Virus record (IMG/VR): IMGVR_UViG_3300046665_000548
Location: 186,001-250,000 of that record
DNA: 64,000 nucleotides
Strand: one strand, 5' to 3'
In this document: positions 1 to 64,000 of the stretch, one piece after another
Position numbering within the stretch: the first letter of the stretch is position 1
How the letters are laid out: each line of letters opens with the position of its first letter
The notes under the pieces: generated by a model
Seen by the model: the letters and a program-made list of their open reading frames with translations, nothing else
Database searches by the model: none
What the model was told of the DNA's origin: nothing
Translations under genes and position numbers: made by a program

Positions 1-2
1 AG

Positions 3-833
3 CCACTTATCGAGGGGCTAACGACACGAAGCCTTGGCGGAATAGATAAGCTGCTCATGTTTGATTGGTCTTGGGGGCGGATCGTCAACGCGTATAAAGG
101 CGAGCAGCCGTTGCTCGGTACAAACAAACCAACGGTGATAACTGGCGGAAAACCAATCCCGCCATCGTTCATTGAGAGCTTGCTGATCAACGGGGCAGGA
201 GAAGTCAAAGTCGCTTATGGAATGACCGAAGCCCCGCCACCAGTGATAGTGAAGTCTGTGACCTCGGTCGAAGGTTACAGTCGTTCATTTCTGGGCCAAC
301 CCCTGGAAGGCTGGCGTACAATCGTCATGGCAAACGGATCGCTTCTCCTACGAGGAGACGGCATTGGTTTAGACAATCGGGGCAGGTCTTTGAGCGACCC
401 GCTTGGATGGTTTATGACCCCTGACTTGTGCTGGTTGGAGGGCGATGAGATACACATTCGATCCAGGCGAACGATCAATAAACGAAACGGTCAAACCGTA
501 TTCCTTGACGACATTATCGCTGAGATGTTTTTCAAGCCGCTCGATGTGCCTTTTGTAATCTGTCCGCTTCAAACGAAAGAGGACGAAGACCTCAAAATAT
601 GTGCGTTCACGGGTCGCAATCAAATTATGATCGATGGTGGACCCACGAACCTGGAAACGATCAACTCGATAATTCGCTCCACCATGATACCCGAGTACCA
701 GATCGACCATCTGTTTCTGATGGATGAGATACCCGATAACGGTCTAAAGCCAGATCACACAAAGCTACGAAAGATTGCGCTTCAGACCATTGCGGAACAG
801 GGAGAAAAAGGGGAATATCTGGTGAAGATTTAA
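3..833 (+). CDS. Adenylate-forming (ANL/AMP-binding family) enzyme, C-terminal part; 5' end outside window
   Basis: Frame is open from the window edge. It has a YGMTEA motif, GRSLSD..GWFMTPD (A7-like) and a C-terminal KPDHTKLR (A10 Lys-like). Confidence 0.55.
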   Translation, partial: PLIEGLTTRSLGGIDKLLMFDWSWGRIVNAYKGEQPLLGTNKPTVITGGKPIPPSFIESLLINGAGEVKVAYGMTEAPPPVIVKSVTSVEGYSRSFLGQPLEGWRTIVMANGSLLLRGDGIGLDNRGRSLSDPLGWFMTPDLCWLEGDEIHIRSRRTINKRNGQTVFLDDIIAEMFFKPLDVPFVICPLQTKEDEDLKICAFTGRNQIMIDGGPTNLETINSIIRSTMIPEYQIDHLFLMDEIPDNGLKPDHTKLRKIALQTIAEQGEKGEYLVKI

Positions 834-847
834 CGCCGGGGATTTAA

Positions 848-1135
848 ATGACTCTCAGTGAGATGGAAACACTCTTCGAGAAACACGACGGGGAATACGG
901 CAAATACGACCGTGTGATACCTAAGGCCAGCGGAAGGCCCGATCTCGATGCTTTCATACTCTTGAACACGCTCTGCCCCGGTAGTGGCGACATTATTTCA
1001 GCGGCAGAGCACGACGAATTCTGGATAAGCGTTGACCCTGCCGATTTCGCCAAGGTTGCCGACGAGGGTCACATCCTTACGCTAATCCGCTGCGGCGTCT
1101 TCTTGATAGATGATGGTTTTAAGATGAATGCCTAG
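848..1135 (+). CDS. Hypothetical phage protein
   Basis: 95-aa ORF in the same orientation as the preceding gene. Confidence 0.6.
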   Translation: MTLSEMETLFEKHDGEYGKYDRVIPKASGRPDLDAFILLNTLCPGSGDIISAAEHDEFWISVDPADFAKVADEGHILTLIRCGVFLIDDGFKMNA

Positions 1136-2012
1136 CGGCAGAGTCCATCGCAGTAAGCTGGGCCTGTTCACGTCGTTGGTCAGGTACGGTGCGCTGGAGT
1201 TCTGGATTGAAGATCACGATTTCCATCGATTCTTTCTCATCTGCATATTGGTAGACATCGTTGGTGGAAGTAAACACCACAAAATCGTACTTTCCGAACA
1301 CCGCATCGCTAATCTTCGGAAGAACGTCTTCGTAAGCTTCACCGATCTGCTCACCAAAAATAATTTGTATCAGAGCGGCGCTCTCATAAAGACCCTCGTA
1401 TGGGCTCATGCGTGCGAGAAGCTGGAAAAGTTGGATACGAAACTGGCTGATCTTGCGGCCCTTCTCGTAATCGCGATCCTTGGGGCCAAACTTTACTTTG
1501 TTCTTAAGCTCTGCCAGGAGCGCGGCATCATCGAAGCGAGTCGCGTTCTGTCGGACAGTCTGCTCCATTTGTGGGGACCAGTCGCTGCGAGATTTTTGAA
1601 GGCATGTGATGAGTGCGTTCAGCACATCATCACGAGACATCTTCTTGTTTGCCGTGGAAACGAGCGGCGATCCGTTGTCCCAATGATCGTAGTTCTCACC
1701 GCATCGCTTGAACGCGGCTTTCAAAGCGCGAAGAACTAGGCTGAAACCGGTGTTCTTCCACGAGGCGTCATTGATGCGCTTATATCGGCAGCCCTGGGGG
1801 ATAACAACGCGAAACACGTTCGGGCCAAACTGAGCCGCAAAGCGTGGATTGTTTGTCGCATACATTCCGTTACCGAGGGGATTCCAATACTGCTCGCCTT
1901 TGTCGGCCGCGTGCGGGTTGAACTTATCAAAGGCAGCACTCTTCGTGCCGTGATAAAAAACCCACTCTCTCTTATTGACCTCTTCGTCAATGACAATCTC
2001 GGAATAGCGCAT
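1119..2012 (-). CDS. ADP-ribosyltransferase-fold (YHGT...GxGxYxT) protein, putative capsid-packaged effector
   Basis: FYHGTKSAAFDKFN...LGNGMYATNNPRFAAQFG pattern and a late acidic EIVIFNPE strand; TAAATA 5 nt upstream of the ATG. Confidence 0.55.
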   Translation of the reverse strand: MRYSEIVIDEEVNKREWVFYHGTKSAAFDKFNPHAADKGEQYWNPLGNGMYATNNPRFAAQFGPNVFRVVIPQGCRYKRINDASWKNTGFSLVLRALKAAFKRCGENYDHWDNGSPLVSTANKKMSRDDVLNALITCLQKSRSDWSPQMEQTVRQNATRFDDAALLAELKNKVKFGPKDRDYEKGRKISQFRIQLFQLLARMSPYEGLYESAALIQIIFGEQIGEAYEDVLPKISDAVFGKYDFVVFTSTNDVYQYADEKESMEIVIFNPELQRTVPDQRREQAQLTAMDSAARHSS

Positions 2013-2020
2013 AGTCTTAT

Positions 2021-2428
2021 TTACTTCGGTTCTCTAAACATTTCTTCTGTAAATTCGAGCATATCATCGGGGTCTGGGTTAGGTAGAAACTTGAAGCCGT
2101 ACTTACCGTACCATTTTTCTAGAGAGTCTTGGTCAGGTGCGGTGGCAAATCTGGGATCATCGTCGTGATCGTATGATGATCTAGGAAGCAGAGATAACCT
2201 AATACCAAGTTCGTCCGCTAGACCGGTGAGAAGGCTGATCGCCTGCGTACCAGCGCCTTTTCCAAATTGATTTCCTGTCTTTACTTCCAACACAGTGATT
2301 TCGACATCTCGATCACTCTTTGGCAAAAGGCCGACATCCAGTTTGTTGAGCAAACCCAATTTGCTCAATCGCTCTCGCGCAATGGAAACATAACGACTGG
2401 CCTTCGACGCAACCTCGAAAATCTTCAT
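2021..2428 (-). CDS. GNAT-family acetyltransferase
   Basis: QFGKGAGTQAI (motif A, Q/RxxGxG) and LEKWYGKYGF (motif B); TAAATA 5 nt upstream. Confidence 0.65.
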   Translation of the reverse strand: MKIFEVASKASRYVSIARERLSKLGLLNKLDVGLLPKSDRDVEITVLEVKTGNQFGKGAGTQAISLLTGLADELGIRLSLLPRSSYDHDDDPRFATAPDQDSLEKWYGKYGFKFLPNPDPDDMLEFTEEMFREPK

Positions 2429-2433
2429 ATCGA

Positions 2434-2450
2434 TATTTAGCGGCTAAATA
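2434..2450. promoter_or_regulatory. Divergent pair of T4-like late promoters (TATTTAG-CGG-CTAAATA)
   Basis: Palindromic TAAATA boxes lie 5 and 6 nt from the two divergent ATGs (2428 and 2457). Confidence 0.7.
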
Positions 2451-2456
2451 ACCTTC

Positions 2457-2843
2457 ATGCGTTTGGATGAAATGTTTTTGCCAGAAGAAGGCCGTATCGT
2501 TAAGGGCGTCAACACGACCTGCGATGTCGGCCCTAACGAGATCGCCATTCAATCATCAAAATTCCGGCTCGGCGTAACCAAGAACGGCATTCCAATTCGC
2601 GTGTTCAATAAAACGCATCCTCGCGACATGCTAGTCAGCGAAGCTACGCTCCAGACCGAGGCGCTGGACATCACTACCCTGCATGACACGGCTACTCATA
2701 TCTTGGCGTTGATAAAGCAAGGCTGGACAGTCTCTGATGCAGTGCACGACGTGATGCAAGGGCTAAAGGGTAACTTCCCTAAAATGAAGGACCTGATCAC
2801 TGTCCTTCGTGGAATGGGCGTGATGGTGTCCAAGAGGAATTAA
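2457..2843 (+). CDS. Hypothetical late protein
   Basis: 128-aa ORF starting MRLDEMF, directly behind TAAATA. Confidence 0.65.
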   Translation: MRLDEMFLPEEGRIVKGVNTTCDVGPNEIAIQSSKFRLGVTKNGIPIRVFNKTHPRDMLVSEATLQTEALDITTLHDTATHILALIKQGWTVSDAVHDVMQGLKGNFPKMKDLITVLRGMGVMVSKRN

Positions 2844-3778
2844 TCCTCGCGTCCTTTACGCACGGCCAAATCGAGCGGGTTATTGCAAGTAGGCCGGGTA
2901 CAGATCACGCCTTCGGTTGGCTTCTCGAAATCTTCGTCTTGGATCGTACCAAGCTTGCCACCGACGCGACACCAGCCTCCCCTAATGGTTCCATCCTGGT
3001 CTACCACAAGCTGATCCACACCGATCCGGCAAGCCATACCCGTGAACGAGTTTCGCTTCTTCATGATGATATCGTACGAGTGATGGAAGGGCTCTATCGT
3101 CCCGTCGTCCTGCTCAATAAAATGGTCTGAGGTTTGGACAGTGGGAGCACTCATTGTGCTTTGAAACTTAGCCATCTGCGCTTCCGAGTAAGGCAGAAGA
3201 TGCTTCCTGGTTGTATGATCCTGGAAAAGTAACTGGATGTCCGTGTACAAATGCGGGTGCCGGGCACGAAATTCGTCTCGATAGGAGAAAATCTCATCGA
3301 AATTGCCGGGCGTTACCGCGAAGGACACCATGAGACCAACAAACTCCTGCTTGAGGAGCTTCGCAACGGCCTCCAGGTGGTCCTGGGACAGCTTACCGTG
3401 ATGATATGTCAGAGTGACGTGGCTGAGGTGCTGAGCGAGGCTCTTCCACCCTGCGAGGTCCAGAGAGCCGTTCGTCTTGATCTCGACAACAAAGCCATAA
3501 GACCGCATGTGTTCGCACAAGGCGGCCAGATCGCTATACTCAGTTGGCTCCCCGCCGACGAGTGAGACGCGGATCACGCGATTTGAATGTATCTTGTGGT
3601 GACGGTCGGCTATCCGATCAACAAAAAGCTTTGCCTTTCGGAGTTCAGGAAACGGATTAGTCCCAGTTCGAAAATGAGAGTGGCAGTAAGAACATCCGAA
3701 ATTGCAGGTATTCCCAAGGTTCCAGTCTACTGTAACCTCGAAAGCCTCTTCTCGTGATTTGGAATAGACACGTTTCAC
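2840..3778 (-). CDS. Radical SAM protein with C-terminal Cys-rich (SPASM/twitch-like) domain
   Basis: CNFGCSYC (CxxxCxxC), SLVGGEPT, and C-terminal CRIG...WC...C..C. The GTG start at 3778 is my estimate. Confidence 0.85.
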   Translation of the reverse strand: MKRVYSKSREEAFEVTVDWNLGNTCNFGCSYCHSHFRTGTNPFPELRKAKLFVDRIADRHHKIHSNRVIRVSLVGGEPTEYSDLAALCEHMRSYGFVVEIKTNGSLDLAGWKSLAQHLSHVTLTYHHGKLSQDHLEAVAKLLKQEFVGLMVSFAVTPGNFDEIFSYRDEFRARHPHLYTDIQLLFQDHTTRKHLLPYSEAQMAKFQSTMSAPTVQTSDHFIEQDDGTIEPFHHSYDIIMKKRNSFTGMACRIGVDQLVVDQDGTIRGGWCRVGGKLGTIQDEDFEKPTEGVICTRPTCNNPLDLAVRKGRED

Positions 3779-3791
3779 ATGTCTATTTACG

Positions 3792-4247
3792 TCAGGCTGC
3801 CAGAATATACTTACCGTAGAGCCCGACGAAATCCTTCCAGTTATGGACGGCTTTGGGGCTGAACACGACACGGTGAGTATTGAGGATTTCTCGCATGACA
3901 ACCACCGGAACCAATGCTTCGGGGGTGAAATGCAAGCGATCCAGGCCGAGTCTATCCGGGCCTTCGGAAAAAACAGCATGAATGCCCTGTATCATCAGGT
4001 CGTCACAGTCCATATCAACATCCATTCCGGAATACTGATCTAGAAGATACCTGATAAGTTCACAGATTTTACTGTTAAGAATCTGCTTTTGTTCTTCGGC
4101 TTTGCCGTGATCTTTGAATGCATGCCACGCTACGAGCACATCATTTGCTCGCGTCCGCGCCGTTTCATAGCCTATTTCAATGCTCACGGGCTCTAGCCCT
4201 CCCGCCAGACGCGGGCCGCATGTTCCATTGTGCATACCATAGTGCAT
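3792..4247 (-). CDS. Hypothetical protein (start uncertain)
   Basis: 151-aa ORF co-oriented with its neighbours. Confidence 0.5.
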   Translation of the reverse strand: MHYGMHNGTCGPRLAGGLEPVSIEIGYETARTRANDVLVAWHAFKDHGKAEEQKQILNSKICELIRYLLDQYSGMDVDMDCDDLMIQGIHAVFSEGPDRLGLDRLHFTPEALVPVVVMREILNTHRVVFSPKAVHNWKDFVGLYGKYILAA

Positions 4248-4376
4248 TCGTCAAGCCTAATGAGTCCAATTTTTCTATCCGACAACAACTCCTATATTCC
4301 GACATCGTTCCGCCAAATAGTAAAAAAGCCTCCGGGTTTCCCCGAAGGCTCTATATGGGGGACAAGTCAGAGCCGA

Positions 4377-5084
4377 TCAGCGTCCTGCCGTCGTCGCGCG
4401 ACGAACGACCGCTGGGGCCTGCCGGACGACCTGCACATTAGGTTCGAACGACGCAACGCCATCGTTACGAGCAGCACGCTGGCGCTGACGCTCCTGGGAC
4501 TCCTCGACCGGCCGCATGATGGCCTTGGTGAAAGCCGAAAACTCGCCGGTTCGATGATCCGCGTTCAAGTTCACGAACTTGTCTGCCTGACGACGGAGTT
4601 CATCGGCAATCATCGGAGACTGAACCTGACCGCCAGAGAGCGCCGAGACGACGGTGACCCGACGACCTTTGCGCTGGATGGCATCGACCAGAGACCGGAA
4701 ATCACCGTCGCCCGTGTAGAGAATGATCTCGTCCAGGTGAGGCGCGAGTTCGAGCGCGTCGATGGCAAGCTCGATGTCCATGTTGCCCTTGAGCTTGCGA
4801 CGACCCATGGAATCGGTGAATTCCTTGGTCGGCTTGGTCACAACGCTGTAGCCGTTGTAGTCGAGCCAGTCGATCAGAGGGCGAATAGATGCATATTCAT
4901 CATCTTCGCTCAGAGCCGTGTAGTAAAACACGCGAACGAGATTGCACTCTGCTTCGTAAAGACTACGCATTTTCTTGTAGTCGATGTCGAAGCCGCATGC
5001 CTTTGTGGTGGCGTAGAGATTGGCTCCGTCGATGAAAACCGCGACTCGGTCGCTGGGCTTCAATCCTGTAAGGGAAGAGGACAT
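4377..5084 (-). CDS. NYN-domain (LabA/DUF88, PIN-like) nuclease, host-like
   Basis: VFIDGANLY, GNMDIELAIDA, LYTGDGDF and IADELRRQAD motifs; AAGGAA RBS before ATG 5084. Confidence 0.9.
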   Translation of the reverse strand: MSSSLTGLKPSDRVAVFIDGANLYATTKACGFDIDYKKMRSLYEAECNLVRVFYYTALSEDDEYASIRPLIDWLDYNGYSVVTKPTKEFTDSMGRRKLKGNMDIELAIDALELAPHLDEIILYTGDGDFRSLVDAIQRKGRRVTVVSALSGGQVQSPMIADELRRQADKFVNLNADHRTGEFSAFTKAIMRPVEESQERQRQRAARNDGVASFEPNVQVVRQAPAVVRRATTAGR

Positions 5085-5317
5085 CGCTATTCCTTTTGGT
5101 CTAAAAGGTCTCACTTCGAAAAGCTACTCGTAGTTAAAATAAGCAGCGGGCTAAGGAGGGCCGTGAGACGGTAACTCCCCTAAGCTCCAGTGACTGAGTT
5201 TTCTCACAGGTCCCGAGAATGGTCAAGCCTAACTTCCAAACTAAATGCCGAAAAAATTAGGTTTGCCGATCACGATAGCGTATTCTGGATTTTAGCCTTA
5301 TTTGGTAACACCCTGAA

Positions 5318-5974
5318 ATGTATGACGTTTTCTTTCTAAGCTATGATGAACCGATGGCCACAAGCCACTGGAATATGATCAAACGCAACGTTCCGACTGC
5401 GCAATCTGTCGCAGGAATAGATGGTATTCACGAAGCGCATTTACAATGTGCAAAGCTTTGTAAAACATCACATTTTTTCGTTATTGATGCAGACAACGAA
5501 GTCCTTTCGTATGACTTTGGGTTCAAAATCCCCCGATGGGATTTGGATTTTGTGCATCTTTGGTACGCAAAAAATCCCCTCAATGGGCTCGAATACGGCT
5601 GGGGAGGAGTGAAACTGTTTCCAAAGCGGAAGGTCCTGGAGATGTCCTCCGGTTCCCTCGATATGACGACTAGCTTTTCTCTAAAGGTAATTCCGGAAGT
5701 TAAATCCCGAACCCATTTCAATTATGCCCCATTGGAAACCTGGAGATCGGCCTTCCGAGAATGCGTAAAGCTCTCGCTTTCCTCTGATCCGGAGGCGGCG
5801 GTGCGTCTGGAAACCTGGAAGACCAAGGCGGAGGGTCCCTATAGCTGGGAATGCCTAGGCGGAGCAGAAGCGGGATCGCAATACGCTATCGCCAATCAAA
5901 CCGACCCTGACGCCCTTCGAAAGATCAACGATTTTAAATGGCTTTCCGCCCAATTCGAGGAGTGGAAGCGATGA
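5318..5974 (+). CDS. GT-A-like glycosyltransferase paralog 1
   Basis: DVFFLSYDEP, GIHEAH, DADN (DxD), NPLNGLEYGWGGVKLF, SAFRECVKL. Confidence 0.6.
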   Translation: MYDVFFLSYDEPMATSHWNMIKRNVPTAQSVAGIDGIHEAHLQCAKLCKTSHFFVIDADNEVLSYDFGFKIPRWDLDFVHLWYAKNPLNGLEYGWGGVKLFPKRKVLEMSSGSLDMTTSFSLKVIPEVKSRTHFNYAPLETWRSAFRECVKLSLSSDPEAAVRLETWKTKAEGPYSWECLGGAEAGSQYAIANQTDPDALRKINDFKWLSAQFEEWKR

Positions 5975-6885
5975 AGCTGAGACTGCGCGACCTAGATGTT
6001 TTCTACATTTCATATGACGAGCCGGATTGCGATTTCACGCATCGCGAACTTGTTGAGCGAACTGGTAAGCAGGTGAAGCGGGTTCACGGCGTAAAGGGCT
6101 TCCATGCCGCTCATCGCAGATGCGCGGAGCTTAGCGAGACCAAGAGATTCGTCACCATTGATGGGGACAACATCGTGATGGACGACCTCTTCGATCAAGT
6201 GATTGATATCTCGCAAGGGGCCGACCTTGTGTTCAGCTTTCGAGCCCAAAACATTATCAACGGTCTCGAATACGGTAATGGCGGTGTCAAAGTGTGGCCT
6301 CGTGGATTAGTTCTCCAGGTGCCCACTCACGAACAGGGCTCGAACCCTAACGAGAACGATTTTTGCTGGCGATACCGATATATGCAAGTCGATCATCTCG
6401 GCTCCCAAGTGCACTGCAATTATAGTCCATATCAGGCATTTCGTGCCGGTTATCGCGAGGCGATCAAGCTCAGTCTGATTGAGGGTAAGAAACTCGCAAC
6501 GTGGAAAGCTACAGAGGCAGTCATAAACAAATGGAATTTGTCTCGTCTAAAAACTTGGTTGAGCACTGGGGCGGAAATTCAGAACGGGCTTTGGGCTATT
6601 CTTGGTGCGCGGCGAGGCTTCTACGATCTCTGGAATAATCAAGTTCAATTACAAGACATCAACGATTACGACTACATGAACATGTACTTCCATGCGACCG
6701 GATACAAAGATGAAGATGTCGAAAATAACATTATCGATATGTTTGACCCATTGTATACTATTGGAATGTACACTCGTTTACTCTCTCCAAAACTGAGTGT
6801 TTGGTTCAAGGACGTTTACGTGAATGCTCCTCGCTCCGGAATCATGAACCCTGTAGTTCCACCGGTAGAGTTCGATGATGTTTGA
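5971..6885 (+). CDS. GT-A-like glycosyltransferase paralog 2
   Basis: DVFYISYDEP, GFHAAH, DGDN, NGLEYGNGGVKVW, QAFRAGYRE; ATGA overlap with paralog 1 and GAGGAG RBS. Confidence 0.6.
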   Translation: MKLRLRDLDVFYISYDEPDCDFTHRELVERTGKQVKRVHGVKGFHAAHRRCAELSETKRFVTIDGDNIVMDDLFDQVIDISQGADLVFSFRAQNIINGLEYGNGGVKVWPRGLVLQVPTHEQGSNPNENDFCWRYRYMQVDHLGSQVHCNYSPYQAFRAGYREAIKLSLIEGKKLATWKATEAVINKWNLSRLKTWLSTGAEIQNGLWAILGARRGFYDLWNNQVQLQDINDYDYMNMYFHATGYKDEDVENNIIDMFDPLYTIGMYTRLLSPKLSVWFKDVYVNAPRSGIMNPVVPPVEFDDV

Positions 6886-7573
6886 TGTGTTTTTCATCTC
6901 CTACTATGAGAAAAATGCCAAAGAAAATCTGGAACGTTTGAGAGAGTTTGCTCCTCAGGCGAAGCACATTGAAAGCGTCAGAGGTATTCACGCTGCTCAC
7001 GAACGAGCGGCCCGACAAGCCACCACAGAACATTTCTTCACCGTGGATGCCGACAACTGGGTGCTCGACGGCTTCTCTTTTAACATCGATTTCACGCCGA
7101 TGAAAGAAGCAGTGTACGTTTGGCGTTGCCGAAATCCAGTGAACCAGTTGGTTTATGGATATGGAGCTATCAAGCTTTTCGACACAAACCAGATGAGGAA
7201 GATTGACCATGCGAGCGTAGACATGACCTCTTCTGCCAACCGCAACTACCACATAGTAGATGTCCTGGCGTCGGAAACACGTTTCAATATTTCGCAATTC
7301 GATGCGTGGCGTTCGGCCTTCAGAGAAACATGTAAGCTGGCGAGTGGTGCAATTGCCAATCAATCACCCGAGACCGTAAAGCGTCTAGATGCGTGGTGCT
7401 CGCATGGTCTTTGTGAGAACTTTGGGACTTGGGCTTTGGACGGAGCACGAGAAGGCCGAGAGTATGGTATCCTTCATGCCGGAAACGCAGAAGCACTGGC
7501 GAAAATAAACGATTTTGGATGGGTTAGGTCTCGTTACTACGCATTCTGCCAAACGTACCATCTAGAAGCATGA
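6875..7573 (+). CDS. GT-A-like glycosyltransferase paralog 3
   Basis: DVFFISYYE, GIHAAH, DADN, NQLVYGYGAIKLF, SAFRETCKL. Confidence 0.6.
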   Translation: MMFDVFFISYYEKNAKENLERLREFAPQAKHIESVRGIHAAHERAARQATTEHFFTVDADNWVLDGFSFNIDFTPMKEAVYVWRCRNPVNQLVYGYGAIKLFDTNQMRKIDHASVDMTSSANRNYHIVDVLASETRFNISQFDAWRSAFRETCKLASGAIANQSPETVKRLDAWCSHGLCENFGTWALDGAREGREYGILHAGNAEALAKINDFGWVRSRYYAFCQTYHLEA

Positions 7574-8220
7574 GAACTGCCAACGACGATCTCGCTCTGA
7601 TGCTGACCGATCTACAGCGCGCCGAACACAAGTTCCCTGGCTCGAATTGGAAAGACGCGCTCTCCTACGGTCAGCTTGCCAGTAAGACGTGGCTGATTGA
7701 AGAGCTAAGCGCGATTCGGCCCCAACTGGGTAATGTTTTCGTATTGGGTGGATGGGTAGGAACTCTCTCGATGCTCATGTTTTACGACGAGCGTCTTGAG
7801 ATCGAACGCATCCGTAGCTTCGATTTGGACCCCGCGTGTGAGAACGCGGCAGATATGTTGAACATCAGCCATCACTCGCGCTTCAAAGCGATCACGGCCA
7901 ATATTCAGACACTCGCCTTCGATCCATGTAAATTTGTCGCTCGATACGCAGACGGAACGATAGTTGAGCACGAAGAGACTCCGGATACGATCATCAACAC
8001 TTCCGGTGATCACATGGATACATCGTGGATTGAAAAAGTCCCATCCGGGAAGATGGTAGTCATCCAGAACAACAACTACGTAGAGTGCGACGAAACACAT
8101 ACTCATACAGTGACTAATCTGGACGAAATGGTATCTACACTACCGCTAAGCCGGATCATCTATCAAGGTGAGATGGTTTTCCCCCAGTATACGAGATATA
8201 TGGCAATAGGAATTCGATAA
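7570..8220 (+). CDS. Class I SAM-dependent methyltransferase
   Basis: VFVLGGWVG (motif I), IRSFDLDP (motif II), IINTSGDH; ATGA-coupled to the GT genes. Confidence 0.75.
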   Translation: MRTANDDLALMLTDLQRAEHKFPGSNWKDALSYGQLASKTWLIEELSAIRPQLGNVFVLGGWVGTLSMLMFYDERLEIERIRSFDLDPACENAADMLNISHHSRFKAITANIQTLAFDPCKFVARYADGTIVEHEETPDTIINTSGDHMDTSWIEKVPSGKMVVIQNNNYVECDETHTHTVTNLDEMVSTLPLSRIIYQGEMVFPQYTRYMAIGIR

Positions 8221-8256
8221 CAATACTATCTAATTTGTATTTTTATTGAAGGATTA

Positions 8257-8691
8257 TTGATGGTTGATACCACCATCTACCTACTTCCATATGCGCTCAT
8301 GACTGGAGTAGCTTGGCTGGCTTTCTATTGCGGTTATCGGATTGAGAAAAAGCCAAAGAACAAAGACGACGAGATCACTGCCGCTCCGGGTAATTGCTAT
8401 GCTGGTTATTTCGAGCAGTTGAAGGCGTTGAAGGCCAAGGACAGCCGTGAGATCGCTCTCTACACTCAGAGAGGTCAGTGGTACGACATGAATCAGGTTC
8501 TCACTATGGGCCTTGATATCGGTCGTGAGCTTACCGAACTGGGAATTCCTCTCCCGGAAGTCTCCCTATGGGATGACGGTAGACGCTTTCGATGGGTGTT
8601 CGAGGATGAAAAATCCGCATTCACCTTCAAGATGAAATTCTCAAGCGAGATCGTTGATCCGCCATATGAGGGATTCGTGACGGGGGAGTGA
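8257..8691 (+). CDS. Hypothetical protein with N-terminal TM helix and C-terminal F-x-x-E-x-x-A-x-x-F-K-(L/M) motif
   Basis: Hydrophobic residues 8-26; C-terminal WVFEDEKSAFTFKMKF. Confidence 0.6.
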   Translation: MMVDTTIYLLPYALMTGVAWLAFYCGYRIEKKPKNKDDEITAAPGNCYAGYFEQLKALKAKDSREIALYTQRGQWYDMNQVLTMGLDIGRELTELGIPLPEVSLWDDGRRFRWVFEDEKSAFTFKMKFSSEIVDPPYEGFVTGE

Positions 8692-8708
8692 GCCCCGTCA
8701 CGAATGTT

Positions 8709-9104
8709 TCAGTGTGCTTGCCGGATGTACGAGAATTCAAGCGTGTCGAGGAACGTCGAGTAAACCTGACAATCAGGGCCTACGCGGGGAGCCATACCCT
8801 GCATCACCACCCGAGTAGAGCCGGTGACGATTGGACCAGCCACGCGATATGGCGTCGGGCCGCAATCGCGTGAGAAAATGAACGCAGTTCCGACATACTG
8901 CGATCCTACAACTTGGCCTCGAAATACGATGTCACCAGACCCGGCTCCGGCAGCACGCATTCCGGTACGAGGTACCTCGTAGACGAACGCACGCTGGTTT
9001 CCGTCTGCGAGAAGCCGCATGATGGAGCCATTGTGGTCCCATAGTGAATCTGCATTGGCTGGAAACGCAGCAAGTGATAGAGCAATAGCAATTAGGTATT
9101 TCAT
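8709..9104 (-). CDS. Exported protein (signal peptide), alphaproteobacterial SLWDHNGS-type domain
   Basis: MKYLIAIALSLAAFPANA signal peptide; two Cys. Confidence 0.7.
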   Translation of the reverse strand: MKYLIAIALSLAAFPANADSLWDHNGSIMRLLADGNQRAFVYEVPRTGMRAAGAGSGDIVFRGQVVGSQYVGTAFIFSRDCGPTPYRVAGPIVTGSTRVVMQGMAPRVGPDCQVYSTFLDTLEFSYIRQAH

Positions 9105-9115
9105 TTCTTCTCCCG

Positions 9116-9730
9116 TTAACGACGTGCTTGTTGTTGACGCTTTTCTAGGCGCTCGACGGCGACCTGCCTAGCCTTCATGACAAGGCCAGCGATGTAGTCG
9201 TTGGCCTGCGCGCGGGTGTATCCCTGACGTTCGAGCGCGGCCACGCCGGAAGGCGTATATTGGGCACAACGCGCCAGAACAGCGTCGGGATTGTTCGTCG
9301 TATCCTCTAGGAGTGACCGATCCAGACAGTTGGACCAATCCACCGCCATGGACCCTAGAAGCCCCTTAGGGGACACGGGAGGGGCTGGGGGAGCCTGCTG
9401 GACAACAGGAGGCGGGACAGCAACCACATCCGACTCATATTCGTCATCCAGATACGGCGATGGTGCGCCATACTGCGGGATCATGTTGCGACGCCGCCAA
9501 TTGTCGTAGGTATTCTGCTGGGGTGCCGGATAATATCGCATCGGAGGGCCACCGTAATAGGATGGGCCGCCATAGGGGCGATATTGCACCGGAGCATAGG
9601 CGTTCTGTTGTGCAATCGCTCCCATCACATCCATGAACACGGAGAGGACCATCTGTCCATCTCGCGACCCAGCATTTGCGGGTTGAGCGATAAAGAAGAG
9701 TGCAGTAACAGCCCAGACAAAATTTCGCAT
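9116..9730 (-). CDS. Exported Pro/Tyr-rich hypothetical protein
   Basis: MRNFVWAVTALFFIAQPANA signal peptide; AGGAGG RBS; early promoter upstream. Confidence 0.7.
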   Translation of the reverse strand: MRNFVWAVTALFFIAQPANAGSRDGQMVLSVFMDVMGAIAQQNAYAPVQYRPYGGPSYYGGPPMRYYPAPQQNTYDNWRRRNMIPQYGAPSPYLDDEYESDVVAVPPPVVQQAPPAPPVSPKGLLGSMAVDWSNCLDRSLLEDTTNNPDAVLARCAQYTPSGVAALERQGYTRAQANDYIAGLVMKARQVAVERLEKRQQQARR

Positions 9731-9750
9731 AGGTTCCTCCTGAACTATCC

Positions 9751-9778
9751 AGGATAACCGTTTTTAGCTATTCGTCAA
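9751..9778 (-). promoter_or_regulatory. Early sigma70-type promoter TTGACG-N16-TATCCT (one of six copies)
   Basis: The same TTGACG-N16-TA(G/T)(T/C)(C/T)T layout occurs at 12804-12831, 26042-26069, 32741-32768, 39231-39258 and 40088-40115, all on the minus strand ahead of gene starts. Confidence 0.75.
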
Positions 9779-10125
9779 GCGTTTTTAACATCATTGCTGG
9801 AGAGTTGAGATATTGCTGCGATGCGAGATCGAAGAGCATCATCGCCATTGCGGTATGCCGGGGCGAGACCGATAACCGCATCGGCAATCTTTTGGAAATC
9901 CTGGATGGACGAAGCCCCTCTGCGAACAGCAACTCGGAAACTACGGTTCAAGATAGCAGAAATTGTTTTCTGCCCGACATCATCGCCGGGAAGCTGTTGC
10001 GCGATCTCGTTTTCGGCGGTGAGGGTAACCTCTTTAAGGCCGTTCACCGTTTCATGCGACGTGACGGCGGGCTGTTTGCCCGCCTTCAAGCCAGCAAGTG
10101 CTCTAAGGCGACTCAAGTCTTCCAT
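9775..10125 (-). CDS. Hypothetical late protein (LxRLRxLAGL N-terminus)
   Basis: TAAATA 8 nt upstream; MEDLSRLRALAGLK start. Confidence 0.65.
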   Translation of the reverse strand: MEDLSRLRALAGLKAGKQPAVTSHETVNGLKEVTLTAENEIAQQLPGDDVGQKTISAILNRSFRVAVRRGASSIQDFQKIADAVIGLAPAYRNGDDALRSRIAAISQLSSNDVKNA

Positions 10126-10136
10126 AACATCCGTAT

Positions 10137-10667
10137 TTATCTCGGACCTTGGACCGTCCTAAGAGCTTCAGCCTTTTTAATCAGAGCAATACGCAGTCGC
10201 TCATATTCTTCTCTTGCCATTTGAACTGGCGCTGTCGGAATGTCAGCGCTCCCAGCAGGTATCAAGCGTTCCGGATCGAATGGACGAGTAGCGACCTTTC
10301 CGTTCCCGTAGGTCACCGTTTCCGTTTTATTTTTTACGTCGTACGTGATGGAGGCAATATCGTCCGGCTTCAGGTCCGGAGGAATTGCACCAACTGAACT
10401 GCGAGCAATTGGGAGAGGCGTTTTCTCATCACCATCGCGTTCTTCTACCTCTTGTTTGTTACGTTTAGAGCCGCTAGCCTCGTGCTTTGCGAAGCGTCCG
10501 TGCACCCATCGGCCGTTGACGCGCTTTTTGGTAAAATATGACTTGGCATCGGCAGACGTAATGAGCCCCATATCACCGTAGATCGGCAGATTGGCGCAAA
10601 ACATAACGGCTAGCGAAAGAATGCCCGCCTGGATACAACGTGTAACCCGCATATGTAAAAACCTCAC
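10137..10667 (-). CDS. Membrane-anchored/exported hypothetical protein
   Basis: Hydrophobic N-terminal segment in a 176-aa ORF. Confidence 0.55.
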   Translation of the reverse strand: MRFLHMRVTRCIQAGILSLAVMFCANLPIYGDMGLITSADAKSYFTKKRVNGRWVHGRFAKHEASGSKRNKQEVEERDGDEKTPLPIARSSVGAIPPDLKPDDIASITYDVKNKTETVTYGNGKVATRPFDPERLIPAGSADIPTAPVQMAREEYERLRIALIKKAEALRTVQGPR

Positions 10668-10735
10668 TGGTGTTGCCAGCGAGGTTTTACTCGATTTGAA
10701 AACTAATTGGAAGCCAAACCGGCTAGGAGGCGTGA

Positions 10736-10879
10736 TTACTCGCCGCCGCCGCCGCCGCTGGTCTCGCCGCCCTTATCCTTGTCGTCGCCGGTTGACGGCT
10801 TGCCCTTAGGCACGTTCGAGTAATCCGGGTTCTGTTCGAAATCTTCGCCGTTTTCGCCGCCCTTGTTCTTATCAGACAT
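10736..10879 (-). CDS. 47-aa acidic Gly-rich small protein (not in ORF track)
   Basis: MSDKNKGGENGEDFEQNPDYSNVPKGKPSTGDDKDKGGETSGGGGGE*; AAGGGAG RBS and TAAATA at 10911-10916. Confidence 0.6.
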   Translation of the reverse strand: MSDKNKGGENGEDFEQNPDYSNVPKGKPSTGDDKDKGGETSGGGGGE

Positions 10880-10941
10880 ATTACACACTCCCTTGTTGGT
10901 GGTTACCGTATATTTATCCCGCCGATATGCGTTCTACGTAA

Positions 10942-11214
10942 CTAGTCAGCAAGTTTGATGGATACGATCTCCTGGCGCACAACTCCGGCAGGGTTCGGAA
11001 TATTCCAATAGAATAGAATTTCCGCCATGTCTTTGCGCAATGCTTCAAAGACAGTAGTTCCTCGTGTAGTATGACCGTCCGCCCATTGCTGCTCATAGTC
11101 TACTACGAAATTGTGAATCATCTTCTCGGCGGAAATGGCTTCGGCGTTCAACATCGAAAAGCTCCTCACAATGTGTATATTAAAGAAATACCTCGCAACT
11201 CGACCGTAGGTCAA
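10942..11214 (-). CDS. Hypothetical protein
   Basis: ORF track; start uncertain. Confidence 0.45.
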   Translation of the reverse strand: MTYGRVARYFFNIHIVRSFSMLNAEAISAEKMIHNFVVDYEQQWADGHTTRGTTVFEALRKDMAEILFYWNIPNPAGVVRQEIVSIKLAD

Positions 11215-11349
11215 AATGAAACCCGGTCTATCCGGGGCTGCGAGGGGGAAAAAATTTGGTAATCTGAAGGCGGGATATTTAGTCGAACTCCAATCGGTTT
11301 TAGGTAGGATAATTTGACGAGATTTCGGTGATTCGTTACGGTCAGATAT

Positions 11350-11893
11350 ATGGCAGACAGTATGCGCGAATACATCGAGAAATACGCACTGACACGAGCG
11401 CCAAAGGACAAGCCATTCAAGTTGGCTGCCGGTGGCGAGACCTCGTATTACGTCAACATGCGCAACGTGCCGTTGTGCGATGGTGACGCCTGTCGCCTTG
11501 TCGGATCAGGTCTCCGCACGCTCGTTCCGCACGGCGTCACATATGTTGGTGGAGTACCCACGGCTGGTTTGCTGCTGATCCCGCCTCTCCTGATGGCAGA
11601 TGGCAGAGGACACCTTGAAGGGGTTCTACGTTCGCAAGACTCAGAAGGATTACGGATTGGGCTTGCAGATCGAAGGTTACATTGGGCATGACGCTGGGGC
11701 TGCCTTGCTTGAAGACACAGTGACCACAGGCAAATCAATTCTTGAGGCAGCACTGGCGGTTCGCGCGGCTGGCTATGAGATCAACTATGCCTTGGCTCTT
11801 TTCGACCGTGAGGAAGGAGCAAAAGACAATCTGGCGCGAGAGGGAATCGAATTACGTTCCCTCTACAAAGCCAGCGATTTCAACCTATCGTGA
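11350..11893 (+). pseudogene. pyrE: Orotate phosphoribosyltransferase split by a 7-nt tandem duplication
   Basis: The N-half has FKLAAGGETSYYVNMR; the C-half has YVRKTQKDYG and LLEDTVTTGKSI (PRPP-binding). ATGGCAG is duplicated at 11593-11606, and removing one copy fuses the frames. Confidence 0.8.
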
Positions 11894-12235
11894 CGCGCGG
11901 ACGTAAGCTGGTTGCAAATTTCCGGACCACTCGACGTGCGGTGTTTTAGCGCGTCTTCCACCACTACTAATACGCCAAATCTTTGGACGACGATTGCCAC
12001 GCTCTGGAGTCGGCTGCCCCCAACGGCTGCGAACCAGTCCTTCTTCTTCGAGTTCATCGAGTTTCGAATATAGCCTCCAAAGCGAAATGCCTGGGGGCCA
12101 AACCTTCGCGATCCCGTAGTAGAAATCTAGAGACGTGCGCTCTGAACCTAGCGGGAGATCGGCCAAGATGAAGCTTTCAAGCTCCAAATCAGTCGGTATT
12201 CCTCGCCACTTACGATAAACGTCGAGTAGACCCAT
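11885..12235 (-). CDS. PadR-like winged-helix transcription regulator
   Basis: LYSKLDELEEEGLVRSRW...RRPKIWRIS. Confidence 0.7.
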   Translation of the reverse strand: MGLLDVYRKWRGIPTDLELESFILADLPLGSERTSLDFYYGIAKVWPPGISLWRLYSKLDELEEEGLVRSRWGQPTPERGNRRPKIWRISSGGRRAKTPHVEWSGNLQPAYVRASR

Positions 12236-12605
12236 TGGTCTCTGTTCCTAAGATTTGGATGGCCTTGTTTAAGCCACGAGCAGTGGGTTGGATCAGAGGC
12301 GTGCCACCGTTCGCATAGAGGGCTGCGCTAATGACATTCAGAACCCATTCGACTTGGGCCTCGTAGAGACGCCAGTACCAATAATCGGCACGGCGTTCAA
12401 CCCTAGCCCACTGGGTTCTCTCCGTCGCATACCGATGAATTGTCAGCAGTTGATCTGTCTGCTGTGCTCGACATGCCTCGAAGCCATCCAGAGCGCCTTC
12501 ACGCTTCATCGATTGATCAGGTCGAAGGTATTCCGTACGAACCTCGTCCTGACCATCATCGATGATTGCGTTCAGAAAATCCACGTATGGCATGCCGCTA
12601 GTCAT
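12210..12605 (-). CDS. Hypothetical protein
   Basis: 131-aa ORF in an early-promoter operon. Confidence 0.6.
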   Translation of the reverse strand: MTSGMPYVDFLNAIIDDGQDEVRTEYLRPDQSMKREGALDGFEACRAQQTDQLLTIHRYATERTQWARVERRADYWYWRLYEAQVEWVLNVISAALYANGGTPLIQPTARGLNKAIQILGTETNGSTRRLS

Positions 12606-12613
12606 GGGCGACC

Positions 12614-12781
12614 TCAGCGCAAGAAGGCGAAATCCATATTTCGCTTGCGACCTTCCTTCGCGGCCAGTTCGGCATAATCACGCCGCCCAGCAGACTTCTC
12701 TTTCTGATAGACGCCCTCGACCTGCTGATTCGTGCAGTTGGCAAGATAGCTATTGAACTCTTGGGTGTCATTTGCGGTCAT
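12614..12781 (-). CDS. Small hypothetical early protein
   Basis: GAGGA RBS; first gene after the early promoter at 12804-12831. Confidence 0.6.
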   Translation of the reverse strand: MTANDTQEFNSYLANCTNQQVEGVYQKEKSAGRRDYAELAAKEGRKRNMDFAFLR

Positions 12782-12920
12782 TGCGTCCTCATGTGTGAGC
12801 AGCAGACTATACTGAAAAAACAATTCGTCAAGCGTTTTTAGTCGGAGAAATCACCTAGAGGATAACTTCCCTAGTATTGCAATAAATACATTACACTTCT
12901 TTGGGAAAGGAATTTTAACT

Positions 12921-13751
12921 ATGGGCCGTGGATTACATCCTCGCTTGTTCAGTGCCTACACAGGCGCTAATAAGCAGCTTCGCGTCTCTTCCTGCTGGAT
13001 CGCAGGCGAGGGCAGCGCAAACACTACATCTTACATCGTTCGTCAGACCGGCGAGAGCACTTTCGTCGTGAAGAACACAGCAACCGGTAATACGGGCGCA
13101 GTTCGTCTTCAGGCAGCAAACGTCACAGCAGCCGGTCAGGCCGTCATCAACGTCGATCCTGTCGGCGCTGGTACAGGCGCAACCGTTACCGCTCGTATGC
13201 GCGCCAAGTCTGCTGTTGTTGTCAACGGCGGCACCTCTGGCTACGCAGTAGCCGACACCATCACCCTGGCTGGCGGCACCTCGACCACCGCTGCTATCCT
13301 CACGGTTGCGTCGGTTGACGGTAGCGGCAAGATTCTTACCGCAACGGTAAGCACCGCTGGTAGCTACTCCGTTCTTCCGGCAAACCCGGTAGCACAGGGC
13401 TCCAGGACTGGTACTGGTGTTGGTACCCCGACATTCACCGTGACTTGGGAAGTTCTGTCCTACACGGTTGGTGCTGGCGGTTCGGCATACGTCAACGCAG
13501 TCGCTGATATCTCCGGCGACGGCGGCGCAACCGCAACTGTCACTGTGACCACTGGAGCAGTTTCTGCGGTGGCTCCTGGTGATCGCGGAACGTTCACCAC
13601 GATCCCAACCGTCACGATCATCGGTTCGGCCGCGACAGAGCACGCAAAGCGCTTCTCTGGTCATCGCGTCGTCACGTTCGAAGGCAACGCTTATCCGTGG
13701 CACGAGGATGGTTCTTCTGGTGCAGGCGAAGCAGAGCTTCCCCTCCTCTAA
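12921..13751 (+). CDS. Virion structural protein (Gly/Thr/Ala/Val-rich beta protein)
   Basis: AATAAATA late promoter at 12883, AAAGGA RBS, low-complexity beta-type composition, own terminator. Confidence 0.65.
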   Translation: MGRGLHPRLFSAYTGANKQLRVSSCWIAGEGSANTTSYIVRQTGESTFVVKNTATGNTGAVRLQAANVTAAGQAVINVDPVGAGTGATVTARMRAKSAVVVNGGTSGYAVADTITLAGGTSTTAAILTVASVDGSGKILTATVSTAGSYSVLPANPVAQGSRTGTGVGTPTFTVTWEVLSYTVGAGGSAYVNAVADISGDGGATATVTVTTGAVSAVAPGDRGTFTTIPTVTIIGSAATEHAKRFSGHRVVTFEGNAYPWHEDGSSGAGEAELPLL

Positions 13752-13760
13752 CAATTCTAA

Positions 13761-14081
13761 TCAGGAAGGCGGCTTCGGAGCCGCCTTCTTTCTTTCTACT
13801 GTATCCCAACGCAGCTTCACGTAGATCGCATCTGTCTCAGACATAACAGTGACTTCTTTACCGAGTGTGTACCATCGAACATGCACTTGCCCGTCACCGA
13901 TCATATGACGCCCGCCAAATTGCTCGGTGCACCAGTCAACGAATTCGTCCCAATTCCGTGACGCATGATACGTCGCAGGCAAGAAGCAATGCCCCACTGT
14001 CGGGATGATTTCGTGAACGAGCACAAAATTCATTTCGATACCGATGTCAGCACTCCGAAAACATTTTTCAAAGGCGTCCAA
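13761..14081 (-). CDS. Small protein of the dispersed W..F..DA..FKLxW paralog family
   Basis: FVDWCTEQFGG...SETDAIYVKLRWD. Confidence 0.65.
   Translation of the reverse strand: MDAFEKCFRSADIGIEMNFVLVHEIIPTVGHCFLPATYHASRNWDEFVDWCTEQFGGRHMIGDGQVHVRWYTLGKEVTVMSETDAIYVKLRWDTVERKKAAPKPPS
13765..13796. terminator. Intrinsic terminator between convergent genes
   Basis: GAAGGCGGC-TTCGGA-GCCGCCTTC followed by a T-rich run. Confidence 0.85.
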
Positions 14082-14335
14082 CCGTTCACGAAACCTTTGT
14101 TGTTGGATATCTGAACCTGATCAGGCTTCACACCAGTAATGATGTGCAAATAATGCTTACCCTTCACCTTACAAAGAACGATTTGTCCAGTAATAAGAAC
14201 AGTAGTTCCTACAGGAACTACTGTGCAGAGTTCACCGCTCTTGATAAGAGGAACCATGGAATTGCCGCGCGGTCGAAAGCTAACTGTTTCTCCGGCGTTT
14301 AGCTTAGTGATGTGATGGGTTGCCCAGGTGCTCAT
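14030..14335 (-). CDS. Peptidase S24/S26-like protein
   Basis: SFRPRGNSMVPLIKSGE (catalytic Ser in GNSM); YLHII where the general base usually sits. Confidence 0.65.
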   Translation of the reverse strand: MSTWATHHITKLNAGETVSFRPRGNSMVPLIKSGELCTVVPVGTTVLITGQIVLCKVKGKHYLHIITGVKPDQVQISNNKGFVNGWTPLKNVFGVLTSVSK

Positions 14336-14577
14336 ATAAGCTCTTTAGCATCAAAACGACGGTAATTTCCAGTCGTGAATTGGTAGCGTGGTGCTGATTT
14401 AAATGAATAAATCGCATTTTGTTACGAAAAAATGAATTTCGATTAAATTTATCTGGTTGACCGGGGAACAAAACGCATTTAGTCGTTCGGAGGCCGGGAC
14501 CTAATCCCCTAAATCCTGACATGGCGGCTCATTAAGCCGAAAGGCGTCCATTCATTGCGGGGCAACAGGATTTTGTA

Positions 14578-16074
14578 ATGAGCCGATCAGCCCTGAGGGT
14601 ATTGCCCTCTCACAAACAATTTGTCCTGGCTCCTTCTTCACAAGCTCTCGGGACTAGCTTTTCGATTATGAAGACTCCGCATTCTAACCGCGCAGTGGAC
14701 CTCGCTAGCTCACAAGACGCCCCGTGGTTCGGTGATATCCTCGATGCTATCCCAGTCGCGGTCTGTAGGACCGACGCCAAGGGACGGCTAACCTATCTCA
14801 ACCAAGCTGCTGCTGATTTTGCCGGTATGGAGTCTAAATTAGGCGACACGCTTTGGAATGGTTTGCACAAAATTTACACCATGGCCGGTTTGCCTATTAC
14901 TCTTAAAAATTGCCCGATGGCAGTTTCTTTGAAGGAAGGAAGGGCGATACATGGGGCCGAAGCTCAATGCCAGCGCAAAGATGGCAGCCTGTTTCCTGTT
15001 CTCGTCTATTCAACGCCAATTTTCGACCGGCACGGGAAAGTTACTGGCGCGGTCCATATGCTTGTGGATGTCAGCGAACGTCATGCAACTTCCCGGTTTC
15101 TTACCCTTGCAGAGAAGCGTCTTCAGACAACGTATGATGTCGTGAGCGTTGGTATTGCCGAAACCGATGGGGCGGGACGTTTTTTGAACGCTAACCAGCG
15201 CGTCATAGACAACACCGGCCTTAGCCTAGATCAACTCAAAAACATGACGTTTTTCGATCTCTGTTCTCCCGAGGATCGCAACATCGAGCGTGAAAATTAC
15301 GAAAACCTGATCAAGGGCGACATCCTCAGCTACACTCTGGAAAGAAAGACCGCATTCACCCAAAATCTTTGGTTTCGGGTGACGACCAACGCGGTATGCG
15401 ATGACCACGGTCGGTTTATGTACGCGGTAAGGGTTTCGAGCGACATCACGAAACGCATGAAAGCAGAGGAAAAGCAGAGACTTCTGCTTAACGAATTGAA
15501 CCATCGTGTGAAAAACACTTTGGCGACGATTCAATCCATTGCGTTTCAGACCGCAAGAGCTACCACGGAACCAAAGGAATTCAAAAAAGCTTTCGAAGGA
15601 AGGCTTCTTGGCATCTCGCAAACTCACGATCTCCTCACGTCATCGGGATGGGAGGGGGCAACTCTGGCCGATGTGGTTCGAGCCGAGCTTATGCCATTTC
15701 ACGGCGAAGACACTCTGAGATGGGTCATGAGCGGGCCATCCGTAAATCTGGTTCCGGCATCGGTTGTTTCACTTGGTATGGTGATCCACGAACTAGCCAC
15801 CAACGCGATCAAATACGGCGCGCTGTCTGATGCGGACGGACAGGTGGACGTGACGTGGAATTTTACCAGAAAAGGACCAGAGGGGCGACGGCTGAAGCTT
15901 CGATGGATCGAGTTTGACGGCCCACCGGTCGTCAAGCCAACGCGCCAGGGCTTTGGTTCGAAGTTGTTTCGAAGCCTAGCTCGTCAACTTGATGCCAAGT
16001 TGGATGTCGAGTACGCACCGAGTGGAGTCCGTTGTTTGCTCGACATCCCGGTCGAGTCAATCACTGCGACCTAA
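14578..16074 (+). CDS. PAS-PAS-HWE histidine kinase (start may be downstream)
   Basis: ELNHRVKNTLA H-box, HELATNAIKYGALS N-box, RWIEFDGP (WxE) and GFGS G-box; two PAS/PAC domains. Confidence 0.92.
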   Translation: MSRSALRVLPSHKQFVLAPSSQALGTSFSIMKTPHSNRAVDLASSQDAPWFGDILDAIPVAVCRTDAKGRLTYLNQAAADFAGMESKLGDTLWNGLHKIYTMAGLPITLKNCPMAVSLKEGRAIHGAEAQCQRKDGSLFPVLVYSTPIFDRHGKVTGAVHMLVDVSERHATSRFLTLAEKRLQTTYDVVSVGIAETDGAGRFLNANQRVIDNTGLSLDQLKNMTFFDLCSPEDRNIERENYENLIKGDILSYTLERKTAFTQNLWFRVTTNAVCDDHGRFMYAVRVSSDITKRMKAEEKQRLLLNELNHRVKNTLATIQSIAFQTARATTEPKEFKKAFEGRLLGISQTHDLLTSSGWEGATLADVVRAELMPFHGEDTLRWVMSGPSVNLVPASVVSLGMVIHELATNAIKYGALSDADGQVDVTWNFTRKGPEGRRLKLRWIEFDGPPVVKPTRQGFGSKLFRSLARQLDAKLDVEYAPSGVRCLLDIPVESITAT

Positions 16075-16230
16075 CAGGGTGACCTCTCCAAATGCCCCGT
16101 GCGGATGATACGGGTCGTTTGGATCAAGGCTGCGCAAGCGAGCGATTTCAGCCGCTTGCTTTCGTATTTTCCAAACAGATACTCCCAACAAGACAAGAAG
16201 CACGATAGAAATTACATCTGAAATAGACAT

Positions 16231-16245
16231 TTAACTGTTCCTTAA
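16231..16245. promoter_or_regulatory. Putative CtrA-binding site
   Basis: TTAA-CTGTTCC-TTAA (TTAA-N7-TTAA) in an intergenic AT-rich stretch. Confidence 0.5.
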
Positions 16246-16292
16246 GGTTTCTGGATCATTGTGAAAATAGGAAGCATTTTAAGGAGTTTTTC

Positions 16293-16460
16293 ATGAGCCC
16301 GTATCTTCGTCGTCCCTGTGCTACGCCAGAGCAAGCACGTGATCGCTTGCTGCAAGAAGCAAAGTATTTGACCGAAGCGGGGCTCATGGATTTAGCAAAG
16401 GAAAGGCAGATCGACGCGGTTCGTCTCGAAAACTACATGAGACATTGCCCATCTGTTTGA
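16293..16460 (+). CDS. 55-aa small protein (not in ORF track)
   Basis: AAGGAG RBS; MSPYLRRPCATPEQARDRLLQEAKYL...; overlaps the 3' end of the convergent GNAT gene. Confidence 0.45.
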   Translation: MSPYLRRPCATPEQARDRLLQEAKYLTEAGLMDLAKERQIDAVRLENYMRHCPSV

Positions 16461-16896
16461 GAGCATAGGCGTTGGGTCCAAACTCAACCCCTTGATCGAA
16501 CCAATCAGAGGTCCTGCCAAAGCCCATTCTCTCGTAATATGGCATCGCGCTCTGACGCGGGATCGTCCAAAGGTTCGCACATTGGTGAGCGACGGCGCTG
16601 TTCTCTAGGGCGTTCATTAGAGCCCGCCCATACCCCCGGCCGGTAACTTGGGGATCGACCCACACACCACGGCTCCTGAACCATCCAGGGGCCGTTTGAA
16701 ACCCACTAATCACGCCAACGATTTCCTGGTTCTCTTCAGCGACGAAGAAGACCGGCTTATATTTGTAGATGTCCATGTCGTAGCCGCCGAGATAGGCCAT
16801 CGAACTTATAGGTTTGATTGGCGTCTCTCGGCCCGGCCACAGCTTGTCTCGCCAGAACGGCAAGACTGTATCAAAATCAGATTCGCGAACGATCAC
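16384..16896 (-). CDS. GNAT-family acetyltransferase
   Basis: RGVWVDPQVTGRGYGRAL and YYERMGF. Confidence 0.85.
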   Translation of the reverse strand: MIVRESDFDTVLPFWRDKLWPGRETPIKPISSMAYLGGYDMDIYKYKPVFFVAEENQEIVGVISGFQTAPGWFRSRGVWVDPQVTGRGYGRALMNALENSAVAHQCANLWTIPRQSAMPYYERMGFGRTSDWFDQGVEFGPNAYALKQMGNVSCSFRDEPRRSAFPLLNP

Positions 16897-17831
16897 TGAC
16901 TCTCGCCGGGGAGAGTCTTGCGGTACTGGACAAAACCAGAAAAGTTTCCGTGCAGTTCTCCGAGTACCCAGGCATTTTCGCCTTCAACGAATCTATCAGG
17001 GAATGCCTGATGCTCGGCCGGGGAGGCGTGCAGCGGGACCGCATCCAAAAGCCTATCGTACAAGCCTACGTCCTTCTCGAATGTAGTCTCCGCACCATCA
17101 TGAAGCTTGTAGCTGGTGCGCGCGCAACGGGCGACGCTGACCCGAATAAGAAGATCAGTGACATGATCGGCCACGTACGGGTTTATAGTCAGCGCGTAGG
17201 TTTGGTTTGCAACCGCCTCCCTAGCCGCAACAATGTCATCCTCTCGAACGTATGGTAGGTGCCACTGGTCATATTCGAGTTGATTGGGTACTGATTCTTG
17301 ATGAGCCGCATACATCGCATCAGCAAGAGCTTTGATTTCAGGCTGAGCGTCTTCGTGACGGCGTAGTGCGTAAAAGTTTGACCAGTTGGTCGAGGTAATA
17401 CACACGTTCATATGCATGAACGGTTCGAGAATACGGTTGACTATCTGCTTGTGATATCCAGCACCATCAAAAGCACGGGCTACCTCAACGGCCTTGTCTC
17501 TAGCACGAAGCCATGCTTCGAGATGTGTATAAGGTCCCTGTGAACATGCACAGGCAGAGTCGCCCGGAAGAAAGATTGCGGCGTCATGCTCTTCTTTCGC
17601 CTGCATCCCCGGAATGTTCTTTCCCCAATGAATTGGCATCGCTGGATCGAGAAGAACGTCTTCGACAACCTTTTTGACGGGGATTGCGCGAGAGCTTGAT
17701 GAGTTTCTGGAAAACACTCGATGAGTCATCAGTTCCCCATGTATAAAACGGGGATACCGAACCTGCATCGTCGTGATACGCTCACCCAAAGGGGAACGGC
17801 TGTCGCAAATTATCTTTGCTAAAATTGTCAT
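16893..17831 (-). CDS. thyX: FAD-dependent thymidylate synthase
   Basis: RFIHGELMTHRVFSRNSSSSRAIP (RHRxxSxxxxSxR-like), LRRHEDAQPEI, LHASPAEH. Confidence 0.9.
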   Translation of the reverse strand: MTILAKIICDSRSPLGERITTMQVRYPRFIHGELMTHRVFSRNSSSSRAIPVKKVVEDVLLDPAMPIHWGKNIPGMQAKEEHDAAIFLPGDSACACSQGPYTHLEAWLRARDKAVEVARAFDGAGYHKQIVNRILEPFMHMNVCITSTNWSNFYALRRHEDAQPEIKALADAMYAAHQESVPNQLEYDQWHLPYVREDDIVAAREAVANQTYALTINPYVADHVTDLLIRVSVARCARTSYKLHDGAETTFEKDVGLYDRLLDAVPLHASPAEHQAFPDRFVEGENAWVLGELHGNFSGFVQYRKTLPGESQ

Positions 17832-17877
17832 GAAATGTCCTGAATAAGAAATTGGTAATTGTAGTAGCGAAAGATAA

Positions 17878-18141
17878 TCAGCTAAATGCGCCGGTTTCTT
17901 TGAGGTAATCCTCTTCACCGGACATCTTCAAAAATGTGAGAAAGCGTTCCCACTCTGACTGAAGCGTTGGATTTTCGAGTATCTGCTTTTGGAGATCGTT
18001 ATAGAACCTAGCAGGCATCCTCAATCTTTCGATGTCGCGATACTGCTGATCTAATTTCTGTTGCAACTGAGCGTTATCCGCGCGAAGCTTTGAAATAAGC
18101 TCTGCCTGCTTTTCAATCATCATGTCGCTCTGGTCACGCAT
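17878..18141 (-). CDS. Coiled-coil hypothetical protein
   Basis: Heptad-rich 87-aa ORF. Confidence 0.6.
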   Translation of the reverse strand: MRDQSDMMIEKQAELISKLRADNAQLQQKLDQQYRDIERLRMPARFYNDLQKQILENPTLQSEWERFLTFLKMSGEEDYLKETGAFS

Positions 18142-18197
18142 GGCCGTCCCTCATCAATACTGATGGATGTGAGATTAACGAACCATACGTTCTAGGT

Positions 18198-18509
18198 CTA
18201 TTTCTTCGCCGCCATATTAAAGCGACGATTGACCTCATCGTAGATGTAGTTGACCTGAGTAGCGATAGCTTTGCGCATCTTCTTCACATTCAACACCACG
18301 CGTGCTTCAGCGATCTGATGAAGCTCGGGGTTCTTCAGCATCTCTTCAAGCTCTTTTCCTTTGACCAGCTTTGTCGTGCCTTGGAAGTCTGTGATCTTGG
18401 CCATCACAATATATTCCGGCGGCACTTCTTCGGGGTCAAGGCGGCTTATAATATCATCGAGAACGTCGGTAGGCGTCATGTCTGCTCCAGCGACAATATT
18501 TTCATTCAT
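18198..18509 (-). CDS. Hypothetical late protein
   Basis: TAAATA at 18512-18517 immediately before ATG 18509. Confidence 0.6.
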   Translation of the reverse strand: MNENIVAGADMTPTDVLDDIISRLDPEEVPPEYIVMAKITDFQGTTKLVKGKELEEMLKNPELHQIAEARVVLNVKKMRKAIATQVNYIYDEVNRRFNMAAKK

Positions 18510-18592
18510 GTTATTTACTCCAACCCATTGATCACATGGATGTTTAGTAAGCGCATAGAAAAGGGCGCGATATGCGCCCTTCGCTCCGCGAA

Positions 18593-18883
18593 TTAATCTT
18601 CGTCGGTCAGGCCGGATGAGCACAGCATCAGTGTAAGCTGATACATTTCCCAGGCTGATTTGACTGTGGGGTACGAATCTCGAAGACGTTTATCGGACGT
18701 GTTTTGCTTGATAAAATCCGCAATATCACCTCCGGTCAAAGTGTGCTCATTGATTGTGAGCGATCCACTGATTTGGAGATGGCCTTGAACGCGGAGGTCA
18801 CCCTTGCACGTCATACTACTGGCAGTAGGATTGATACAAAGCGTCCCGTTTCCCGTTACAAGAACGCTGCTACCGCCACTCAT
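18593..18883 (-). CDS. Hypothetical protein
   Basis: ATGA-coupled ORF. Confidence 0.55.
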   Translation of the reverse strand: MSGGSSVLVTGNGTLCINPTASSMTCKGDLRVQGHLQISGSLTINEHTLTGGDIADFIKQNTSDKRLRDSYPTVKSAWEMYQLTLMLCSSGLTDED

Positions 18884-19143
18884 CTAAAATCTTTCTTCAT
18901 GATCGTATCGCTATGCTCAAGAGCGGCGATAATCACGGCGGCAGCTTTTATGAGACTGGCTTCGAATGCAGCCTTGTCGGGGAAATTTCCACCACGACGA
19001 ACGTTTTCATTGAGATAGTGGGAAGCGATTGCCGCCCAATCATTCGGTGTATTACGGGCATCGAATTCAGAGCCCGGCAGATTGAACTGCCGGACCCGTT
19101 CTTCTCTAATCCGCTCTACGATCTCGTCGCGGCGGCTCGTCAT
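18880..19143 (-). CDS. Small all-alpha hypothetical protein
   Basis: 87-aa ORF in an operon. Confidence 0.55.
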   Translation of the reverse strand: MTSRRDEIVERIREERVRQFNLPGSEFDARNTPNDWAAIASHYLNENVRRGGNFPDKAAFEASLIKAAAVIIAALEHSDTIMKKDFR

Positions 19144-19148
19144 ATCCG

Positions 19149-19811
19149 TTAAGCCTTAGCCTTGGTGGAACGCTTCGCCTTCGGGCGAGTCGTTGCTGTC
19201 GTATTCGTAGCTACCGCTACTTCGACGTTTTCAGACTTGCGGCTGGCACGCTTTCCAAGCTCCGGCACGTACACTGCTGCCTGATCCTGCTTGCGATCAG
19301 CCTCAGCCATGAGAACCTGGGCTTGACTGCGCAAGTCTTCTGCCTGACGAATCAGATTCTGAGCAATTGCCTGCTTGTCATCAGAACTTGCTGCTGCCGC
19401 GTTGGCGACATGCGGATTGTACTTGTTGACTGAGTGGGCGTAGTCAGGAGTTGCCGGGGGCAGAACGCTGCCCATGTTTTCCAAAATCTGGCGGAGCGGG
19501 AACGGCATGTTCGGGCGAGGGGTCATCACGACCTGATCGACGTGAACTGCCGTCATATAACCCTGCGTGTGAAGGGCTTCCATGACGTTCTGGCCTGTGT
19601 CGGGGAGGAGGCGTCGTCCCAGCACGGTGGCGAGATCGCGTTCAGCTTGGCCTTCAGGGCTTTCCACAATATCCATGACGGCGTTGTGAAAGCGCTCGGG
19701 CAGATTGTCAGTGGAAACAACCAGAGAATGATCGTCCTTGCCTGGAATCTGCATGAATACTACCACTACCCGCTGATCGGTATTGGCAATCCGTCCAATA
19801 TGTTTCTTCAT
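19149..19811 (-). CDS. Large-phage hypothetical protein
   Basis: 220-aa ORF with a coiled-coil/basic C-terminus. Confidence 0.65.
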   Translation of the reverse strand: MKKHIGRIANTDQRVVVVFMQIPGKDDHSLVVSTDNLPERFHNAVMDIVESPEGQAERDLATVLGRRLLPDTGQNVMEALHTQGYMTAVHVDQVVMTPRPNMPFPLRQILENMGSVLPPATPDYAHSVNKYNPHVANAAAASSDDKQAIAQNLIRQAEDLRSQAQVLMAEADRKQDQAAVYVPELGKRASRKSENVEVAVATNTTATTRPKAKRSTKAKA

Positions 19812-19812
19812 A

Positions 19813-20076
19813 TTAGGACTTTACAGCGGTAGCTGCTGCGGCAGCACCTTCGGCGGACTGATTCTTCTGTGCATCTTCAGCAGCGCTGAGGAAGGTATTC
19901 AGACGATTGCGAACAGTAAGAACCTGCTCGATTGTCTGCCATCCTTTGAACGCACCCTGCTCGGCAGCAAAGTCGATGACCTTAACGGCATTCTGGATGT
20001 CAGTGAGAGAAAGCACGACCTGCTCGTCAGCAGTGGTTGCCTCAGGCGCTGCCGCGCCTTTCTTCTTAGTAGTCAT
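19813..20076 (-). CDS. Small T4-like-phage hypothetical protein
   Basis: LSLTDIQNAVKVIDFAAEQGAF core; AAGGAG RBS. Confidence 0.6.
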   Translation of the reverse strand: MTTKKKGAAAPEATTADEQVVLSLTDIQNAVKVIDFAAEQGAFKGWQTIEQVLTVRNRLNTFLSAAEDAQKNQSAEGAAAAATAVKS

Positions 20077-20207
20077 TCGAATTGAAACTCCTTGGTTTTT
20101 AAAGTAGTTGATCAATATATCGCATCAACTTTTGGCCAATAATTGAATTGTCGCATAGTAAAGCAGTAAAGCGCAAATAAAAAGGGACGCGATGTGCGTC
20201 CCTTTTC

Positions 20208-20837
20208 TTACTCTTCATTGAGGTCTCGAAGACCTAGCTTCTTCGCTAGACGCTCGGGCTCTGTTTCCAAGCTCGTATAGCCAAGCTCGCCTGATGGCGG
20301 GTTGATACGGATCAGATCATCCTGCCATCCAATGTACGCCTTCCAAGACTCATGAGGAATCGAGATCGGAAAGCTCCGGCACTTGTTGACCAACTCATGA
20401 TAGGTCGGCCGATACGGCTTAGTCTTCGGCTGAATGCGCGCGTCGTTGCCGCGCTTGAAGTTGCACGGTCCACAGCACGCGACAAAATTCAGGTAACCAG
20501 TGCCACCCTTCTTCGACTTGGGGATCACATGGTCCACAGTCAGCTTGCCTGCCGGAAATACCTTGCAGCAATACTGGCACGTGTAGAGGTCTCGAAGGTA
20601 CAACAAATCCTTCGAGTAACCGATCCCACGTCGGAACTTGACGTAATCCTTAAAGATGATGACGCTCGGTACCTTGTAGGAACGAGACGGGCTTTTAACC
20701 TCCCATCCCTCATAGGTGTGGAGCGGGCGCGCAGCATCCAGATAGACGGCCTTAATCGCATCCTGCCAGCTAAGCGAGCTTAGCGGGAGAATGCTGATCG
20801 GCTGCCAGTCGGCATTAAGCGCAAGAACGTGTCCCAT
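20208..20837 (-). CDS. HNH endonuclease
   Basis: RDLYTCQYC...TVDHVIPKSK.G...N.VACCGPCNFKRG. Confidence 0.9.
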   Translation of the reverse strand: MGHVLALNADWQPISILPLSSLSWQDAIKAVYLDAARPLHTYEGWEVKSPSRSYKVPSVIIFKDYVKFRRGIGYSKDLLYLRDLYTCQYCCKVFPAGKLTVDHVIPKSKKGGTGYLNFVACCGPCNFKRGNDARIQPKTKPYRPTYHELVNKCRSFPISIPHESWKAYIGWQDDLIRINPPSGELGYTSLETEPERLAKKLGLRDLNEE

Positions 20838-20884
20838 ACTCCACCTGTTTGGTTTCTATTCCTATTTAATGAACCAAATTTGGT

Positions 20885-22084
20885 TCAATACATGTTGAAG
20901 TTGGCGACTTTTAGTCCATCGCCGTCAATTCGTAAAGCCGCAGATGACAATCGGCCGCCTTTTCCGGAGCCCGTGTCGAGGAAGATCGTGTTACCGCCGT
21001 TGCTGTTGACGACCGTCATTGGCTTGGCTGTTGAACGAATGTCATGGCCAACGATGACAGTCATATCGGCAGGAACATTCTCCGTCCAAGTGTAACGACG
21101 TGCTGGGCGTTCTTCATTATAGTTCGCATCGAATTCTCCAAAGAGCGCCCAGGTTTCTAATTCTTTTGCAGTTGCCGATCCCGTCCAGAAACCTGGATGT
21201 ACCCCAGCGTGAGTGAAAAGAATGTTGCCGATCACTCGCCAATGACTTGACCTACTGACGAGACCTTTGAACCGCCCCTGCCAGCGCTTTCTGGCGGGCA
21301 ATCCCAATGATCCTAGGGCGTCCGTGGTGACCTTGTTGCCGTCGCTCAGTCGAACAGACGTGCGACCTCGCTCAATCTGATTGATCCATCTCATGATCTT
21401 TCGTTCATGATTACCAAGGATCATCTCACCCTGGCCGCGCATAACAACGCGATAGACCTCATCAGCGACTTCCAGCGTGTCGGAGCCGTAATCGATCACA
21501 TCACCCAGGAAGATCATGTAATGGTTTCGAGATCGAGCCCAGTCCAACGCGCTCAACAGAGATTGATACATCCCGTGAACGTCCCCAATGACGGTGATGC
21601 CATTCCAGTTCGCTTTGAGGCTTTCCAGATCGGGCTTTGTTTTGTCTACAAGCGACGGCTGATGAATTCTCCAGTCAATGACCTCGGCCAGTCCGTCGCC
21701 ACGAAGCAAGTCTTTTTCAGCCGCGTAGAAACGCTGCACGGATTGTTCGTCCGCTCCAGCAGGATCACAAAGGAAGTAGAAAACCGGAACACCAATATCG
21801 CTTCCCAATCGCGCGAGAGACATTCGGTCTTCCCGTCGAAGATTAGGAGCGTCAACAACAACGCGTTCGCCAAGATCAAGCTTCACCTGAATGCGGTGCC
21901 TGATCTCAGCGAAAACAATCGAATTGATTTCTGGTTTACTTTTCTCACCTACGAGATTGTAGGTCACATTGGCAGCACTAAGAATCTCGTAATCGGGGAA
22001 ATAACGAGCAAGTGTTTGCTCTCGATTTACTTGAGATGGACTTACCGCAATTACTAAAGAATGAGAAGGAACAACTTTTTGCAT
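20885..22084 (-). CDS. Polynucleotide kinase-phosphatase-like protein: degenerate AAA_33 kinase plus intact calcineurin-like phosphoesterase
   Basis: GDVHG, GDVIDYG, GNHE, THAG, VGHD and LDTG motifs; the P-loop reads VSPSQVNRE. Confidence 0.8.
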   Translation of the reverse strand: MQKVVPSHSLVIAVSPSQVNREQTLARYFPDYEILSAANVTYNLVGEKSKPEINSIVFAEIRHRIQVKLDLGERVVVDAPNLRREDRMSLARLGSDIGVPVFYFLCDPAGADEQSVQRFYAAEKDLLRGDGLAEVIDWRIHQPSLVDKTKPDLESLKANWNGITVIGDVHGMYQSLLSALDWARSRNHYMIFLGDVIDYGSDTLEVADEVYRVVMRGQGEMILGNHERKIMRWINQIERGRTSVRLSDGNKVTTDALGSLGLPARKRWQGRFKGLVSRSSHWRVIGNILFTHAGVHPGFWTGSATAKELETWALFGEFDANYNEERPARRYTWTENVPADMTVIVGHDIRSTAKPMTVVNSNGGNTIFLDTGSGKGGRLSSAALRIDGDGLKVANFNMY

Positions 22085-22313
22085 TATAGAACACTGTACT
22101 GAAAACTTGAATGTAACTTCAAGTTTATTGTGTTCTACTACTACGTCGCCTAATTCGACGGAGCCAAAATGGCAGCGAGACGGAGTACACTCATCTCGCT
22201 ACGCAGCACGGTGAGGATCGCGTTGGCTTGCTTGATCTCACCTTCCGAGCGCAACTCACCCTCAAGCTTCGTGAGGGCTGCGCGCGTCTTTGTAACCTGG
22301 GTATTCGCGTCGG

Positions 22314-23708
22314 TCATTGCTTCTCCATAACCTCACTCATTGCTTGCATATCGAGCGCCGCAATCGGCGTATCGCCAGAGTACGCAAGCTTTGCGAATAG
22401 TGCGTCATTTGCCGTTGGAACGGCCATTGCTATGCAATAGTTGTCTTTGGCGCGGCGAACCTTGAAACTTACATTCGAGGCAATTTCCTCGAACGCTTTG
22501 ATGTCGTCCGGGCTGAGTTCGCTCTCGTAGCTAATCCGCCATTCTTTATCGATTTTCGCACGAACGACGACCATGCCTTGATATTTGTCGAGTTCGCCGC
22601 GTTTCTCGATATCGTTGAACAGTTTCCGAACCGGAGAGCCGAATTGAACGGTGAGCGCACGAAGTTTCCACGTTCGCTTGTACCATTCCTGGAGATCGAT
22701 GGTCTCAACCTCCTGCTTCGCGAGTTTGTCGAACTTAACCGCTTCCCAGGTTTCGGGTAGGTCCATTGCCTTCGAGTCGCCAGCCCAATCGGGCCGATCC
22801 GTGCCGGGCATGTCTTGATAATATCCGGACCAACCGAGGATTGACTGCTTCACTCGCGCCATATCATCAAAACGCTTGGCCTTCATGAACTTGTCCGTCA
22901 TGGTGAGCTTTACATCGGTACCGTTCCACTCAAGCCACGGCGTAGTTTCCATGAACAGCCCGGTCGAGCGGTCACGCAGAACGTATTGGAACGTGGTCGG
23001 AATATTGACGGCTTCCACAAACGGTCCGAGTTGGTTGAACGGTAGCAGGAAGTTATCCCCGTCAGCCTCGCAGGGCACACAGAGGCCGTCGTACAACATC
23101 CACACGTAACCGTTTCTCATCGCCGCGAGCGGATGAGTGGCGTTCCTAACGCCTGGAATCACGTTCCCACGACTGAACTTGCCGGTGACTTTGATCTCGG
23201 TCCCGGCCGCGAGCTTCACGTAAGGTTGGGCGATGTATTCGAACACCCCTTTGGCCTCAAGGGCAGCTTCGAGGTCCTTCAAAGAGCCCGAGACGCCAGC
23301 CTTTGACCGCTTAGCATCGTGAAACTTTCGATGGGCTTCGCTCCATCGATCATCGTTTTCGTTATACGTGAACGCGACATCTTCGGTAAGACGCCAGATC
23401 GAGCCCTTCACCATCTGCTGTTGCTTAGTGATTGCGCGCTCTTTTTTCGGAGCCGACGCCTTGGCGGGCTCTTCGGCAGGAGTGACGTAGCCGATCAGAG
23501 TCCGCTTTCCGGACCATTCAACGTAGCGAAGATCATTGCCTGGAACTGCGCCGAGACGAGGCAAGTACGCCGAGTGAAGATCATGAATGTATTTGACCTT
23601 CACGACCTGATCACGAGACGCTGGCTTAGGGTCGTCAAACCCATACCCATCGTAAACAGGAGTGCCCTTCGGTACGCGCACGTATCCGCCAACAACGATC
23701 TCCGACAT
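22314..23708 (-). CDS. Hypothetical protein (464 aa)
   Basis: Long ORF with AAAGGA RBS; no motif recognised. Confidence 0.7.
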   Translation of the reverse strand: MSEIVVGGYVRVPKGTPVYDGYGFDDPKPASRDQVVKVKYIHDLHSAYLPRLGAVPGNDLRYVEWSGKRTLIGYVTPAEEPAKASAPKKERAITKQQQMVKGSIWRLTEDVAFTYNENDDRWSEAHRKFHDAKRSKAGVSGSLKDLEAALEAKGVFEYIAQPYVKLAAGTEIKVTGKFSRGNVIPGVRNATHPLAAMRNGYVWMLYDGLCVPCEADGDNFLLPFNQLGPFVEAVNIPTTFQYVLRDRSTGLFMETTPWLEWNGTDVKLTMTDKFMKAKRFDDMARVKQSILGWSGYYQDMPGTDRPDWAGDSKAMDLPETWEAVKFDKLAKQEVETIDLQEWYKRTWKLRALTVQFGSPVRKLFNDIEKRGELDKYQGMVVVRAKIDKEWRISYESELSPDDIKAFEEIASNVSFKVRRAKDNYCIAMAVPTANDALFAKLAYSGDTPIAALDMQAMSEVMEKQ

Positions 23709-24004
23709 GCCGTCTCTTCCTTTATAGGGCTGGCTCTGGCGCTTCGCGCCTCAAAACATCAACCAGCGATGAGTAATAGATACGAGGAACGCCGAAGCGC
23801 CCGTCAGCAAACGTCGAAGCACGCCAATCACGACCGGTACTCCAGACGGTTATGCCGCCCTTCGTGAACGTAGCGGGATTGTGCCAATGATCGTTTCGAA
23901 AAGACACTTCCCAACCAGCCGCCTCGGCGTCCGGTATCGCCAAGAGATCGTCGCGAATCTTCTTTTTCTCTTTGATCTCGTCAACTACATATCCGGGTAG
24001 CAAA

Positions 24005-24673
24005 TTAAGCGCACTCATTTTCTTCCTCCGTGAACAATCTTGGGCCATCCCCAAACAGAGCCCAGCGGTCATCATCCGCAATCACAACGGGACCCGGCAA
24101 TGTCGATTGACCGAATCTGCTAATCAGAAACCACCCAAACCGATCCTCGGGCTTCCCAATGGAACGCAGTGGCGGGGGCCTATCGCTTCCTCCCTGGAAT
24201 GGCGCACCTGACCAATAATGGTCATGGATATCGCCAATAAATCCGTCTGTGACGCAGATCGCCGTGATTGGCTCTTTCGCCCCGATCATATAATCCGACA
24301 CCGGGCGGATCAGCGTTCCTCCACCACCCTGGAGTTGGATGCGGACCGCTTGCTCGGGTGAACCAATGCGCTGAACGCTCCGAACATCGGCGTCAAACTG
24401 CATCACAGACATCAGCGCGTGTTGTCCGACCTTCTCAGTTATGTACTGAAAAATAAATTTGGTCACACCGAGTATATGCCGAACGGGCATTCCTCCACTG
24501 ACATCGAGAGCGACCACGTAATGGCGTTCCGCCGTCAGAGGACCAAGTTGGCCCAAGAGACCGGCAGCACTTGCCTTCCAGATCGGTTTGAGCCCGTCAC
24601 TATTCATTTCGGTTTGTTTCGCGAAAGCTTGAACTGCGCAGTCGGATCGCATTTCTGGAATACAGCGAGCCAT
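24005..24673 (-). CDS. vWA-like domain protein (DUF2201 C-terminal type); start uncertain
   Basis: VALDVSGGM (DxSxS-like), QFDADV, GGGGT, CVTDG. Confidence 0.65.
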   Translation of the reverse strand: MARCIPEMRSDCAVQAFAKQTEMNSDGLKPIWKASAAGLLGQLGPLTAERHYVVALDVSGGMPVRHILGVTKFIFQYITEKVGQHALMSVMQFDADVRSVQRIGSPEQAVRIQLQGGGGTLIRPVSDYMIGAKEPITAICVTDGFIGDIHDHYWSGAPFQGGSDRPPPLRSIGKPEDRFGWFLISRFGQSTLPGPVVIADDDRWALFGDGPRLFTEEENECA

Positions 24674-25537
24674 TGATTCGCTGTTTCGTCCAAGCAGGAT
24701 CGCTCATGCACCCAGTAGCCGGTGACTGCATTGAAACGCCAAACACTCAAGGCTTTCTTCATGAAGTCATCCAAAAGTAGAGATAAAGAAGTCCCACGAG
24801 GATAATAGGCAACATCATGTAGATGATCAATAGGGTTCGAGGCCCGCCTATTTTTTCCAAGAAGAGCCGCGTCACTTAAGGCCCGCGTGCATCTGCTTCC
24901 AGAACTCCTGAGCATTGCCGTGACAGCCGCAATAGATGAACAACGCACGCATTGCGTCTTCGACAGTCCTGAACCACGTTGCGCCGGGCATGATGTTGCA
25001 GAGACCATCCGTGACGACGAAGCCGTGCTTCACGAAACCATAGTTTCCGGTGCCGGTGGTACCAGCGTTGCGCATCCAGTAGCCGGGGCCGCTGCCGAAA
25101 TCACGCTTTGGAACGATCCGAAAACGAGCCATTTTTAGTACCTCTCTTCAAAACCGTACATGGTTTTTCGGGCTTCCTGACTGTCGGTTTCAACGAAGTC
25201 AGAACCATCGTTGTACGCGTATCCAAAGATCAACGGCTCCTTGCCGCTCGCGATCTTATCCGAGACGTTGCTAACCGTCAGGTCTGACATTCCAGCGAAA
25301 GCTAGCTTGATCGCGTCCGCGTGGTTTTCACCGACGAATACCTTTCGACGGAACGTGACGGCTTTCAACCTGCCTGCCGGGGACGCCATTAGTCGTCGCC
25401 GTCGTCATTGGCGGCGAACATTCCTGCAACAATCGCCCCGAGCACAAGCCCGACAAAGTATCCGTCTGAGGCGTGGGCCTGTACCATTAGGCCCCATGAG
25501 ATCGCGAAGGCGGCGAAAATGATTGCGTACTTCATGA

Positions 25538-26014
25538 TCAGCGCTCGTAACGGGCCATGCGCTTCATCGCGCGGCGCTCTGCGGCAGCTTCCTGGGCCAT
25601 CGTCGGCATCGGCATCGGGACGCTCTTGTCACCGAATTGCGAGGCCACGTCGTAAAGGCGGAACAGATATTCCTTGCCCTTCGGGTTCTTCGCCTTGATC
25701 GGAGTGGCATCGCGAGTCGGCGCGACGCCCGTGATCGTATAGATGGTATTGCCCTGACGGAACGACTTGCCGAACCATTCCTTCTTGTAGCCGATGATGT
25801 TGGCGTAATTCTCGAATTCTTCCTTCGCGCTGTCCTTCGCGGCCTTCTGATCCTTCACCACAGCCTTGATCTTGAAGGTGCATTCCGTCGTGCCGATGCT
25901 GCCACCGCTGTTGATGAACATGAGGCCGTGCTTTTGGGCGACCTCCTGGAGAGCAGCGAGAATGTCGGCCTGAACGGCGGTGGCGTTTTCACGGTCGAAC
26001 TTGGTGACAGTCAT
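25538..26014 (-). CDS. Hypothetical early protein
   Basis: GGAGAG RBS; follows the early promoter at 26042-26069. Confidence 0.65.
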   Translation of the reverse strand: MTVTKFDRENATAVQADILAALQEVAQKHGLMFINSGGSIGTTECTFKIKAVVKDQKAAKDSAKEEFENYANIIGYKKEWFGKSFRQGNTIYTITGVAPTRDATPIKAKNPKGKEYLFRLYDVASQFGDKSVPMPMPTMAQEAAAERRAMKRMARYER

Positions 26015-26065
26015 GTGGCTCTCCAGCGTTTCGATAGACACAACATACCACGATTCGACAATACG

Positions 26066-26953
26066 TCAAGCGTTGCGTTTCATCTGCTTGTATCGACGGT
26101 CGTAAAAATCGAGCTTCTGCTCGTCAAAATTGGCGTTGGACGCCCGCATCTTTCCGCCATCCAGGAATAGCTCTGTCGCCCGAGCACGGTCCATGAAGGT
26201 CGATGCTTTGTCATCGACCCTCGGCCCCCAACCGAGACGGAGCAGAAAATTCAGAATACCGTCCGGATCATAGCCACGATCACGGTAATCGAGCAGGCTA
26301 GCCGCGCCGTCGCGCTTTGCCATTTTCTTGTTGGCCTTGAAGATCAAACCAACGTGCGCAAATTTAGGAATGTCCAGCGGGTTATCCGAGGCGTGGTTCA
26401 GCGCGGAAAAGATCGCAACCTGCTTAGCGGTATTCGCGATATGGTCGGTGCCACGGATGATGAAATTCACCTCCAGGTCCCAATCATCAACGATAGACGC
26501 GAACTGATAGGTGGCCTGTCCTAGCTTATCGCCGCCGCGCACCAGACATAGCCGTCCGTCGATCTCCTCAACCGCTTTGTCGGAAACCTGAATGTCGCCA
26601 GCGATCTCATCGCGCCAAACACGAGGCATGAACGGCTGCCAAGACAGCATGATCGCCCCATTGTCGGCGGTCGTGGCAAAGCCAGCGTCAAGAAGACGCC
26701 TAGCATAGGCGCTGTAAATCGGACCGCGCTCAGACTGGCGCACGAAACGATCCCAGTCCAGCCCAAGCCATTTCAGACCGTCAAAGATCGGCTGCTCGAC
26801 CTCAACCATATTCCTGTCGGCATCGGTATCGTCCATTCGCAAAATGAACTGACCGCCCGAAGCCTTTGCGGCGAGCCAATTGAAATAAGCCGTACGGGCC
26901 GTCCCGATATGCATCATGCCGGTCGGTGATGGTGCAATGCGCGTCTTGTACAT
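26066..26953 (-). CDS. Truncated glutamyl-tRNA synthetase-like protein (catalytic core only)
   Basis: RIAPSPTG, HIGT (HIGH), LRMDDTD, IRGTDH, KMAKRDG (KMSKS-like). It ends at 295 aa with no anticodon-binding domains. Confidence 0.9.
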   Translation of the reverse strand: MYKTRIAPSPTGMMHIGTARTAYFNWLAAKASGGQFILRMDDTDADRNMVEVEQPIFDGLKWLGLDWDRFVRQSERGPIYSAYARRLLDAGFATTADNGAIMLSWQPFMPRVWRDEIAGDIQVSDKAVEEIDGRLCLVRGGDKLGQATYQFASIVDDWDLEVNFIIRGTDHIANTAKQVAIFSALNHASDNPLDIPKFAHVGLIFKANKKMAKRDGAASLLDYRDRGYDPDGILNFLLRLGWGPRVDDKASTFMDRARATELFLDGGKMRASNANFDEQKLDFYDRRYKQMKRNA

Positions 26954-27240
26954 GGTTTACCAAAGGTTCGATTAAGAGTCGGACAGAACGTAGTAGGTGC
27001 GTGGCCTCGTTCGCATGCGCCACACGAAGTGCAACCACACTACGCGCGGCCACCCACCGGTAAGTTTTGACCGATCCCATTCGGCAGGCCCGTACAACCG
27101 GACCGGCCGCCACGCGAACCATCTGTGATAGGTATCGTCAATCGTGCGCTCGAAGATCATTTCGCCACCTTTAGCGTTTGTAAGAACACAAGAAGTATAC
27201 TTCGTCAAGCACTTCTCTGTGAATTTTGACTTGTCCTAGT

Positions 27241-27923
27241 AAAGGATTCGATAGTGCATCACGAATACCATACATCCAGGAGTGTAAAGGGGTCACCTCC
27301 GCCCCACAACCGATATCCGGGACAGTATACGAGACCTTCTGAAACAATGAGGTCGCAGACCGGACTTATGAGGCAGGGTGTGCCACCGAGCCGAGCACGA
27401 TCCCACAGGGGATGTGAAAGCGGCTGCTCGTCGGAGTTTAGCTCCGAAAAAAGGCACCGTCAGTAAGAGGAGAATTGTGTCTTGATCCATTTGACACGTC
27501 TCCGCGTGCAGTATGTCTTCTCATGCAACTGCACGAGTTTGGAAAAATCCCATAACCGTTGATGCCGTAACGACACCGGAAGCACAAGGCGCGTATCTGT
27601 TCAAGGCTCGTCCACAGAACGCATAACCCTAAAGCTTCGATTGTAGGTGGTCGGGCAGAGAAAGGGCGATTATGAGTGGTCTAGGGTGACCGCCACTCGC
27701 TATGTAAAAATAGCTACTCGCTTCGAGAGATGATGAACTCAGGTACAGATCATTGTTGCTTTCTCTCCTCTATGTTCGCAAGAACGTAGGGGGGAGAAAG
27801 CGAATCAAATCTAGGTACAGGATTATTATAAGTGATAATAATCGTGTATGGGTGCTCATGCGAGCTTGCGAGCAATGAGTGCACAGGAACAGGGGTGGTG
27901 AGCGAAGCGAGTACACCCCTCGC
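27241..27923. other. Hairpin-dense non-coding region (candidate origin or ncRNA)
   Basis: No credible ORF; hairpins at 27758-27801, 27821-27843, 27852-27883 and 27891-27920. Confidence 0.4.
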
Positions 27924-27937
27924 TAAATATCCATCCT

Positions 27938-28489
27938 ATGCGAGGAAATATTATCGATCTGCTTCTAGCTGAAGCGAAACGCAAGCCAGCTATCAAGGCT
28001 CTGGTAGACAAAATTCATGAACTCACTGACGAAGACATTGCGAATGCGCAAGTCCCGTTGCCTTGGTATCGGCAAGCCCTTAAGGGTTTGAAGCAGCAGA
28101 GTTCATTGAAAGATTTTGCACGAGATGTGGACAAGCACATCATTCATGGTTCTGTGCCTAATCCTGATGGAGAAGTTTTCCAGTGGATAGGCGGAGAAGA
28201 CTTTCTCCCATCAGGTCCATTTGGGAGCCTGCTCCAGATTACCCACGGAAAGTTACTTTGGCTCCCCACCAGCGGAGGAGTGTGGTTTGAGACAAGCTTC
28301 TCGCCGTCTGTACATCCAAGCATTCGAATGAACAGCCGCAAGGTCTGTGATGCAAACAAGACCGAGTACATGGAGATGTACAAGCGAGTAACTTCGCGCA
28401 ATGCTCCACCGGATACTCCTGTCATTGAAATATCAAGATCAACACCGCAAAGTCCTCTTGCGGCATTGGGAGTTCGCATCTATCGTTGA
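27938..28489 (+). CDS. Hypothetical late protein
   Basis: TAAATA at 27924-27929; starts MRGNIIDLLLAE. Confidence 0.65.
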   Translation: MRGNIIDLLLAEAKRKPAIKALVDKIHELTDEDIANAQVPLPWYRQALKGLKQQSSLKDFARDVDKHIIHGSVPNPDGEVFQWIGGEDFLPSGPFGSLLQITHGKLLWLPTSGGVWFETSFSPSVHPSIRMNSRKVCDANKTEYMEMYKRVTSRNAPPDTPVIEISRSTPQSPLAALGVRIYR

Positions 28490-28492
28490 CGG

Positions 28493-29128
28493 ATGTGGAA
28501 AAGCATCGGTGAACGTGAATTCAAACTAGGCAACAGGTTCTTGCATTGGCTGCACGAGCAGGTAGCCGATAACGAAGACGACTGGCTCCCTAATCCAATC
28601 GACATCGCCAAGAGTGCCCCGTTTGTGGATGACGGCCAGGGCGAAGATGACATGGAAACCCTACTTGGGATCATGCTCTGGATCAGGACCGCCCGCGCCG
28701 CAGGATATTATGGCGGTAAGAACTGGATACCCAGTCCGTCAGACCTGAGCAAGAGCGCGCTATTCGAGCGAATTCGAAGTGGCGTAGTGCCTCTTCCTGA
28801 GCCGCCGCCGCTTGGCTTTGCCTGTCCGTGGTACGCCGTGGTAGAGGACCCAGGCCCGCATTACGGCTATGAGGTGGCCTTTCATTCTGACGGCGGTTGG
28901 ATGAAGGAATGGCGAAAAGAGAACGAGGTTTCTGTTTACTCAAACATCTACGAGATCGTAGAAACGATTGACGCGAAGCATTTCATCGTCAAAGACAAGA
29001 ACCACGATACATCGTATCGCTTCCATCTCTGGTACGACGCAGACTGGCAGCATCCGTCGAATAGTCCTCACATTCTCCATGGTGGCTGGTTCCTACAGAA
29101 CGCTGTATTTCATGGAAAGACACCGTGA
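28493..29128 (+). CDS. Hypothetical Trp-rich protein
   Basis: 211-aa ORF. Confidence 0.65.
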   Translation: MWKSIGEREFKLGNRFLHWLHEQVADNEDDWLPNPIDIAKSAPFVDDGQGEDDMETLLGIMLWIRTARAAGYYGGKNWIPSPSDLSKSALFERIRSGVVPLPEPPPLGFACPWYAVVEDPGPHYGYEVAFHSDGGWMKEWRKENEVSVYSNIYEIVETIDAKHFIVKDKNHDTSYRFHLWYDADWQHPSNSPHILHGGWFLQNAVFHGKTP

Positions 29129-29460
29129 GACCCGGCGCTAATCAACAAGCGTGGATTGATAAACATCCGTGGTGGATTGCAAAACAAACACCACGGGAGT
29201 TTCGATTCGAAGAACATCCATACTACGCCGAATGGAAATATGATTTCCTAATGGAAGGTTGTCAGAATCAGGTTGTCGATTGCAACAAGTGCCTGCCTGA
29301 TTATCGCGTCGAACACATGTGCCCGTGTCGATATTTCCAACTAGAAATAGTTCGTGATTGGCTCAAGAAGAATTGTCGCGGACAAGTTTATATCGTCGGT
29401 GAGCGCGTTTCGATGATGGATGACCGAGATGCGGTTGATTTCAAACTTCGCTGGTGCTGA
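29125..29460 (+). CDS. W..DA..FKLxW paralog family protein
   Basis: VRDWLKKNC...MDDRDAVDFKLRWC. Confidence 0.65.
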   Translation: MRPGANQQAWIDKHPWWIAKQTPREFRFEEHPYYAEWKYDFLMEGCQNQVVDCNKCLPDYRVEHMCPCRYFQLEIVRDWLKKNCRGQVYIVGERVSMMDDRDAVDFKLRWC

Positions 29461-29462
29461 AG

Positions 29463-30056
29463 CTATTTGTTGAAATACGCACGAACTGCTGCGAAATACT
29501 CACGAACTGCTGCGGTATGGAACGGGAAAGCCGTTTCAACTGGCTCGTGGATTACAGTGACTTCACTGATCTCATGATCGTGCGTGAATGCCCCCTCGTG
29601 TGTAATCTCTAAGAGAGATTTGCAGAAAAGCAAATTCACGCCTCCATCAGGCGTCGTCCGAACATCTGAGATCACAAGCCCTTCTGGAATGATATCCACG
29701 CCGGTCTCTTCTTTGACCTCTTTGCAAGCGGCCTGTTGCCACGTCAGAGGACGTTCCTGAAACCCTCCAGGGAGAGCGAGCTTTCCATAACCGTCTTTGA
29801 GAGCCCGTCTAACCATCAGCAGACCGCCGTTGCAGGGGACCAGCACGACGACCACGGTGGGTGTGTTATCGTATCGCGGCGATGCCGCTAGGCTGGCTTC
29901 CGCTGCCTCTACGTAATGTCTCCAAGCCGGTAGCGTGGCATCAGGAATCCACGCAGGAAGGTTCTCGAACAAAGGCTCATTCAGGTCTTTGTCGGGATGC
30001 ATTGTTCGGCAAATCGCCTTGGCAGATGCTTCAATTTCCGGAGATACTTTGTGCAT
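29463..30056 (-). CDS. NUDIX hydrolase
   Basis: ALPGGFQE...AACKEVKEETG Nudix box. Confidence 0.88.
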   Translation of the reverse strand: MHKVSPEIEASAKAICRTMHPDKDLNEPLFENLPAWIPDATLPAWRHYVEAAEASLAASPRYDNTPTVVVVLVPCNGGLLMVRRALKDGYGKLALPGGFQERPLTWQQAACKEVKEETGVDIIPEGLVISDVRTTPDGGVNLLFCKSLLEITHEGAFTHDHEISEVTVIHEPVETAFPFHTAAVREYFAAVRAYFNK

Positions 30057-30586
30057 TAAGATAGGTCCACTTTGATCCAGTTGCCTTTTTTATCCTGCTC
30101 TGAAAATAGTTTTCGCAACAGAATAGCCTTGTGAATCTCTTTGTAACGATGCGGGAGCATTTGCGCCATAGTCATGATCCAATCAGGCACGGAGTTATCG
30201 CGAAGGCTTTCAAGATAAAAATCTGTTGTGGCTGAGAATGTTACTTGCTGTAGCTTGGTGTCGAAGACGAGACCCGAGCGAATGGCCTTAACAGCTTCGC
30301 GCCCGTTATTTGTGAGACGGAATATCGCGTCCATCGTGGTATATTCTTTGTCCGCCCTACACTCGGTCGTGACTAGTTTGGCTCGCACCAATGGGTCGGT
30401 ATCGTAACCGCGTTTTCGCATATCAAAGATATCGCGTCGAGATTGGCGATCTTTGACCGATCTAACGTCCCATTCAAAACTATTGATTTCTGCGTAATGA
30501 ACCCTGGGCATGATTTTATGGCTACCGCCATTTTGATCAAGTCGAATTAGACTGGCCGCTAAATTTGATCCAGGGGTGACTAGCAT
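30056..30586 (-). CDS. Hypothetical protein
   Basis: ORF track; translationally coupled. Confidence 0.6.
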   Translation of the reverse strand: MLVTPGSNLAASLIRLDQNGGSHKIMPRVHYAEINSFEWDVRSVKDRQSRRDIFDMRKRGYDTDPLVRAKLVTTECRADKEYTTMDAIFRLTNNGREAVKAIRSGLVFDTKLQQVTFSATTDFYLESLRDNSVPDWIMTMAQMLPHRYKEIHKAILLRKLFSEQDKKGNWIKVDLS

Positions 30587-30812
30587 GGTTCATTTAATTT
30601 TAAGCTCGACGCCGAGCTTGGTATCAGGACCTCTATTGCCCATGACGTATTGTCGGTTGAGCGTAACAGGAAACCAACACGTAGAAGGTGACAGGCTACT
30701 AAGCTTCTTATAGCTTGCGTAATTCAACGACACAGTAGGATAGGCGTTATCACGCGCGCGAGTATTGGTACAGACTTGAAGCTTTATCTTCATCAGACCA
30801 TGATATCGAAAG

Positions 30813-31325
30813 TCAAACAGAATTTCCACTTTCTCGAAGCTTGCCGATGATCTTGTTGAACATAATCCTGGAACGATGCGTGAACAGGGCTACCTGTTCC
30901 TCATAGTCTCCGAAGCCTCCGTGAATTCGGCCGGGCTGAGTCATGACCTCTTGGACAAACCAGTTATCAAGCTCTTCTGCGCTCAGGTCATCGATACTTT
31001 TTACGATATCCCTCCAGGCAAACTGCATTTGCCTTTCTTCGGAAACGCCATCGACGGTGTGGCGATAGATACACGAAATTACCTGATAAAGAGCGGCCCT
31101 ATTCAATTCGCTCGTGGTCCATCGATCTTGGGCGTCCAACCATTCGATCCAAGGCATCACATGCGGATCGGAAAGTTGCGTAAGACTACCCAGTCGCCTA
31201 GATTCGAGCGACGGTTCGGAAACAGGCGCGCGATTTCGCCATGAAATGCCAGCGGCAGCCCTGAACATCAGGGCTACCCTTTCTTGGAATGGCATTAGCT
31301 TAAGTGGGCGCGTCGTGCGCGTCAT
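30813..31325 (-). CDS. Hypothetical protein
   Basis: ORF track. Confidence 0.6.
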   Translation of the reverse strand: MTRTTRPLKLMPFQERVALMFRAAAGISWRNRAPVSEPSLESRRLGSLTQLSDPHVMPWIEWLDAQDRWTTSELNRAALYQVISCIYRHTVDGVSEERQMQFAWRDIVKSIDDLSAEELDNWFVQEVMTQPGRIHGGFGDYEEQVALFTHRSRIMFNKIIGKLRESGNSV

Positions 31326-31777
31326 TAGTTTGCTCCCTGCGGCGCGAACACATGCTTTTCTGGTGGCTCGCGCTTGCGGATTTTAACGCAAAGAAACTGC
31401 ATCACGAGAATGCTCAGCAAATCTACTATGGCCATCATGTATCGCCCCTCAAAGAGACGAATAATAGTGATGACCAAAGAACAAACATTAAACCCGCGCC
31501 GCATAAAACTGACGTGCCATAGCTGCGCAGTATAATTGAAGACCTCGAAAAATCCGTTGGACTGGAGATAATGGTAGCGGGTCATGAAGCCGCCAATGAT
31601 GGCGAATAAACATAAACCAAACACACTGAGGTTCATGTCAAAAATAATGAATGTCGTAATCACCCACGCGGGAAACGCGATCATCGCCACCGTGATGCCG
31701 GTGCGATCCCAAATCCAAAGATAAGCGGAATTGAGATATGCGATGATCGCGTCGTCCATTTTTAGGATTGCGTCCAT
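31325..31777 (-). CDS. Multi-pass membrane hypothetical protein
   Basis: Three to four hydrophobic segments. Confidence 0.65.
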   Translation of the reverse strand: MDAILKMDDAIIAYLNSAYLWIWDRTGITVAMIAFPAWVITTFIIFDMNLSVFGLCLFAIIGGFMTRYHYLQSNGFFEVFNYTAQLWHVSFMRRGFNVCSLVITIIRLFEGRYMMAIVDLLSILVMQFLCVKIRKREPPEKHVFAPQGAN

Positions 31778-31780
31778 AGG

Positions 31781-32707
31781 TTAAGCGGCCATCTGCTGGA
31801 GATCGTCTCCGTCCTGCTCGCCGCCATCCTCCGTGGGCGCATCCTTGAGGGCGAGGCCACGGAGATAGTCTGCTGCCTTCTGTGCGGCGCTGGCGGCCCG
31901 CATAAAGGCCCGGTCGTCCTTTTCCAGCACGCCGATCCAGGTCTCGATGTATCCGGCGTGGCGGAGATCGCCGTCATAATCGAACTCGGCACAGAGGAAC
32001 GCGGAGGTCAGTTCGGCCACAAGCTCTTCCAGAGCATAGCCAGAATCACCGAACTTGTTCTTCAAGTCGCGGTCGAGCCGCTTCTTGTTGCCGGTCCAGT
32101 GACCAAGCTCGTGGAAAAGCGTCGCGTAATAGTGGTCGCGAGACTTGAACGCGCCATAGGCGGGCATACCAATATCATCGCGCTTGGTGCTGTACGAGGC
32201 CAGACCCTGATTTTCGCGGATTACCGCGCCGGTTGACTTGATGAAACCGTCAGCGAGTTCATCGCGCTCGGCCGTATTGAGCGGAGCCTTGCCGACGAAA
32301 AGCTTCTCGGGCAGGCCATCGCACTGCGCGATATTGAAGACCCGATAGCCCTTCACGACGAAGCGCTTTTCGTCTTCTTCGGTCGAAGTCTTGGCCTTCT
32401 TCACATAGGTCTTGGTGAACATGATCATGGTGGACTTTTCGCCCTTGCGGACGTGGCCGCCGAGCGAGACCGCCTGATCATAGGTGAGCCACATGGGGGT
32501 GACGAAACCGGCCGCTGCGGCAGCCATCCAGAGAAGCACAACGTTACCGCCCGAATAGGGACGACCGCTGACAGCATTTACCGGCTGGTGAGTGCCAGTA
32601 CCGGCCTCGCGCCACGGCTTCACCCACGGAGCAGCGCCGCTGCGCAGTTCGTCCAGAATGCGGTCGGTGATCGCCTTGTGAACATTGAACTTCTCGGTCT
32701 CGGCCAT
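31781..32707 (-). CDS. ardC: ArdC-family ssDNA-binding antirestriction protein (DUF1738 plus zincin-like domain)
   Basis: PWVKPW, NAVSGRPYSGGN, WLTYDQA..LGGHVRKGEK, FHELGHWTG, YALEELVAE; early promoter upstream. Confidence 0.9.
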   Translation of the reverse strand: MAETEKFNVHKAITDRILDELRSGAAPWVKPWREAGTGTHQPVNAVSGRPYSGGNVVLLWMAAAAAGFVTPMWLTYDQAVSLGGHVRKGEKSTMIMFTKTYVKKAKTSTEEDEKRFVVKGYRVFNIAQCDGLPEKLFVGKAPLNTAERDELADGFIKSTGAVIRENQGLASYSTKRDDIGMPAYGAFKSRDHYYATLFHELGHWTGNKKRLDRDLKNKFGDSGYALEELVAELTSAFLCAEFDYDGDLRHAGYIETWIGVLEKDDRAFMRAASAAQKAADYLRGLALKDAPTEDGGEQDGDDLQQMAA

Positions 32708-32771
32708 GCGTCGCTCCAGCGCTTGTGAATCGATGATCACAAACTACCAGAATTTGGACGTTCGTCAAGCC

Positions 32772-33026
32772 CTATTGGCTATAATCACTCACATTTAACG
32801 GGGTAATTACGCGAGGGAAAAACTTGACCACTGCCCAATCCGGGCAAAACCGGCGAGCAAGAGTCTCGTTACGGTTGCATTGAGGCGATCCGAAGCCCTT
32901 ACCATAGAACGTCAATCCCTTTTCGGGATGAACCACCCACCAACTATCAAGCCACTGATGAACCATAGAATGCCGTGAAGTTTCGATCTCATGCTCAGGC
33001 ATGAAATGATATTTTTCAATGTCCAT
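32772..33026 (-). CDS. Hypothetical protein directly downstream of the tRNA
   Basis: ATG 33026 lies just after the tRNA CCA end; the longer ORF call would overlap the tRNA. Confidence 0.55.
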   Translation of the reverse strand: MDIEKYHFMPEHEIETSRHSMVHQWLDSWWVVHPEKGLTFYGKGFGSPQCNRNETLARRFCPDWAVVKFFPRVITPLNVSDYSQ

Positions 33027-33039
33027 GTAAAACTCTGTG

Positions 33040-33116
33040 TGGTAGGCGCGGTGGGATTCGAACCCACGTGACCAGGATTTTAAGTCCCGTACGGTAACCA
33101 ACTACGTCACGCGCCC
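33040..33116 (-). tRNA. tRNA-Leu(TAA) with a short (class I) variable region
   Basis: GGGCGCG/CGCGCCT acceptor stem, CGGGA-CTTAAAA-TCCTG anticodon arm, 5-nt variable loop GTCAC, GTGGG-TTCGAAT-CCCAC T arm, ACCA. Confidence 0.85.
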
Positions 33117-33130
33117 AAAAAGAGATGGGG

Positions 33131-33179
33131 TCAGCGAGAGAGACGTAAGTGGCCGAGTGAGTTCATGAAATTATTTATA
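33131..33179 (-). promoter_or_regulatory. TATAAATA late promoter plus 11-codon leader ORF (MNSLGHLRLSR) before tRNA-Leu(TAA)
   Basis: Promoter at 33172-33179, ATG 33166, TGA 33131-33133; contains TTA and two CTC codons. Confidence 0.5.
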
Positions 33180-33181
33180 CA

Positions 33182-33490
33182 CTAACCAAACCACATACGG
33201 AAGAGAATTGCATCACGATCAGACGCAAATGAAACTCCACTGAAGTTGTAGGCCCACGTGTCGTTGCAGTTGTTGTTCAGCCAACGCCGAACCTCATTCT
33301 TTGCTCGACCTTGCTTTGCACTGGACCAATCGGGGTCAACATGGTGGGGCAAGTTCTGCTCCAACCATTCGTACATTTCACGCATGTGGTCTTTGCGCCA
33401 CTCGTCCGGCCAAGAATGCCACGTCTCGCAATGAAAATTGATTTCTTTTTTCTTCTGACGAACGTCGATGTATTTGAATGTGCTGGACAT
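33182..33490 (-). CDS. W..DA..F(R)xW paralog family protein
   Basis: VRRWLNNNC...SFASDRDAILFRMWFG. Confidence 0.65.
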   Translation of the reverse strand: MSSTFKYIDVRQKKKEINFHCETWHSWPDEWRKDHMREMYEWLEQNLPHHVDPDWSSAKQGRAKNEVRRWLNNNCNDTWAYNFSGVSFASDRDAILFRMWFG

Positions 33491-33534
33491 TAGGTATGTC
33501 TACTGGGTGTCGCGCGTAGAGTAAATACTGGACA

Positions 33535-36150
33535 ATGAAATTGTCCCTTTACCCCAACGCCACAAATCTAATCAGCGGAACTGTTGCAGGTGTGCAGGAG
33601 GGCGCGACCGTGCAGTATCCTCTGTCGCTGTTCATGTCCGCATCTACAGCGGTGGCAACTTTCGCGCCAATCGATTCTCCGACGTTTACGGGAACGGTTG
33701 CTGGTATCACGGCTGCAATGGTGGGTCTTGGCAACGTCAACAACACGTCCGATGCCAACAAGCCACCTTCGACTGCGGTGCAGAGCGCCCTCGATCTTAA
33801 GGCCCCCCTGGCATCTCCGGTGTTTAGCGGAAACGTTTCTGGTATCACGGCGGGCATGGTCGGTTTGCCGAACGTGGATAACACGGCAGACATCGACAAA
33901 CCAGTTTCGGCCGCCACACAGACTGCGCTTAACCTCAAGGCTCCTATTGCATCTCCAACCTTTACCGGGACCGTGTTCGGTATCACGGCGGACATGGTGG
34001 GTCTGGGTAATGTGGACAATACGCCAGATAACAGTAAGCCAGTATCAACATCTCAGCAGAACGCACTGAACCTAAAGGCCAATATAGCCTCACCGACATT
34101 CACCGGCACCGTGTCGGGCATTACGGCTGCAATGGTGGGTCTTGGCAACGTCAACAACACGTCCGATGCCAACAAGCCGATCTCGACGGCGACACAAAGC
34201 GCTCTCGATGCGCTCACGACTACTGTCACGACGACCATTCAAGCCTCATTAGACCTTAAGGCACCACTCGCCTCTCCGGCCTTCACTGGCACGGTAACGG
34301 GTATCACTGCGGCGATGGTTGGCCTTGGGAACGTCAACAACACCAGCGACGCGAGTAAGCCTGTTTCGACTGCAACGCAGACTGCGCTTAATCTAAAAGC
34401 GGATGTTGCTTCTCCGACGTTCAGCGGCACTGTGTCTGGCATTACGGCTGCAATGGTTGGCTTGGGTAATGTCAACAATACCACCGATGCAAACAAACCG
34501 GTTTCGACAGCGACTCAGACCGCGCTGGACCTCAAGGCCAATCTAGCCTCTCCGACTTTCACCGGAACTGTAGCAGGCATTACGGCAGCCATGGTCGGTT
34601 TGAGTAATGTGACTAACACGTCCGATGCTAATAAGCCTGTTTCTACAGCGCAACAGACAGCGCTTGATCTGAAAGCAAATCTGGCGTCTCCGACCTTTAC
34701 TGGAACTGTAGCGGGTATTACCGCGACAATGGTCGGTCTCGGCAACGTAAACAATACGAGTGATGCTAACAAGCCGGTTTCAACTGCACAGCAGACAGCG
34801 CTTGATCTAAAGGCAAATCTGGCTTCACCAACCTTCACCGGTACTGTCGCTGGCATCACTGCGGCCATGGTCGGACTTGGCAATGTCAACAATACATCAG
34901 ATGCCAACAAGCCGATCTCCACCGCAGAACAAACGGCCTTGAATCTGAAGGCTGATTTGGCCTCTCCGACATTTACTGGAACGGCGACCATACCAACCGC
35001 GACAATCACAAGTCGGGCGGCCATTGGCCCTAACTATACAGTCAATCAATATAGTGCGTTAATTAATGCTCGCGCGGTCGGCCCTGTATTCGAATTCGGC
35101 TCTACTAATACGGCCGGGTATGGTTCCGTACTAGGTTCGGAATCAACTTCTGGTATCCCGTATATAGCCTTCAACTCTGGGCCTGGAACAAACGCTAATA
35201 CCTATAAAACATTAGGACTTTCAGGTTCAGTTCTCCGAGCAGACAACTCTGGTGGTTTCACTTGGGGCAGTGTTGCTACTGCTAGCGCGGATAACCAAAC
35301 TCTGACATCACTGATGACTCTTAGCAGTGCCGGAGCACTTACCGTGACTGGTGCGGTCTACGGCACACTTTTTTACGATAAGGACAATACTGGTTACTAC
35401 GTAGACCCGGCGTCAACAAGCAACATGAATGCCATTACGGGTGCTGGTGTTATTCAAAGTAACGCTAGCGTACGAGCGCCAATTTTCTATGATTCCGCCA
35501 ACACGGGTTACTACGTCCAGCCGAGAGGCCAATCGCGAGTAAGCAGTTTCAATAAGGACGTGGGAGTTTGGAACTACTCATCGGAAGGTTATCAACGTAC
35601 GCTGTATAACAATGGCGACTCTACATCACATTCTGGCGGCAACGGCGGCACTTACAATCACACGTTCATGTATCATGGCGGACCCGCCCAGTGGCTTATG
35701 TATGCGACAAACTTCTACGCGGCTGGAAACATCATCGCATACTGGTCGGACAAACGCCTCAAGAAAAACCTTGATCCTCTTTCAGACTGGAGGACGATCA
35801 TTGATGGTGTCGCTGGTTATCGATTCGACTGGAACGAATGGGGCGAGAAAATCTATAAGCCTAATGAGGATGGCAAACGAGAAATCGGTCTCCTTGCACA
35901 AGATGTGCTCGCTGTATTTCCAGAAGCTGTTGTCATCCAGGAAATGCAATACAAGTCGCAAGGCGTGCCTCGTGATGACATCAACTACGATCCTGCCGAT
36001 CCATACAAAACAATTCTTTATGACAAATTCGTTCCTGTTTTGATAGAATCGTCAAAGGCTGCTCATGGAAAACTAGATGATCATGATGCCTTACTAAGAC
36101 AGATACTTGAACGCCTAGAAAGGATTGAAAATGGCAAACGTTCCGATTGA
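33535..36150 (+). CDS. Long tail fibre with 46-aa repeats and C-terminal intramolecular chaperone (peptidase S74)
   Basis: Nine full repeats plus a partial one; SDKRLKKN...GYRFDWN...IGLLAQDV chaperone motifs; TAAATA at 33522. Confidence 0.9.
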   Translation: MKLSLYPNATNLISGTVAGVQEGATVQYPLSLFMSASTAVATFAPIDSPTFTGTVAGITAAMVGLGNVNNTSDANKPPSTAVQSALDLKAPLASPVFSGNVSGITAGMVGLPNVDNTADIDKPVSAATQTALNLKAPIASPTFTGTVFGITADMVGLGNVDNTPDNSKPVSTSQQNALNLKANIASPTFTGTVSGITAAMVGLGNVNNTSDANKPISTATQSALDALTTTVTTTIQASLDLKAPLASPAFTGTVTGITAAMVGLGNVNNTSDASKPVSTATQTALNLKADVASPTFSGTVSGITAAMVGLGNVNNTTDANKPVSTATQTALDLKANLASPTFTGTVAGITAAMVGLSNVTNTSDANKPVSTAQQTALDLKANLASPTFTGTVAGITATMVGLGNVNNTSDANKPVSTAQQTALDLKANLASPTFTGTVAGITAAMVGLGNVNNTSDANKPISTAEQTALNLKADLASPTFTGTATIPTATITSRAAIGPNYTVNQYSALINARAVGPVFEFGSTNTAGYGSVLGSESTSGIPYIAFNSGPGTNANTYKTLGLSGSVLRADNSGGFTWGSVATASADNQTLTSLMTLSSAGALTVTGAVYGTLFYDKDNTGYYVDPASTSNMNAITGAGVIQSNASVRAPIFYDSANTGYYVQPRGQSRVSSFNKDVGVWNYSSEGYQRTLYNNGDSTSHSGGNGGTYNHTFMYHGGPAQWLMYATNFYAAGNIIAYWSDKRLKKNLDPLSDWRTIIDGVAGYRFDWNEWGEKIYKPNEDGKREIGLLAQDVLAVFPEAVVIQEMQYKSQGVPRDDINYDPADPYKTILYDKFVPVLIESSKAAHGKLDDHDALLRQILERLERIENGKRSD
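33673..34983 (+). repeat. Tandem ~138-nt (46-aa) coding repeats
   Basis: Unit ASPTFTGTVAGITAAMVGLGNVNNTSDANKPVSTAQQTALDLKANL. Confidence 0.9.
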
Positions 36151-36505
36151 TCAGACATTCAGCATTGATCCGGCTGTTGAAGAAATTGTCATTCCGCCTG
36201 AAGCGGTGTTCGTCATTGATATCACTCGCCTACAGATGTCAGCCGCCGACCCGACTGTGATCGAGAATGTCATCTGGGAAATGAAGATGACCTATGGCCA
36301 GTACAAGGGTACAGTCAACGGAGCAGTAAAATTGGGATCACCCAACCCGGATAACTTCATCCCTGTTGCTGACCTTACAAAGACGCAAGTTATTGAATGG
36401 GTCGAAGCTCAAGAAAACATGCAAGAGATGAAAGAACGCATGGTTCAAGCTATGAATGAAAGGCTCCGAGTCATCATCGAACGACCAGTCTTCAAGCCAG
36501 AGTAA
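36131..36505 (+). CDS. Tail-fibre-associated small protein
   Basis: Overlaps the fibre 3' end; NFIPVADLTKTQVIEWV motif typical of fibre-adjacent genes. Confidence 0.65.
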   Translation: MANVPIDQTFSIDPAVEEIVIPPEAVFVIDITRLQMSAADPTVIENVIWEMKMTYGQYKGTVNGAVKLGSPNPDNFIPVADLTKTQVIEWVEAQENMQEMKERMVQAMNERLRVIIERPVFKPE

Positions 36506-36584
36506 TTCGAATATTGGCGATCACGAAGCGAATTGTTATCGTTCATTTTTAGAGGACTTATTAGTGAACTCACAAGAACAACCA

Positions 36585-36755
36585 ATGAAAATTGATGCTG
36601 AATTTCGCATCAAGATGATAATCGGTGAGCAGACGTTCCAGATTCAAATGATGATGGATAAGATCGCAGAGCTTACCGCAGAAAATGAAGCACTCAAGGC
36701 TGCTATGGCCGAAACGAGTGTCGCGACGAAATCGGCAGGTCTGGATTTACGCTAG
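36585..36755 (+). CDS. Small coiled-coil protein
   Basis: ATG 36585; DKIAELTAENEALKAA. Confidence 0.55.
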   Translation: MKIDAEFRIKMIIGEQTFQIQMMMDKIAELTAENEALKAAMAETSVATKSAGLDLR

Positions 36756-36967
36756 CGCTTACGTGAGGCAGGCGGCGGAGACATTGGTTTCCATTCGCCC
36801 GCCACCTTGCTCCAAGCAAGCCGCGCGTTTCTCTCGCCTACCTCAAATGGCCCAGCGACCCCGCATAGGCAAACCATTCTGGTCCCGCGCAGGATCGTAT
36901 AGTTGGGTTCTGGTGTACGCCCGCAAGCCGGACAGCCGTTTATTGCAGTCAATGGTTGCCAGCCCAT
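36752..36967 (-). CDS. Lar-like zinc-ribbon protein
   Basis: GCPACG...CLCGVAGP...ARLAW. Confidence 0.45.
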   Translation of the reverse strand: MGWQPLTAINGCPACGRTPEPNYTILRGTRMVCLCGVAGPFEVGERNARLAWSKVAGEWKPMSPPPASRKR

Positions 36968-36973
36968 AATCCC

Positions 36974-37369
36974 TCAGCCATTTGTCAGGAAACCTACCGT
37001 TTCCAGATTCTTCATATTCTGGCCGAAGGTAGCAACGCCGATCTCCGTCAGTTTTTGTGTGGCCTCTGCTCGGCCATGAAGACAAACCCACAAAGAGAAC
37101 GGTGCGTGCTGACCATCTGCGTAACGCACCTCAATTCCGTGAGGCCGAAACTCTCTTGGAACCGCAATTAGATACACCGGGAGATCGAGCCGCCGCAAGT
37201 CTCGTTCGCACTGAACGAAGTCCTTAGCCAATCCTTCATTGATCATCTTCATGAAGGTAAGCGTGATCACACCAACATCGTTGGCATCGACGGCGAGCTT
37301 TATTCGCTCATCACGTTCAGGATGATCAACGCCAGATGGAGGCTCGGAATAATACGCGAGATAATCCAT
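36974..37369 (-). CDS. Hypothetical protein
   Basis: ORF track. Confidence 0.6.
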   Translation of the reverse strand: MDYLAYYSEPPSGVDHPERDERIKLAVDANDVGVITLTFMKMINEGLAKDFVQCERDLRRLDLPVYLIAVPREFRPHGIEVRYADGQHAPFSLWVCLHGRAEATQKLTEIGVATFGQNMKNLETVGFLTNG

Positions 37370-38055
37370 TAGAATGGTTCCGTGAGAATAGTGATTCCAT
37401 CGCGGCCTTCCTGCTCATAAGCAGGTGTTTGTAAACGCGACATCGACAAAGCACCCGACAGGTCGGACGCCTCTGGCTCTGGATCACCAAAGACCCAAGC
37501 GGTAAGCTTGCGGTAATCGTGCGCACAGAAGCGATAATTTGCAATCACAATATGCGCGTCCAGCGCGGCATGGCGCAAATAGGGCTGCTTCGTGAAATCA
37601 ATGACGGCGATACGAGAAATCGTTCCAGGCGTGATCGTGCCCAAATAGGAACACGTTCCGAGAACCTTCAAGCTGTCTTCATAGGACCACCGCTGCTCCA
37701 GCAGAAGATCGCGATAATGCTCCACACGCTGCTTTGGAGTGTAATGGGCAGGGAGGTCATCCTTGCGTCTCCCAAGCTGTTCTAGGGCATCCTCGTCCGC
37801 ATTGAACCAATCCTCCACGAGAAGATCGTGATCAATCTCAACTACCACTCCAACGTGGCGGTGCCGCTTGGCCGTGAGAGACGCTACGGCGGCGAAATAG
37901 ACCGGATATGCATCGGTCAGGTAGACCGCATCGGGACAGCTTTGTGGGGCATCGTCGGTCCAGTGACCACCGCGCTTTTTCCGTTCACGCGGCTCGATAC
38001 CCCGTTTGAGGATCAAGTCCAACGCGGCTCTGGCTGTGCCGTGATAAAGCTTCAT
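37369..38055 (-). CDS. ADP-ribosyltransferase-fold protein
   Basis: KLYHGT...ILKRGIEP...AVYLTD...VVVEID. Confidence 0.55.
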   Translation of the reverse strand: MKLYHGTARAALDLILKRGIEPRERKKRGGHWTDDAPQSCPDAVYLTDAYPVYFAAVASLTAKRHRHVGVVVEIDHDLLVEDWFNADEDALEQLGRRKDDLPAHYTPKQRVEHYRDLLLEQRWSYEDSLKVLGTCSYLGTITPGTISRIAVIDFTKQPYLRHAALDAHIVIANYRFCAHDYRKLTAWVFGDPEPEASDLSGALSMSRLQTPAYEQEGRDGITILTEPF

Positions 38056-38303
38056 CGTTGAGGGTATCTCTCAGCGAGGGAATCGAAGATGTCTAGCATC
38101 TCAGCCTCGAAGAAAGTCTCCAAGAAAACAGCCACATCTTCCGTGCCGTTGTACCCGGCAAGAAAGCGGTCGTATCTACCAGAGCGTGGCAAAACATAGA
38201 TTTGCGAGCCCCGACCCTTGAGCAGATAGATTGGCTCTTCGCCGTCTTTATCCGTCCGCTCAACGATGATTGATCCCTGGTAGATGACTGTGTGCATGTA
38301 TCC

Positions 38304-38870
38304 TCAGGTGTAGACGATCATAGCGAGTCGCAGACTGCGACGAATGAGTTCGTTGTGGTCCGCGAACAGCGTCATCGCGTCAATCTCGGTAGGGGTCTTC
38401 CAGGTTACGGCAGCGGCGTCGTCAGCCGCCTCGACGGTCACCGTCGCGTCAGGATAAACTCGGAGATCGAACAGGAAGCAGTGCGAAACGATTCGCGCAC
38501 GAGGGTCGCGCTCGGGAGCGTCACCGATAACCGTGACGCCACGTTGCGCAGCCTTGATGAGATCATCCGAGGGATGACCCTTCGGCTCACTCGTCTCGAC
38601 TCGCAGCTTGGTCTCTTCATCAAGCTCGCGCACGGCGCAGCCGAGAGCCGACTCGTCGTCGTAGTTCATGAAGCCACCCGGAAGAGCCCACATGCCTTCG
38701 CCGGGCCACTTGGCGCGCTGGACGAGCAGAATTTCAGGCTCGAAGGTCAGGGACTTGTCGCCATCGACAGCGGGAAGGCGATGTCGAACCACCACGGAAT
38801 CGCCGGTCAGAAACGGCCCTTTGCCATATTTCCGATGATAGTCGGCAACGCGAGGGTCAAGCTCAGTCAT
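38304..38870 (-). CDS. NUDIX hydrolase, ADP-ribose pyrophosphatase (NadM-Nudix/NrtR-like)
   Basis: WALPGGFM...CAVRELDEET, PERDPRARIVS, ADDAAAV.W, LFADH. Confidence 0.85.
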   Translation of the reverse strand: MTELDPRVADYHRKYGKGPFLTGDSVVVRHRLPAVDGDKSLTFEPEILLVQRAKWPGEGMWALPGGFMNYDDESALGCAVRELDEETKLRVETSEPKGHPSDDLIKAAQRGVTVIGDAPERDPRARIVSHCFLFDLRVYPDATVTVEAADDAAAVTWKTPTEIDAMTLFADHNELIRRSLRLAMIVYT

Positions 38871-39264
38871 TATTTACTTCCTCTGTTTAAATCAAAAATC
38901 CACTGAACGAAACGACCGCGATAGCCGCGACCACTGCGGCTACAAGCAGCAATGTTGCGTTGGTTGCCGGTGAATTCCACCAATCACGCAATTTCTTCAT
39001 GACAAGATCGCCTGATGCTTGATCGCGCTCAGCTTCGGTAACACGTCCGTGCTGAGATACGCGTAATCGTTGTCCGGACCCTGAAACTTGGGGGACAGAA
39101 AGTAAAGCTGCTGCTCGGTGATCAGCGCCTGGATGGCGGCAAGCTGCGCCTTGAGTTCGGCGTTCTCGGTCTCAAGACGGTGGATGTAGTTATTGTCGCC
39201 CTTGGCCATGCGAATCTCCGTGATAGCCATAGACTACCACGGATAATTCTTTCGTCAACTGTTT

Positions 39265-39837
39265 TTACAGCAATCCACGAAAAGTCAGGCTGATTCGCGG
39301 CTTCGCCTCGAAATCCGCCTTCGGGATACGATGCTGGTGCGTATCCTGCATTCCTGCACGCATCAGGGCGAGCGATCCCGATTCGAGCATCAGCGTTTCG
39401 ACCGGGCCAAATTCACCCTTGTCGCCCTTGCCAGTGCTCTTGCGCAGAACTTTACGGAACTGAATGTTCCGCCCCTGCCCGACCGTGAGGATAGCGATAG
39501 GCAGCGAGTGATCGATACCCGGATCATCATCCTCGTGCCAGCCAAGCCAATCGCGCTTTCCTTCGTAGCCATTCAGAAAACAGCCACTGAAAAATCCGTG
39601 CCCGCCAGCCTTGAGCCGGTCGCGAGCAACGTCGATCAGGACATGCGAGGGACGCGGATGATACGTACGCTCACCTGCGCCGCGCCCATACGTGTACGAG
39701 CGACCAAGCGTGTTGGTCCAATACTCGCGACGCGGCGCGTCGGGTCGCTGCTCCCAATCTAGTTCTCCCCACAAGCGGGTGAACCATGCATCGGGGTGTT
39801 CAGCAAATCCGGGTATGTATGTGACCGGAGCATCCAT
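39265..39837 (-). CDS. alkB: AlkB-family 2OG-Fe(II) dioxygenase
   Basis: LNGY...WHEDDD (HxD), HRIPK, RISLTFR. Confidence 0.9.
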   Translation of the reverse strand: MDAPVTYIPGFAEHPDAWFTRLWGELDWEQRPDAPRREYWTNTLGRSYTYGRGAGERTYHPRPSHVLIDVARDRLKAGGHGFFSGCFLNGYEGKRDWLGWHEDDDPGIDHSLPIAILTVGQGRNIQFRKVLRKSTGKGDKGEFGPVETLMLESGSLALMRAGMQDTHQHRIPKADFEAKPRISLTFRGLL

Positions 39838-39861
39838 CGTCGTTGTCCTATGTTAAAAGCA

Positions 39862-40085
39862 GAAAAGGCCACCCGAAGGCAGCCTTCTCCGGACGAAATG
39901 AGTCGCGCTGAACTAAGCCGTAGCTGTTTCAACCACTCAAACTAACTCTCGCTTCGAGCCAGCAGGCTGTTTTACAAGGGAGCCCACCCCTCCATTCACA
40001 TTCTCAGTTTTAAGCCGAAGGTAGGTTTTTCAAAAAAGTACCGAGAGACTTACATCTGAGTTCTCCGTGATTGTTTCTGTTAGAT
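39862..40085 (-). ncRNA. Structured non-coding leader/sRNA upstream of alkB
   Basis: Own early promoter (40088-40115), H-type pseudoknot at 39962-39993, terminal intrinsic terminator at 39862-39889. Confidence 0.4.
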
Positions 40086-40184
40086 TAAACATACCACGAA
40101 TCAGAAGAACGTCAAGCAGTTTTATACGAGACGGTTCTGTTTTATTGCGGCCTCGACAAAACTACTGAATATAGTGGACGCAAT

Positions 40185-41441
40185 TTAAGAGACGCCACGC
40201 CTGACAACATAACTCGGTTCAGTCACGCCAAGGCGCGCATCACCCCGTTGATGATCATCGATCCAGCGAATCATGCGTTCGCAGCGTTCGCAGAAGCCAA
40301 CGCCGTCTTCCATAATCAACGGAACATGGCGACACACGTATGGAAGTTTGTTGCCATACTCAATGACCCGATAGTGACCTCGAACCTGATGGAGAGCCCT
40401 TTGCGCGTGCGTGGCCGCTTTATCGAGGCTGCGCGAGACAGTCTTGACCGCCTTGCTTTTCGGAACGTTGATCTTCACCACCGAATGGTCGAAATATTTC
40501 AGACGATGCGCCCCAACTGTTCGCTCGCCCTTCCGACCTTTTACGTCGCGCACGGTTGTGGGAGCATCATTCATGCTGCCTAGCAAACAAATCAGATATC
40601 TCAGAACTCCGGCGCGCTCCTGCATATCGCTGGAGACGAGCTTCATAAAGGTCCCGCGCTTTTTCGGATCGGAATAATGTGATTCCCAAAGCGGTTCAGG
40701 AACAGCGGCTACCTTGAACTGTGCCCAAGCTGGTGGAACTGCGCGAACCTGATCAGAAGACAGTTCTCCATCTGGCTCGTAAATTCCGACGAGCGCAAAC
40801 TCCGGGTCTAACATGGTGTCAACCAACTTATCCCCGACGACGATTTGACCACGCAACGGAACTGCGCCGTCGATCAAAGAATAGGTCGGTGATTTGAGAA
40901 TAGTCGAGCCCGTAACCTGTCGGAACGATGTCCCCTCGGGATCGAAGACCATAACAGAAGGAGACGGGACAATCTCGGCCTCACTCCAGGCATCGTCTGA
41001 CCCATCCCAGGTCGATTCTGGTTCTTTGTTGAGGTAAACAAATTCGGTCGCAATCCAGCGAGTGCTGTCGGGCTCGCGCTGCAAGAGATAGCCCGCTCGC
41101 GGACTTACTTGTGAAGGATCAAACGGATTCTGGAGAGTGCTCATGGCTTCGAACTCTCGCACCTTTACGTGCAAATCTAGTTCAAGCCAGATGCTATCAT
41201 AAGGGAGACGAGCCAATACTGCCCATGTACCAATCTTCTGCCTCTCATGAGCCAAATGGCATGTGAGACGCACCATGTCGTCGTCAACGACAAACCGCCG
41301 AGCACGTCGCAACGCTTCGCGATATCTGCGAAGATTGAACTGGAAGGTCGGATTGTTCTTCGAACCCTTCCAGCCCTTGAAAAGAAATCGGTGCACGTCA
41401 TCCATCATAGGGAAGAGCGCGTCGGTGGTTTCTTGCGACAT
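40185..41441 (-). CDS. Hypothetical protein (HQVRGHYR motif)
   Basis: 418-aa ORF. Confidence 0.7.
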   Translation of the reverse strand: MSQETTDALFPMMDDVHRFLFKGWKGSKNNPTFQFNLRRYREALRRARRFVVDDDMVRLTCHLAHERQKIGTWAVLARLPYDSIWLELDLHVKVREFEAMSTLQNPFDPSQVSPRAGYLLQREPDSTRWIATEFVYLNKEPESTWDGSDDAWSEAEIVPSPSVMVFDPEGTSFRQVTGSTILKSPTYSLIDGAVPLRGQIVVGDKLVDTMLDPEFALVGIYEPDGELSSDQVRAVPPAWAQFKVAAVPEPLWESHYSDPKKRGTFMKLVSSDMQERAGVLRYLICLLGSMNDAPTTVRDVKGRKGERTVGAHRLKYFDHSVVKINVPKSKAVKTVSRSLDKAATHAQRALHQVRGHYRVIEYGNKLPYVCRHVPLIMEDGVGFCERCERMIRWIDDHQRGDARLGVTEPSYVVRRGVS

Positions 41442-41845
41442 CAGTGCACCAAATGACTTTTGAGCGTTAAACGGCGCAGATCAGACCGTCGTTCTGCGCG
41501 CCCGCGATGATGTCCTCGGCATAACGATGCTCGATACAGACACTATCGCCCATCATCATAGCATCTTCGGGGATATTTTCATCCACCCATTCCTGCCCAG
41601 CCGGGCTTGCGGGCGTCATCTTCACGATAGAGCCATGGTTTTCGAAGCGAAGATCGGTCATTGTGTCCTCCGTTGTCCGTCTGTCCACGCAAAATGCCAG
41701 AAATCGTAAATCTGTCAAGCATTAAGCACAGTTTTGGTCAGTCTACAGTAATTTTTTGGTAAACCGGTCTTGACCGAGAAGTGTTCCTGACGTAGAGAAC
41801 ACAAGTCAACATTTGAGTGACACCACGCAGGATTAGGAGAGAAGA

Positions 41846-43447
41846 GTGGATCAACTGAGCCCATTTCGTGAAATCGACTGGCAAAAAGAAGATGTTCAGG
41901 TGGAGCGCGCTGGTAAGCGCATCATCCTTCCGGGCGAGCCCGGCGAGATGCCTATCGATGATGCTATCAATGCGCTTCATCGAGTCAAAACCGACGAAGA
42001 GCAGCAGTTCAACGTTCACGAGGTGATCGACGCACATCCGGTCGATGCCATTGTGTCTTTCGTCGCTGCAATGCGTTCGATCTATGGATGGGCATCGGCA
42101 GTCCCGACCCCCGGTTTCTTCGGCCCCCGTCCGCCGCAGATGATCTCCATCAAGACCGGCCCCGACGCAGACGACGTGATCCAGGTGCCGTGGGGCAGCT
42201 TCAAGCTCCCGAATGTCGAGAACCTGATTCAGGTCGCGAACCAAGAGCATGAAGGACGCCCAGTCCTCATCATCCACGGAACGGTGCGCAAGAAAGAGCG
42301 CGGTGTTTTGCTCGAACTGGCCAAGCTCACCCGTGAATTCTTGAAGACTCATTCGATCTTCAAGGGCAAGGCATTCACCATTCCAGTGGATGAAGACGGC
42401 GACCTCGAAGTGATGGAGCCGCCGACCTTCATGGACGTAGCCAGCGCGAAGCGCGATCAGCTTCTGCTGAACGATGAGGTGATCCGGCAGGTCGAGACCT
42501 CGCTGTGGGGACCGATCCAGCATACCGCCCTTTGCCGTCAGCATCAGATTCCGCTGAAGCGTGGTGTTCTGCTTGAAGGCCCGTACGGCTGCGGCAAGTC
42601 TCTGACTGCCTCGATCACGGCCAAGCTCGCTCAGGACAACGGCTGGACCTTCGTCAACCTCGACAAGGTGCAGGGTCTCAAAGCGGCACTGGAATTCGCA
42701 GTGCGCTATCAGCCCGCCGTGGTCTTCGCGGAAGATATCGACCGCATCATGGAAGAGCGCGACGAAGAAGCGAACGATCTGATCAATACCATCGATGGCG
42801 TTCTGTCGAAGAATGCCGAAGTCATGGTGGTGCTGACGACGAACCACGTCGAGAAGATTCAGCCCGTCATGCTGCGCCCCGGTCGTCTGGATGCGGTCAT
42901 TCGTATTCCGGCTCCGGATGCGGCGACGGTCGAGAAGCTGGTTCATTTCTACGGGCGCAACCTGATCGACAAGGACTCCGATCTGTCCAGCGTTGGTAAG
43001 GAACTCGAAGGTCAGATTCCGGCAACCATTCGGGAAGTGGTCGAGCGTTCGAAGCTGGCGATGGTCGTTCGCGGCGAGACGAGTGTTTCGGGTGAAGCAC
43101 TGCTCGTTACTGCTCAGGGCATGACCCAGCATCTGGCCCTGCTCAACGCGCCAGTCGAAGAGAAGACCGATGCTGACCGTCTGTGGGATGCTCTCGGAAG
43201 CCTCATCGGCGGCCAGACCGGCAGCGGCCAGACTCCGCAACAGCTAGCAAACGCTGTGACGAACACGGTGTCAAATGCCACTGTGCAGACCGCGCGCAAG
43301 ATCGACCGCGCGGTGGACTCCATCGGTCAAGTTGCGATGGGCGGAGCCGCTGCGGTGGTCGAGCGCGTTGATCAGGCGGAGAAGCGTCTCGGCGCGAAGA
43401 TTGCCGATCCCGCGCCGAAGAAGAAGAGCGCCGCATTCGACCGCTAA
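41846..43447 (+). CDS. AAA+ ATPase (single module, chaperone-like)
   Basis: GPYGCGKS Walker A, VFAEDID Walker B, TTNH sensor 1, LRPGRLD arginine finger. Confidence 0.92.
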   Translation: MDQLSPFREIDWQKEDVQVERAGKRIILPGEPGEMPIDDAINALHRVKTDEEQQFNVHEVIDAHPVDAIVSFVAAMRSIYGWASAVPTPGFFGPRPPQMISIKTGPDADDVIQVPWGSFKLPNVENLIQVANQEHEGRPVLIIHGTVRKKERGVLLELAKLTREFLKTHSIFKGKAFTIPVDEDGDLEVMEPPTFMDVASAKRDQLLLNDEVIRQVETSLWGPIQHTALCRQHQIPLKRGVLLEGPYGCGKSLTASITAKLAQDNGWTFVNLDKVQGLKAALEFAVRYQPAVVFAEDIDRIMEERDEEANDLINTIDGVLSKNAEVMVVLTTNHVEKIQPVMLRPGRLDAVIRIPAPDAATVEKLVHFYGRNLIDKDSDLSSVGKELEGQIPATIREVVERSKLAMVVRGETSVSGEALLVTAQGMTQHLALLNAPVEEKTDADRLWDALGSLIGGQTGSGQTPQQLANAVTNTVSNATVQTARKIDRAVDSIGQVAMGGAAAVVERVDQAEKRLGAKIADPAPKKKSAAFDR

Positions 43448-43460
43448 GAACGAGAATGAG

Positions 43461-43486
43461 AACGGCGGCTTCGGCCGCCGTTTTTC
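43461..43486 (+). terminator. Intrinsic terminator
   Basis: AACGGCGGC-TTCG-GCCGCCGTT plus T run. Confidence 0.9.
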
Positions 43487-43653
43487 GTTTGACAGAAAGG
43501 TAGAGCGCCATGGCTATCAGTAAAACTGAAGAGAAATTGAAAGAATTTCAACAGGCATTGAAAGACACTGGTGTAATCGCCCCTTGGCGAGCAGAATCCA
43601 TAGCTAACTTGCTCAAAGAATACGTCGATTTGAGACTGCAAGAGGAAAAGTGA

Positions 43654-44022
43654 ATGTCCGTTCGTTCAGCAACCGGTCACGACAAAATCATTGGGCAGAA
43701 GATCAGAGCCCGCCGTCTCATCGAAAAGATGTCCCAGGAGACGTTGGGAGAAAAGATCGGCGTATCCTTTCAGCAAGTGCAGAAATATGAGAAGGGCACG
43801 AATCGCGTCAGCTACTCCAGGCTGGTGCAGATTGCAGACACGTTAAACGAAGGCGTTTCGTTCTTCACCGAGGATACCAGCACGGTCAGTGAAGAAGGCC
43901 GCGCGATCCAGGAGGCAATGGCCCAGCCTGACGTTCAAAAAATTGCGCTCAGTGTTATGAGGATGACGCCTGTGATGAGAAAGGCGATCCTCGACTTCGT
44001 GAAGACACTCGAAGCCAGTTGA
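43654..44022 (+). CDS. XRE-family HTH regulator (alphaproteobacterial type)
   Basis: MSQETLGEKIGVSFQQVQKYEKGTNRVS. Confidence 0.92.
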   Translation: MSVRSATGHDKIIGQKIRARRLIEKMSQETLGEKIGVSFQQVQKYEKGTNRVSYSRLVQIADTLNEGVSFFTEDTSTVSEEGRAIQEAMAQPDVQKIALSVMRMTPVMRKAILDFVKTLEAS

Positions 44023-44376
44023 GGAGTGTGCGGTGAAAGAAGCCGACGAAATAACGCTGTTGCGTGAAGCGTTGAAGAATATGCTCGGACGAATTGAGAT
44101 CATGAAATTGAACTCGCCATTCGGCGGTGATCCTCAATCCGAAGACGAACGTATTGCGCTTTGCTTGTCGGAGAACCGTTTTCCTTACCCGCCTTACGGA
44201 GAACTCAAGAAATTTGAGTTAGAAGATTTCCGGCAGGCGTATGCGGAATTTGAAAAAAGGGGACGCACGTGAACCGGATAGCAAAGCTGTTTTTGATCTA
44301 TTTCGGAATTGCGGTCATATCAGCAGTGACGTTCTTGATCGGCTACGAAATCCACGTAATTCTTCATCTCTGATAG

Positions 44377-44591
44377 TGGTGGAGGCGACGGGATTCGAAC
44401 CCGCGACGCAGCCAGCACCCAAGCATTACCAAGGGCTGAAATTGGGTTTAGAACAGCGTTTCGCCGTATACCATTCACCATAGCACACGGCTGTATCGAA
44501 ACGTCCCCGCTTCCATTTAACTAGCTGCCAGTTTTACCTGGACCGGCATCCTGTTCTCCGGTGCTCTGCCGAGCGCTGAGCATTCGCCCCC
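44377..44591 (-). ncRNA. ssrA: Compact one-piece tmRNA (215 nt)
   Basis: GGGGGCG/CGCCTCC-ACCA acceptor with G3:U70, T arm GCGGG-TTCGAAT-CCCGT, helix 2 AGCACC/GGTGCT, PK1-like ATGCCGG..GTAAAACTGGCA, and an H5-like hairpin at 44463-44491 with TGA in the loop. Confidence 0.8.
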
Positions 44592-44612
44592 TAAGGGTTT
44601 ATTTGCGTATTC

Positions 44613-44687
44613 TGGAGGTTGAGGTGGGGATCGAACCCACTCGTGGAGGTTTTGCAGACCTCAGCGTTCCCATTTCGCCACTCAACC
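44613..44687 (-). tRNA. tRNA-Cys(GCA)
   Basis: GGTTGAG/CTCAACC, GAGGT-CTGCAAA-ACCTC, U73, CCA. Confidence 0.95.
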
Positions 44688-44688
44688 G

Positions 44689-44764
44689 TCAACGCGACAG
44701 GATTCGAACCTGTGATCCCCAGTCTCCCGAACTGGTAGGGACGGCCAGACTCCCCTACGCGCTG
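44689..44764 (-). tRNA. Atypical tRNA-Pro(GGG) (C33, A37, G38; no encoded CCA)
   Basis: CAGCGCG/CGCGTTG, A73, CCAGT-TCGGGAG-ACTGG, ACAGG-TTCGAAT-CCTGT. Confidence 0.75.
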
Positions 44765-44772
44765 TAACTCAA

Positions 44773-44979
44773 TTAGTCTAGCTTGAACCGCTCTGCGACA
44801 GGCAGACGGCGATAGCGCTCGATAACTCCGCTATAGAATTTGATAGCTTCGAGCGCGATCTCTCTGACTTCAACTAGGCTGTCGGCTTCGACGCAAAAGT
44901 AAGGCGAACTACTCGACATAGCCACCCAACGGCCCGGTTCGTATTCTCTGACGGTGACCGTCACGATGTTATCCGTCAT
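44773..44979 (-). CDS. HicB-like antitoxin-fold small protein inside the tRNA array
   Basis: VTVREYEPGRWVAMS...FCVEADSLVEVREIALEAIKFY resembles the HicB N-terminal domain; GAAGGGG RBS. Confidence 0.5.
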   Translation of the reverse strand: MTDNIVTVTVREYEPGRWVAMSSSSPYFCVEADSLVEVREIALEAIKFYSGVIERYRRLPVAERFKLD

Positions 44980-45000
44980 GACGGTCCCCTTCAAAACCTA

Positions 45001-45077
45001 TGGAGTCGGCGGCAGGACTTGAACCTGCATACTCCGGGTTTGCAACCCGGCTGACTAGCCATTCTCAACACGCCGAC
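45001..45077 (-). tRNA. tRNA-Cys(GCA), second copy
   Basis: GTCGGCG/CGCCGAC, CCGGG-TTGCAAA-CCCGG, U73, CCA. Confidence 0.92.
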
Positions 45078-45078
45078 G

Positions 45079-45153
45079 TGGTGACGGAACCTGGGATCGA
45101 ACCAGGGACATGCGCCGTATGAAAGCGCCGCTCTACCGCTGAGCTATACCGCC
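45079..45153 (-). tRNA. tRNA-Met(CAT), elongator-type (Ile2 not excluded)
   Basis: GGCGGTA/TTCCGTC, GCGCT-TTCATAC-GGCGC, ACCA. Confidence 0.88.
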
Positions 45154-45160
45154 GAAAGCA

Positions 45161-45246
45161 TTGTTCGTGACCCACCGGACTACTCAAAGGACCGGGAGGC
45201 TGTCCTTGTCCATATGAGAGTTTGCCTCCCGATGGGTCTCGAACAA
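45161..45246 (-). ncRNA. Unassigned structured element within the tRNA array
   Basis: Nested stems TTGTTCG/CGAACAA, GACCCA/TGGGTC and CGGGAGGC/GCCTCCCG. Confidence 0.35.
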
Positions 45247-45261
45247 CGCTCTATTAACTTG

Positions 45262-45338
45262 TGGTCAGGGTGGCAGGCTACGACCCTGCGATTTCCTCTT
45301 CCCGAAAGAGGCGGATTACCAGACTTTCCCACACCCTG
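45262..45338 (-). tRNA. tRNA-Pro(CGG) with non-canonical T loop (GTCGTAG)
   Basis: CAGGGTG/CACCCTG, CCTCT-TTCGGGA-AGAGG, ACCA. Confidence 0.9.
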
Positions 45339-45352
45339 TAACTCTGTATGCT

Positions 45353-45438
45353 TGGTGCGGCCAAGAGGACTCGAACCTCCACTCTTTTTGGGAACTACCA
45401 CCTCAAGGTAGCGCGTCTACCAGTTCCGCCATGGCCGC
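45353..45438 (-). tRNA. tRNA-Leu(GAG)
   Basis: GCGGCCA/TGGCCGC, CTACC-TTGAGGT-GGTAG, long variable arm, ACCA. Confidence 0.95.
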
Positions 45439-45462
45439 ATTCGTGGTGTTAGATGTGCTCTG

Positions 45463-45537
45463 TCAGGCGTCTCGGATTCGAACCGAGGATACTCCTGTAC
45501 CCAAAACAGGCGGATTACCAGACTTTCCCAACGCCTG
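45463..45537 (-). tRNA. tRNA-Pro(TGG) embedded in a 16-bp acceptor-stem extension
   Basis: CAGGCGT/ACGCCTG, CCTGT-TTTGGGT-ACAGG; no CCA at the normal position; flanks pair (45448-45463 with 45538-45553). Confidence 0.9.
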
Positions 45538-45590
45538 ACAGAACACATCTAACGCACGCGACTAGAGTAATCTCTTGCTCCAGTCAGTAT

Positions 45591-45678
45591 TGGTGGGCGG
45601 AGTAGGACTCGAACCTACGTAGGTTTTGAAGCCGGGAGGTTTACAGCCTCCGCCGATTGCCGCTCCGGTCACCCGCCC
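45591..45678 (-). tRNA. tRNA-Tyr(GTA)
   Basis: GGGCGGG/TCCGCCC, GGAGG-CTGTAAA-CCTCC, long variable arm, ACCA. Confidence 0.95.
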
Positions 45679-45740
45679 ATGGAAGACGATCTCCGACTGT
45701 CCGCAGACAGTTCATCAATCGTCATCACTAAACTTTAGAC

Positions 45741-45776
45741 AAAGAAAAACCCCGGTCAGATTTCTCTGCCGGGGCT
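45741..45776 (-). terminator. Attenuator terminator upstream of the tRNA array
   Basis: AGCCCCGG-CAGA-GAAA-TCTG-A-CCGGGGT followed by TTTTCTTT. Confidence 0.9.
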
Positions 45777-45800
45777 CTTCTGCTTTCGGGTTCTGCTCGC

Positions 45801-45887
45801 TTACACCACCAAGATGCGCGCGACCAGCCCGAGGGCAGAAAGCCCCCTGGTGGGATAGCACGGCATTGGGTAAAGAGCGTTGAACAT
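45801..45887 (-). CDS. Attenuator leader peptide MFNALYPMPCYPTRGLSALGLVARILVV (not in ORF track)
   Basis: GAGGAAG RBS; codons 5-12 match the downstream tRNAs; codons 14-20 can pair with the terminator 5' arm. Confidence 0.8.
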   Translation of the reverse strand: MFNALYPMPCYPTRGLSALGLVARILVV

Positions 45888-45931
45888 CGAATTCTTCCTC
45901 TGACGCGTCCGGTTGGACCGTCTGACAGTTT

Positions 45932-45939
45932 TATTTATA
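45932..45939 (-). promoter_or_regulatory. T4-type late promoter TATAAATA driving the leader and tRNA array
   Basis: Exact T4 late consensus 45 nt upstream of the leader ATG. Confidence 0.75.
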
Positions 45940-45969
45940 TAACCAGACTGATTCGAGTGTCAACAACTT

Positions 45970-46245
45970 TTATTGGGAAAGTCGTTGGATATCTTTTTCA
46001 AGACCAGCCATGACATTTGCAAGCCGTTCACGATGCTTTTCCAGTATGGCGAGCATGCCCGTTTCGGACTTTGGCTTGCGCCGAGCAGCGCGACCCTCCT
46101 CGGACATCGGCTTCTTGACCTTCTTCAAGATACGCTGTCCGCTCGCGTCTTTCTCTTTTGACTTGTAATACCGGTCTCCAGTCTCCGGGTCCTGGTAATA
46201 GCCTTTGTACTGGCCAGTCATGATTTCAAGCATTGTCTTGTGCAT
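45970..46245 (-). CDS. Basic hypothetical protein
   Basis: 91-aa ORF with GGAGGG RBS. Confidence 0.6.
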   Translation of the reverse strand: MHKTMLEIMTGQYKGYYQDPETGDRYYKSKEKDASGQRILKKVKKPMSEEGRAARRKPKSETGMLAILEKHRERLANVMAGLEKDIQRLSQ

Positions 46246-46376
46246 CGGATTTACCCTCCAAAAAGTAACTTACCTTCGCATGGGGTAAAATTGCCGTCAA
46301 TGGCTTTGTTGTATTGAAAATTATGGTATTTTAGTTCGCGTAAACGCGGTATGACAGGGCAAAGGAAAGGCCATAT

Positions 46377-47873
46377 ATGTCCATTGATGATCTTTTGAAG
46401 CACTTCGAGATTTCGTATCCCACGTCCGAAGCAACGCTGCAAAGCGTATCCCCGATATGGGGCGGGGCGATTACCAGCGTCGAAGAGACGAACATGGAAC
46501 AGTTCGTCACCATCATGGAAGATGCCCAGACCGCGTACGAGCAGTGGCGGAACGTCCCGGCTCCTCGTCGGGGCGAACTGATCCGTATCTTTGGAAATCT
46601 CCTTCGAGAGAACAAAGAACAGCTTGGAATGCTCGTCACCGTCGAGAGCGGCAAGATCGTCTCGGAAGGTCTCGGTGAGGTTCAGGAAATGATCGACATC
46701 TGCGATTTCGCGGTTGGTCTCTCGCGGCAGCTATATGGGCTGACCATCGCGACCGAGCGCCGCGACCATCGCATGATGGAGACGTGGCACCCAATGGGCG
46801 TGGTCGGGATCATCTCGGCCTTCAATTTCCCGGTCGCTGTATGGGCCTGGAACGCCGCCCTGGCGCTTGTTTGCGGAAACGCGTGTGTATGGAAGCCTTC
46901 CGAGAAGACCCCTCTCACGGCCCTCGCTACGCAGCGATTATTCCTTCAGGCGTGTGAGCAGTTCGGATCGGATGCTCCGGTTGGCCTATCCGGGCTGATC
47001 ATTGGTGATCATGCAATCGGTAAGCATCTCGTGACGCATCGTCATACGAAAGTCATTTCAGCAACCGGTTCGACTCGGATGGGTAGGCAGGTTGCTGCGG
47101 CAGCGTCGGGTGATTTCAAACGCACCATTCTGGAGCTTGGCGGCAACAACGCGGCGATTGTCTCGATGGCCGCCGATCTTGATCTTGCCATTCGTGGTAT
47201 CGCGTTTGCTGCCATGGGAACGGCTGGACAGCGCTGCACGACGCTTCGTAGGCTCTTTGTGGATGTGACCGTCTATACGCCGTTCCTAGAGCGCTTGAAG
47301 GCAGCCTATTCGAGCGTGAAGATTGGCGACCCTCGCGAGCCCGACACGCTCATTGGCCCGCTGATCGACAGGAATGCCTTCGGAATGATGCAGATGGCTC
47401 TGGAGCAAGCTCGCAGCGAAGGCGGGACCGTTCATGGTGGCGAAGAAGTGGAGGTTACCGGCCGCGCTGGTATCTACGTCAGACCGGCTCTGGTTGAGAT
47501 GCCGGGACAAACTCCCATCATGCTTCGGGAGACCTTCGCGCCTATTCTGTACGTCACCGCGTATAGGTATTTGGAAGATGCCATTCAGATGAATAACGCG
47601 GCCGAACACGGCTTGTCGTCTTCGATCTTCACGAATGACTTGCGTGAGGCCGAACTGTTTCTATCCGCTGCCGGTTCGGATTGCGGCATCGCCAACGTCA
47701 ACATCGGTCCATCTGGCGCAGAGATCGGCGGCGCATTCGGCGGTGAGAAGGATACCGGAGGAGGTCGCGAGTCTGGTTCTGATGCGTGGAAGGCGTACAT
47801 GCGTCGCGCCACGAACACTATCAACTATGGCAGTGATCTCCCGCTAGCCCAGGGCGTCAAGTTCACAGTATAG
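46377..47873 (+). CDS. Aldehyde dehydrogenase family 7 (alpha-aminoadipic semialdehyde/P6C dehydrogenase-like)
   Basis: ISAFNFPVAVW, LELGGNN, GTAGQRCT, ETFAPI, GAEIGGAFGGEKDTGGGRESGSD. Confidence 0.92.
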   Translation: MSIDDLLKHFEISYPTSEATLQSVSPIWGGAITSVEETNMEQFVTIMEDAQTAYEQWRNVPAPRRGELIRIFGNLLRENKEQLGMLVTVESGKIVSEGLGEVQEMIDICDFAVGLSRQLYGLTIATERRDHRMMETWHPMGVVGIISAFNFPVAVWAWNAALALVCGNACVWKPSEKTPLTALATQRLFLQACEQFGSDAPVGLSGLIIGDHAIGKHLVTHRHTKVISATGSTRMGRQVAAAASGDFKRTILELGGNNAAIVSMAADLDLAIRGIAFAAMGTAGQRCTTLRRLFVDVTVYTPFLERLKAAYSSVKIGDPREPDTLIGPLIDRNAFGMMQMALEQARSEGGTVHGGEEVEVTGRAGIYVRPALVEMPGQTPIMLRETFAPILYVTAYRYLEDAIQMNNAAEHGLSSSIFTNDLREAELFLSAAGSDCGIANVNIGPSGAEIGGAFGGEKDTGGGRESGSDAWKAYMRRATNTINYGSDLPLAQGVKFTV

Positions 47874-47882
47874 TATAGTAAC

Positions 47883-47966
47883 GCGGGCGTGCCGGAACCG
47901 GTAGACGGAAGGGACTTAAAATCCCTCGCCTCGTGCGTGCGGGTTCGAGTCCCGCCGCCCGCACCA
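47883..47966 (+). tRNA. tRNA-Leu(TAA), canonical class II
   Basis: GCGGGCG/CGCCCGC, AGGGA-CTTAAAA-TCCCT, variable arm, ACCA. Confidence 0.95.
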
Positions 47967-47976
47967 CTAGGTAGGA

Positions 47977-48591
47977 ATGATCATGCGTGATTTCGATGAG
48001 ATAGCGGAAGGTGTTTACGTTAGACGCGAATACACGCCAGAGCAGATCAAGAAGCTCACCACGCGGCCGAACAAAATGATCAATGATGCGATTGAGAAAT
48101 CTCGCGAGCGCATGAAAGAGGACATGGGACGGTTTGGAAAGAATGGTTTGAAGAAACGGAGCGCATGGCAGTTCGAACAGCCTGCGTCTCGCACCGTTCC
48201 GCTTCGATATATCCCGGACAAATTGGCTTGGGCATATGCGGAAGCAGAGCTTCCGTTTATTCTTTTCATCGATGCTGAAAAATGCTCCTCCCCTGAGATG
48301 TTTGACTGGTGTGCGGAACAGTTCGGTGAACCGTTGCTAAGCGAGCAGCGACCAGTCGATTATCGATCCAGGAGACGTGACAGAGATTATCTTCAAGGCA
48401 AGATTGCCACGACGGATCAAACACGCAATTGCAGGAGAATGTACCGGACCGCTGATGGTGGTGGTCAATGGCTCGGTTGGATATCACTCAATCCGGCAGT
48501 AACGTCAGCGTTCATACTACCTCAGCGCGGCACTTACTGGTTTTTCCGAACAGAGACACAGCGTATTGCTTTTAAGTTGCGTTGGTATTAA
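47977..48591 (+). CDS. W..FKLxW paralog family protein
   Basis: EMFDWCAEQFG...WFFRTETQRIAFKLRWY. Confidence 0.65.
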   Translation: MIMRDFDEIAEGVYVRREYTPEQIKKLTTRPNKMINDAIEKSRERMKEDMGRFGKNGLKKRSAWQFEQPASRTVPLRYIPDKLAWAYAEAELPFILFIDAEKCSSPEMFDWCAEQFGEPLLSEQRPVDYRSRRRDRDYLQGKIATTDQTRNCRRMYRTADGGGQWLGWISLNPAVTSAFILPQRGTYWFFRTETQRIAFKLRWY

Positions 48592-49018
48592 GTAACTGCG
48601 TGGGTTCAGTCTCATCTATCAAGGTCCAGACTGACGTTAGGCGTTCGTGCGTGAGCGATGTTCGCCTGGACCATTAAAAGCAAACGGTGAACGTAGCTCA
48701 CGGGGCGTTCATCTACTCGGAGACGCGGGGCGAGGCGGATGCCGTTCGGAGCCCGGCCGGGGGCGAGAAGCGTAAGGGAAGAGCGATTGGTGATTATATA
48801 AGCCGTCGCTCTTCCTCTTCTTGTTTCCTAAGACCAGAACCTACATACCTCACAACGACAATCAGGACTGTGCTCGTCCATTAGTTCGTTTTGGACCTTC
48901 GAGTCATGCATCGCCGCTAGTCCGAACTGCCGAAGCAGTTCGATGACGTTTGCTTTCGCATTGTCCTGAGTAACGGCCATCACGATCTTCTCGGCTGTCT
49001 CAACAAGCATGGATCACC

Positions 49019-50179
49019 TTAGAAATAATTTTCGCCTTCATAGCCGTTGGCGGTCTTAAACGTGCCGTGAAAGCCAAACCAACTAATCTGATCAGTCGGT
49101 TGAATTTCATGTGTCGCGTGTTCGTCGCGACCCCATAAGCTATAGCTGTTTCTACTGCGGGAAAGGATGTGATCGAGCTTATTGTGCTCGGTCAAACTTT
49201 TGATGTGAAGGAGGCTAAGATGCGCTGGTTTGTTGTGGTAAATGGTCCTGGAGTATAGCCCCCACGTCTCGCCCATCTGTCCGATGATGCAGCCATAATT
49301 ATTAATGGCGGCCATGGCTTCTGAGAGACTGCCAAACGGCTTGAGAGCGTATGAAAACTCAGGAGCCGCCGCTGATACAGCGACGCATGTGATGTAGCCA
49401 GAACCTTCGATTTGCGCGCCGTTCTTGCACGCATCGTTGATGTATTTTTCCGCATCAGCAGGAGTGATCGCTTCTCCGGCAGTGATCTCGCTGATCTTAG
49501 GGGACGAGACCGCGACGAACACTGTCTTGTTGTCCTTACCCTGGGTTTCGATGATGAAACTCTTTTTTGTGGCGGTAAGGAAGCTGCGTGTCTGATAGGT
49601 TTCTTTTTTGATCAAGAACATGTTGCCGAGGTATCGACCTTCGACACCGTTGTGCATGATCACGCGATCACCGCCCTTAACGTCTTTCAGGCTAACCTTC
49701 TTCGAAACGCGCTCGGTGTTAGCGGATGCCGCCTTATAGGCTTCACTTGAAATCGGCAGGAGAATGTTGTCCGCGCCCAGACGACCCCAGGTACACTTTT
49801 CGAGGATTTCACCATTCTCGACAGTCGTGCAGGCGAGGATCGAAGCAAGGTTCGGGCTGGTGATCTCAAGCTCGAAACCACGTGGGTCTTCGATGCGCCA
49901 CTTGACGTTGCCCTGGCCCCATCCGCTGTAATTGTGCCGGATGTTACGGCCTAGCTTGAAGCCGCTGAGCGGCTTGTTTTCGAATGACTGTGCGGGAATC
50001 TTGTTTTTATTGCCGCCACCAGCCCACGAATCGACCGTAGACTTGCGCTTTACCGCTGCTGCGTCGTCACCATCTGGAGTCATAAAGCCGAGAGGTATCT
50101 CGTCGTCACCACGCTTGTTGAAGCCCACGTAATGCTGAGCGGGTATCTTGATCGACTTGTTATCGCCTGAGATAGACAT
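49019..50179 (-). CDS. Jumbo-phage-type hypothetical protein
   Basis: 386-aa ORF; WRIEDPRGFELEI motif; GGGGAA RBS. Confidence 0.7.
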   Translation of the reverse strand: MSISGDNKSIKIPAQHYVGFNKRGDDEIPLGFMTPDGDDAAAVKRKSTVDSWAGGGNKNKIPAQSFENKPLSGFKLGRNIRHNYSGWGQGNVKWRIEDPRGFELEITSPNLASILACTTVENGEILEKCTWGRLGADNILLPISSEAYKAASANTERVSKKVSLKDVKGGDRVIMHNGVEGRYLGNMFLIKKETYQTRSFLTATKKSFIIETQGKDNKTVFVAVSSPKISEITAGEAITPADAEKYINDACKNGAQIEGSGYITCVAVSAAAPEFSYALKPFGSLSEAMAAINNYGCIIGQMGETWGLYSRTIYHNKPAHLSLLHIKSLTEHNKLDHILSRSRNSYSLWGRDEHATHEIQPTDQISWFGFHGTFKTANGYEGENYF

Positions 50180-50752
50180 ACAGTAATTCCCCTATTTGCG
50201 GGATGATGTCTATACTATCCAGAAGCAAGTTTCAAATACAGAGCGTAGTTTTCTTCAAGGTTCTTGATCGCTTCGAGGTACGGTTTTGCAGCCTCGATCA
50301 TGGCGGCTTTCTTTGCCTCGTTCATCTCATCTTTGAGTTCTTGAATTTGAACAAGCATCTCTTGAAGAGATTCGTTCTCCGCGACAGCAGCAAATTCACT
50401 GTTGCCGTGATGGCGCGAGATTTCCGCTCGCGCTCTTCTCAGTGCATCGCCGTTAGACATGATGGTCACAAGTCTCTTAGTGGCTTCCAAACCGCGTCTG
50501 GTATCAGGCGTTCCGTGCCGTCTTTGGCCACACATTTATGCCCATAATTGGTGACGGCATCCCATCCACGGCTTGCACAGAACTCGTTATGAATTTTTTC
50601 CCTCAGCGCTGAATGCTTATTGGCCGAAGGGATCGCCAAGAATAGGGTAAACACTAGAGCGACCGCCAGAGCGACCCCTGCCCATATTAACGGAGTAGAG
50701 AGTTTGTAGCTCACGCCGGTCTTAACCACTACTGTTTCTCTTTCTGTAGGCA

Positions 50753-51368
50753 TCACGCCCCCATAGCAAGCATTAGTCGATCCACGCCGACCGCCCATCC
50801 TACACCTTCCTGGTAAGTTCCGCCACCAGCAACTTGCTTTTGAGCGCCTAAACTTTCCACGGCGGCTTCGAAACCGTCCTCGACATAGTAGGATAGACCT
50901 CGTTTTACCGAATCGCTCCAAGTATAGGCCATGCCAAGCTTATCCAAGCAAAGTCGCAAAAGTTGTTTTGCTTGATCTGATTCGGCCGAACCAAGCATCT
51001 CGATGCCGAACTGGGTGAATTCGCGGTAGCGGCCCTTCTGGGGGCGCTCGTAGCGGTAGCAGCGCTGCACATAGAAGACGTTGCGGGTCTTCATGCGCTT
51101 GGACCAATCGTCCCGCCACGTCTCCTGAACGAGCCCGGTAACTTCAGGAATCAGGCACACGTTGCGTTCGCCCTTATCCTGGAAACGCCACATCATCTGG
51201 GAATTCTCGGCCCCGACTTTTTCATCAAAGGTGGCGCTCTCCCAAATGCTTGGGACAATAATTTCCTCGAATTCAGCGTCGATGAAGACACTCCCGAAGA
51301 GTATTGACAACCTTATTGTAGAGCCGGGCCTCGTCGCCGGACAAAATTCGTGTTCCTCTTAACATCAT
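50753..51368 (-). CDS. Minimal histidyl-tRNA synthetase-like catalytic core, interrupted by a +1 frameshift near 51299-51293
   Basis: Frame 1: MMLRGTRILSGDEARLYNKVVNTLR (stop at 51273). Frame 2: VFIDAEFEEIIVP (motif 1), YRYERPQKGRYREFTQ (motif 2), RGLSYY, GGG.Y, GWAVGVDRL (motif 3). No insertion or anticodon domain. Confidence 0.8.
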
Positions 51369-51414
51369 ATTCTCCATTCAGTTGCAATTTTGTGTTTTCG
51401 TGGTATTTTTAGGC

Positions 51415-51780
51415 ATGGAACCTGACGAGGAAGATGGCAAAGGATTGGCCCTGCAAGTCATAGCGGGTCGTGATTCAATCTCCATCCACGCGTCTGCTTA
51501 TGAATCCAACTTTTGGCTTCCGCATCAAGATGACTCAGCTTGGTCGATGGTTCTGTGCCCGGTCGGTAACATTCCAGGCCATTATCGAGTAGAGCCTGAC
51601 GACGCATATATCGAACTCGACGGCCATCCTCGTTATCTTCACGCGTCTCGATGCATCGCTCGTCTCCAGGTTCAATTTCCGAGGCTAACTCGCCGCTTTG
51701 ACGGAGAGAACAGGCTCTACATCGAAATCCACAACGAAGACCTTCTCCACTTTCGAATGTTTTGGGAGATGATCGACTAG
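51415..51780 (+). CDS. Hypothetical protein, distant member of the C-terminal FxxxW family
   Basis: Ends EDLLHFRMFWEMID. Confidence 0.55.
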   Translation: MEPDEEDGKGLALQVIAGRDSISIHASAYESNFWLPHQDDSAWSMVLCPVGNIPGHYRVEPDDAYIELDGHPRYLHASRCIARLQVQFPRLTRRFDGENRLYIEIHNEDLLHFRMFWEMID

Positions 51781-51824
51781 CGGTTGGTAATCACGTTGTC
51801 TTGGAACATATTGGTTCCTTTTAT

Positions 51825-51900
51825 TGGTACCAGTTGGGAGAATCGAACTCACCGTATTCCGATCCACAGTCGGACGCTACTACCATTGAGCTAAACTGGC
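51825..51900 (-). tRNA. tRNA-His(GTG), alphaproteobacterial type (no G-1, G1:U72, A73)
   Basis: GCCAGTT/AACTGGT-A-CCA; TCCGA-CTGTGGA-TCGGA; T at position -1. Confidence 0.92.
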
Positions 51901-51911
51901 ATATGTATGTG

Positions 51912-51987
51912 TGGGGTGACTAACGGGTACCGCCCCCGCTTAAACCGCTTCACAGGCGGTCCTCTGATCTTACCGAGTCTAGTCACC
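51912..51987 (-). tRNA. tRNA-His(GTG), canonical G-1:C73 type, with atypical D and T loops
   Basis: G-GTGACTA/TAGTCAC-C-CCA; ACCGC-CTGTGAA-GCGGT; T loop GGCGGTA. Confidence 0.8.
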
Positions 51988-51988
51988 A

Positions 51989-52022
51989 TAGAAAAAGCCC
52001 CCGATCTTGCGACCGAGGGCTT
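51989..52022 (-). terminator. Attenuator terminator upstream of the tRNA-His pair
   Basis: AAGCCCTCGGTC-GCAA-GATCGGGGGCTT followed by TTTCT. Confidence 0.9.
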
Positions 52023-52049
52023 CGAAAACTCAACCGATGAAGACGCGCG

Positions 52050-52130
52050 TTATCGCATCACGGTTGGCCGAAGCCCCGAGGTATGATGCGAATGCTGGTG
52101 CGAGAAGTTCTTCATGATGGGGTATTTATA
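52050..52130 (-). promoter_or_regulatory. Late promoter plus His-rich leader peptide MKNFSHQHSHHTSGLRPTVMR
   Basis: TATAAATA at 52123-52130, ATG 52115; in frame with the tail of ORF 52050-52637; antiterminator pairing with the terminator arm. Confidence 0.8.
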
Positions 52131-52637
52131 CTTGTGGTTTGTGTCATCGTCAAGTTGTTTTTCCAATATGAAGGAATGGGTGGTTTCCTTCAGCAGTTCA
52201 GCCACGCCATTTGCGGCCGAAACCATCTCAGCGTGTCGGTCGCCGGGGATTTTCCCCTCCAAACTATTCGCGGTGCCGTGCAACCAGGATAGCGCGGTTG
52301 GATAATTGATGTCGAAATTCGGAGCCATTTTCTCGTCAATTCCCTCGTCGGAAATCTGAGCGAGCGGATAGATGCTCCTGATCATGTATGAGGCGATGTA
52401 TTCGAACAGCCACCACTGAATATCACCCCTGGGATGCTTCCATTCAAGCTTCCTCGGAGAGATGCGCCAAAACCAAAAAGTTTCGTCTTCTGGCGTCAGA
52501 ACGCTGATCCCGTTGTCGCCGTAAAGCTCGATGCGCAAGCAACCATCGAACCGTGATGCGTTGACCTCACGCAGTTTTTCCACGCACAGATTGAGATCGA
52601 TGTTTTTCTTGAAGGAAACGAATGCGCAATTACCCAT
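52050..52637 (-). CDS. Hypothetical protein whose last 21 codons double as the His leader
   Basis: ORF track. Confidence 0.6.
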   Translation of the reverse strand: MGNCAFVSFKKNIDLNLCVEKLREVNASRFDGCLRIELYGDNGISVLTPEDETFWFWRISPRKLEWKHPRGDIQWWLFEYIASYMIRSIYPLAQISDEGIDEKMAPNFDINYPTALSWLHGTANSLEGKIPGDRHAEMVSAANGVAELLKETTHSFILEKQLDDDTNHKYKYPIMKNFSHQHSHHTSGLRPTVMR

Positions 52638-52883
52638 CTATGCTAATCTCCCCATCCCGCCCGATTGCATGCGCTGTTGAAGCGGCGTGAGTGGCTTTTT
52701 GCGCTGCCCCCTGGTTTTCCTGCCATGTTCGAAGAACGCCCTCGCGGTTTCGCGCACCTTCTCATCTTGGATATGGGCAACCGATTGCCATACCGACCGA
52801 TAAGGTGCCGGGCGTTGACGGTTAGGAGTTTTATCCTTCGCATAGGCTTTCCACGAAGGTCTGCGACGAGCTTTTCTTGCCAT
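52638..52883 (-). CDS. Small basic protein
   Basis: Arg/Lys-rich 81-aa ORF. Confidence 0.55.
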   Translation of the reverse strand: MARKARRRPSWKAYAKDKTPNRQRPAPYRSVWQSVAHIQDEKVRETARAFFEHGRKTRGQRKKPLTPLQQRMQSGGMGRLA

Positions 52884-52970
52884 TTCGGCCTCTTGGTTCG
52901 GTCTAGACTGTATCAGGTAGTCGGCTATTGCTCAAGCGTTTGCCCTTAATATCATTGGGTAAATAGAGCC

Positions 52971-54353
52971 ATGCGCCAGTTCATCACCCTTATTGAAAAA
53001 TTGCTTACGAATACTGGGATTACCCGGAATCCCTATCGTATTTCAACTCGTCTACCGACCGGCAAGACAGCGACCGAAAATCCCTTCGATCATGCGCTGA
53101 CAGTTGATGTGGATTCCGCCAAGAAAGACCCCAAGTCCTTTGAGCACAACGTAAACCTTGTGAAGGGATACGCCGCGATCCCGCATGATCTCCATGGCGG
53201 AAGCCATGAAGAGGTAGCAGACCACTTTATCAATCACGTCAAAGATAATCTGCTTTGGCTCCATGACAAAATGCCAGAAGCGGTTCGTGAACGCGCCCGC
53301 AAATGGTATGACGGCGCGAATAAGCTGACCGAAGAACGAGCGCGCGAGTACGGTCTTCCTCACAGCACTACTGCTGCGGTGTACGCCGCTCTATCTCCGC
53401 AGAAGGCATGGCATGAAAATGTTGCTCTTGGTGATCGCGTCCTTGAAGCATTCCTGCGTAAGCAGAAGTCTGGTTGGACCGATGCCATGGAGGCGGTCGC
53501 GCAACGCATTTGGATGAACGACCGCAATCGTCCGATCCATATGGCGATTAAAGACAAGAAACTGTCCCAGCTTGAGGATATCGATCACATTGCGGCTTGG
53601 ATTCGTACCTATGATGAAGCGCACAATCCGAACTCATATCAGACAGTTGAGCCAGAAGGCCGTCTAGGACGCCCCTATACGAACCGTGATGCTTACGGAC
53701 ATGGCACAAAGAACCCAGAGGCACATGCATCGGTGCGCTGGGGCTCTCTGGCGGAAATCGGAAAGGCTGTTGCAGCGATCAATGCAGGCGACGATCTGGA
53801 AAAGATTTCAGAATTGATGGGTGAGCGCCATAAGGTTCGTAATTTCTACAACAATATTGTCGATCCGAACGGCCAGCACGGCGATGTGACGATTGATACG
53901 CACGCGGTCGCGGGTGGCCTTCTTCATCCCCTCGGCGGAAACACGACTGAGGTTGCGCATAACTTCAAGAACTCTCTTCCGGCCGGTCACAAAGATTCGG
54001 ATACTTTCGTGGCAGCGAAGGGCTCTGTTATTAACGGCGTGAAGGGCACATATCCGCTCTATGCGGACGCGTACCGCCGCGCTGCTAAAGAACGTAATCT
54101 TTTGGCACGCGAGATGCAGTCTATTACTTGGGAAGCCGCCAAGGGGTTGTTCAACGGCAAGGGTAATGGCAAGGCTAAACATCTTGCGCAAATCAAGTCT
54201 CTGTGGCAGCAATACCAATCAGGCAAGATGAGCGCTCATGATGTTCGAGAGAAAATTCACGACTTGTCTGGTGGCATTGCGATGCCTGATTGGGCATCAG
54301 ATCAGGCCGGAAAACCATCTGCTGCGCCAGTAGACTTGGGAGGAAAAAAATGA
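52971..54353 (+). CDS. Late protein with putative HhH DNA-glycosylase-like (polyvalent-protein) domain
   Basis: WYDGA, AALSPQKAW, KVRNFYNNI, VTIDTH, MQSITW pattern; TAAATA 5 nt upstream; starts MRQFITLIE. Confidence 0.5.
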   Translation: MRQFITLIEKLLTNTGITRNPYRISTRLPTGKTATENPFDHALTVDVDSAKKDPKSFEHNVNLVKGYAAIPHDLHGGSHEEVADHFINHVKDNLLWLHDKMPEAVRERARKWYDGANKLTEERAREYGLPHSTTAAVYAALSPQKAWHENVALGDRVLEAFLRKQKSGWTDAMEAVAQRIWMNDRNRPIHMAIKDKKLSQLEDIDHIAAWIRTYDEAHNPNSYQTVEPEGRLGRPYTNRDAYGHGTKNPEAHASVRWGSLAEIGKAVAAINAGDDLEKISELMGERHKVRNFYNNIVDPNGQHGDVTIDTHAVAGGLLHPLGGNTTEVAHNFKNSLPAGHKDSDTFVAAKGSVINGVKGTYPLYADAYRRAAKERNLLAREMQSITWEAAKGLFNGKGNGKAKHLAQIKSLWQQYQSGKMSAHDVREKIHDLSGGIAMPDWASDQAGKPSAAPVDLGGKK

Positions 54354-54577
54354 CCGACGAAGTAAAGTTCACTGACGACGAGATCAACGCCGATCCTATC
54401 CTATTTGGTTTACATCGCGATGGGATTCCGCTCACTCGCGAAAACTACATTATCCGAAACTGGGGCATGCTGCCGGTGGATTGGGACGCCGAATCCGAAG
54501 ACGCACTTCCTGAGAAGTTTCAAAACTGGGATCAGTTCGAAAAACCCGCTCCTTCCGTTCCTCCTGCTCGTCGGTAA
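54350..54577 (+). CDS. Small acidic protein coupled to the preceding gene
   Basis: ATGA overlap; MTDEVKF...TRENYI...WDAESE. Confidence 0.6.
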   Translation: MTDEVKFTDDEINADPILFGLHRDGIPLTRENYIIRNWGMLPVDWDAESEDALPEKFQNWDQFEKPAPSVPPARR

Positions 54578-54921
54578 GAACGAAGCTTGTTTACATCTTC
54601 CGCCCGGTGCCAGCCTATGTCGCTTTGGGAAAGCCCCAGTTCAGTAACGATATGGCTGACCAGGAAGGTGGAGTTCTCCAACGATCTTTTGCCCGGTCTA
54701 TTAGATACCATTGGGAAATAGATCGAACACGTTTTTGCGGGGAAACCAACATACGTGCGTACCGAGAACAAGAAACCATGCAACTCTAATTCGACTGCTT
54801 CGTAATGGCTCAATTGATCTTCATCTGTGTACGTGGAAAACCCTAGAGCTTTCACTTCTATGTTCAAGACCGCCGCTGGCTCAGCATTATCCCACAGACG
54901 ATTATTAGATACTTTCAGCAC
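54532..54921 (-). CDS. Hypothetical protein
   Basis: ORF track. Confidence 0.5.
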   Translation of the reverse strand: MLKVSNNRLWDNAEPAAVLNIEVKALGFSTYTDEDQLSHYEAVELELHGFLFSVRTYVGFPAKTCSIYFPMVSNRPGKRSLENSTFLVSHIVTELGLSQSDIGWHRAEDVNKLRSYRRAGGTEGAGFSN

Positions 54922-54956
54922 GATAAATACTCACAAATCCTTTGGGAGACCCTTTA

Positions 54957-55415
54957 ATGACTATTACCGTTTCACCGACTACTGAACAAGTAGCAAATTC
55001 ATGGGCAGCAAGCCACAGCTTGGTTCGTCCAAACTGCACGCTTTTCCCGTCGCAAAACGCCGTAGACAACCGCACCTACGTTGCGAATGCGGAATTGGCC
55101 GAGAACCCCGCAATCACCTATCTTAAGGCCGAGCTTGATGGACAGATCGCCGCCGTTGTGATGGGCTACGAGAGCGAGCCAGATGTGTATCGGGTACGAG
55201 TTCTGCGTATCGCACAAACTGACTTGTGGATTGATCTGGGCGAAGCTCTGGTTAGTGCCATGATCGCCCAAGCACAACTTGAGGGATGCACATCTATTTG
55301 GGCCACCGTGGTCCCCGAGCGCCTTCCGATTTGGGTCGATCTCGATTTTGACGTTGGTGAGTATATCGCCGCATCGGAGACCTACAAGGTCAGCCGACTA
55401 GTTCCCACCACCTAA
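54957..55415 (+). CDS. GNAT-fold-like late protein
   Basis: TAAATA at 54924 and GGGAG RBS; beta/alpha pattern like GNAT but no clear acetyl-CoA motif. Confidence 0.45.
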   Translation: MTITVSPTTEQVANSWAASHSLVRPNCTLFPSQNAVDNRTYVANAELAENPAITYLKAELDGQIAAVVMGYESEPDVYRVRVLRIAQTDLWIDLGEALVSAMIAQAQLEGCTSIWATVVPERLPIWVDLDFDVGEYIAASETYKVSRLVPTT

Positions 55416-55442
55416 CAAAAACGCCCCATTAGGGGCGTTTTT

Positions 55443-55733
55443 TTATTGGAAGCCAGCAAGCTTGAAGAGGATAGCTTTATTCTCTTCTTTGAAGGCGTAG
55501 ATCGATCCCGGCTGGCCAGGATAGTGCGTCCAACTCCAATCGATAGAATAGTGCCCGACCTTCTCGTTCAACCACTCTTCAATTTCCGGCGTTATCTTGT
55601 CGTCAGAAAGGTGCCAATGCTCCAACTTATCGTTGAAACCTATAAGCTCATACGCCAACCATAGGCACCATCTTTGGGTCATCTGGCCGGTAATGCGTTG
55701 AACGATGATTGGGAGGGATAGGACGCTAGACAA
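55443..55733 (-). CDS. W..A..FKL paralog family protein
   Basis: EIEEWLNEKVG...YAFKEENKAILFKLAGFQ. Confidence 0.6.
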   Translation of the reverse strand: MSSVLSLPIIVQRITGQMTQRWCLWLAYELIGFNDKLEHWHLSDDKITPEIEEWLNEKVGHYSIDWSWTHYPGQPGSIYAFKEENKAILFKLAGFQ

Positions 55734-56010
55734 GGAATTAACCCTTCTCGTTGTCCATCGACGGACTGTCCTGCGTGTTTTGTTTTTTCATAGCGGTTTC
55801 ACACCTACCAACTCCAGCACTGGCCCGTTCGGAAAGTTCCGAGGCATTTCGGCACGGCTTTTCGATATCTTGTCCACAAAATTTACACTGCATTGCCGTC
55901 TCCTTTTCTGAGTCGCGAGCCTATCAAGAAACTATGTCGCATTCAACGGCATCGTGGGTTCCACCACTTAACGCTAAATAATCGATGCCTAACTAGGAGG
56001 TAAATTTATT

Positions 56011-57228
56011 ATGGTCACTACAGTTCCGGTAGTTCTCCCGTATGATGGGAAGTCTCTTCTACAATTCAATGCATTTCGTATCGTAAACAATTCCAGGATT
56101 GCTTCTCCTGCTCAGTTACTGAACCCTACAATCGCGGTTACCAAGGGAGTGAGTAACGTCAACTCCACGATTATTACTCCCGCGACAACAACCCTCCCCT
56201 CTATTCTTCCAACAGACAGTCGTATGCGCGTTGGTTCCGCTGGATCGCTAACCAATTTCGGTAACGGTTTCTATGGTCCGATTTACATTACCGAAGCTGG
56301 TGCCACTGCCACCGATGGCTGGTCTCTGATTTTTGAAACGGATGCGGAAGCTGTTGACGTTTGTATAAGAGAGGCACCAGGAACAAAGGTTCGTGTTCGA
56401 ATTGAAAGCCAATACTGGGTCTCGCTGTCCGACCTAGATGTTTCCGGTGACGGTTCCACAAGCACGTACGTCAAATACGATTTTGGTACAGGTAACGGTA
56501 AACCACGTCGTTGGGAAATTTGTTTCTCTGGCCCCACCCAGATTCGGGGCCTGAACGCGGGTCTGAGCACAGGCGGTTCAACGATCTCTAACAACCCATT
56601 CCGTTGCTGGAGCCCGGCGACCGGTCTTAGCACTCGTCTGATGGTCTGGGGCGATGATCTCGCTTACGGTATGGGAGCTAGCTCGATCCGCAATGGCTTC
56701 GCGTACCTGCTCGGTGAGGCTCTAGGAAGTCTAACTCCCACGCCTAGTGGTGTTTTGGGCCAGGGGCATCTCACAACCAGCGCTGGCGGCCTTGCCGCAG
56801 GTGATCGTGTTGTCGATGTCGAGCGTTTTCCTACTCTCGATATTTTGGTTGACACTTATGGTCTCTACGACCGTGGTCAAAACATCACTGATCTTCAGAA
56901 TGCTGTAACTCAGCATACTGCCGGTCTTCGTGCCGCGCTACCCAACGCGTTCATCTTCAAGATGCCTATGACGATGCCGGGTCTCTCTCTTCCGGCCGAC
57001 CGCCTCAACGCTATCATGAACGGGTTCAACAACGCTGCCGATCCAGACAGAATGGTATTTTTCGATCCGTCCACCACCCCTACGATTGGAAACGTGTTCT
57101 TTACGTCAACTAACACAACCATGTATTTCAATAGCAACGGTATTCATCTGAATGACCGTGGTCATGCGTATCTGGCTCGCCGTGTCTCGCAATTGATCTT
57201 GCGAAACCTTCGAACTTGGCAAGGCTAA
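56011..57228 (+). CDS. Virion protein with degenerate SGNH/GDSL hydrolase domain
   Basis: VWGDDLAYG (block I), GLYD (block III), NGIHLNDRGH (block V); TAAATA at 55975 and AGGAGG RBS. Confidence 0.7.
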   Translation: MVTTVPVVLPYDGKSLLQFNAFRIVNNSRIASPAQLLNPTIAVTKGVSNVNSTIITPATTTLPSILPTDSRMRVGSAGSLTNFGNGFYGPIYITEAGATATDGWSLIFETDAEAVDVCIREAPGTKVRVRIESQYWVSLSDLDVSGDGSTSTYVKYDFGTGNGKPRRWEICFSGPTQIRGLNAGLSTGGSTISNNPFRCWSPATGLSTRLMVWGDDLAYGMGASSIRNGFAYLLGEALGSLTPTPSGVLGQGHLTTSAGGLAAGDRVVDVERFPTLDILVDTYGLYDRGQNITDLQNAVTQHTAGLRAALPNAFIFKMPMTMPGLSLPADRLNAIMNGFNNAADPDRMVFFDPSTTPTIGNVFFTSTNTTMYFNSNGIHLNDRGHAYLARRVSQLILRNLRTWQG

Positions 57229-57280
57229 GGCGATCTCAATCAAACAAAAGAAGGGCACCCGAAAGGTGCCCTTTTTTACT

Positions 57281-57592
57281 TCAGAATTGAAATCGAAGAC
57301 CAATACCAACGCCCTTATCGATGAAACCGCCAGCGCCGTCTCGGTCGATGATGAAATAGTTGTACAACTCTGGACCACGCCGAAACTGATACAGTTTGTT
57401 CTCGTACCTGTCATTGTCATCTAGAGGATAAACGTTTCTGTCATCATCCAGATCGTCTCCATCAGTATTGGCGCGACTAATATCGAGAGCCGAATTATCG
57501 TCGTGGCGGCTTTTGGGCGGGGTAGATTTGGCAGTGTTCTTTGCCAATGCAGGGCTTGCCGCTAGCAATGCGATAATCAAATACTTCAACAT
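57281..57592 (-). CDS. Exported protein ending in an aromatic beta-signal-like strand
   Basis: Signal peptide MLKYLIIALLAASPALA; C-terminal GVGIGLRFQF. Confidence 0.6.
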   Translation of the reverse strand: MLKYLIIALLAASPALAKNTAKSTPPKSRHDDNSALDISRANTDGDDLDDDRNVYPLDDNDRYENKLYQFRRGPELYNYFIIDRDGAGGFIDKGVGIGLRFQF

Positions 57593-58067
57593 AGACTAAT
57601 TATAGCTGAAACGATTGTCCGCAATCAGCTTAATATTGGAAAACGATACGTCGTTCGGTACTAATAAAGGCATGAACAAGTATCTGACTCTATTCTTCAA
57701 CCTGACGGCTGGTGGTTTCATCTACCTTCTGGCCTCCGTGATGTTCTCAATCGAACTTACGTGGAGCTTGGTCGGTTTTATTATCGTCACTCAAATCGGG
57801 TGCAACATTGCGGATGCGCTCTTCCCTATAGACGGAAAAAAATAACGTGTTGAAAATTTTTATCGTTACTTACATTGCCGGATCGCTTTTTTCTGCCGCA
57901 CCAGTATCAACTGACTTTTCCGCGTGCGAAGAGCACGCTGCGAAGTGGAATGGCTTCTTCCAAACACATGAAGATTTCAAACAACTCGAAGCCAAGTGCG
58001 AGATGCATGAGCAATCCCCAACGAAGCACAATGAGTGGTATCAGCAGTCACCGATGAGACAAGACTG

Positions 58068-58388
58068 ATGACAACGCCAGACTACCCGTTCACAACAGAC
58101 GGCTGTTCCGGTGGCATGACATGGCTATGGAAAGTTCTGTTCAGGAATGATCCACCATGGAATGATCTATGCGTCGAGCATGACCGTGCTTATTGGGCTG
58201 GTGGATCGGCAAAACAGCGATGGGACGCTGACACCGCATTGATGATCGGAGTGGCTGGCCGGGGATACCCGGCATGGGCTATGCTAATGTGGCTCAGTGT
58301 CCGCCTTGGCGGACACCCATTGCTTCCTCTTCCTTGGCGATGGGCCTACGGATTCAAATATCCGCGAGGCTATTCGCCCTCTCCGTAA
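58068..58388 (+). CDS. Small protein with prokaryotic PLA2-like CxxHD motif
   Basis: TTDGCSGG...LCVEHDRAYW...ADTAL. Confidence 0.5.
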   Translation: MTTPDYPFTTDGCSGGMTWLWKVLFRNDPPWNDLCVEHDRAYWAGGSAKQRWDADTALMIGVAGRGYPAWAMLMWLSVRLGGHPLLPLPWRWAYGFKYPRGYSPSP

Positions 58389-59310
58389 ACTATAGCGCCG
58401 CGAGCTTCGCCGCGAAGAACGATCTCGGCGCATTTGATGCAAACCGCACCGTGACCTGGGCCACCGCTGCTGTCGATGGTTGTGCCGCATAGACTGCACG
58501 TGATGAGCGCCGCAGTAGCGAACGTCGGCCCGTCTGAATCCGGAATGGTGACGCGCTTCAATTCATAATATTCGAGTGGCATTACTGGCTCCCACAGTGA
58601 CAGCGATCTTTGGTGCAGTACGGCTTATGACCGTTCCCAGCGGGCTCGCTAGGGCTCTTTGGTTCTAGCTTATCAGCGAGCCTTCGGAAAGCGTCTCCTA
58701 TGCTTGTTGAAGACGAGCACGAGCTTGCTGTGTCGCGAAGAGCCTCAATTAGTCTTTTTGTATCCATTTGCTAACCTCTGCCGGAAAATTTCTGTCCGTC
58801 AGATATCACAAACCCACTCGGATCAACATAGACCTCGCCGTCCCGGCATAGGTCGTCATTCACCGTTATTGTTCGCGGTCCACTGACGTAGATTTGGTGA
58901 GCCACGAGAAACGCGTCAATGGCCGTAGCCACCTCGTCGCCCGACAGTTCAATGGTCACTCCAGGGCCGTACTCGGTCTTCCCTAGACCGCGCTTCACCA
59001 CAGGCATGATTGATTCCTAGTAATTGAACGAGCGGTGCTCATTTAACTGCGATTCCCAGTCCATCGAGACCTTATAGACCTCCATGAGCTTCGTCATGTT
59101 CGGGCCGTTGTTCTCGGCCGCGCGCTTGTGAACGTCTTCTCCGGGCATCACGCGCACTGGATAGTCAGACCAATCATAAGTGTCGCAGACCACTAACAGG
59201 TGACTAGCGCCCGTTGTTTTGGCTTCCTGGAGCCATCGTTGAATGTCTTCTCTGGTGGTTGGCATTTGTCCCTCCAAATGAAAAAGGCCGGAGTTTCCCC
59301 CGGCCTCTCT

Positions 59311-60705
59311 TTACTTGTCGCTGGCCTCATGAGCCGCGATGAACTTGATCACGTTCTCGGACCATCCGTCGATGTGAACCCACTTCGGCTTGTAGCCGAT
59401 GCCGTTCTTCTCGGTGGAGATGTTGATCAGGTAGTTGCGCTTCCCGAAGGCGTCCGCCTTGTCAGGCTTGTTCAACGGGTTGGTATCGCAATCCTGCTCG
59501 TCCGTGATAACGATCACACGATCCGCATTCTTCTCGGCCTTCGCAATCTGCTCCATGCACTGCACGAGGAAGATTCCCCCGCCACCCTGGGCGCTTGCAG
59601 CCTTGCGGATCGCATCAACCATCGCCATACCCTGGCGAGCAGGGATCAAACGAGTGTCATGGATGCGACGGCTATCCGAACCAGCCGTGGCGTAAACCAC
59701 CGGCTCTTCCGAAACACCAGACACGAAGGCAGACAAAGCCGCAGCCGTATCGAGACGGGTCAGTTCGGACTTGCGCGAGAGCATCGCGCCCATCGAACCC
59801 GACACGTCAACCACCAGAACAGTCTTGCCCGGCAGCTTCTCGATATCGGCAAGCGCACCCATCAGTGCCTGATCAAGCTCACGCTCGAACTTGGGCGCAT
59901 GACGAGCCGCCGTGATGAAGCGGAACGGGAGTACGCGGCCAGCACCCTTGCGGGCAGTGATCGCTTCCTTGATCAGCTTCGCATCGACCTTCTCCTGCTC
60001 CATCTTGCGGAGGTTCCGCAGAAGAGCGAGATAGCCAAGCTTGCCATCGGTCAGAAGACGCTCGAAAGTGTCCTTCTTGTCCGCACCGGCCGTGAGATTT
60101 GCCTCCCAAGTATCCGGGGTAGCCATCTTGTCAGCGACAAGACGCTCCCACAGGGCGCGCTGATCGACCGACTTCGGCTTCGGATGCACGAGGAAATACA
60201 CGTCGCGAAGCGTGATCGCGTTGTCGCGATTGTACTTGGCAAGCTGGTACTCATCGAACTTGAGGAACGCCTTGCGGAGGCCCTTACGCATCGCGTGAGA
60301 CATGACCTTCTTGAGCTTGTCCACACCAACGCCACGCTGCTTCGCATGGATCGCCAGCAATTCGGCAAGCTCGTCGGCACGCGTCACGACATTCGCAATC
60401 GTATCTGCGACGATTGCTCCCTTGTGCTGGGTCGCGAGGATCGAGCACAGGAGAAGCGAGACGTGTCGGAGGTTCTGCTCGTGGCGAGCCTCGATAGCGA
60501 TCTCGGCCAGGGTCTCCGGCTTCACACCATTCGCAAGCTCTACAATGCGGTCGTAGACGGACTTGCCGTCCACATAGAACGCATCCTCCCACAGGAGACA
60601 GGTCATGACGGTGCGACGCAGATTCCCCTCAACAGTCGTCTTGACCGCTTGAGCACCACCAGCCGTGAAAATCGGAGACGGCTTCTTCGCAACATTTGTT
60701 CGCAT
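59311..60705 (-). CDS. Ro60/Rsr-like TROVE plus vWA RNA-binding protein
   Basis: EARHEQNLR, RADELAE, AKYNR...LRDV.FLVHPKP, TWE, LGYLALLRNLR, VLPFRF, VDVSGSM (MIDAS), VITDEQ; GGAGGT RBS. Confidence 0.9.
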   Translation of the reverse strand: MRTNVAKKPSPIFTAGGAQAVKTTVEGNLRRTVMTCLLWEDAFYVDGKSVYDRIVELANGVKPETLAEIAIEARHEQNLRHVSLLLCSILATQHKGAIVADTIANVVTRADELAELLAIHAKQRGVGVDKLKKVMSHAMRKGLRKAFLKFDEYQLAKYNRDNAITLRDVYFLVHPKPKSVDQRALWERLVADKMATPDTWEANLTAGADKKDTFERLLTDGKLGYLALLRNLRKMEQEKVDAKLIKEAITARKGAGRVLPFRFITAARHAPKFERELDQALMGALADIEKLPGKTVLVVDVSGSMGAMLSRKSELTRLDTAAALSAFVSGVSEEPVVYATAGSDSRRIHDTRLIPARQGMAMVDAIRKAASAQGGGGIFLVQCMEQIAKAEKNADRVIVITDEQDCDTNPLNKPDKADAFGKRNYLINISTEKNGIGYKPKWVHIDGWSENVIKFIAAHEASDK

Positions 60706-60725
60706 GACATATACCTCCATCAGAT

Positions 60726-60752
60726 GCAAAAGCGGCCCCCTTGGACCGCTTT
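60726..60752 (-). terminator. Intrinsic terminator between the Y RNAs and the Ro60 RBS
   Basis: AAAGCGGTCC-AAGG-GGGCCGCTTT-T. Confidence 0.75.
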
Positions 60753-60763
60753 AGTAGAACTGG

Positions 60764-60894
60764 TAGAAAACGGAATTAGCCGAACCGGGTAACACCCCAC
60801 CCTAGAGTGAGGCTGTTGGCTTCGACGCCAACTCTGTCGGGGTTAAAACCCTAACATTCATCCTAAGTAACCCTGCTCTACGTCACGTTTTCTA
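60764..60894 (-). ncRNA. Y-RNA-like RNA A (long, degenerate tRNA-like module)
   Basis: Conserved core TGACGTA-GAGCAGGGT-TACTT...ACCCGGTTC-GGCTAATTC closed by TAGAAAACG/CGTTTTCTA. Confidence 0.8.
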
Positions 60895-60896
60895 GT

Positions 60897-60982
60897 GTAT
60901 TCGGAATTAGGCGGGAACGGTTATGGCCAGAGGCCATTCGTTATTTGACAAGCGAAGTAACCGCGCCCTACGTCACGAACAC
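60897..60982 (-). ncRNA. Y-RNA-like RNA B (short)
   Basis: Same core with a covarying stem GGGCGCGGT/ACCGTTCCC; promoter ATTGAC-N18-CTATAA at 60990-61019. Confidence 0.8.
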
Positions 60983-61035
60983 AATACACTTATAGCTGGA
61001 ACAATCCCGCCGCGTCAATACCAAATTACGAAAAA

Positions 61036-61305
61036 TTAAGCAACGATCTCGCCGCAATCCGAAGGATCGAGCGGGTTGATCATGACTGGATAATGCTTGG
61101 GCGACTGGGCGGCACGGACACACGGGGTCAGCCTGCCATTGGTGCTGCACCAGCCGGTATCGATCACGACCATATCTTCGATTGGATTGTCCTTGTTGCC
61201 GAACGGATGCTTGGAGAAATCCACCTTGATGCGCTGGCCGGGAGAGTAGGCGGTAACCGAACTGTGAAGCGGGTTCTTCTTCGACGCCTTTTGAAACCGG
61301 ACCAT
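61036..61305 (-). CDS. Hypothetical protein between the Y-RNA cassettes
   Basis: AAGGGAG RBS before MVRFQKASKK. Confidence 0.5.
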   Translation of the reverse strand: MVRFQKASKKNPLHSSVTAYSPGQRIKVDFSKHPFGNKDNPIEDMVVIDTGWCSTNGRLTPCVRAAQSPKHYPVMINPLDPSDCGEIVA

Positions 61306-61357
61306 GCAAATCTCCCTTGCTGACAACGATCTCAATCTACCACAAATTGATGATCTG

Positions 61358-61597
61358 TCAAGCACGTTTACCGAGGAAAACACGCGCGAAACGCGCGGCA
61401 TGGCGAATCAAAAGAGCAGGTTGATACCGGAACGTCGGTCCGCTCCTATTCTTGATGATCAAACGACCATTCGGATTGATCGCGTAGTCTGCGTGTTGCA
61501 ATGCAATTGGACGCTGCTTGTCATCGAGCGCTTGTGCAATAACCTCTTGGACGAACAGGATATTGCCGGATTTGTCATAGCAACGACGATACAACAT
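61358..61597 (-). CDS. Hypothetical protein between the Y-RNA cassettes
   Basis: AGGAG RBS. Confidence 0.55.
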   Translation of the reverse strand: MLYRRCYDKSGNILFVQEVIAQALDDKQRPIALQHADYAINPNGRLIIKNRSGPTFRYQPALLIRHAARFARVFLGKRA

Positions 61598-61611
61598 CGA
61601 AATCTCCTAAT

Positions 61612-61643
61612 GAAAAAGGCGGCCCCTCTTGCGAAGAACCGCC
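61612..61643 (-). terminator. Intrinsic terminator after Y RNA C
   Basis: GGCGG-TTCTT-CGC-AAGAG-GGG-CCGCC followed by TTTTT. Confidence 0.8.
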
Positions 61644-61661
61644 CTAATCAGGGTGCTTAAG

Positions 61662-61800
61662 TGGAAGACGGAATTAGGCGAACCGGGTCAGCTAGCGCTC
61701 TACCGCTGAGCTACCTAAACCTTGCGGCCTAGGGTTGGATTCGAACCAACGACCTCTCGTTTATCATACGAAGTAACCCTGCTCTACGTCACGTCTTCCA
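61662..61800 (-). ncRNA. YrlA-type Y RNA C (circularly permuted tRNA mimic)
   Basis: Order: T arm GTTGG-TTCGAAT-CCAAC, closed acceptor-like hairpin CCTAGGCC-GCAA-GGTTTAGG, D arm TAGCTCAGCGGTAGAGC, inside the shared core and TGGAAGACG/CGTCTTCCA. Confidence 0.88.
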
Positions 61801-61802
61801 TT

Positions 61803-61874
61803 GTACCGAGAATTAGGCTCGGACGGTCTTTTTAGCATTCAAAGCGAAGTAACCGCTCGATACGTCATCGGTAC
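61803..61874 (-). ncRNA. Y-RNA-like RNA D (minimal, 72 nt)
   Basis: GTACCGA/TCGGTAC closing stem, TCGAGCGGT/ACCGTCCGA inner stem, same conserved loops. Confidence 0.8.
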
Positions 61875-61881
61875 CGCGTCG

Positions 61882-61910
61882 ATATAGTCGAAGCACGCGA
61901 GACCGTCAAG
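61882..61910 (-). promoter_or_regulatory. Rhizobial-type sigma70 promoter CTTGAC-N17-CTATAT
   Basis: Exact match to the Sinorhizobium RpoD consensus; predicted TSS coincides with the 5' end of RNA D. Confidence 0.8.
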
Positions 61911-61926
61911 ACCAAATACGAAAATA

Positions 61927-62214
61927 TTAGCCCCAGGCTAGCTTGAACGAAATGGCGTCGCGATGATCCGCAAACCAGAATTTCAGCATGTTTTCTTGGA
62001 AAAAGGGGTGCATCGTTCGAGTTTCTTGGATGACGTGTTTGCTCACGAACACAGGAGGTTTGGTCCCGGTCTCGAAAAACCAATCGATCAACTCGGAGTC
62101 GAGCTTGCAGTGAACCTCCCGCTGTAGACCGTCGCCGCATCCGAAAGAGACGATGTTCTCTTCCATGACATGGGGGAAATCTTTATACGGAATTTCGACT
62201 ACGAGTTCGTGCAT
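61927..62214 (-). CDS. W..DA..FKLxW paralog family protein
   Basis: ELIDWFFETG...FWFADHRDAISFKLAWG. Confidence 0.65.
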   Translation of the reverse strand: MHELVVEIPYKDFPHVMEENIVSFGCGDGLQREVHCKLDSELIDWFFETGTKPPVFVSKHVIQETRTMHPFFQENMLKFWFADHRDAISFKLAWG

Positions 62215-62227
62215 GACCTTGGATTGT

Positions 62228-62317
62228 TGGCGGAGCAGGAGGGATTCGAACCCTCGGTACGGTTACCCGTACAACACCTTTCCAGGGTGTCACAATCGGC
62301 CACTCTGTCACCGCTCC
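62228..62317 (-). tRNA. tRNA-Ser(GGA)
   Basis: GGAGCGG/CTGCTCC, ACACC-CTGGAAA-GGTGT, long variable arm, GCCA. Confidence 0.95.
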
Positions 62318-62541
62318 ATATGCATTCATTTAGCTTGGCATTTTGGTGAATGCAATTTTCTTAACCCCGCTTACCTATCAGCGAGAAGGGCAACGGCGTT
62401 GTTCAATCTTTTGTCGCAACTGGTGAACGAGCGCATGTTGTGCGCACAACTCAGGCTCAGTCGAGTCCCACCCATATTTGGTAATCATTTTCGACAGCTT
62501 AGTAAGCTCGTTTCTCAGTTTGTCTTCATCTGTCATCTTGA

Positions 62542-63843
62542 TCACGCAATGAGTTGATTTCTGGCGGCAGGATCGCTTAAGAAAATCGGTTCGCCAAGTA
62601 AGTTTTCTTCGGCCTCCGAGAGACCTTGAACACGCCAATCACGACCAGACGTGAAAATCGCTTTGGTTAGCGGCATCGGCGGCAAATATTCACCTAAAGA
62701 GTCGAAGATCAGATTCGCCACGACAGGTCGAATATCACGAAGGCGAGCTTCCCGTTCAGGCCGTTCGAGGTTTACGTAACCGTGCTCGGAAAGGTGCGCG
62801 ATGATCCCGGCCTCAAGACTTCCCATCTTCTGCTTCTTTTGCGGCAGATACGGAACAAGCCACTCCTGCTCGTACGCGATGGGCGCAACCGAATAGGCGT
62901 TGCCGGTCTTGAGGATTTCGTCTTCCTCGTTTGCTTTGATGTGCAGGATGATGCTCGACACGTGATCCATCAACGGCACACCCGGCGTGTAGATGCACAG
63001 GTTGCACAGATGAATATCATCTTGTTTTGTAAAGACTGAAAGTTTAGCCCCACCATGCGAGGACAGAATTTTTCCTGTCTTCTCGATCTCGTATGTACAG
63101 TGCTTGCCTTCGATCCTAATCTTGTCACCGCTCAGGAACAGACGAGTGGTCGCCTTGCCGAGTAATTTTTCGCTCATCGCCACTGAACGACGAACCACCT
63201 TTCGATCCTGTTTGATCTGCTGGCGAATATAAGCGGACGCCTTTTCTACGTCTTGCTCTCGATAGGCCAAATCATTTGCGCCCGGCTCAGCGCCCAGGCT
63301 GCGACGAAGCTCATCAAGCGCGACAACTTGGTTCTGCCGACGACTCTCATAAAGATCGTTCGAAATCTTGAGCGCACGATCCAGACCGGGCACGGAATAG
63401 CCCTCCAGATCGTTATAGGCGCGCACACAGCCGCGTTTGAGAACGCTGAGGCTGTTCCATAGCCCGAAGCGCTGATCGACCTTACGGAGCGCCGCATCGG
63501 TCACCTCGGTCAAACCGAAATCGACTATCGATGACGAGATATGGCGAATAATCTCTTCGACTTGCGAGCCGGTCGATTCATAGACGGCTCGCGACGCAGC
63601 GAGGCGTTCTTCTGGCTTCTCCGCGCGCCACTTAACTAAACGCTCTTCGCAATACAGACCCATATCGGCAAGCGTGTGTATGTGCGCGCGGTGTTTCTTC
63701 CGCCGCCTACCCTCGGGATAGCCGTCGATGTACTGGTTCACGTCCTCCGCATGATACATGAAGTACCAATGCGTGTCGTTCGCGATGTGCAAGCACTCGA
63801 CGGAACAGTCTAGGAAATATTGGATATCCGGTGCTGCTGGCAT
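62542..63843 (-). CDS. Hypothetical protein (433 aa)
   Basis: Long ORF, TGATG-coupled to an upstream ORF that runs off the window. Confidence 0.7.
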   Translation of the reverse strand: MPAAPDIQYFLDCSVECLHIANDTHWYFMYHAEDVNQYIDGYPEGRRRKKHRAHIHTLADMGLYCEERLVKWRAEKPEERLAASRAVYESTGSQVEEIIRHISSSIVDFGLTEVTDAALRKVDQRFGLWNSLSVLKRGCVRAYNDLEGYSVPGLDRALKISNDLYESRRQNQVVALDELRRSLGAEPGANDLAYREQDVEKASAYIRQQIKQDRKVVRRSVAMSEKLLGKATTRLFLSGDKIRIEGKHCTYEIEKTGKILSSHGGAKLSVFTKQDDIHLCNLCIYTPGVPLMDHVSSIILHIKANEEDEILKTGNAYSVAPIAYEQEWLVPYLPQKKQKMGSLEAGIIAHLSEHGYVNLERPEREARLRDIRPVVANLIFDSLGEYLPPMPLTKAIFTSGRDWRVQGLSEAEENLLGEPIFLSDPAARNQLIA

Positions 63844-64000
63844 CAGCCGCCCTTAAACTGCTGAACCCCAACGGACGAGCCCGAGGCGGCCTCGTTCGCG
63901 CTCGCCGCTAAATGCGTCGTAACGTGAACCTCGTCCGTATCGCGGCGAGAGAACTCGATCTTGCCAGACTCAAAGAGCTTCTGAATATCATGATCAGCAA

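Follow-up and report, generated by a model that had tools for sequence, protein, structure and literature searches.

The late genes of the megaphage studied here (about 608 kb; virus record of 607,744 bp, from which a stretch of 64,000 nucleotides, the window, was analysed) would include a leaderless class behind TAAATA boxes, about one third of which would encode T4-like head-tagged cargo processed by a prohead protease; we consider this joint reading reasonably probable. Accordingly, host RNA polymerase with a gp55-family sigma factor of the phage would read TAAATA as a -10-like late-promoter box, and with the box 4-5 nt ahead of the ATG in about 75 late genes, transcription should begin at, or beside, the A of the start codon. 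The resulting leaderless mRNAs would be translated without a Shine-Dalgarno (SD) sequence. About one third of these genes, plus followers in operons, would encode proteins whose N-terminal tag acts like the T4 capsid-targeting sequence (CTS) and recruits them to the prohead core, and the gp21-family prohead protease would remove the tag after Glu. The putative cargo, comprising several ART-PolyVal ADP-ribosyltransferases, AcrVA5-like mini-GNATs, larger GNATs, DUF7178 and many function-unassigned proteins, would remain in the head, probably enter the next host with the DNA and may act on host targets.

Within the Rak2-like jumbo phages, a group distantly related to T4, the phage falls into the branch of Atu_ph07 and Phosso. 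Its genome encodes a T4-type head module with a Gp23 capsid protein (E=2.5e-93), an S77/gp21 prohead protease (S77 match, E=1.3e-27) and a portal, as well as a gp55-family late sigma factor (phrog_12791, E=9e-79; T4 gp55 itself matches at E=6.6e-5). Since no gp45-type clamp was found by Pfam in the megaphage, the mechanism of late activation may differ from that of T4.

TAAATA occurs 19 times in the window compared to 14.35 expected; this count alone is not significant, whereas the placement is. The sequence-only reading had described boxes directly before the start codons at 2012, 2428, 2457, 10125, 18509, 27938, 33535 and 52971, all of which exist with spacers of 2-8 nt, and it had missed one at 38870. 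The longer leaders that it reported at 10879, 12921, 54957 and 56011 are present as well, with 27-32 nt and a GGAG-type SD. The boxes are as follows:

2018-2023, minus strand: TAAATA, 5 nt before ATG 2012; its TAA doubles as the stop codon of 2021-2428
2434-2439, minus strand: TAAATA, 5 nt before ATG 2428, in back-to-back arrangement with the 2445-2450 box
2445-2450, plus strand: TAAATA, 6 nt before ATG 2457
10134-10139, minus strand: TAAATA, 8 nt before ATG 10125, with an out-of-frame ATG at 3 nt
18512-18517, minus strand: TAAATA, 2 nt before ATG 18509
27924-27929, plus strand: TAAATA, 8 nt before ATG 27938
33522-33527, plus strand: TAAATA, 7 nt before ATG 33535
38871-38876, minus strand: TAAATA, abutting ATG 38870 (spacer 0)
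52960-52965, plus strand: TAAATA, 5 nt before ATG 52971
10911-10916, minus strand: TAAATA, 31-nt leader with SD, then a 47-aa ORF (10736-10879)
12883-12888, plus strand: TAAATA, 32-nt leader with SD, then 12921-13751 (276 aa, weak head-decoration match)
54924-54929, plus strand: TAAATA, 27-nt leader with SD, then 54957-55415 (152 aa)
55975-55980, plus strand: TAAATA, 30-nt leader with SD, then 56011-57228 (405 aa, weak GDSL-lipase and tail-protein matches)

Genome-wide, an ATG follows 0-8 nt downstream in 107 of 210 TAAATA copies (51%), with a spacing peak at 4-5 nt, compared to 9-29% for 14 other orderings of the same letters. TAAATA-N5-ATG was found 44 times in the record and the reversed control 4 times, and 70% of the TAAATA-N5 ATGs open an ORF of at least 50 aa compared to 32% of random ATGs. 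In a ranking of the hexamers upstream of starts, TAAATA came first. Conservation is restricted to these six bases: no -35 element was found upstream of TAAATA, and the only other upstream signal is an avoidance of T at -1. The start codons of the leaderless genes are ATG in 54 cases, GTG in 6 and TTG in none, and a pyrimidine precedes the ATG in 28 of 32 members of the N5 class. In about 75 cases the distance from box to ATG is 4-5 nt, so that neither a leader nor an SD is present. A second class comprises 48 TAAATA boxes with leaders of 9-60 nt and an SD. Tail fibre, sheath and neck genes are among those preceded by TAAATA.

The T4-type late promoter TATAAATA is used together with gp55/gp33/gp45 (PMC2988020), and for the Rak2-like phages CBB and GAP32, ATAAATA had been predicted earlier to act as late promoter (PMC5259590). 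With these the megaphage shares an A/T-rich -10-like box, the lack of a -35 element, a gp55 homologue and structural genes behind the box; unlike them, it conserves only TAAATA, with T avoided just upstream, lacks a Pfam-detected gp45-type clamp and has about 75 boxes at 4-5 nt from the ATG. As the T4 late box spans -13 to -6 (PMC7892883; PMC2988020), a 5-nt spacer sets +1 on the A of the ATG. Given the T4-type head module and the gp55-family sigma factor, the best reading of TAAATA is a late promoter of the T4 type in a position that would yield leaderless mRNAs, whose 5' ends are predicted from the position of the box. The assignment to this promoter type, already made by the sequence-only reading, is supported by the sigma factor, the structural genes downstream, the missing -35 element and the presence of the box in relatives. 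In Phosso and Atu_ph07, TAAATA followed by a leader and an SD stands before the same kinds of genes; the leaderless arrangement is absent from these two and two other relatives, and present in two uncultured relatives. Leaderless mRNAs are known for lambda cI and from Actinobacteria and Deinococcus, likewise with a -10 element few bases before the ATG and no SD. Unlike these, the megaphage would rely on its own late sigma factor for about 75 such genes, and its other genes have GGAG-type SDs.

The genes behind the close boxes in the window are the following:

1119-2012, minus strand: ART-PolyVal-type ADP-ribosyltransferase (ART), 297 aa, tagged; the variable tag ends in I-x-E at residue 10
2021-2428, minus strand: mini-GNAT acetyltransferase (AcrVA5-like by profile and fold), 135 aa, tagged
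2457-2843, plus strand: protein without assigned family, 128 aa, tagged, with a tagged relative in phage Phosso
9775-10125, minus strand: ORF, 116 aa, no tag, no family match in Pfam or PHROG
18198-18509, minus strand: ORF, 103 aa, no tag, no family match in Pfam or PHROG
27938-28489, plus strand: 183-aa protein with a tag-like N-terminus (M-R..., L-A-E at 10-12) outside the strict pattern
33535-36150, plus strand: tail fibre, 871 aa, untagged, with collagen-like repeats and an S74 intramolecular chaperone; true late structural gene
38304-38870, minus strand: NUDIX hydrolase, 188 aa, no tag, homologue of Atu_ph07 gp238
52971-54353, plus strand: DUF7178 protein (phage-specific family, by family match), 460 aa, long-form tag

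The N-terminal peptides quoted previously (MRYSEIVIDE of the ART, MKIFEV, MRLDEMFLPEE and MRQFITLIE) read as given, and several of the listed genes are tagged, whereas those at 33535, 10125 and 18509 are not. The ART and GNAT assignments hold. For the ART, a Pfam PF18760 match lies below the cut-off, and many of its 18 metagenome homologues carry PF18760. In their alignment H21, Y51 and E264 are invariant and E10 is nearly so. Residues 1-7 are disordered in the AF2 model, and the fold search gave weak matches to diphtheria-toxin-type ART catalytic domains. The mini-GNAT belongs to a set of at least five paralogues in the genome, itself included, whose profile matches AcrVA5 (6iuf, E=4.8e-5) and other GNATs; Foldseek placed AcrVA5 first, and every other match was a GNAT. 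AcrVA5 (PDB 6iuf) is a minimal GNAT anti-CRISPR protein acetylating Cas12a. Both are small GNAT cores encoded by mobile elements, but they share only about 23% identity and the megaphage protein adds the tag and an extra N-terminal helix; the likeness does not imply anti-CRISPR activity. The product of 2457-2843 has no match in Pfam or PHROG, and the Phosso ORF at 439993 resembles it in the N-terminal region. The gene at 52971 had been called glycosylase-like, an assignment that is not supported: it is a DUF7178 gene with no sign of a glycosylase, and the structural matches start at residue 19.

The tag has a short form, M-[RK]-h-x-[DE]-[LI], closing within residues 5-12 in [LI]-x-E, and a longer form, M-x-M-R-x-h-h-x-L-h-E. 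It was found in 23 of 75 leaderless genes, leaving 52 without it, compared to 13 of 782 other genes of the megaphage (Fisher p = 1.5e-17). Unrelated domains follow it (ART-PolyVal, AcrVA5-like mini-GNAT, GNAT, DUF7178), and in one tandem array the tag is carried by members of the GNAT, ART-PolyVal and mini-GNAT families. The alignment to ART homologues of other phages begins only at residue 30 or so; ART orthologues exchange one tag form for the other, while the Glu that precedes the conserved domain hardly varies. Where the cut would fall is ambiguous, because a large number of short-form tags carry Glu or Asp at residue 5 plus another Glu at 8-11. The megaphage's own capsid protein, protease, gp67-like protein and acidic core protein (363 aa) open with h-x-E peptides, and its scaffold contains 22 [LI]-x-E sites. 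No tag was observed within the head module of CBB, a more distant phage.

In T4, the CTS is found on IPI-III and Alt and is removed by gp21 (Mullaney and Black 1996, as reported in PMC5694885), and the T4 head proteins show the same N-terminal logic as the megaphage tag (cf. PMC5694885). The resemblance noted previously stands: in both phages the signal covers about 5-20 N-terminal residues, is hydrophobic and acidic, ends in [LI]-x-E and is common to head-internal proteins that are otherwise unrelated and include an ADP-ribosyltransferase, and, like T4, the megaphage combines a protease of the gp21 family with a Gp23 capsid protein and late promoters of the T4 type. Unlike T4, with M-K-T-Y-Q-E-F-I-A-E on about 4 genes, the megaphage carries the consensus M-[RK]-h-x-[DE]-[LI]... 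on at least 36 genes, which are mostly leaderless and encode mostly enzyme-like domains; targeting, cleavage and injection are predicted here.

In the cultured relative Atu_ph07, 23 of 140 virion proteins detected by MS are tagged compared to at most 15 of 671 other ORFs (odds ratio 8.6, p=9e-10), for virions that were PEG-purified, not CsCl-banded, and a published list that includes some abundant non-structural proteins. With paralogues collapsed, 11 of 117 virion families are tagged (p=5e-4). Among the tagged proteins of the virion are a Zeta-toxin-like kinase, an amidoligase, an ART-like protein and gp63, the homologue of the mini-GNAT of the window (hhalign probability 97.3%, E=1.9e-11). 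Based on this enrichment, packaging of the tagged megaphage proteins in the head is well supported by proxy. Of the head-packaged effector set proposed before (ADP-ribosylation, acetylation, base excision), the packaging is supported by proxy, and the base-excision member is not supported. Of gp238, the homologue of the untagged NUDIX hydrolase, one peptide was present in the Atu_ph07 virion proteome.

The tag could also be a targeting and cleavage signal of the prohead core on cargo other than delivered effectors, namely head-building or head-filling components, or late producer-cell enzymes packaged incidentally. This would fit the same N-terminus on the gp67-like protein and the acidic protein of 363 aa (both true parts of the core), the largest tagged Atu_ph07 family (gp53-63, 408, 482), which is virion-abundant and mostly without a recognisable enzyme domain, and the lack of a Pfam match for most tagged megaphage proteins. 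However, ART-PolyVal, AcrVA5-like GNAT and Zeta-like kinase are typical of injected polyvalent or anti-defence proteins, and T4's internal proteins as well as Alt, bearing the analogous signal, are injected (PMC5694885); we regard this explanation as rather unlikely. That the common N-terminus reflects shared ancestry among paralogues, or some demand of leaderless translation on nucleotides or codons, and no protein signal, appears highly improbable. Some tagged genes are indeed paralogues, and the tag is strongly tied to leaderless genes, being present on just about 1 of the 48 late genes with a leader. Against this, operon-internal genes without their own TAAATA and with ordinary upstream sequence are tagged, as are SD-led genes of Atu_ph07 and Phosso, the tag codons vary synonymously, 70 of 88 leaderless or tagged proteins are BLAST singletons, and the tag stands on domains of different folds and in different forms on orthologous ARTs.

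For the box itself, an A/U-rich translation-initiation element replacing the SD on longer transcripts started upstream, whose mRNAs would not be leaderless, was considered and seems quite improbable. A spacer of 4-5 nt fits the range of SD spacing, and at 21 of 79 box sites the stop codon of the upstream ORF is overlapped, as in coupled operons. However, TAAATA also lies 20-35 nt upstream of genes with a normal SD, likewise in Phosso and Atu_ph07, and a gp55-family sigma factor is encoded. Moreover, divergent gene pairs have ATGs 9-28 nt apart with boxes back to back, which leaves no space for another promoter, and the near-exclusive use of ATG and the pyrimidine at -1 also argue against such an element.

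The preferred reading of the tagged proteins as injected cargo has further parallels. ART-PolyVal and GNAT effector domains, proposed to pass into the host together with the DNA, also occur in the polyvalent proteins that phages and conjugative elements encode (Iyer et al. 2017, cited in PMC7824862); there they are beads on one giant polypeptide, in contrast to the separate small tagged proteins of the megaphage. In the giant phages phiKZ and SPN3US, ejection proteins are cut at [AS]-x-E by a gp21-related protease, and their propeptides are inferred to target them to the prohead (PMC5694885). There many head-internal proteins are processed after Glu by a T4-related protease, as they would be in the megaphage. 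The phiKZ/SPN3US propeptides, from another phage lineage, mostly comprise 80-130 residues, whereas the putative signal of the megaphage comprises about 8-12, as in T4.

The arrangement observed in this 607,744-bp megaphage record is classed with the capsid-targeting and internal-protein system of T4, of which it is a variant, here combined with a T4-type late promoter in an unusual leaderless form. The sequence-only reading had proposed leaderless late genes behind TAAATA boxes, several of whose products begin like the T4 capsid-targeting sequence and would be injected as enzymes. The core of this proposal is retained here, while one of its enzymes, a glycosylase, has to be given up. All TAAATA sites it had listed are present in the window with the spacings it gave, and a site it had overlooked lies before the ATG at 38870 with a spacer of 0 nt. 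The number of boxes in the window is ordinary (19 compared to 14.35 expected), and it is their placement that carries the signal. Of the 210 TAAATA copies in the genome, 107 are followed by an ATG within 0-8 nt, and the distances peak sharply at 4 nt (25 sites) and 5 nt (44 sites). For the 14 other orderings of the same letters, only 9-29% of the copies have an ATG within 0-8 nt. The pattern TAAATA-N5-ATG occurs 44 times, its reversed form 4 times. Based on this control and the letter permutations, a chance occurrence of the box can be ruled out. ORFs of at least 50 aa are opened by 75 of the 107 ATGs, which corresponds to 70% compared to 32% for random ATGs, and among the hexamers enriched upstream of starts TAAATA ranks first by far, followed by GGAG-type Shine-Dalgarno (SD) sequences. 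A second class of 48 boxes is located 9-60 nt upstream of starts bearing an SD. At 21 of 79 leaderless sites, including window 2018-2023, the TAA of the box doubles as the stop codon of the upstream ORF, resulting in a stop codon, a promoter and a start codon packed into about 14 nt. An HNH endonuclease gene was also found 25 nt behind a TAAATA box, adjacent to a NinI-like phosphatase / RNA-ligase-like gene (window 20208-20837 and 20885-22084, both on the minus strand).

In phage T4, the late promoter is an 8-bp box without a -35 element, lying upstream of the transcription start by roughly one turn of the helix (PMC2988020). The megaphage encodes a gp55-family late sigma factor (L026:7863-8693:-; phrog_12791, E=9e-79; phrog_234, E=4.5e-19), which is also retrieved with T4 gp55 as query (E=6.6e-5). 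Around the A/T-rich, -10-like box only the avoidance of T directly upstream is conserved, the preceding base being C, A or G in 73 of 75 sites; neither a -35 element nor any upstream information content was observed. The full T4 consensus TATAAATA is not present at these sites, where the conserved part comprises TAAATA only. Late and structural genes are found behind the box, namely a tail fibre in the window and, elsewhere, the tail sheath, a gp15-like sheath stabiliser, neck proteins and several "virion structural" PHROGs. On these grounds the box is interpreted as a T4-type late promoter. For the Rak2-like phages CBB and GAP32, both of which encode gp55 homologues, ATAAATA was proposed earlier as late promoter, and CBB was reported to be without both gp45 and gp33 (PMC5259590). 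A search of the megaphage with the Pfam families PF09116 and PF02916 gave no match for a gp45-type clamp.

The bases -12, -9 and -8 are flipped in the structure of the gp55 open complex (PMC7892883), which places the T4 box at -13 to -6. With this geometry a spacer of 5 nt puts +1 on the A of the ATG. By analogy to T4, the primary 5' end of genes with 4-5 nt spacers would thus be expected at the A of the AUG. Since the spacer comprises 0-8 nt, there is no room for an SD. The start codons fit a leaderless mRNA, with ATG, GTG and TTG at 54, 6 and 0 leaderless starts compared to 259, 64 and 41 among the SD-led gene calls. In the N5 class, C or T precedes the ATG in 28 of 32 cases, and this pyrimidine at -1 followed by a purine at +1 is the usual context of a transcription start. 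Two divergent gene pairs are especially compact: in the window, 28 nt separate the ATGs at 2428 and 2457, whose boxes stand back to back, and those at genome positions 135473/135483 are 9 nt apart and have the palindrome TAAATATTTA in common. At such distances no room is left for any other promoter.

The leaderless layout is strong in the megaphage and in two uncultured relatives of 543 kb (31 vs 4) and 453 kb (27 vs 3), and absent from the cultured relatives Phosso and Atu_ph07 as well as from two other relatives examined; it is lineage-specific. In Phosso and Atu_ph07, the protease, terminase and virion-protein genes are preceded by TAAATA at a distance of 18-35 nt, with an ordinary SD in between. 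As close relatives keep their leaders, the leaderless gene set offers a natural system to ask why and how leaders are lost.

Among the 12 tRNA genes in the window, tRNA-Leu(taa) (33040-33116, minus strand) has a TAAATA about 55 nt upstream (33172-33177, minus strand) and may be driven by a late promoter. The cluster of nine tRNAs (44613-45937, minus strand) is preceded by a sigma70-like TTGACA-N17-TATAAAT. The TAAATA at 45932-45937 belongs to the -10 element of this promoter and was discarded as a late box.

The window covers bases 186,001-250,000 of this IMG/VR virus record. According to CheckV the record is complete, with a GC content of 51.7%. A near-identity search of cultured phages with 20 kb returned a tRNA match only, so that no close cultured relative was found at the DNA level. 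The major capsid protein is of the T4 Gp23 type (PF07068, E=2.5e-93) and shares 80% identity with that of Sinorhizobium phage Phosso (469 kb), 69% with that of Agrobacterium phage Atu_ph07 (490 kb) and about 65% with those of Rak2-like phages such as CBB, GAP32 and PA5oct. Its gene adjoins that of a prohead protease of the Peptidase_S77 (T4 gp21) family (PF03420, E=1.3e-27), and the neighbours also include a portal, a coiled-coil scaffold and a gp67-like protein of 82 aa. A gp21-family prohead protease and the components of a T4-type prohead are thus both encoded.

In T4, all internal head proteins enter the prohead core via such a sequence, which gp21 removes by cutting after Glu (PMC5694885). 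In the T4 record, IPII and IPIII have a common N-terminal peptide of 10 residues ending in I-A-E, and Alt, gp67, gp68, gp21 and gp22 open with peptides of 6-10 residues ending in [LI]-x-E. A comparable N-terminus recurs in the megaphage, as was seen when the 75 leaderless genes were listed. This tag has a short form, M-[RK]-h-x-[DE]-[LI], usually followed by [LI]-x-E within a few residues, and a long form, M-x-M-R-x-h-h-x-L-h-E. The gp67-like protein and an acidic protein of 363 aa match the short form, and h-x-E peptides open both the capsid protein and the protease. In the former, L-N-E followed by Ala also occurs at residue 54, just ahead of the Gp23 domain, and the scaffold comprises 22 [LI]-x-E sites. 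Head-module and putative cargo N-termini resemble those of T4, with a short peptide and its [LI]-x-E ending common to otherwise unrelated proteins. In the head-module proteins of CBB this form of the tag was not seen. By analogy with T4, the tag would be cleaved and the cargo injected to act on host targets. The genes discussed in the following are:

1119-2012, minus strand: ART gene
2021-2428, minus strand: mini-GNAT gene
37369-38055, minus strand: gene for an untagged ART-like protein of 228 aa with Y-H-G-T at residues 4-7, adjoining the NUDIX gene
38304-38870, minus strand: NUDIX gene
52971-54353, plus strand: gene for a DUF7178 protein
genome 111185-117640 (L014/L015): tandem array of about ten small genes, all with the long tag, in which GNAT, ART-like, mini-GNAT and unknown domains alternate

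With fixed patterns, the tag was found on 23 of 75 leaderless genes compared to 13 of 782 others (p=1.5e-17), and at internal protein positions the long-form core turns up about 100-fold less often. Most of the 13 others immediately follow a leaderless gene within one operon. In the tandem array, for example, a box is present only before the gene that opens each run, and the tag precedes two GNATs, one ART-PolyVal domain (53.6 bits) and members of the mini-GNAT family. The same kind of N-terminus was observed on the leaderless genes of the 543-kb and 453-kb relatives, and on a related 548-kb contig the long form is borne by seven genes of one operon, two of which encode ARTs. Among 16 orthologues of the window ART, the N-terminal peptide alternates between the short and the long form, while the Glu before the conserved domain is nearly invariant; for homologues in unrelated phages, the alignment begins only at about residue 30.

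In the tag, the codons for Arg, Lys, Glu and Asp vary freely; the tag is therefore conserved at the protein level, and a nucleotide-level cause was rejected on this basis. Descent from one duplicated gene would also produce a common N-terminus. However, 70 of the 88 leaderless or tagged proteins are BLAST singletons, and in Atu_ph07 the enrichment persists when paralogues are collapsed on residues 16 onward (tag in 11 of 117 detected families, p=5e-4), so that paralogy alone does not account for the tag. It was found on only about 1 of 48 late genes with leaders, compared to the 23 of 75 without. We can only guess that a low level of translation suits low-copy cargo. Another lead is given by two phage-encoded genes for the ribosomal protein bS21 (PF01165) outside the window, at G000:C1:440677-440832 (plus strand, E=6.7e-19) and 510818-510976 (minus strand, E=4.6e-18). 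With about 75 genes lacking a leader, their products may be relevant to how translation is initiated in this phage.

For Atu_ph07, a list of 140 virion-associated proteins determined by ESI-MS/MS is available (Attai et al. 2018; PMC6102473, supplement). The virions were PEG-purified and the published table is without N-terminal peptides; the paper mentions neither an N-terminal motif nor cleavage (PMC6102473). We rebuilt the genome from its record and used molecular weight together with gene order to assign the proteins of the list to ORFs. The short tag was found on 23 of the 140 detected proteins compared to at most 15 of 671 other ORFs, the latter being an upper bound because any of the first eight candidate starts was allowed to match (odds ratio 8.6, p=9e-10). 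The presence of tagged proteins in virions is thus supported for this relative only. In 19 of the 23 proteins L-x-E is located at residues 6-8. They include gp53 (Zeta-toxin-like kinase, 31 peptides), gp196 (amidoligase), the ART-like gp381 with Y-H-G-S at residues 13-16, and gp63. The latter shows 49% identity to one megaphage mini-GNAT paralogue (BLAST, E=6e-19), and hhalign connects it with a mini-GNAT alignment headed by window 2021-2428 (probability 97.3%, E=1.9e-11). The long form was observed on the virion proteins gp33, gp205, gp206 and gp594. The published virion proteome is rich in a family of 14 Atu_ph07 paralogues (MF403008; gp53-gp63, gp408, gp482 and gp483), mostly of about 30 kDa; 13 of them start with M-[RK]-[WL]-x-x-L-x-E, and gp53 bears the Zeta-toxin-like kinase domain.

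Taken to its full extent, the interpretation would be that a soil/freshwater branch of megaphages runs a programmable loading of cargo, combining the tag with head delivery and, in some members, a leaderless regulon. We consider this joint reading possible, but tentative enough that we would not yet expect it to hold in all its parts. Dozens of separate enzymes directed against the host and its defences, among them ARTs, AcrVA5-like acetyltransferases, kinases and amidoligases, would be loaded into the head by a tag of 8-12 residues that is cut by a gp21-type protease. They would be delivered together with the DNA, and the system would functionally substitute for giant polyvalent proteins. The cargo genes of some members would be placed on gp55-type promoters fused to the start codon, forming a large, truly leaderless regulon that could be aided by the two phage bS21 proteins. 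Should the tag act in this way, capsid-carried proteins of very large phages could be predicted by a simple sequence rule, and these proteins are likely to include many anti-defence enzymes used as a first strike; the virion proteome of Atu_ph07 is already sorted by this rule. The tag would then also be a short portable handle for loading foreign proteins into jumbo-phage heads, like the T4 sequence, and the approximately 75 promoter-on-ATG genes would rank among the largest leaderless regulons in an otherwise SD-using phage.

Contrary to the glycosylase-like function suggested before for 52971-54353, no resemblance to a glycosylase family was found in its sequence or fold. Only DUF7178, a phage family of unknown function, and phrog_3842 were found, and the nearest Atlas neighbours are all DUF7178; the assignment as a DNA glycosylase was rejected. 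Its fold begins at about residue 19.

The assignment of 1119-2012 as an ART holds, based on homologues bearing ART-PolyVal (PF18760) and on invariant His, Tyr and Glu. The protein itself scores 21.3 bits against PF18760, below the gathering threshold of 31.2, and paralogues in the megaphage reach 53.4 and 47.1 bits. A pattern-based search of IMG/VR for relatives returned none; a later word search gave 18 close homologues, 8 of which carry PF18760. The catalytic triad H-Y-E, with H21 (in Y-H-G-T), Y51 and E264, is invariant across 16 sequences. The predicted structure is confident, with the first seven residues modelled as disordered, and in Foldseek it gave weak matches to catalytic domains of the diphtheria-toxin type. 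By phmmer, no match was found among PDB sequences, and iteration did not link the ART paralogues to each other. About eight further proteins show Y-H-G-[ST] shortly after a tag in a motif scan. For the untagged ART-like protein at 37369-38055 no PHROG match was obtained.

The proposed GNAT at 2021-2428 could be specified as a minimal one, whose closest match is AcrVA5, an anti-CRISPR acetyltransferase. No match was found in Pfam; profile matches comprise AcrVA5 and other GNATs, and the Foldseek matches are all GNATs. The acetyl-CoA motif is present as a G-x-G-x-x-A helix and Y-x-x-x-G-F, with G58, Y107, G111 and F112 conserved. In several proteins of the mini-GNAT BLAST family, a common N-terminal domain marked by conserved N-P, R-G, W and H residues is present in addition or instead.

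What the first reader, a model, noticed from the sequence alone, without database searches (positions are those of the whole stretch)
20885..61910. Integrated picture: a stall-sensing translation-rescue toolkit against tRNA-targeting immunity
Each part is seen separately above: two (perhaps three) codon-matched attenuators, tRNAs with altered loops or stems, tmRNA, a HicB-like protein, two anticodon-blind synthetase cores, a Pnkp-like phosphoesterase, and Ro60 with tRNA-mimic Y RNAs. Established: many abortive-infection systems cleave or modify tRNAs. Inference: together they form an inducible sense-and-replace counter-defence rather than constitutive codon-bias compensation.
Basis: inference. 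Interest (0 to 1): 0.7.

Follow-up and report, generated by a model that had tools for sequence, protein, structure and literature searches.

The report
Stall-sensing switches before phage tRNA genes
A 608-kb phage places short "sensor" reading frames, made of exactly the codons that the tRNA genes just downstream decode, in front of those genes, so it probably makes replacement tRNAs only when ribosomes stall for lack of them; the other RNA-related genes in the region are real but were not shown to belong to one system.

Summary
The window is part of a 607,744-bp phage genome with 57 tRNA genes. Most listed parts exist. Some need correction: the "tmRNA" is an unresolved alanine-type tRNA-like RNA, the HicB likeness is a weak fold match, and the "Pnkp" has no kinase P-loop.

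The strongest result is the attenuators. Two lie in the window (Tyr/Pro/Leu/Met/Cys array; tRNA-His) and eight in the genome. Each has a near-identical promoter, a short ORF built from the codons read by the tRNAs downstream, an intrinsic terminator with a matching antiterminator, then the tRNAs. Three related 415–578-kb phages have such leaders too, and their codons track their differently composed arrays (39 arrays, combined p=1.4e-18). More distant relatives, including two cultured phages, lack them.

A third sensor was not in the finding. The mini-HisRS gene next to tRNA-His needs a conserved +1 frameshift at an RF2-like site whose slow codon is His (11 of 16 homologues).

So inducible "sense-and-replace" is well supported by design. 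Counter-defence as its purpose is untested. A single toolkit is not supported: Ro60 is absent from the relatives, the phosphoesterase lies far from their arrays, and the GluRS core is unique. I found no prior description of either sensor.

The parts
45933..45963 (-). Promoter of the array attenuator: TTGACA-N17-TATAAAT
   Evidence: The motif TTGAC-N16-19-[TG]ATAAAT occurs only 7 times in the 607-kb genome, and each time it is followed by a codon-matched leader.
45801..45887 (-). Leader ORF MFNALYPMPCYPTRGLSALGLVARILVV. Its codons CTT TAC CCA ATG CCG TGC TAT CCC CTC are those read by the tRNAs downstream.
   Evidence: All 7 distinct anticodons of the array are covered by an exact Watson-Crick codon (p=0.004).
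45745..45774 (-). Intrinsic terminator CCCCGG-N13-CCGGGG-TTTTT. Its 5' arm can instead pair with the leader segments CAGGGGGCU or CUCGGGCU (antiterminator).
   Evidence: The predicted terminator probability falls from 0.98 to about 0.4 when a ribosome is placed on codons M8/P9.
44613..45678 (-). Array of 8 tRNAs: Tyr-GTA, Pro-TGG, Leu-GAG, Pro-CGG, Met-CAT, Cys-GCA, Pro-GGG, Cys-GCA
44773..44979 (-). 68-aa orphan ORF inside the array with a HicB-N-domain-like fold (weak evidence)
   Evidence: No Pfam or NCBIfam hit and no homologue. AF2 pLDDT 78.5. Top PDB folds are 2yzt, 1wv8, 3k6q and 6g1n, at E = 0.3-1.
44377..44591 (-). 215-nt tRNA-Ala-like RNA at the 3' end of the array (G3:U70, A73, encoded CCA, D- and T-arms, about 130-nt insert). 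tmRNA identity is unresolved.
   Evidence: Rfam tmRNA 31.9 bits, below the gathering score of 47. Folding z = -3.4. ARAGORN negative. No homologue in the relatives.
52124..52153 (-). Promoter of the His attenuator: TTGACG-N17-TATAAAT, 8 nt before the ATG (leaderless or nearly so)
52050..52115 (-). His leader MKNFSHQHSHHTSGLRPTVMR (CAC CAT CAT CAT). It is in frame with the end of ORF 52050-52637.
   Evidence: It is a paralogue of the Ser leader at genome 259568-259639.
51992..52023 (-). Terminator GAAGCCCTCGG-N-CGGGGGCTTTTT. The leader tail GGGGCTTCG is complementary to its 5' arm.
   Evidence: Own-tail pairing is -19.6 kcal/mol against -13.9 with the Ser terminator arm.
51825..51900 (-). tRNA-His(GTG), with G1:U72 and A73 and no encoded G-1
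50753..51368 (-). Mini-HisRS: catalytic core without the insertion and anticodon-binding domains, read in two frames
   Evidence: Pfam and NCBIfam hisS matches. It aligns to T. thermophilus HisRS residues 37-156 and 226-316. It is conserved in 16 phage contigs, with a tRNA-His within 2.5 kb in 10 of 14 fetched loci.
51282..51295 (-). Candidate programmed +1 frameshift site GGGAG-TGT-CTT-CAT: SD-like element, 3-nt spacer, P-site CUU, A-site His codon
   Evidence: The same layout occurs in 11 of 16 homologues, and 5 are unshifted single ORFs with the same N-terminus.
26066..26953 (-). GluRS catalytic core of 295 aa with HIGT and KMAKR motifs and no anticodon-binding domain
   Evidence: tRNA-synt_1c E = 9e-54. 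gltX_bact 254 bits (cut-off 290) and GluQRS about 137 bits (cut-off 250). Relatives carry 472- and 486-aa versions. Motifs.
20885..22084 (-). Calcineurin-type phosphoesterase with a degenerate kinase-like N-domain
   Evidence: It is conserved in 5 relatives, far from their arrays.
59311..60705 (-). Ro60 orthologue (TROVE + vWA)
   Evidence: Absent from G001-G005. Six other viral contigs carry relatives.
61662..61800 (-). YrlA-like Y RNA: long closing stem plus a tRNA-like T-arm/D-arm module (61694-61757)
   Evidence: Rfam YrlA 30.7 bits, E = 2.8e-4 in the local search. Folding z = -4.1. Syntenic YrlA-like hits lie next to Ro60 in L009 and L011.
60764..60983 (-). Two further Y-RNA-like stems (60896-60983 and 60764-60894) sharing the motifs GUGACGUAGRGC..GGUUACUU and ACCCGGUUCGSCUAAUUCCG. 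A fourth lies at 61803-61874.

Best explanation
The region belongs to a megaphage, probably of Rhizobiales-type alphaproteobacteria, whose tRNA supply is under negative feedback from ribosome stalling.

**Sensor type 1: leader-peptide attenuators (trp/his type)**
- A sigma-70-like promoter drives a short, often leaderless ORF. Its codons are those read by the tRNAs encoded just downstream, isoacceptor by isoacceptor.
- If those charged tRNAs are plentiful, the ribosome runs through the leader, the intrinsic terminator forms, and the tRNA genes stay silent.
- If one is scarce, the ribosome stalls. The leader tail then pairs with the 5' arm of the terminator, and RNA polymerase reads into the array.
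- Two such units lie in the window (Tyr/Pro/Leu/Met/Cys array; tRNA-His with mini-HisRS) and eight in the genome.

**Sensor type 2: an RF2-like +1 frameshift site in the mini-HisRS gene**
- The layout is SD-like element, 3 nt, CUU, CAU. Its slow A-site codon is His, so the full-length enzyme should be made mainly when His-tRNA(His) is short.

**What is shown and what is inferred**
- Shown: the architecture, the codon match, the antiterminator complementarity and the conservation.
- Inferred: actual stalling, read-through and frameshifting.

**The other parts**
- Ro60 with Y RNAs, the phosphoesterase, the GluRS core, the 68-aa ORF and the tRNA-Ala-like RNA are real RNA-related accessories.
- Only the last two lie in a sensor-controlled transcription unit, and none was shown to co-occur with the sensors.
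- What depletes the tRNAs (host anticodon nucleases, host shut-off, a long infection, starvation) remains open.
For: **Architecture**
- The promoter motif occurs 7 times in 607 kb, each time before a matched leader. An eighth copy has a 20-nt spacer.
- One or two intrinsic terminators lie between each leader and its tRNAs.

**Codon match**
- The best-ORF enrichment was tested against 2,000 random genome segments for 39 arrays in 4 genomes. Twelve had p<0.01, and the Fisher combined p was 1.4e-18.
- In 9 of 11 leaders every anticodon of the array has a cognate codon (combined p=2.4e-8).
- The own leader-array assignment is the single best of 40,320 permutations within this genome. For all 23 pairs, none of 100,000 permutations reached it.

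**Covariation across genomes**
- Where Tyr/Cys/His tRNAs sit with Ser tRNAs, the leaders read HSYCYSSSYH. Here they sit elsewhere, and the Ser leader is SQSSSSSSAS.
- The Asp/Glu leader has no Gly here, while relatives with Gly tRNAs in that array have Gly-rich leaders.

**Antiterminator**
- Own tail against own terminator arm averages -18.5 kcal/mol, against -13.5 for cross pairs. This is the best of 5,040 permutations.
- Ribosome-mask folding lowers terminator probability at sensor codons in 4 of 6 leaders.

**Negative controls**
- None of 12 arrays in G006-G008 and none of 37 in phages Phosso and Atu_ph07 reach p<0.01.

**Frameshift**
- Eleven of 16 homologues are shifted at [C/G]TT-CA[T/C]. 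Ten of those 11 have GGAGG-like + 3 nt upstream.
- Five homologues are unshifted, with a contiguous N-terminus.
- In two genomes the possible shift window is at most 15 nt.
Against: - There are no expression data. No RNA run holds this sequence.
- Equilibrium folding shows no switch for the His, Asn and Asp/Glu leaders, so the model has to rely on kinetics.
- Leaderless translation of five of the leaders is assumed, not shown.
- The His leader is in frame with the end of a 195-aa ORF, so its independent translation is uncertain.
- The Gly/Met/Ala array has the promoter type but no leader, and 19 of 57 tRNAs lie outside attenuated units.
- Leaders were partly found by looking for the match. The nulls correct for that, but the four genomes are related and so are not fully independent.
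- At the frameshift site the 0-frame CAY and UGA are partly forced by the +1-frame residues F-I/T-E. Conservation of the His codon is therefore weaker evidence than it looks.
Confidence: 0.75

Rival explanations
1. All the parts (attenuated arrays, tRNA-like RNA, HicB-like protein, synthetase cores, phosphoesterase, Ro60/Y RNAs) form one inducible counter-defence system aimed at host tRNA-cleaving or tRNA-modifying immunity.
For: - The sensors match isoacceptors rather than amino acids. For example CCA, CCG and CCC each occur once for three tRNA-Pro genes, and all five Leu/Gln anticodons are covered. That fits sensing loss of particular tRNAs.
- New tRNA cures tRNA loss but not amino-acid starvation.
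- The genome also carries RtcB and an Rnl2-like RNA ligase.
- The concept is established for jumbo phages in general (PMC7824862).
Against: - There is no co-inheritance. Ro60 is absent from 5 relatives, and the phosphoesterase is present even in relatives in which only 2 tRNA genes were found (incomplete records) and lies far from the arrays.
- The GluRS truncation is unique to this genome, and the tRNA-like RNA and the 68-aa ORF are orphans.
- The phosphoesterase lacks a kinase P-loop, and its best family is a protein-phosphatase-like phage family.
- No host genome or defence system was available to test.
- The anticodon loops of the phage tRNAs are canonical.
Confidence: 0.25
2. The sensors report the host's amino-acid or growth state, as classical biosynthetic attenuators do, and serve to time or scale phage translation capacity rather than to replace lost tRNAs.
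For: - The same stalled-ribosome signal arises from uncharged tRNA.
- The architecture is that of amino-acid operon attenuators.
- The His unit also controls a synthetase-like enzyme, which addresses charging rather than tRNA amount.
Against: - The regulated products are tRNAs, which do not relieve amino-acid shortage.
- Leaders mix up to eight amino acids in exact correspondence with the array, which has no rationale for amino-acid sensing.
- Synonymous codon choice tracks the anticodons present.
Confidence: 0.15
3. The short ORFs and hairpins are incidental. The arrays are expressed constitutively for codon-usage compensation, and the codon match is chance or a composition effect.
For: - Individual p-values for some leaders are modest, for example 0.02 for the in-window array leader.
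- Some arrays and many single tRNAs have no leader.
Against: - Combined statistics, permutation tests and negative controls all argue against chance.
- The promoter motif is exclusive to leaders.
- Leader codons change together with array content across genomes.
Confidence: 0.04

Closest known systems
Ribosome-mediated transcription attenuators of amino-acid operons and of pheST (trp, his, thr, leu, ilv, pheA leaders)
   Same: - The order is promoter, short leader ORF enriched in regulatory codons, then mutually exclusive antiterminator and terminator hairpins before the regulated genes.
- The Ile/Thr/Val leader (VTTTVVIITTV) even resembles thr/ilv leaders.
   Different: - The regulated genes are tRNA arrays, not enzymes.
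- Leaders combine up to eight amino acids, and their synonymous codons follow the anticodons of the array.
- Most are leaderless transcripts and are carried by a virus.
- No Rfam leader family matches them.
- I found no published case in the searched library. E. coli pheV, which I recalled as a possible precedent, shows no Phe-rich leader.
prfB (RF2) programmed +1 frameshift
   Same: The layout is an SD-like element, a 3-nt spacer, a CUU codon in the P site, a slowly decoded A-site codon whose decoding depends on the gene's own product, and a 0-frame stop close by (prfB layout from own knowledge).
   Different: - The slow codon is a sense codon (His CAU/CAC) in a histidyl-tRNA-synthetase-like gene, not a stop codon.
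- The P-site codon is GUU in several genomes.
- It is untested experimentally.
Jumbo-phage RNA-repair and translation-rescue gene sets (Iyer et al. 2021, PMC7824862)
   Same: The set combines phage tRNAs, RtcB and Rnl ligases, phosphoesterases, and a TROVE protein with a tRNA-like partner. It is interpreted as an answer to tRNA-cleaving host immunity.
   Different: - That work describes gene content, not regulation, and does not mention attenuation.
- In this genome the parts are scattered and are not co-inherited.
Bacterial and mycobacteriophage Ro60 (Rsr) with YrlA-type Y RNAs (Chen et al. 2014, PMC4201824)
   Same: - The Y RNAs are encoded within about 1 kb of Ro60, on the same strand.
- One of them has a T-arm/D-arm tRNA mimic closed by a long stem.
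   Different: - Four stems lie in two promoter-terminator units.
- The scores are below Rfam's gathering score.
- The host phage is a megaphage of a different lineage.
GluQRS/YadB, HisZ and other truncated synthetase paralogues
   Same: They are catalytic cores without an anticodon-binding domain.
   Different: - The GluRS core scores better against bacterial GluRS than against GluQRS, and reaches neither cut-off.
- Mini-HisRS is much smaller than HisZ, also lacks the insertion domain, sits next to tRNA-His and carries the frameshift.

Membership tests
Leader-peptide transcription attenuator | Promoter followed by a short translatable ORF upstream of the regulated genes | tested here: met
   There are eight units with the same promoter motif and an ATG 4-8 nt (one at 45 nt) after it. 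Translation itself was not shown.
Leader-peptide transcription attenuator | Regulatory codons in the leader correspond to the regulated product | tested here: met
   with covariation across four genomes.
Leader-peptide transcription attenuator | Intrinsic terminator between the leader and the regulated genes | tested here: met
   GC-rich hairpin plus T-run in all eight G000 units and in most units of the relatives. None was found for three Gly/Asp/Glu leaders of the relatives.
Leader-peptide transcription attenuator | Alternative antiterminator pairing whose formation depends on ribosome position | tested here: inconclusive
   Specific tail/arm complementarity is present. Masked folding shows a switch for 4 of 6 leaders but not for the His, Asn or Asp/Glu leaders.
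Leader-peptide transcription attenuator | Read-through increases when the cognate charged tRNA is limiting | not testable with these tools
   No RNA data were available.
prfB-type programmed +1 frameshift | Gene product requires a +1 shift, and the two frames are conserved as one protein | tested here: met
   The N-terminal 0-frame ORF is conserved as protein. Five homologues are contiguous in one frame. The shifted ones have no conserved start codon in the +1 frame.
prfB-type programmed +1 frameshift | SD-like element 3 nt upstream of a slippery P-site codon, followed by a slow A-site codon | tested here: met
   Ten of the 11 shifted genes have GGAGG, GGGGG, GGGAG or GGGTG, then 3 nt, then [C/G]TT-CAY. 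That the His codon is slow is inferred.
prfB-type programmed +1 frameshift | Measured frameshifting that responds to the level of the product | not testable with these tools
   Needs a reporter assay or mass spectrometry.
tmRNA | tRNA-Ala-like domain (G3:U70, T-arm, CCA end) | tested here: met
tmRNA | Tag reading frame with a resume codon and pseudoknots, scoring above the family threshold | tested here: not met
   Rfam 31.9 bits against 47. ARAGORN negative at default settings and nonsensical at relaxed settings. The only short frames are AAS* or AGPGKTGS*. The element has a true D-stem and an anticodon-like hairpin. The genome has a proper permuted tmRNA elsewhere.
Ro60 / YrlA Y RNA | TROVE + vWA protein | tested here: met
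   Pfam TROVE E = 1.3e-17. The Ro60 vWA match (21.9 bits) is below its cut-off. phrog_850 matches over the full length.
Ro60 / YrlA Y RNA | ncRNA within 4 kb on the same strand, with a tRNA-like module and a closing stem | tested here: met
   The Rfam gathering score was not reached (30.7-42 bits against 69).
HicB antitoxin | HicB N-domain fold | tested here: inconclusive
   The top structural matches are HicB-type, but at E = 0.3-1 with TM 0.53-0.63. There is no HMM hit.
HicB antitoxin | Adjacent HicA toxin and a C-terminal DNA-binding domain | tested here: not met
   The ORF is 68 aa and flanked by tRNA genes.
Pnkp (polynucleotide kinase-phosphatase) | P-loop kinase, metallophosphoesterase and ligase domains | tested here: not met
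   The phosphoesterase motifs are intact. Walker A is absent and there is no ligase domain. TIGR04075 gives 90 bits against a cut-off of 750.
GluQRS (YadB) | GluRS-like catalytic core without an anticodon-binding domain that reaches the family model | tested here: inconclusive
   The domain layout fits. The GluQRS models give about 137 bits (cut-off 250 or more) and gltX_bact gives 254 bits (cut-off 290).
HisRS / HisZ | Class II motifs 1-3 and the His boxes | tested here: met
   It aligns to HisRS 37-156 and 226-316, including the YRYERPQKGRYREF and GGG..GVGWAVGVDR segments. It lacks the insertion and anticodon-binding domains, so it is not a full member (hisS 130 bits against a cut-off of 287).

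The most novel reading that the evidence does not exclude
A virus carries a near-complete, self-regulating tRNA supply. Eight isoacceptor-matched leader-peptide attenuators, covering 17 amino acids, and a cognate-codon +1 frameshift in a minimal HisRS act as per-codon sensors of ribosome stalling. These sensors switch on replacement tRNAs, and a charging enzyme, only when the host's pool fails, for example after attack by anticodon nucleases. This would be the first attenuation control of tRNA genes and the first natural sense-codon analogue of the RF2 frameshift.
Probability: 0.55. Interest if true: 0.9.

Novelty: new variant of a known kind. Interest (0 to 1): 0.85.

Why it matters
Phage tRNAs are usually discussed as constitutive codon-bias fixes or as replacements for tRNAs destroyed by host immunity. 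How they are regulated is essentially unknown.

- **Demand-driven supply.** Here the wiring itself says the supply follows demand. Each array is gated by a sensor written in the codons that the array decodes.
- **A testable question.** This turns "why do huge phages carry tRNAs?" into an experiment with small reporter constructs.
- **Synthetic-biology parts.** The leaders offer compact, codon-specific stall sensors.
- **An evolutionary series.** Across genomes, sensor codons are rewritten whenever tRNAs move between arrays.
- **The frameshift site.** If it works as inferred, it extends the RF2 autoregulatory logic to a sense codon and a synthetase-like enzyme.

Tried and rejected
- **tmRNA.** ARAGORN, at default and lowered thresholds, did not support a tmRNA at 44377-44591. 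BLAST of the element against five relatives found only T-arm matches.
- **68-aa ORF.** The homologue search found only the ORF itself.
- **RNA evidence.** No RNA run holds the region.
- **Equilibrium folding.** Folding with ribosome masks shows no switch for the His, Asn and Asp/Glu leaders. I do not count this against the model, but it is not support either.
- **First array test.** Splitting arrays at 150-nt gaps gave only p=0.0017, because it cut transcription units apart. I replaced it with 400-nt clustering and an ORF-based statistic.
- **Generic attenuator scan.** Requiring an SD sequence missed most leaders, because they are leaderless.
- **Recalled precedent.** E. coli pheV shows no Phe-rich leader.
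- **TAG recoding.** Despite two tRNA-CUA genes, I found no signal of recoding, so I kept code 11.
- **Relatives without leaders.** More distant relatives and the cultured phages Phosso and Atu_ph07 have no matched leaders. I used them as negative controls.
- **GluRS as a split gene.** The downstream ORF 25538-26041 and the surrounding DNA show no similarity to the C-terminal domain of the relatives' GluRS.
- **Literature.** Searches for attenuators before phage tRNA genes found nothing.

Full report
**Context**

The window is bases 186001-250000 of a 607,744-bp virus record that CheckV rates as complete. ARAGORN finds 57 tRNA genes and a permuted tmRNA in the genome. The closest cultured relatives by large terminase are Sinorhizobium phage Phosso (60.7% identity) and Agrobacterium phage Atu_ph07 (53.5%). 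The window's tRNA-His has G1:U72 and A73 and no G-1. From my own knowledge, that is the alphaproteobacterial type. The host is therefore probably a Rhizobiales-like alphaproteobacterium.

**Inventory of the listed parts**

| Part | Window position | Result |
|---|---|---|
| tRNA genes | range of the finding | 10 in the range, 12 in the window |
| "Pnkp-like" protein | 20885-22084(-) | Intact calcineurin-type motifs (GDVHG, GDVIDYG, GNHE). Its AAA_33-like N-domain has no Walker A, and there is no ligase domain. Best family: phrog_246, NinI-like phosphatase |
| GluRS core | 26066-26953(-) | 295 aa, keeps HIGT and KMAKR, ends before the anticodon-binding domain. Below both the GluRS and GluQRS cut-offs. 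Relatives G001 and G002 have 472- and 486-aa versions. No trace of the missing domain downstream |
| Mini-HisRS | 50753-51368(-) | Aligns to T. thermophilus HisRS 37-156 and 226-316, so it lacks the insertion and anticodon-binding domains |
| Ro60 | 59311-60705(-) | TROVE + vWA protein |
| Y RNAs | 60764-61874(-) | Four stems in two promoter-terminator units share 5' and 3' motifs. One (61662-61800) encloses a T-arm/D-arm module that matches Rfam YrlA below threshold |
| "tmRNA" | 44377-44591(-) | Alanine-identity tRNA-like RNA with real D- and T-arms and a ~130-nt insert. Below Rfam's threshold, not called by ARAGORN, no credible tag, no homologues |
| "HicB-like" ORF | 44773-44979(-) | Orphan of 68 aa with only weak fold matches to HicB-type proteins |
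| Array tRNAs | 44613-45678(-) | Canonical anticodon loops |

Two other phage contigs also have a YrlA-like hit beside their Ro60. Ro60 with YrlA-type RNAs in phages is already published (PMC4201824).

**The attenuators**

Upstream of the 8-tRNA array lie four elements in order:
- a TTGACA-N17-TATAAAT promoter;
- the ORF MFNALYPMPCYPTRGLSALGLVARILVV;
- a hairpin with a T-run;
- no further promoter before tRNA-Tyr.

The leader's codons TAC/TAT, CCA, ATG, CCG, TGC, CCC and CTT/CTC are those of Tyr-GTA, Pro-TGG, Met, Pro-CGG, Cys, Pro-GGG and Leu-GAG. All seven anticodons are met by an exact Watson-Crick codon.

Scanning the genome for the promoter motif gave seven hits in 607 kb. Every one is followed within 4-8 nt (45 nt for the in-window array) by such a leader. 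An eighth has a 20-nt spacer.

| Leader peptide | tRNAs downstream | Position |
|---|---|---|
| ..SSLFNKRFWRRVR.. | Phe, Leu-CAA, Trp, Arg x2, Lys x2 | elsewhere in the genome |
| MNKNVTTTVVIITTV.. | Ile, Thr x3, Val | elsewhere in the genome |
| MFNALYPMPCYP.. | Tyr, Pro x3, Leu, Met, Cys x2 | in the window |
| MKNFSHQHSHH.. | tRNA-His, then mini-HisRS | in the window, 52050-52115 |
| MFKNLLQQLQL.. | Gln x4, Leu x3 | elsewhere in the genome |
| ..SQSSSSSSAS.. | Ser x4 | elsewhere in the genome |
| MMMNRNNSNN.. | Asn x2 | elsewhere in the genome |
| ..SDEREED.. | Asp, Glu x3 | elsewhere in the genome |

All eight are followed by one or two intrinsic terminators. The Gly/Met/Ala array has a similar promoter but no leader.

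**Statistics**

- For each array I took the best-scoring short ATG-ORF in the 600 nt upstream, using binomial enrichment of codons readable by the array.
- I compared it with the same statistic in 2,000 random 600-nt genome segments. This corrects for having chosen the best ORF.
- Over 39 arrays in four genomes, 12 have p<0.01 and 16 have p<0.05. The Fisher combined p is 1.4e-18.
- Within this genome, the true pairing of eight leaders with eight arrays is the single best of all 40,320 permutations. Over 23 leader/array pairs, none of 100,000 permutations reached the observed match.

**Comparative evidence**

Three related genomes were examined (G001, G002, G003; 415-578 kb; terminase 65-71% identical). 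Their arrays are composed differently, and their leaders follow:

| Leader | Array it precedes |
|---|---|
| MTTIISSHSYCYSSSYH.. | Ser, Ser, Ser, Cys, Tyr, Tyr, His |
| ..LLRRRKWLRR.. | Arg, Arg, Trp, Leu, Leu, Lys |
| MNRRLATLRLKTLRLKWL.. | Arg x3, Leu x5, Ile, Lys x4, Trp |
| MFAVATHIPANFVVGAFAVAMPAVVAPMNQIQP.. | Ile, Val, Gln, Met, Pro, Asn, Ala, Phe |
| Gly/Asp/Glu-rich leaders | Gly/Glu/Asp arrays |

- In this genome Tyr and Cys have moved to the Pro array and His stands alone. Its Ser leader has accordingly lost Y, C and H, and its Asp/Glu leader has no Gly.
- A further contig has Ser and His tRNAs but no Tyr tRNA among the six in the stretch examined. Its leader reads MFVSSSSHCSSSH.
- More distant relatives (G006-G008) and the cultured phages Phosso and Atu_ph07 do not sort their tRNAs by amino acid. 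They give no signal: 0 of 12 and 0 of 37 upstream regions at p<0.01.

**Mechanism**

- In each G000 leader, a segment just 3' of the sensor codons is complementary to the 5' arm of its own terminator. Examples are CTCGGAGG/CCTCCGAG, GGGAGCTTCGAAC/GTTTCGAAACTCCC and GAGGGCCA/TGGCCCTC.
- Own pairs average -18.5 kcal/mol and cross pairs -13.5. The true assignment is the best of 5,040 permutations.
- The His and Ser leaders are paralogous scaffolds. Their tails and terminator arms have changed together.
- For the in-window array, the segments AGGGGGC, GCCCUCGGGCU, AGCCCCGG and CCGGGGU can play regions 1-4 of a trp-type attenuator. Placing a ribosome on M8/P9 lowers the predicted terminator probability from 0.98 to about 0.4.
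- For the His, Asn and Asp/Glu leaders, equilibrium folding shows no switch, so a kinetic mechanism has to be assumed.
- No RNA data exist for this sequence.

**A third sensor**

The mini-HisRS gene is read in two frames.
- A 0-frame ORF (MLRGTR..GDEA..Y..V..LR) encodes the HisRS N-terminus. It ends just after a His codon.
- The rest of the enzyme is in the +1 frame, without a conserved start codon of its own.
- Fourteen further loci were fetched. Eleven of 16 homologues carry the shift, always at [C/G]TT-CA[T/C].
- Ten of those 11 have GGAGG, GGGGG, GGGAG or GGGTG three nucleotides upstream.
- Five more distant homologues are one continuous ORF with the same N-terminus.
- In two genomes the shift window is at most 15 nt.

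From my own knowledge, this is the layout of the RF2 (prfB) site, AGGGGG-UAU-CUU-UGA, with the enzyme's own cognate codon in place of the stop. The inference is that a pause at CAU when His-tRNA(His) is short would favour the shift and make the full-length enzyme.

One caveat applies. The +1-frame residues partly force the 0-frame CAY and UGA.

**The integrated picture**

Co-occurrence does not support one toolkit.
- Ro60 is absent from all five relatives.
- The phosphoesterase is in all five, but far from their arrays.
- The truncated GluRS is unique to this genome.
- Only mini-HisRS is consistently next to tRNA-His.
- RtcB and an Rnl2-like ligase exist elsewhere in the genome.

The general counter-defence reading of such gene sets is already published for jumbo phages, without any mention of attenuation (PMC7824862). 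It is not in the huge-phage survey either (PMC7162821). Matching by isoacceptor, with tRNAs as the product, favours sensing of tRNA loss over amino-acid starvation. The cause of the loss cannot be decided here.

**Verdict**

- The attenuators and the frameshift site are new variants of known mechanisms.
- They are well supported by sequence and comparison, but not yet by experiment.

Noticed in passing
G000:C1:4091-4256 and 1944-2020 (outside the window): Two tRNA genes have a CUA (amber-suppressor) anticodon, and one odd tRNA is called with a 4-base anticodon (ggaa). Relatives G001, G002 and phage Phosso also carry tRNA-CUA. I found no sign of TAG recoding in long ORFs. The Ser leader ends in TAG, so suppression would extend it towards its terminator.
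   Followed up: partly
G000:C1:576377-576796 (outside the window): ARAGORN calls a bona fide permuted (two-piece) tmRNA with the tag ANDNVAVSEYALAA. The tRNA-Ala-like RNA in the window would therefore be a second, different element.
   Followed up: no
window 27190-27940 (-): About 750 nt upstream of the GluRS-core operon have no ORF and no Rfam match. They are GC-rich with many hairpin-like repeats, which could mean a large non-coding RNA or a regulatory region.
   Followed up: no
G000:C1:252292-252434 (outside the window), also long tRNA hits in G001, G003 and Atu_ph07: Rfam tRNA matches of 106-143 nt that ARAGORN does not call suggest tRNA genes with 35-70-nt insertions in this phage group.
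   Followed up: no
window 51825-51900 (-): The phage tRNA-His has G1:U72 and A73 and no encoded G-1, the unusual identity set of some alphaproteobacteria (own knowledge). Together with the permuted tmRNA and the Sinorhizobium and Agrobacterium phage relatives, this points to a Rhizobiales-type host.
   Followed up: partly
window 31781-32740 (-), 39265-39837 (-), 29463-30056 (-), 38304-38870 (-): The finding's range also holds an ArdC-like anti-restriction protein (ArdcN + zincin peptidase), an AlkB-like 2OG-Fe(II) oxygenase and two NUDIX hydrolases.
   Followed up: no
G000:C1:530480-531505 and 99859-100314 (outside the window): An RtcB RNA ligase lies about 6 kb from the Asp/Glu array, and an Rnl2-type RNA ligase about 8 kb from the Gly/Met/Ala array. 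RNA-repair capacity exists but is scattered.
   Followed up: partly
G000:C1:108392-108442 (outside the window): The Gly/Met/Ala array has a related promoter (TTGTAA..TATAAAT) 24 nt before its first tRNA and no leader or terminator. It is the one large array that looks unattenuated.
   Followed up: partly
G000:C1:259568-259639 and window 52050-52115: The Ser and His leaders are paralogues. They share the 5' context TATAAATACNCCATCATG and the tail GTGATGCGATAR-CGCG, but differ in sensor codons and have co-varying terminator arms. This suggests that sensors evolve by duplication and recoding.
   Followed up: partly
window 43654-44022 (+): A Cro/C1-type HTH protein is encoded convergently, just beyond the 3' end of the tRNA-Ala-like RNA.
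   Followed up: no
G000:C1:81298 (+) (outside the window): A looser match to the leader promoter motif is followed after 4 nt by the short ORF MNTLQNFGVTFGLLRILVA, with no tRNA nearby. It could be another leaderless regulatory ORF.
   Followed up: no

What the first reader, a model, noticed from the sequence alone, without database searches (positions are those of the whole stretch)
26066..26953. Stand-alone GluRS catalytic core lacking anticodon and zinc regions
Seen: HIGH and KMSKS-like motifs and a GluRS-type N-terminus (ARTAYFNWL). The Cys/Zn part of the acceptor-binding insertion is deleted, and the protein ends right after FDEQKLDFY, where the anticodon domains begin. Established: truncated paralog GluQ-RS glutamylates queuosine of tRNA-Asp instead of acylating a 3' end. 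Inference: an anticodon-blind glutamyl transferase that charges or modifies tRNAs, tRNA mimics or another acceptor. Two truncated synthetases of different classes in one window suggest a theme.
Basis: partly seen in the sequence, partly recalled or inferred. Interest (0 to 1): 0.6.

Follow-up and report, generated by a model that had tools for sequence, protein, structure and literature searches.

The report
Phage minimal glutamyl-tRNA synthetase core
A 608-kb phage carries an intact, strongly conserved 295-residue glutamyl-tRNA synthetase that lacks the anticodon-reading half and the zinc module. It belongs to a phage-borne family of hundreds of such enzymes, and I found no report that anyone has tested their activity.

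Summary
Window 26066-26953 (-) is an intact 295-aa ORF: the catalytic half of a bacterial-type GluRS, with HIGH = HIGT and KMSKS = KMAKR. It lacks the Zn module (E. coli GltX 98-132) and everything after about residue 310.

It is not a recent truncation. More than 120 proteins of 282-388 aa (all but one at most 325) share 52-86% identity. An ESM Atlas cluster has 382 members, 71% viral. dN/dS against the closest relative is 0.06. Neither this phage nor 14 related viral records encode a GluRS anticodon domain.

It is not GluQRS. It misses the GluQRS model cut-offs, has no Cys cluster, and carries the GltX residue at 8 of 9 GltX/GluQ-discriminating columns, including E. coli Arg266. The family is monophyletic on a long stem, and its position relative to GluQ is unresolved.

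In four divergent lineages the gene lies within 800 bp of tRNA-Glu genes. The family gained conserved basic residues.

Best reading (about 0.5): an anticodon-independent GluRS that glutamylates the 3' end of tRNA-Glu and perhaps tRNA-Gln. No biochemistry exists.

A cultured handle exists: Methylobacterium indicum VL1 phage-plasmid pVL1_2.

The parts
26066..26953 (-). Gene for a 295-aa stand-alone GluRS catalytic core: Rossmann fold, reduced acceptor-binding insertion and stem-contact fold, ending in a short basic tail
   Evidence: ORF. PF00749 183 bits. gltX_bact TIGR00464 254 bits, below its 290 cut-off. AF2 model pLDDT 94.7. Best folds are bacterial GluRS, TMq 0.82-0.87.
26900..26911 (-). 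HIGH motif, here H15-I-G-T18 (the H-phi-G-T type)
   Evidence: H15, G17 and T18 are invariant in 40 family members. DNA read. PMC3927822 (read) reports H-phi-G-T in an outlier alpha/gamma-proteobacterial GluRS group and H-phi-G-N in the tRNA-Gln-specific GluRS2.
26666..26671 (-). Junction (residues 95/96) where the 35-residue Zn-binding module of E. coli GltX (98-132) is absent
   Evidence: Alignments A1 and A2. The same two-stretch Pfam pattern appears in all 14 related viral records.
26312..26326 (-). KMSKS-type motif K210-M-A-K-R214. A212 aligns with E. coli GltX Ser239. The rest of the family has KMSKR.
   Evidence: K210 and K213 are invariant; S212 and R214 are nearly invariant in the family. 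Residue mapping.
26069..26296 (-). C-terminal stem-contact-fold region (about residues 220-295). It holds invariant R239 (= E. coli Arg266), family-specific basic residues (K249, R258, R270, R286, K289) and a tail of net positive charge.
   Evidence: The role of Arg266 is quoted from PMC3927822.
26066..26068 (-). TGA stop at the point where full-length GluRS continues into the anticodon-binding domains
   Evidence: No PF19269 match anywhere in the genome.

Best explanation
The gene encodes an active, anticodon-independent minimal glutamyl-tRNA synthetase of a phage-borne family. Shown: the ORF is intact, the family is large and uniformly short, it is under strong purifying selection, and the ATP- and glutamate-site residues are invariant and of the GltX type. 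Inferred: it activates L-glutamate with ATP and transfers it to the 3'-terminal adenosine of tRNA-Glu, recognising the acceptor and D-arm side of the tRNA through the remaining acceptor-binding strands and the stem-contact fold. Family-specific basic residues would compensate for the lost anticodon domains. Because the domains that read the anticodon are gone, it is probably also non-discriminating towards tRNA-Gln. The product would then depend on the host GatCAB, since the phage has no GatB. Its likely role is to keep phage or host tRNA-Glu (and tRNA-Gln) charged during infection, alongside the phage's own AspRS, SerRS and ThrRS and its 57 tRNAs.
For: 1. Conservation. More than 120 homologues of 282-388 aa (all but one at most 325) share 52-86% identity and carry PF00749 only. 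IMG/VR holds 34 short members, while full-length phage GluRSs are all at 40% identity or less. The Atlas cluster has 382 members, 71% viral. dN/dS is 0.06 against the closest relative.
2. Active site. R5, A7, S9, H15, G17, D42, Y149, D156, D157, R167, H171, K210 and K213 are invariant in 40 members. 31 columns are shared with both GltX and GluQ.
3. GltX-type states. The family has the GltX residue at 8 of 9 columns that separate GltX from GluQ, and the GluQ residue at none. These include H171 and R214. R239, invariant in the family, aligns with E. coli Arg266, which PMC3927822 describes as essential for glutamylation efficiency.
4. Scores and fold. gltX model 254 bits against GluQRS models of 74-137 bits. 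40% identity to E. coli GltX against 27% to GluQ. TMq 0.82-0.87 to GluRS against 0.65-0.72 to GluQRS.
5. Context. tRNA-Glu genes lie within 800 bp in L113, L114, L117, L118, L128 and L158, directly upstream on the same strand in the first four, and at -2 kb in L115. The proteins of these lineages are only 41-76% identical. 17 of 104 tRNAs within 10 kb are Glu.
6. Charge. 11 basic positions are conserved in the family but not in GltX, mostly in the C-terminal third. Median pI is 8.5 against 5.8 for the GltX core.
7. Precedent. A C-truncated E. coli GluRS is reported to be specific for tRNA-Glu (Dubois et al. 2009, title cited in PMC3927822).
8. It is the only GluRS-like gene, and no anticodon domain is present, in this phage and in 14 related viral records.
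Against: No biochemical or expression data exist, and no RNA run holds the locus. The family sits on a long stem branch of 1.69 substitutions per site, which would also fit a change of function. The AU test does not reject grouping the family with GluQ: p = 0.79, and the constrained tree scored higher than the quick free tree. In this phage the gene lies about 311 kb from its tRNA-Asp/Glu cluster. The cultured Methylobacterium phage-plasmid pVL1_2 has the gene but no tRNA-Glu, Gln or Asp at all, so a dedicated phage-tRNA partner cannot be general. The Zn module that modulates acceptor-arm binding in E. coli GluRS is missing. The universally conserved Glu of the RIEDTD motif is Asp in the whole family. 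The query itself has Ala in KMSKS and a near-neutral pI of 6.9. From memory, the truncated E. coli enzyme is far less efficient than the full-length one.
Confidence: 0.5

Rival explanations
1. A GluQRS-like RNA modifier. The enzyme activates glutamate without tRNA and esterifies a modified base or ribose inside a tRNA (such as queuosine-34 of tRNA-Asp) or another internal RNA site, retuning decoding during infection.
For: It has the same truncated architecture and nearly the same end point as E. coli GluQ. The AU test does not reject a family+GluQ grouping. The long stem branch is compatible with neofunctionalisation. The phage has a tRNA-Asp.
Against: All GluQRS models score far below their cut-offs: 74-137 bits against 250-453. 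None of the 9 discriminating columns is GluQ-like. The Cys-rich module that GluQ keeps is absent. The fold is closer to GluRS. The phage has no TGT and no QueC above cut-off. The tRNA most often next to the gene is Glu, and Asp appears in only one locus.
Confidence: 0.12
2. A glutamyl transferase for a non-canonical acceptor. It charges tRNAs of other identities, a tRNA-like RNA such as the phage tmRNA, a small molecule or a protein, using only the shared CCA end or no RNA at all.
For: All anticodon-reading parts and the Zn module are gone. The gene has no conserved protein neighbour, so no partner is visible. pVL1_2 has the gene without any Glu, Gln or Asp tRNA. The same phages carry other minimal synthetase fragments (HisRS-like 185 aa, GlyRS-like 252 aa) whose canonical activity is doubtful. 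The phage encodes a tmRNA.
Against: The tRNA-facing residues typical of proteobacterial GluRS are kept, notably R239 = Arg266 and the stem-contact fold. The tRNA-Glu adjacency recurs in four lineages. In E. coli the truncated GluRS stays tRNA-Glu-specific (title of Dubois 2009).
Confidence: 0.15
3. Half of a two-piece GluRS. The core needs a separate partner, either a diverged phage protein or the host enzyme's distal domain, that supplies anticodon recognition in trans.
For: The title of Dubois 2009 states that the C-truncated E. coli enzyme is stimulated by its free distal domain. Many neighbouring ORFs have no known family.
Against: No PF19269 match at E <= 1 in this genome, nor at E <= 0.01 in 14 related viral records, four of them at least 93% complete. 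No gene family co-occurs with the core across 38 loci.
Confidence: 0.1
4. A non-catalytic binder or decoy. It sequesters tRNA-Glu, or absorbs a host factor that targets GltX, such as a HipA-type kinase acting on the KMSKS serine.
For: The query has Ala at the position of E. coli GltX Ser239. From memory, that is the HipA phosphorylation site.
Against: The rest of the family keeps Ser there. The full set of ATP- and Glu-binding residues is invariant, which a mere binder would not need.
Confidence: 0.06
5. A decaying remnant of a full-length gltX with no function.
For: The anticodon domains are missing, and one IMG/VR relative (L134) is only 230 aa. A Variovorax megaplasmid copy is cut by an IS21 element.
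Against: The length is uniform, 270-328 aa in 33 of the 34 short IMG/VR members, over identities down to about 35%. dN/dS is 0.06. The model is confident, pLDDT 94.7. The catalytic residues are invariant.
Confidence: 0.02

Closest known systems
Bacterial glutamyl-tRNA synthetase GltX (TIGR00464; structures 8i9i E. coli, 2cfo, 1j09), and in particular the engineered C-truncated E. coli GluRS of Dubois et al. 2009
   Same: It has the same fold over all 295 residues (TMq 0.82-0.87). It shares the HIGH and KMSKS motifs, the glutamate-site Arg, Tyr and Arg residues, the RGxDH motif, and the Arg266 equivalent. It ends where the engineered fragment ends, at about E. coli residue 310-314.
   Different: It has no anticodon-binding domains (PF19269) and no Zn module (E. 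coli 98-132). Asp replaces the conserved Glu in RIEDTD. It has gained basic residues and a basic tail. It scores below the curated gltX cut-off (254 against 290 bits) and forms a separate clade on a long stem. It is a natural, selected protein rather than a laboratory construct.
Glutamyl-queuosine tRNA-Asp synthetase GluQRS / YadB (TIGR03838; 1nzj, 4a91)
   Same: It is also a stand-alone GluRS-type catalytic core of about 300 aa without an anticodon domain. According to the 2022 review PMC9437257, GluQRS is the only characterised GluRS paralogue.
   Different: 27% identity against 40% to GltX. GluQRS models score 74-137 bits against cut-offs of 250-453. There is no Cys/Zn module. It has GltX residues at 8 of 9 discriminating columns, and the fold match is weaker (TMq 0.65-0.72). 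It is phage-borne rather than chromosomal.
Full-length GluRSs with a naturally short acceptor-binding insertion (Methylacidiphilum fumariolicum 8jpv, 448 aa)
   Same: 8jpv lacks the Zn-knuckle segment and aligns to the query in one stretch, query 4-289 on chain 11-291. Planctomycetia, Saccharibacteria and Parcubacteria GltX of 433-447 aa are short enough to suggest the same, though I did not align them across the junction.
   Different: They keep the anticodon-binding domains. The family does not group with them specifically in the tree.
Full-length phage-encoded GluRS (PHROG 35649 and 12136; IMG/VR loci L140-L171)
   Same: They are carried by large phages, sometimes next to tRNA-Gln or tRNA-Glu genes.
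   Different: They are 416-548 aa with anticodon domains and at most 40% identical to the query. PHROGs v4 has no family of its own for the short form.

Membership tests
Pfam PF00749 tRNA-synt_1c (GluRS/GlnRS catalytic domain) | Score above the gathering threshold (23.4 bits) | tested here: met
   183 bits, E 8.8e-54, in two stretches.
Glutamate--tRNA ligase GltX (NCBIfam TIGR00464, equivalog) | Whole-protein score at or above the curated cut-off (289.95 bits) | tested here: not met
   254.1 bits. The match covers the profile only up to position 318 of 470.
Glutamate--tRNA ligase GltX | C-terminal anticodon-binding domains (PF19269) | tested here: not met
   The ORF stops at about E. coli residue 310. 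No PF19269 match in the whole phage genome or in 14 related viral records.
Glutamate--tRNA ligase GltX | Class I HIGH and KMSKS motifs and the glutamate-binding residues (Arg5, Ala7, Ser9, Tyr, and the Arg of IRG) | tested here: met
   HIGT and KMAKR in the query (KMSKR in the family). R5, A7, S9, Y149 and R167 are invariant. The assignment of roles to these residues comes from my memory of the T. thermophilus structures.
Glutamate--tRNA ligase GltX (proteobacterial type) | Arg266 (E. coli numbering), reported essential for glutamylation efficiency | tested here: met
   R239 is invariant in 40 members and lies in the LNFLLRLGW motif, which aligns with the E. coli motif (F236 = Y263 and W242 = W269). 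GluQ has Gln at that position. The role of the residue is quoted from PMC3927822.
Glutamate--tRNA ligase GltX | tRNA-dependent glutamate activation and 3'-aminoacylation of tRNA-Glu | not testable with these tools
   This needs ATP-PPi exchange and charging assays.
GluQRS / YadB (NCBIfam TIGR03838, NF004312-NF004315) | Score at or above the curated cut-offs (250-453 bits) | tested here: not met
   74-137 bits.
GluQRS / YadB | Catalytic core without an anticodon domain, about 300 aa | tested here: met
   295 aa, with nearly the same C-terminal limit as E. coli GluQ.
GluQRS / YadB | Cys-rich Zn-binding segment in the insertion domain | tested here: not met
   The segment is absent. The only Cys in the query is C136.
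GluQRS / YadB | GluQ-specific residue states (for example Leu in RGxDL and Gln after KLSK) | tested here: not met
   0 of 9 discriminating columns are GluQ-like and 8 of 9 are GltX-like, judged against 6 GluQ sequences only.
GluQRS / YadB | Placement inside the GluQ clade | tested here: inconclusive
   The six GluQ rows form their own clade (97*) and the family forms its own (100*). A sister relation between the two long branches is not rejected: AU p = 0.79.
GluQRS / YadB | Glutamylation of queuosine-34 of tRNA-Asp | not testable with these tools
   This needs LC-MS of tRNA. The phage has no TGT or QueC of its own.

The most novel reading that the evidence does not exclude
The family is a third functional branch of the GluRS catalytic core, beside GltX and GluQRS. 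On this reading it is a phage tool that glutamylates acceptors without reference to the anticodon, such as non-cognate or damaged tRNAs, the phage tmRNA or another RNA or protein. Together with the co-occurring mini-HisRS and GlyRS-like fragments it would form a set of natural minimal synthetases that rewire or protect the tRNA pool during infection.
Probability: 0.15. Interest if true: 0.85.

Novelty: new variant of a known kind. Interest (0 to 1): 0.6.

Why it matters
GluRS is held to have begun as a catalytic core to which anticodon-binding domains were added later. Until now the only natural stand-alone core with a known activity is GluQRS, which does something other than aminoacylation.

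A large, selected, phage-borne family of GltX-like cores would be a natural experiment. It could show how much tRNA identity a class I synthetase can read without the anticodon. It could show whether dropping the discriminating domains yields a built-in non-discriminating enzyme. It could also show what huge phages gain from carrying their own charging enzymes next to their tRNA arrays.

The work is practical. A member sits on a phage-plasmid of a cultured Methylobacterium, so the decisive assays are ordinary bench work.

Tried and rejected
- Split gene or frameshift: rejected. There is no PF19269 anywhere in the genome, the downstream ORF is unrelated, and the same stop position recurs across the family.
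- Conserved partner gene: none. In an all-against-all comparison of ORFs within 10 kb in 38 loci, the only recurrent 'neighbour' was the antisense shadow ORF of the gene itself.
- Close relatives in isolated phages (INPHARED): none above 36% identity.
- Close relatives in 185,579 GTDB species genomes: the best hits are 31-40% identical and every complete ORF is full-length GltX.
- HipA-proof GluRS idea (Ala at the Ser239 position): not a family trait, since S212 is nearly invariant.
- GluRS2 (tRNA-Gln-specific) ancestry: the HIGH motif is H-phi-G-T, not the H-phi-G-N that PMC3927822 gives for GluRS2.
- Phage-encoded transamidation: no GatB.
- Phage queuosine pathway: no TGT and no QueC above cut-off.
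- Expression: the look-up of sequencing runs found only small DNA shares (at most 0.25 of the words), among them a soil and a rhizosphere metagenome, and no RNA holder.
- Rooted origin of the family: not resolved. The quick tree shows a polytomy, and the AU test favours neither placement.
- Literature: four further searches found no description of this family.
- Not run: the large representative search, because the word search and family scans had settled the family; complex prediction, because there is no candidate protein partner; a second structure prediction.

Full report
**What is there.** Window 26066-26953 (minus strand) is an uninterrupted 295-codon ORF, from ATG at 26953 to TGA at 26068-26066. 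Pfam assigns it to the GluRS/GlnRS catalytic domain PF00749 at 183 bits, in two stretches that skip about 60 profile positions. NCBIfam ranks the bacterial gltX model first, at 254 bits. That is below its curated cut-off of 290, and the match stops at profile position 318 of 470. The five GluQRS models score only 74-137 bits against cut-offs of 250-453. Aligned with E. coli GltX and GluQ fetched from MG1655, the protein lacks GltX residues 98-132, which form the C98/C100/C125/H127 zinc module, and everything after about residue 310. HIGH is HIGT, and KMSKS is KMAKR.

**Where it lies.** The window is bases 186,001-250,000 of a 607,744-bp IMG/VR virus record that CheckV rates complete. The genome has 57 tRNA genes, including three tRNA-Glu, four tRNA-Gln and one tRNA-Asp, plus a permuted tmRNA gene. 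It also encodes a full-length AspRS and SerRS, a ThrRS without its N-terminal part, and a 252-aa GlyRS-like piece. No GluRS anticodon-binding domain (PF19269) occurs in any frame at E <= 1. No second PF00749 gene exists, and there is no GatB. The gene sits in a run of small minus-strand ORFs. None of the neighbours is synthetase-related. They include a polynucleotide kinase/phosphatase-like protein, a VWA-like protein, a HicB-like C-terminal domain protein and a NUDIX hydrolase.

**Not a recent truncation.** The word-indexed protein search covered lengths of 162-516 aa, so full-length GluRS was eligible. Its best 120 hits were all 282-388 aa (all but one at most 325), at 52-86% identity and carrying PF00749 only. 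Several lie on contigs of 0.2-0.87 Mb. A scan of IMG/VR gave a bimodal picture. All 34 loci with short products have ORFs of 230-328 aa (33 of them 270-328), at 34-66% identity. All full-length phage GluRSs (416-548 aa) are at most 40% identical. The ESM Atlas holds a cluster of 382 members, 71% labelled viral. In 14 related viral records, four of them 93-100% complete, the short gene is the only PF00749 gene, shows the same two-stretch pattern, and is never accompanied by PF19269. dN/dS against the closest relative (86% identical protein, dS 1.24) is 0.06, and other pairs give 0.07-0.13.

**Is it an enzyme, and of which kind?**
- In 40 members the ATP- and glutamate-site residues are invariant: R5, A7, S9, H15, G17, T18, D42, Y149, D156, D157, R167, D170, H171, K210 and K213.
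- The AlphaFold model is confident (pLDDT 94.7, pTM 0.92). Its best matches are bacterial GluRSs (TMq 0.82-0.87). GluQRS matches at 0.65-0.72.
- I compared 35 GltX cores with 6 GluQ sequences. Nine columns separate the two groups cleanly. The family has the GltX residue at eight of them and the GluQ residue at none. These include the His of RGxDH and the Arg after KMSK.
- R239, invariant in the family, aligns with E. coli Arg266. PMC3927822 describes that residue as proteobacteria-specific and essential for glutamylation efficiency.
- The HIGH variant H-phi-G-T is the one that paper reports for an outlier alpha/gamma-proteobacterial GluRS group. It is not the H-phi-G-N of the tRNA-Gln-specific GluRS2.
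- Only five family-wide switches away from the GltX consensus were found: E41D, V100A, V153S, P202G and Y236F. From memory, GlnRS also has Asp at the first of these positions, so the change is chemically tolerated.
- Loss of the zinc module is not disqualifying on its own. The solved full-length GluRS of Methylacidiphilum (8jpv) aligns in a single stretch across the junction. Full-length GltX of Planctomycetia, Saccharibacteria and Parcubacteria are only 433-447 aa, short enough to suggest the same.

**Phylogeny.** In a tree of 82 catalytic cores the family is monophyletic (SH-aLRT 100) on a stem of 1.69 substitutions per site. GluQ forms its own clade (97). With GluQ as outgroup, the family joins an unresolved base of bacterial GltX. 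However, an AU test did not reject a tree that puts the family and GluQ on one side of a branch. The p-value was 0.79, and the constrained tree even scored 17.5 log-likelihood units above the quick free search. Both branches are long, so attraction between them is possible. I therefore claim only that this is a distinct clade, GltX-like in sequence states. I do not claim a resolved origin.

**Clues to the acceptor.**
- No protein-coding neighbour is conserved across 38 loci.
- tRNA genes do show a pattern. In L113, L114, L117 and L118, two to four tRNA-Glu genes lie 4-700 bp upstream on the same strand. In L115 they are 2 kb upstream, in L128 one lies 88 bp downstream, and in L158 one lies 788 bp upstream. 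The proteins of these loci are only 41-76% identical to each other.
- Of 104 tRNAs within 10 kb of a family gene, 17 are Glu. The loci are not independent, so I treat this as suggestive.
- The pattern does not hold everywhere. In the present phage the tRNA-Asp/Glu cluster is about 311 kb away.
- The 128-kb circular 'plasmid' pVL1_2 of Methylobacterium indicum VL1 is in fact a complete myovirus-type genome with ParA. It carries a 64%-identical member but only tRNA-Trp, Tyr, Met and Pro. In that phage the enzyme must act on host tRNA or on something else.
- Relative to GltX cores, the family has gained 11 conserved basic positions, mostly in the C-terminal stem-contact region, and a basic tail. 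Median pI is 8.5 against 5.8, although the query itself is 6.9. I read this as compensation for lost RNA-binding surface, which is inference.

**Mechanism proposed.** Shown: an intact, selected GltX-type active site in a protein with no anticodon-reading part. Inferred: glutamate is activated and transferred to A76 of tRNA-Glu, with recognition limited to the acceptor and D-arm side. This would match the engineered C-truncated E. coli GluRS, which its authors' title describes as specific for tRNA-Glu (cited in PMC3927822). Also inferred: without the discriminating domains it may charge tRNA-Gln too. The hints of an alphaproteobacterial host are an HWE histidine kinase, a permuted tmRNA (its link to that class is from memory) and the Methylobacterium relative. 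In such a host the product would feed the host GatCAB route, since by Table 1 of PMC3927822 most alphaproteobacteria lack GlnRS. I give this reading about 0.5. The rivals are listed separately: GluQ-like modification, another acceptor, a trans partner, a decoy, and a dead remnant.

**Novelty.** NCBI annotates members only as 'glutamate--tRNA ligase family protein'. PHROGs v4 has no family for the short form. A 2022 review of synthetase paralogues lists GluQRS as the only GluRS-derived one (PMC9437257). Four further literature searches found no description. I class it as a new variant of a known kind.

**The 'theme'.** The second truncated synthetase is at window 50753-51310 (-). It is 185 aa and matches the hisS model at 130 bits over profile positions 26-141 of 406. 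It lies 515 bp downstream of tRNA-His on the same strand. It too belongs to a conserved short family of 144-296 aa (most 145-215) at 57-90% identity. So these phages carry several minimal synthetase fragments, a point that deserves its own study.

**Limits.** No biochemistry and no transcript evidence exist. The residue roles come partly from my memory of the T. thermophilus and E. coli literature. Only six GluQ sequences were sampled, and the tree was a quick search. I did not run the large representative search, read laying or complex prediction.

Noticed in passing
window 50753-51310 (-), with tRNA-His at 51825-51900 (-): A 185-aa HisRS-like N-terminal fragment (hisS model 130 bits, profile 26-141 of 406; weaker hits to HisZ) lies just downstream of tRNA-His. 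It belongs to a conserved short family of 144-296 aa (most 145-215) at 57-90% identity. It is too short to be a complete class II catalytic domain..
   Followed up: partly
G000 genome 160116-162002, 168865-170151, 592053-593519, 590844-591602 (outside the window): The phage also encodes a full-length AspRS (764 bits), a full-length SerRS (470 bits), a ThrRS lacking the N-terminal part (488 aa) and a 252-aa GlyRS-like class II fragment..
   Followed up: partly
G000 genome: 57 tRNAs in 16 clusters; tmRNA at 576377-576796; tRNA(CUA) at 4091-4178 and 4180-4256; a tRNA with a 4-base anticodon (ggaa) at 1944-2020. The window holds 12 tRNAs, at 33040-33116, 44613-45678, 47883-47966, 51825-51900 and 62228-62317.: The phage has a near-complete tRNA set and a permuted tmRNA gene (tag ANDNVAVSEYALAA). 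From memory, the permuted type is typical of Alphaproteobacteria. There are two amber-reading tRNAs and one candidate four-base-anticodon tRNA. I did not check for stop-codon recoding..
   Followed up: no
window 26318-26320 (codon of A212): The query has Ala where E. coli GltX has Ser239 in KLSKR. From memory, that serine is the one phosphorylated by the HipA toxin. Other family members keep Ser, so this is a peculiarity of this phage and its closest kin at most..
   Followed up: partly
window 20885-22084 (-): A 399-aa protein combines an AAA_33 kinase-like N-terminus with a calcineurin-like phosphoesterase (PHROG 246, with a weaker hit to an RNA ligase PHROG). It resembles polynucleotide kinase/phosphatase RNA-repair enzymes, and it is syntenic in the closest relative, L004..
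   Followed up: no
window 14578-16074 (+): A phage-encoded PAS-PAS-HWE histidine kinase of 498 aa. From memory, HWE kinases are typical of Alphaproteobacteria, so this is a hint to the host and an unusual phage gene..
   Followed up: no
window 46377-47873 (+), 31781-32740 (-), 16893-17918 (-), 2840-3979 (-), 39265-39837 (-): Other annotated genes: an aldehyde dehydrogenase (423 bits) with a tRNA cluster upstream and tRNA-Leu directly downstream, an ArdC-like anti-restriction protein fused to a zincin peptidase, a ThyX-like protein, a radical SAM protein and a 2OG-Fe(II) oxygenase..
   Followed up: no
L174-L177 (NZ_AP024147.1, Methylobacterium indicum VL1 'plasmid pVL1_2', 128,167 bp, circular): The record filed as a plasmid is a complete tailed-phage genome. 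It has a terminase, capsid, sheath, tube, baseplate and tape measure, together with ParA, so it is a phage-plasmid. It carries a family member (WP_207183840.1) and only four tRNAs, and it offers a cultured system for testing the family..
   Followed up: yes
L005 (ENA contig k141_178484, 869,618 bp): A family member (P0091, 325 aa) lies 6 kb from a T4-type portal gene on an 870-kb contig. This is either an exceptionally large phage or a prophage in a chromosome fragment, and I did not resolve which..
   Followed up: no
L173 (Variovorax sp. SRS16 plasmid 2, 632521-633312): A 263-aa 'glutamate--tRNA ligase family protein' (44% identical over query residues 1-243) directly abuts an IS21 helper-ATPase gene, with an IS3 transposase gene 1.5 kb upstream. 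It looks like a copy cut by insertion sequences rather than a member of the intact family..
   Followed up: partly
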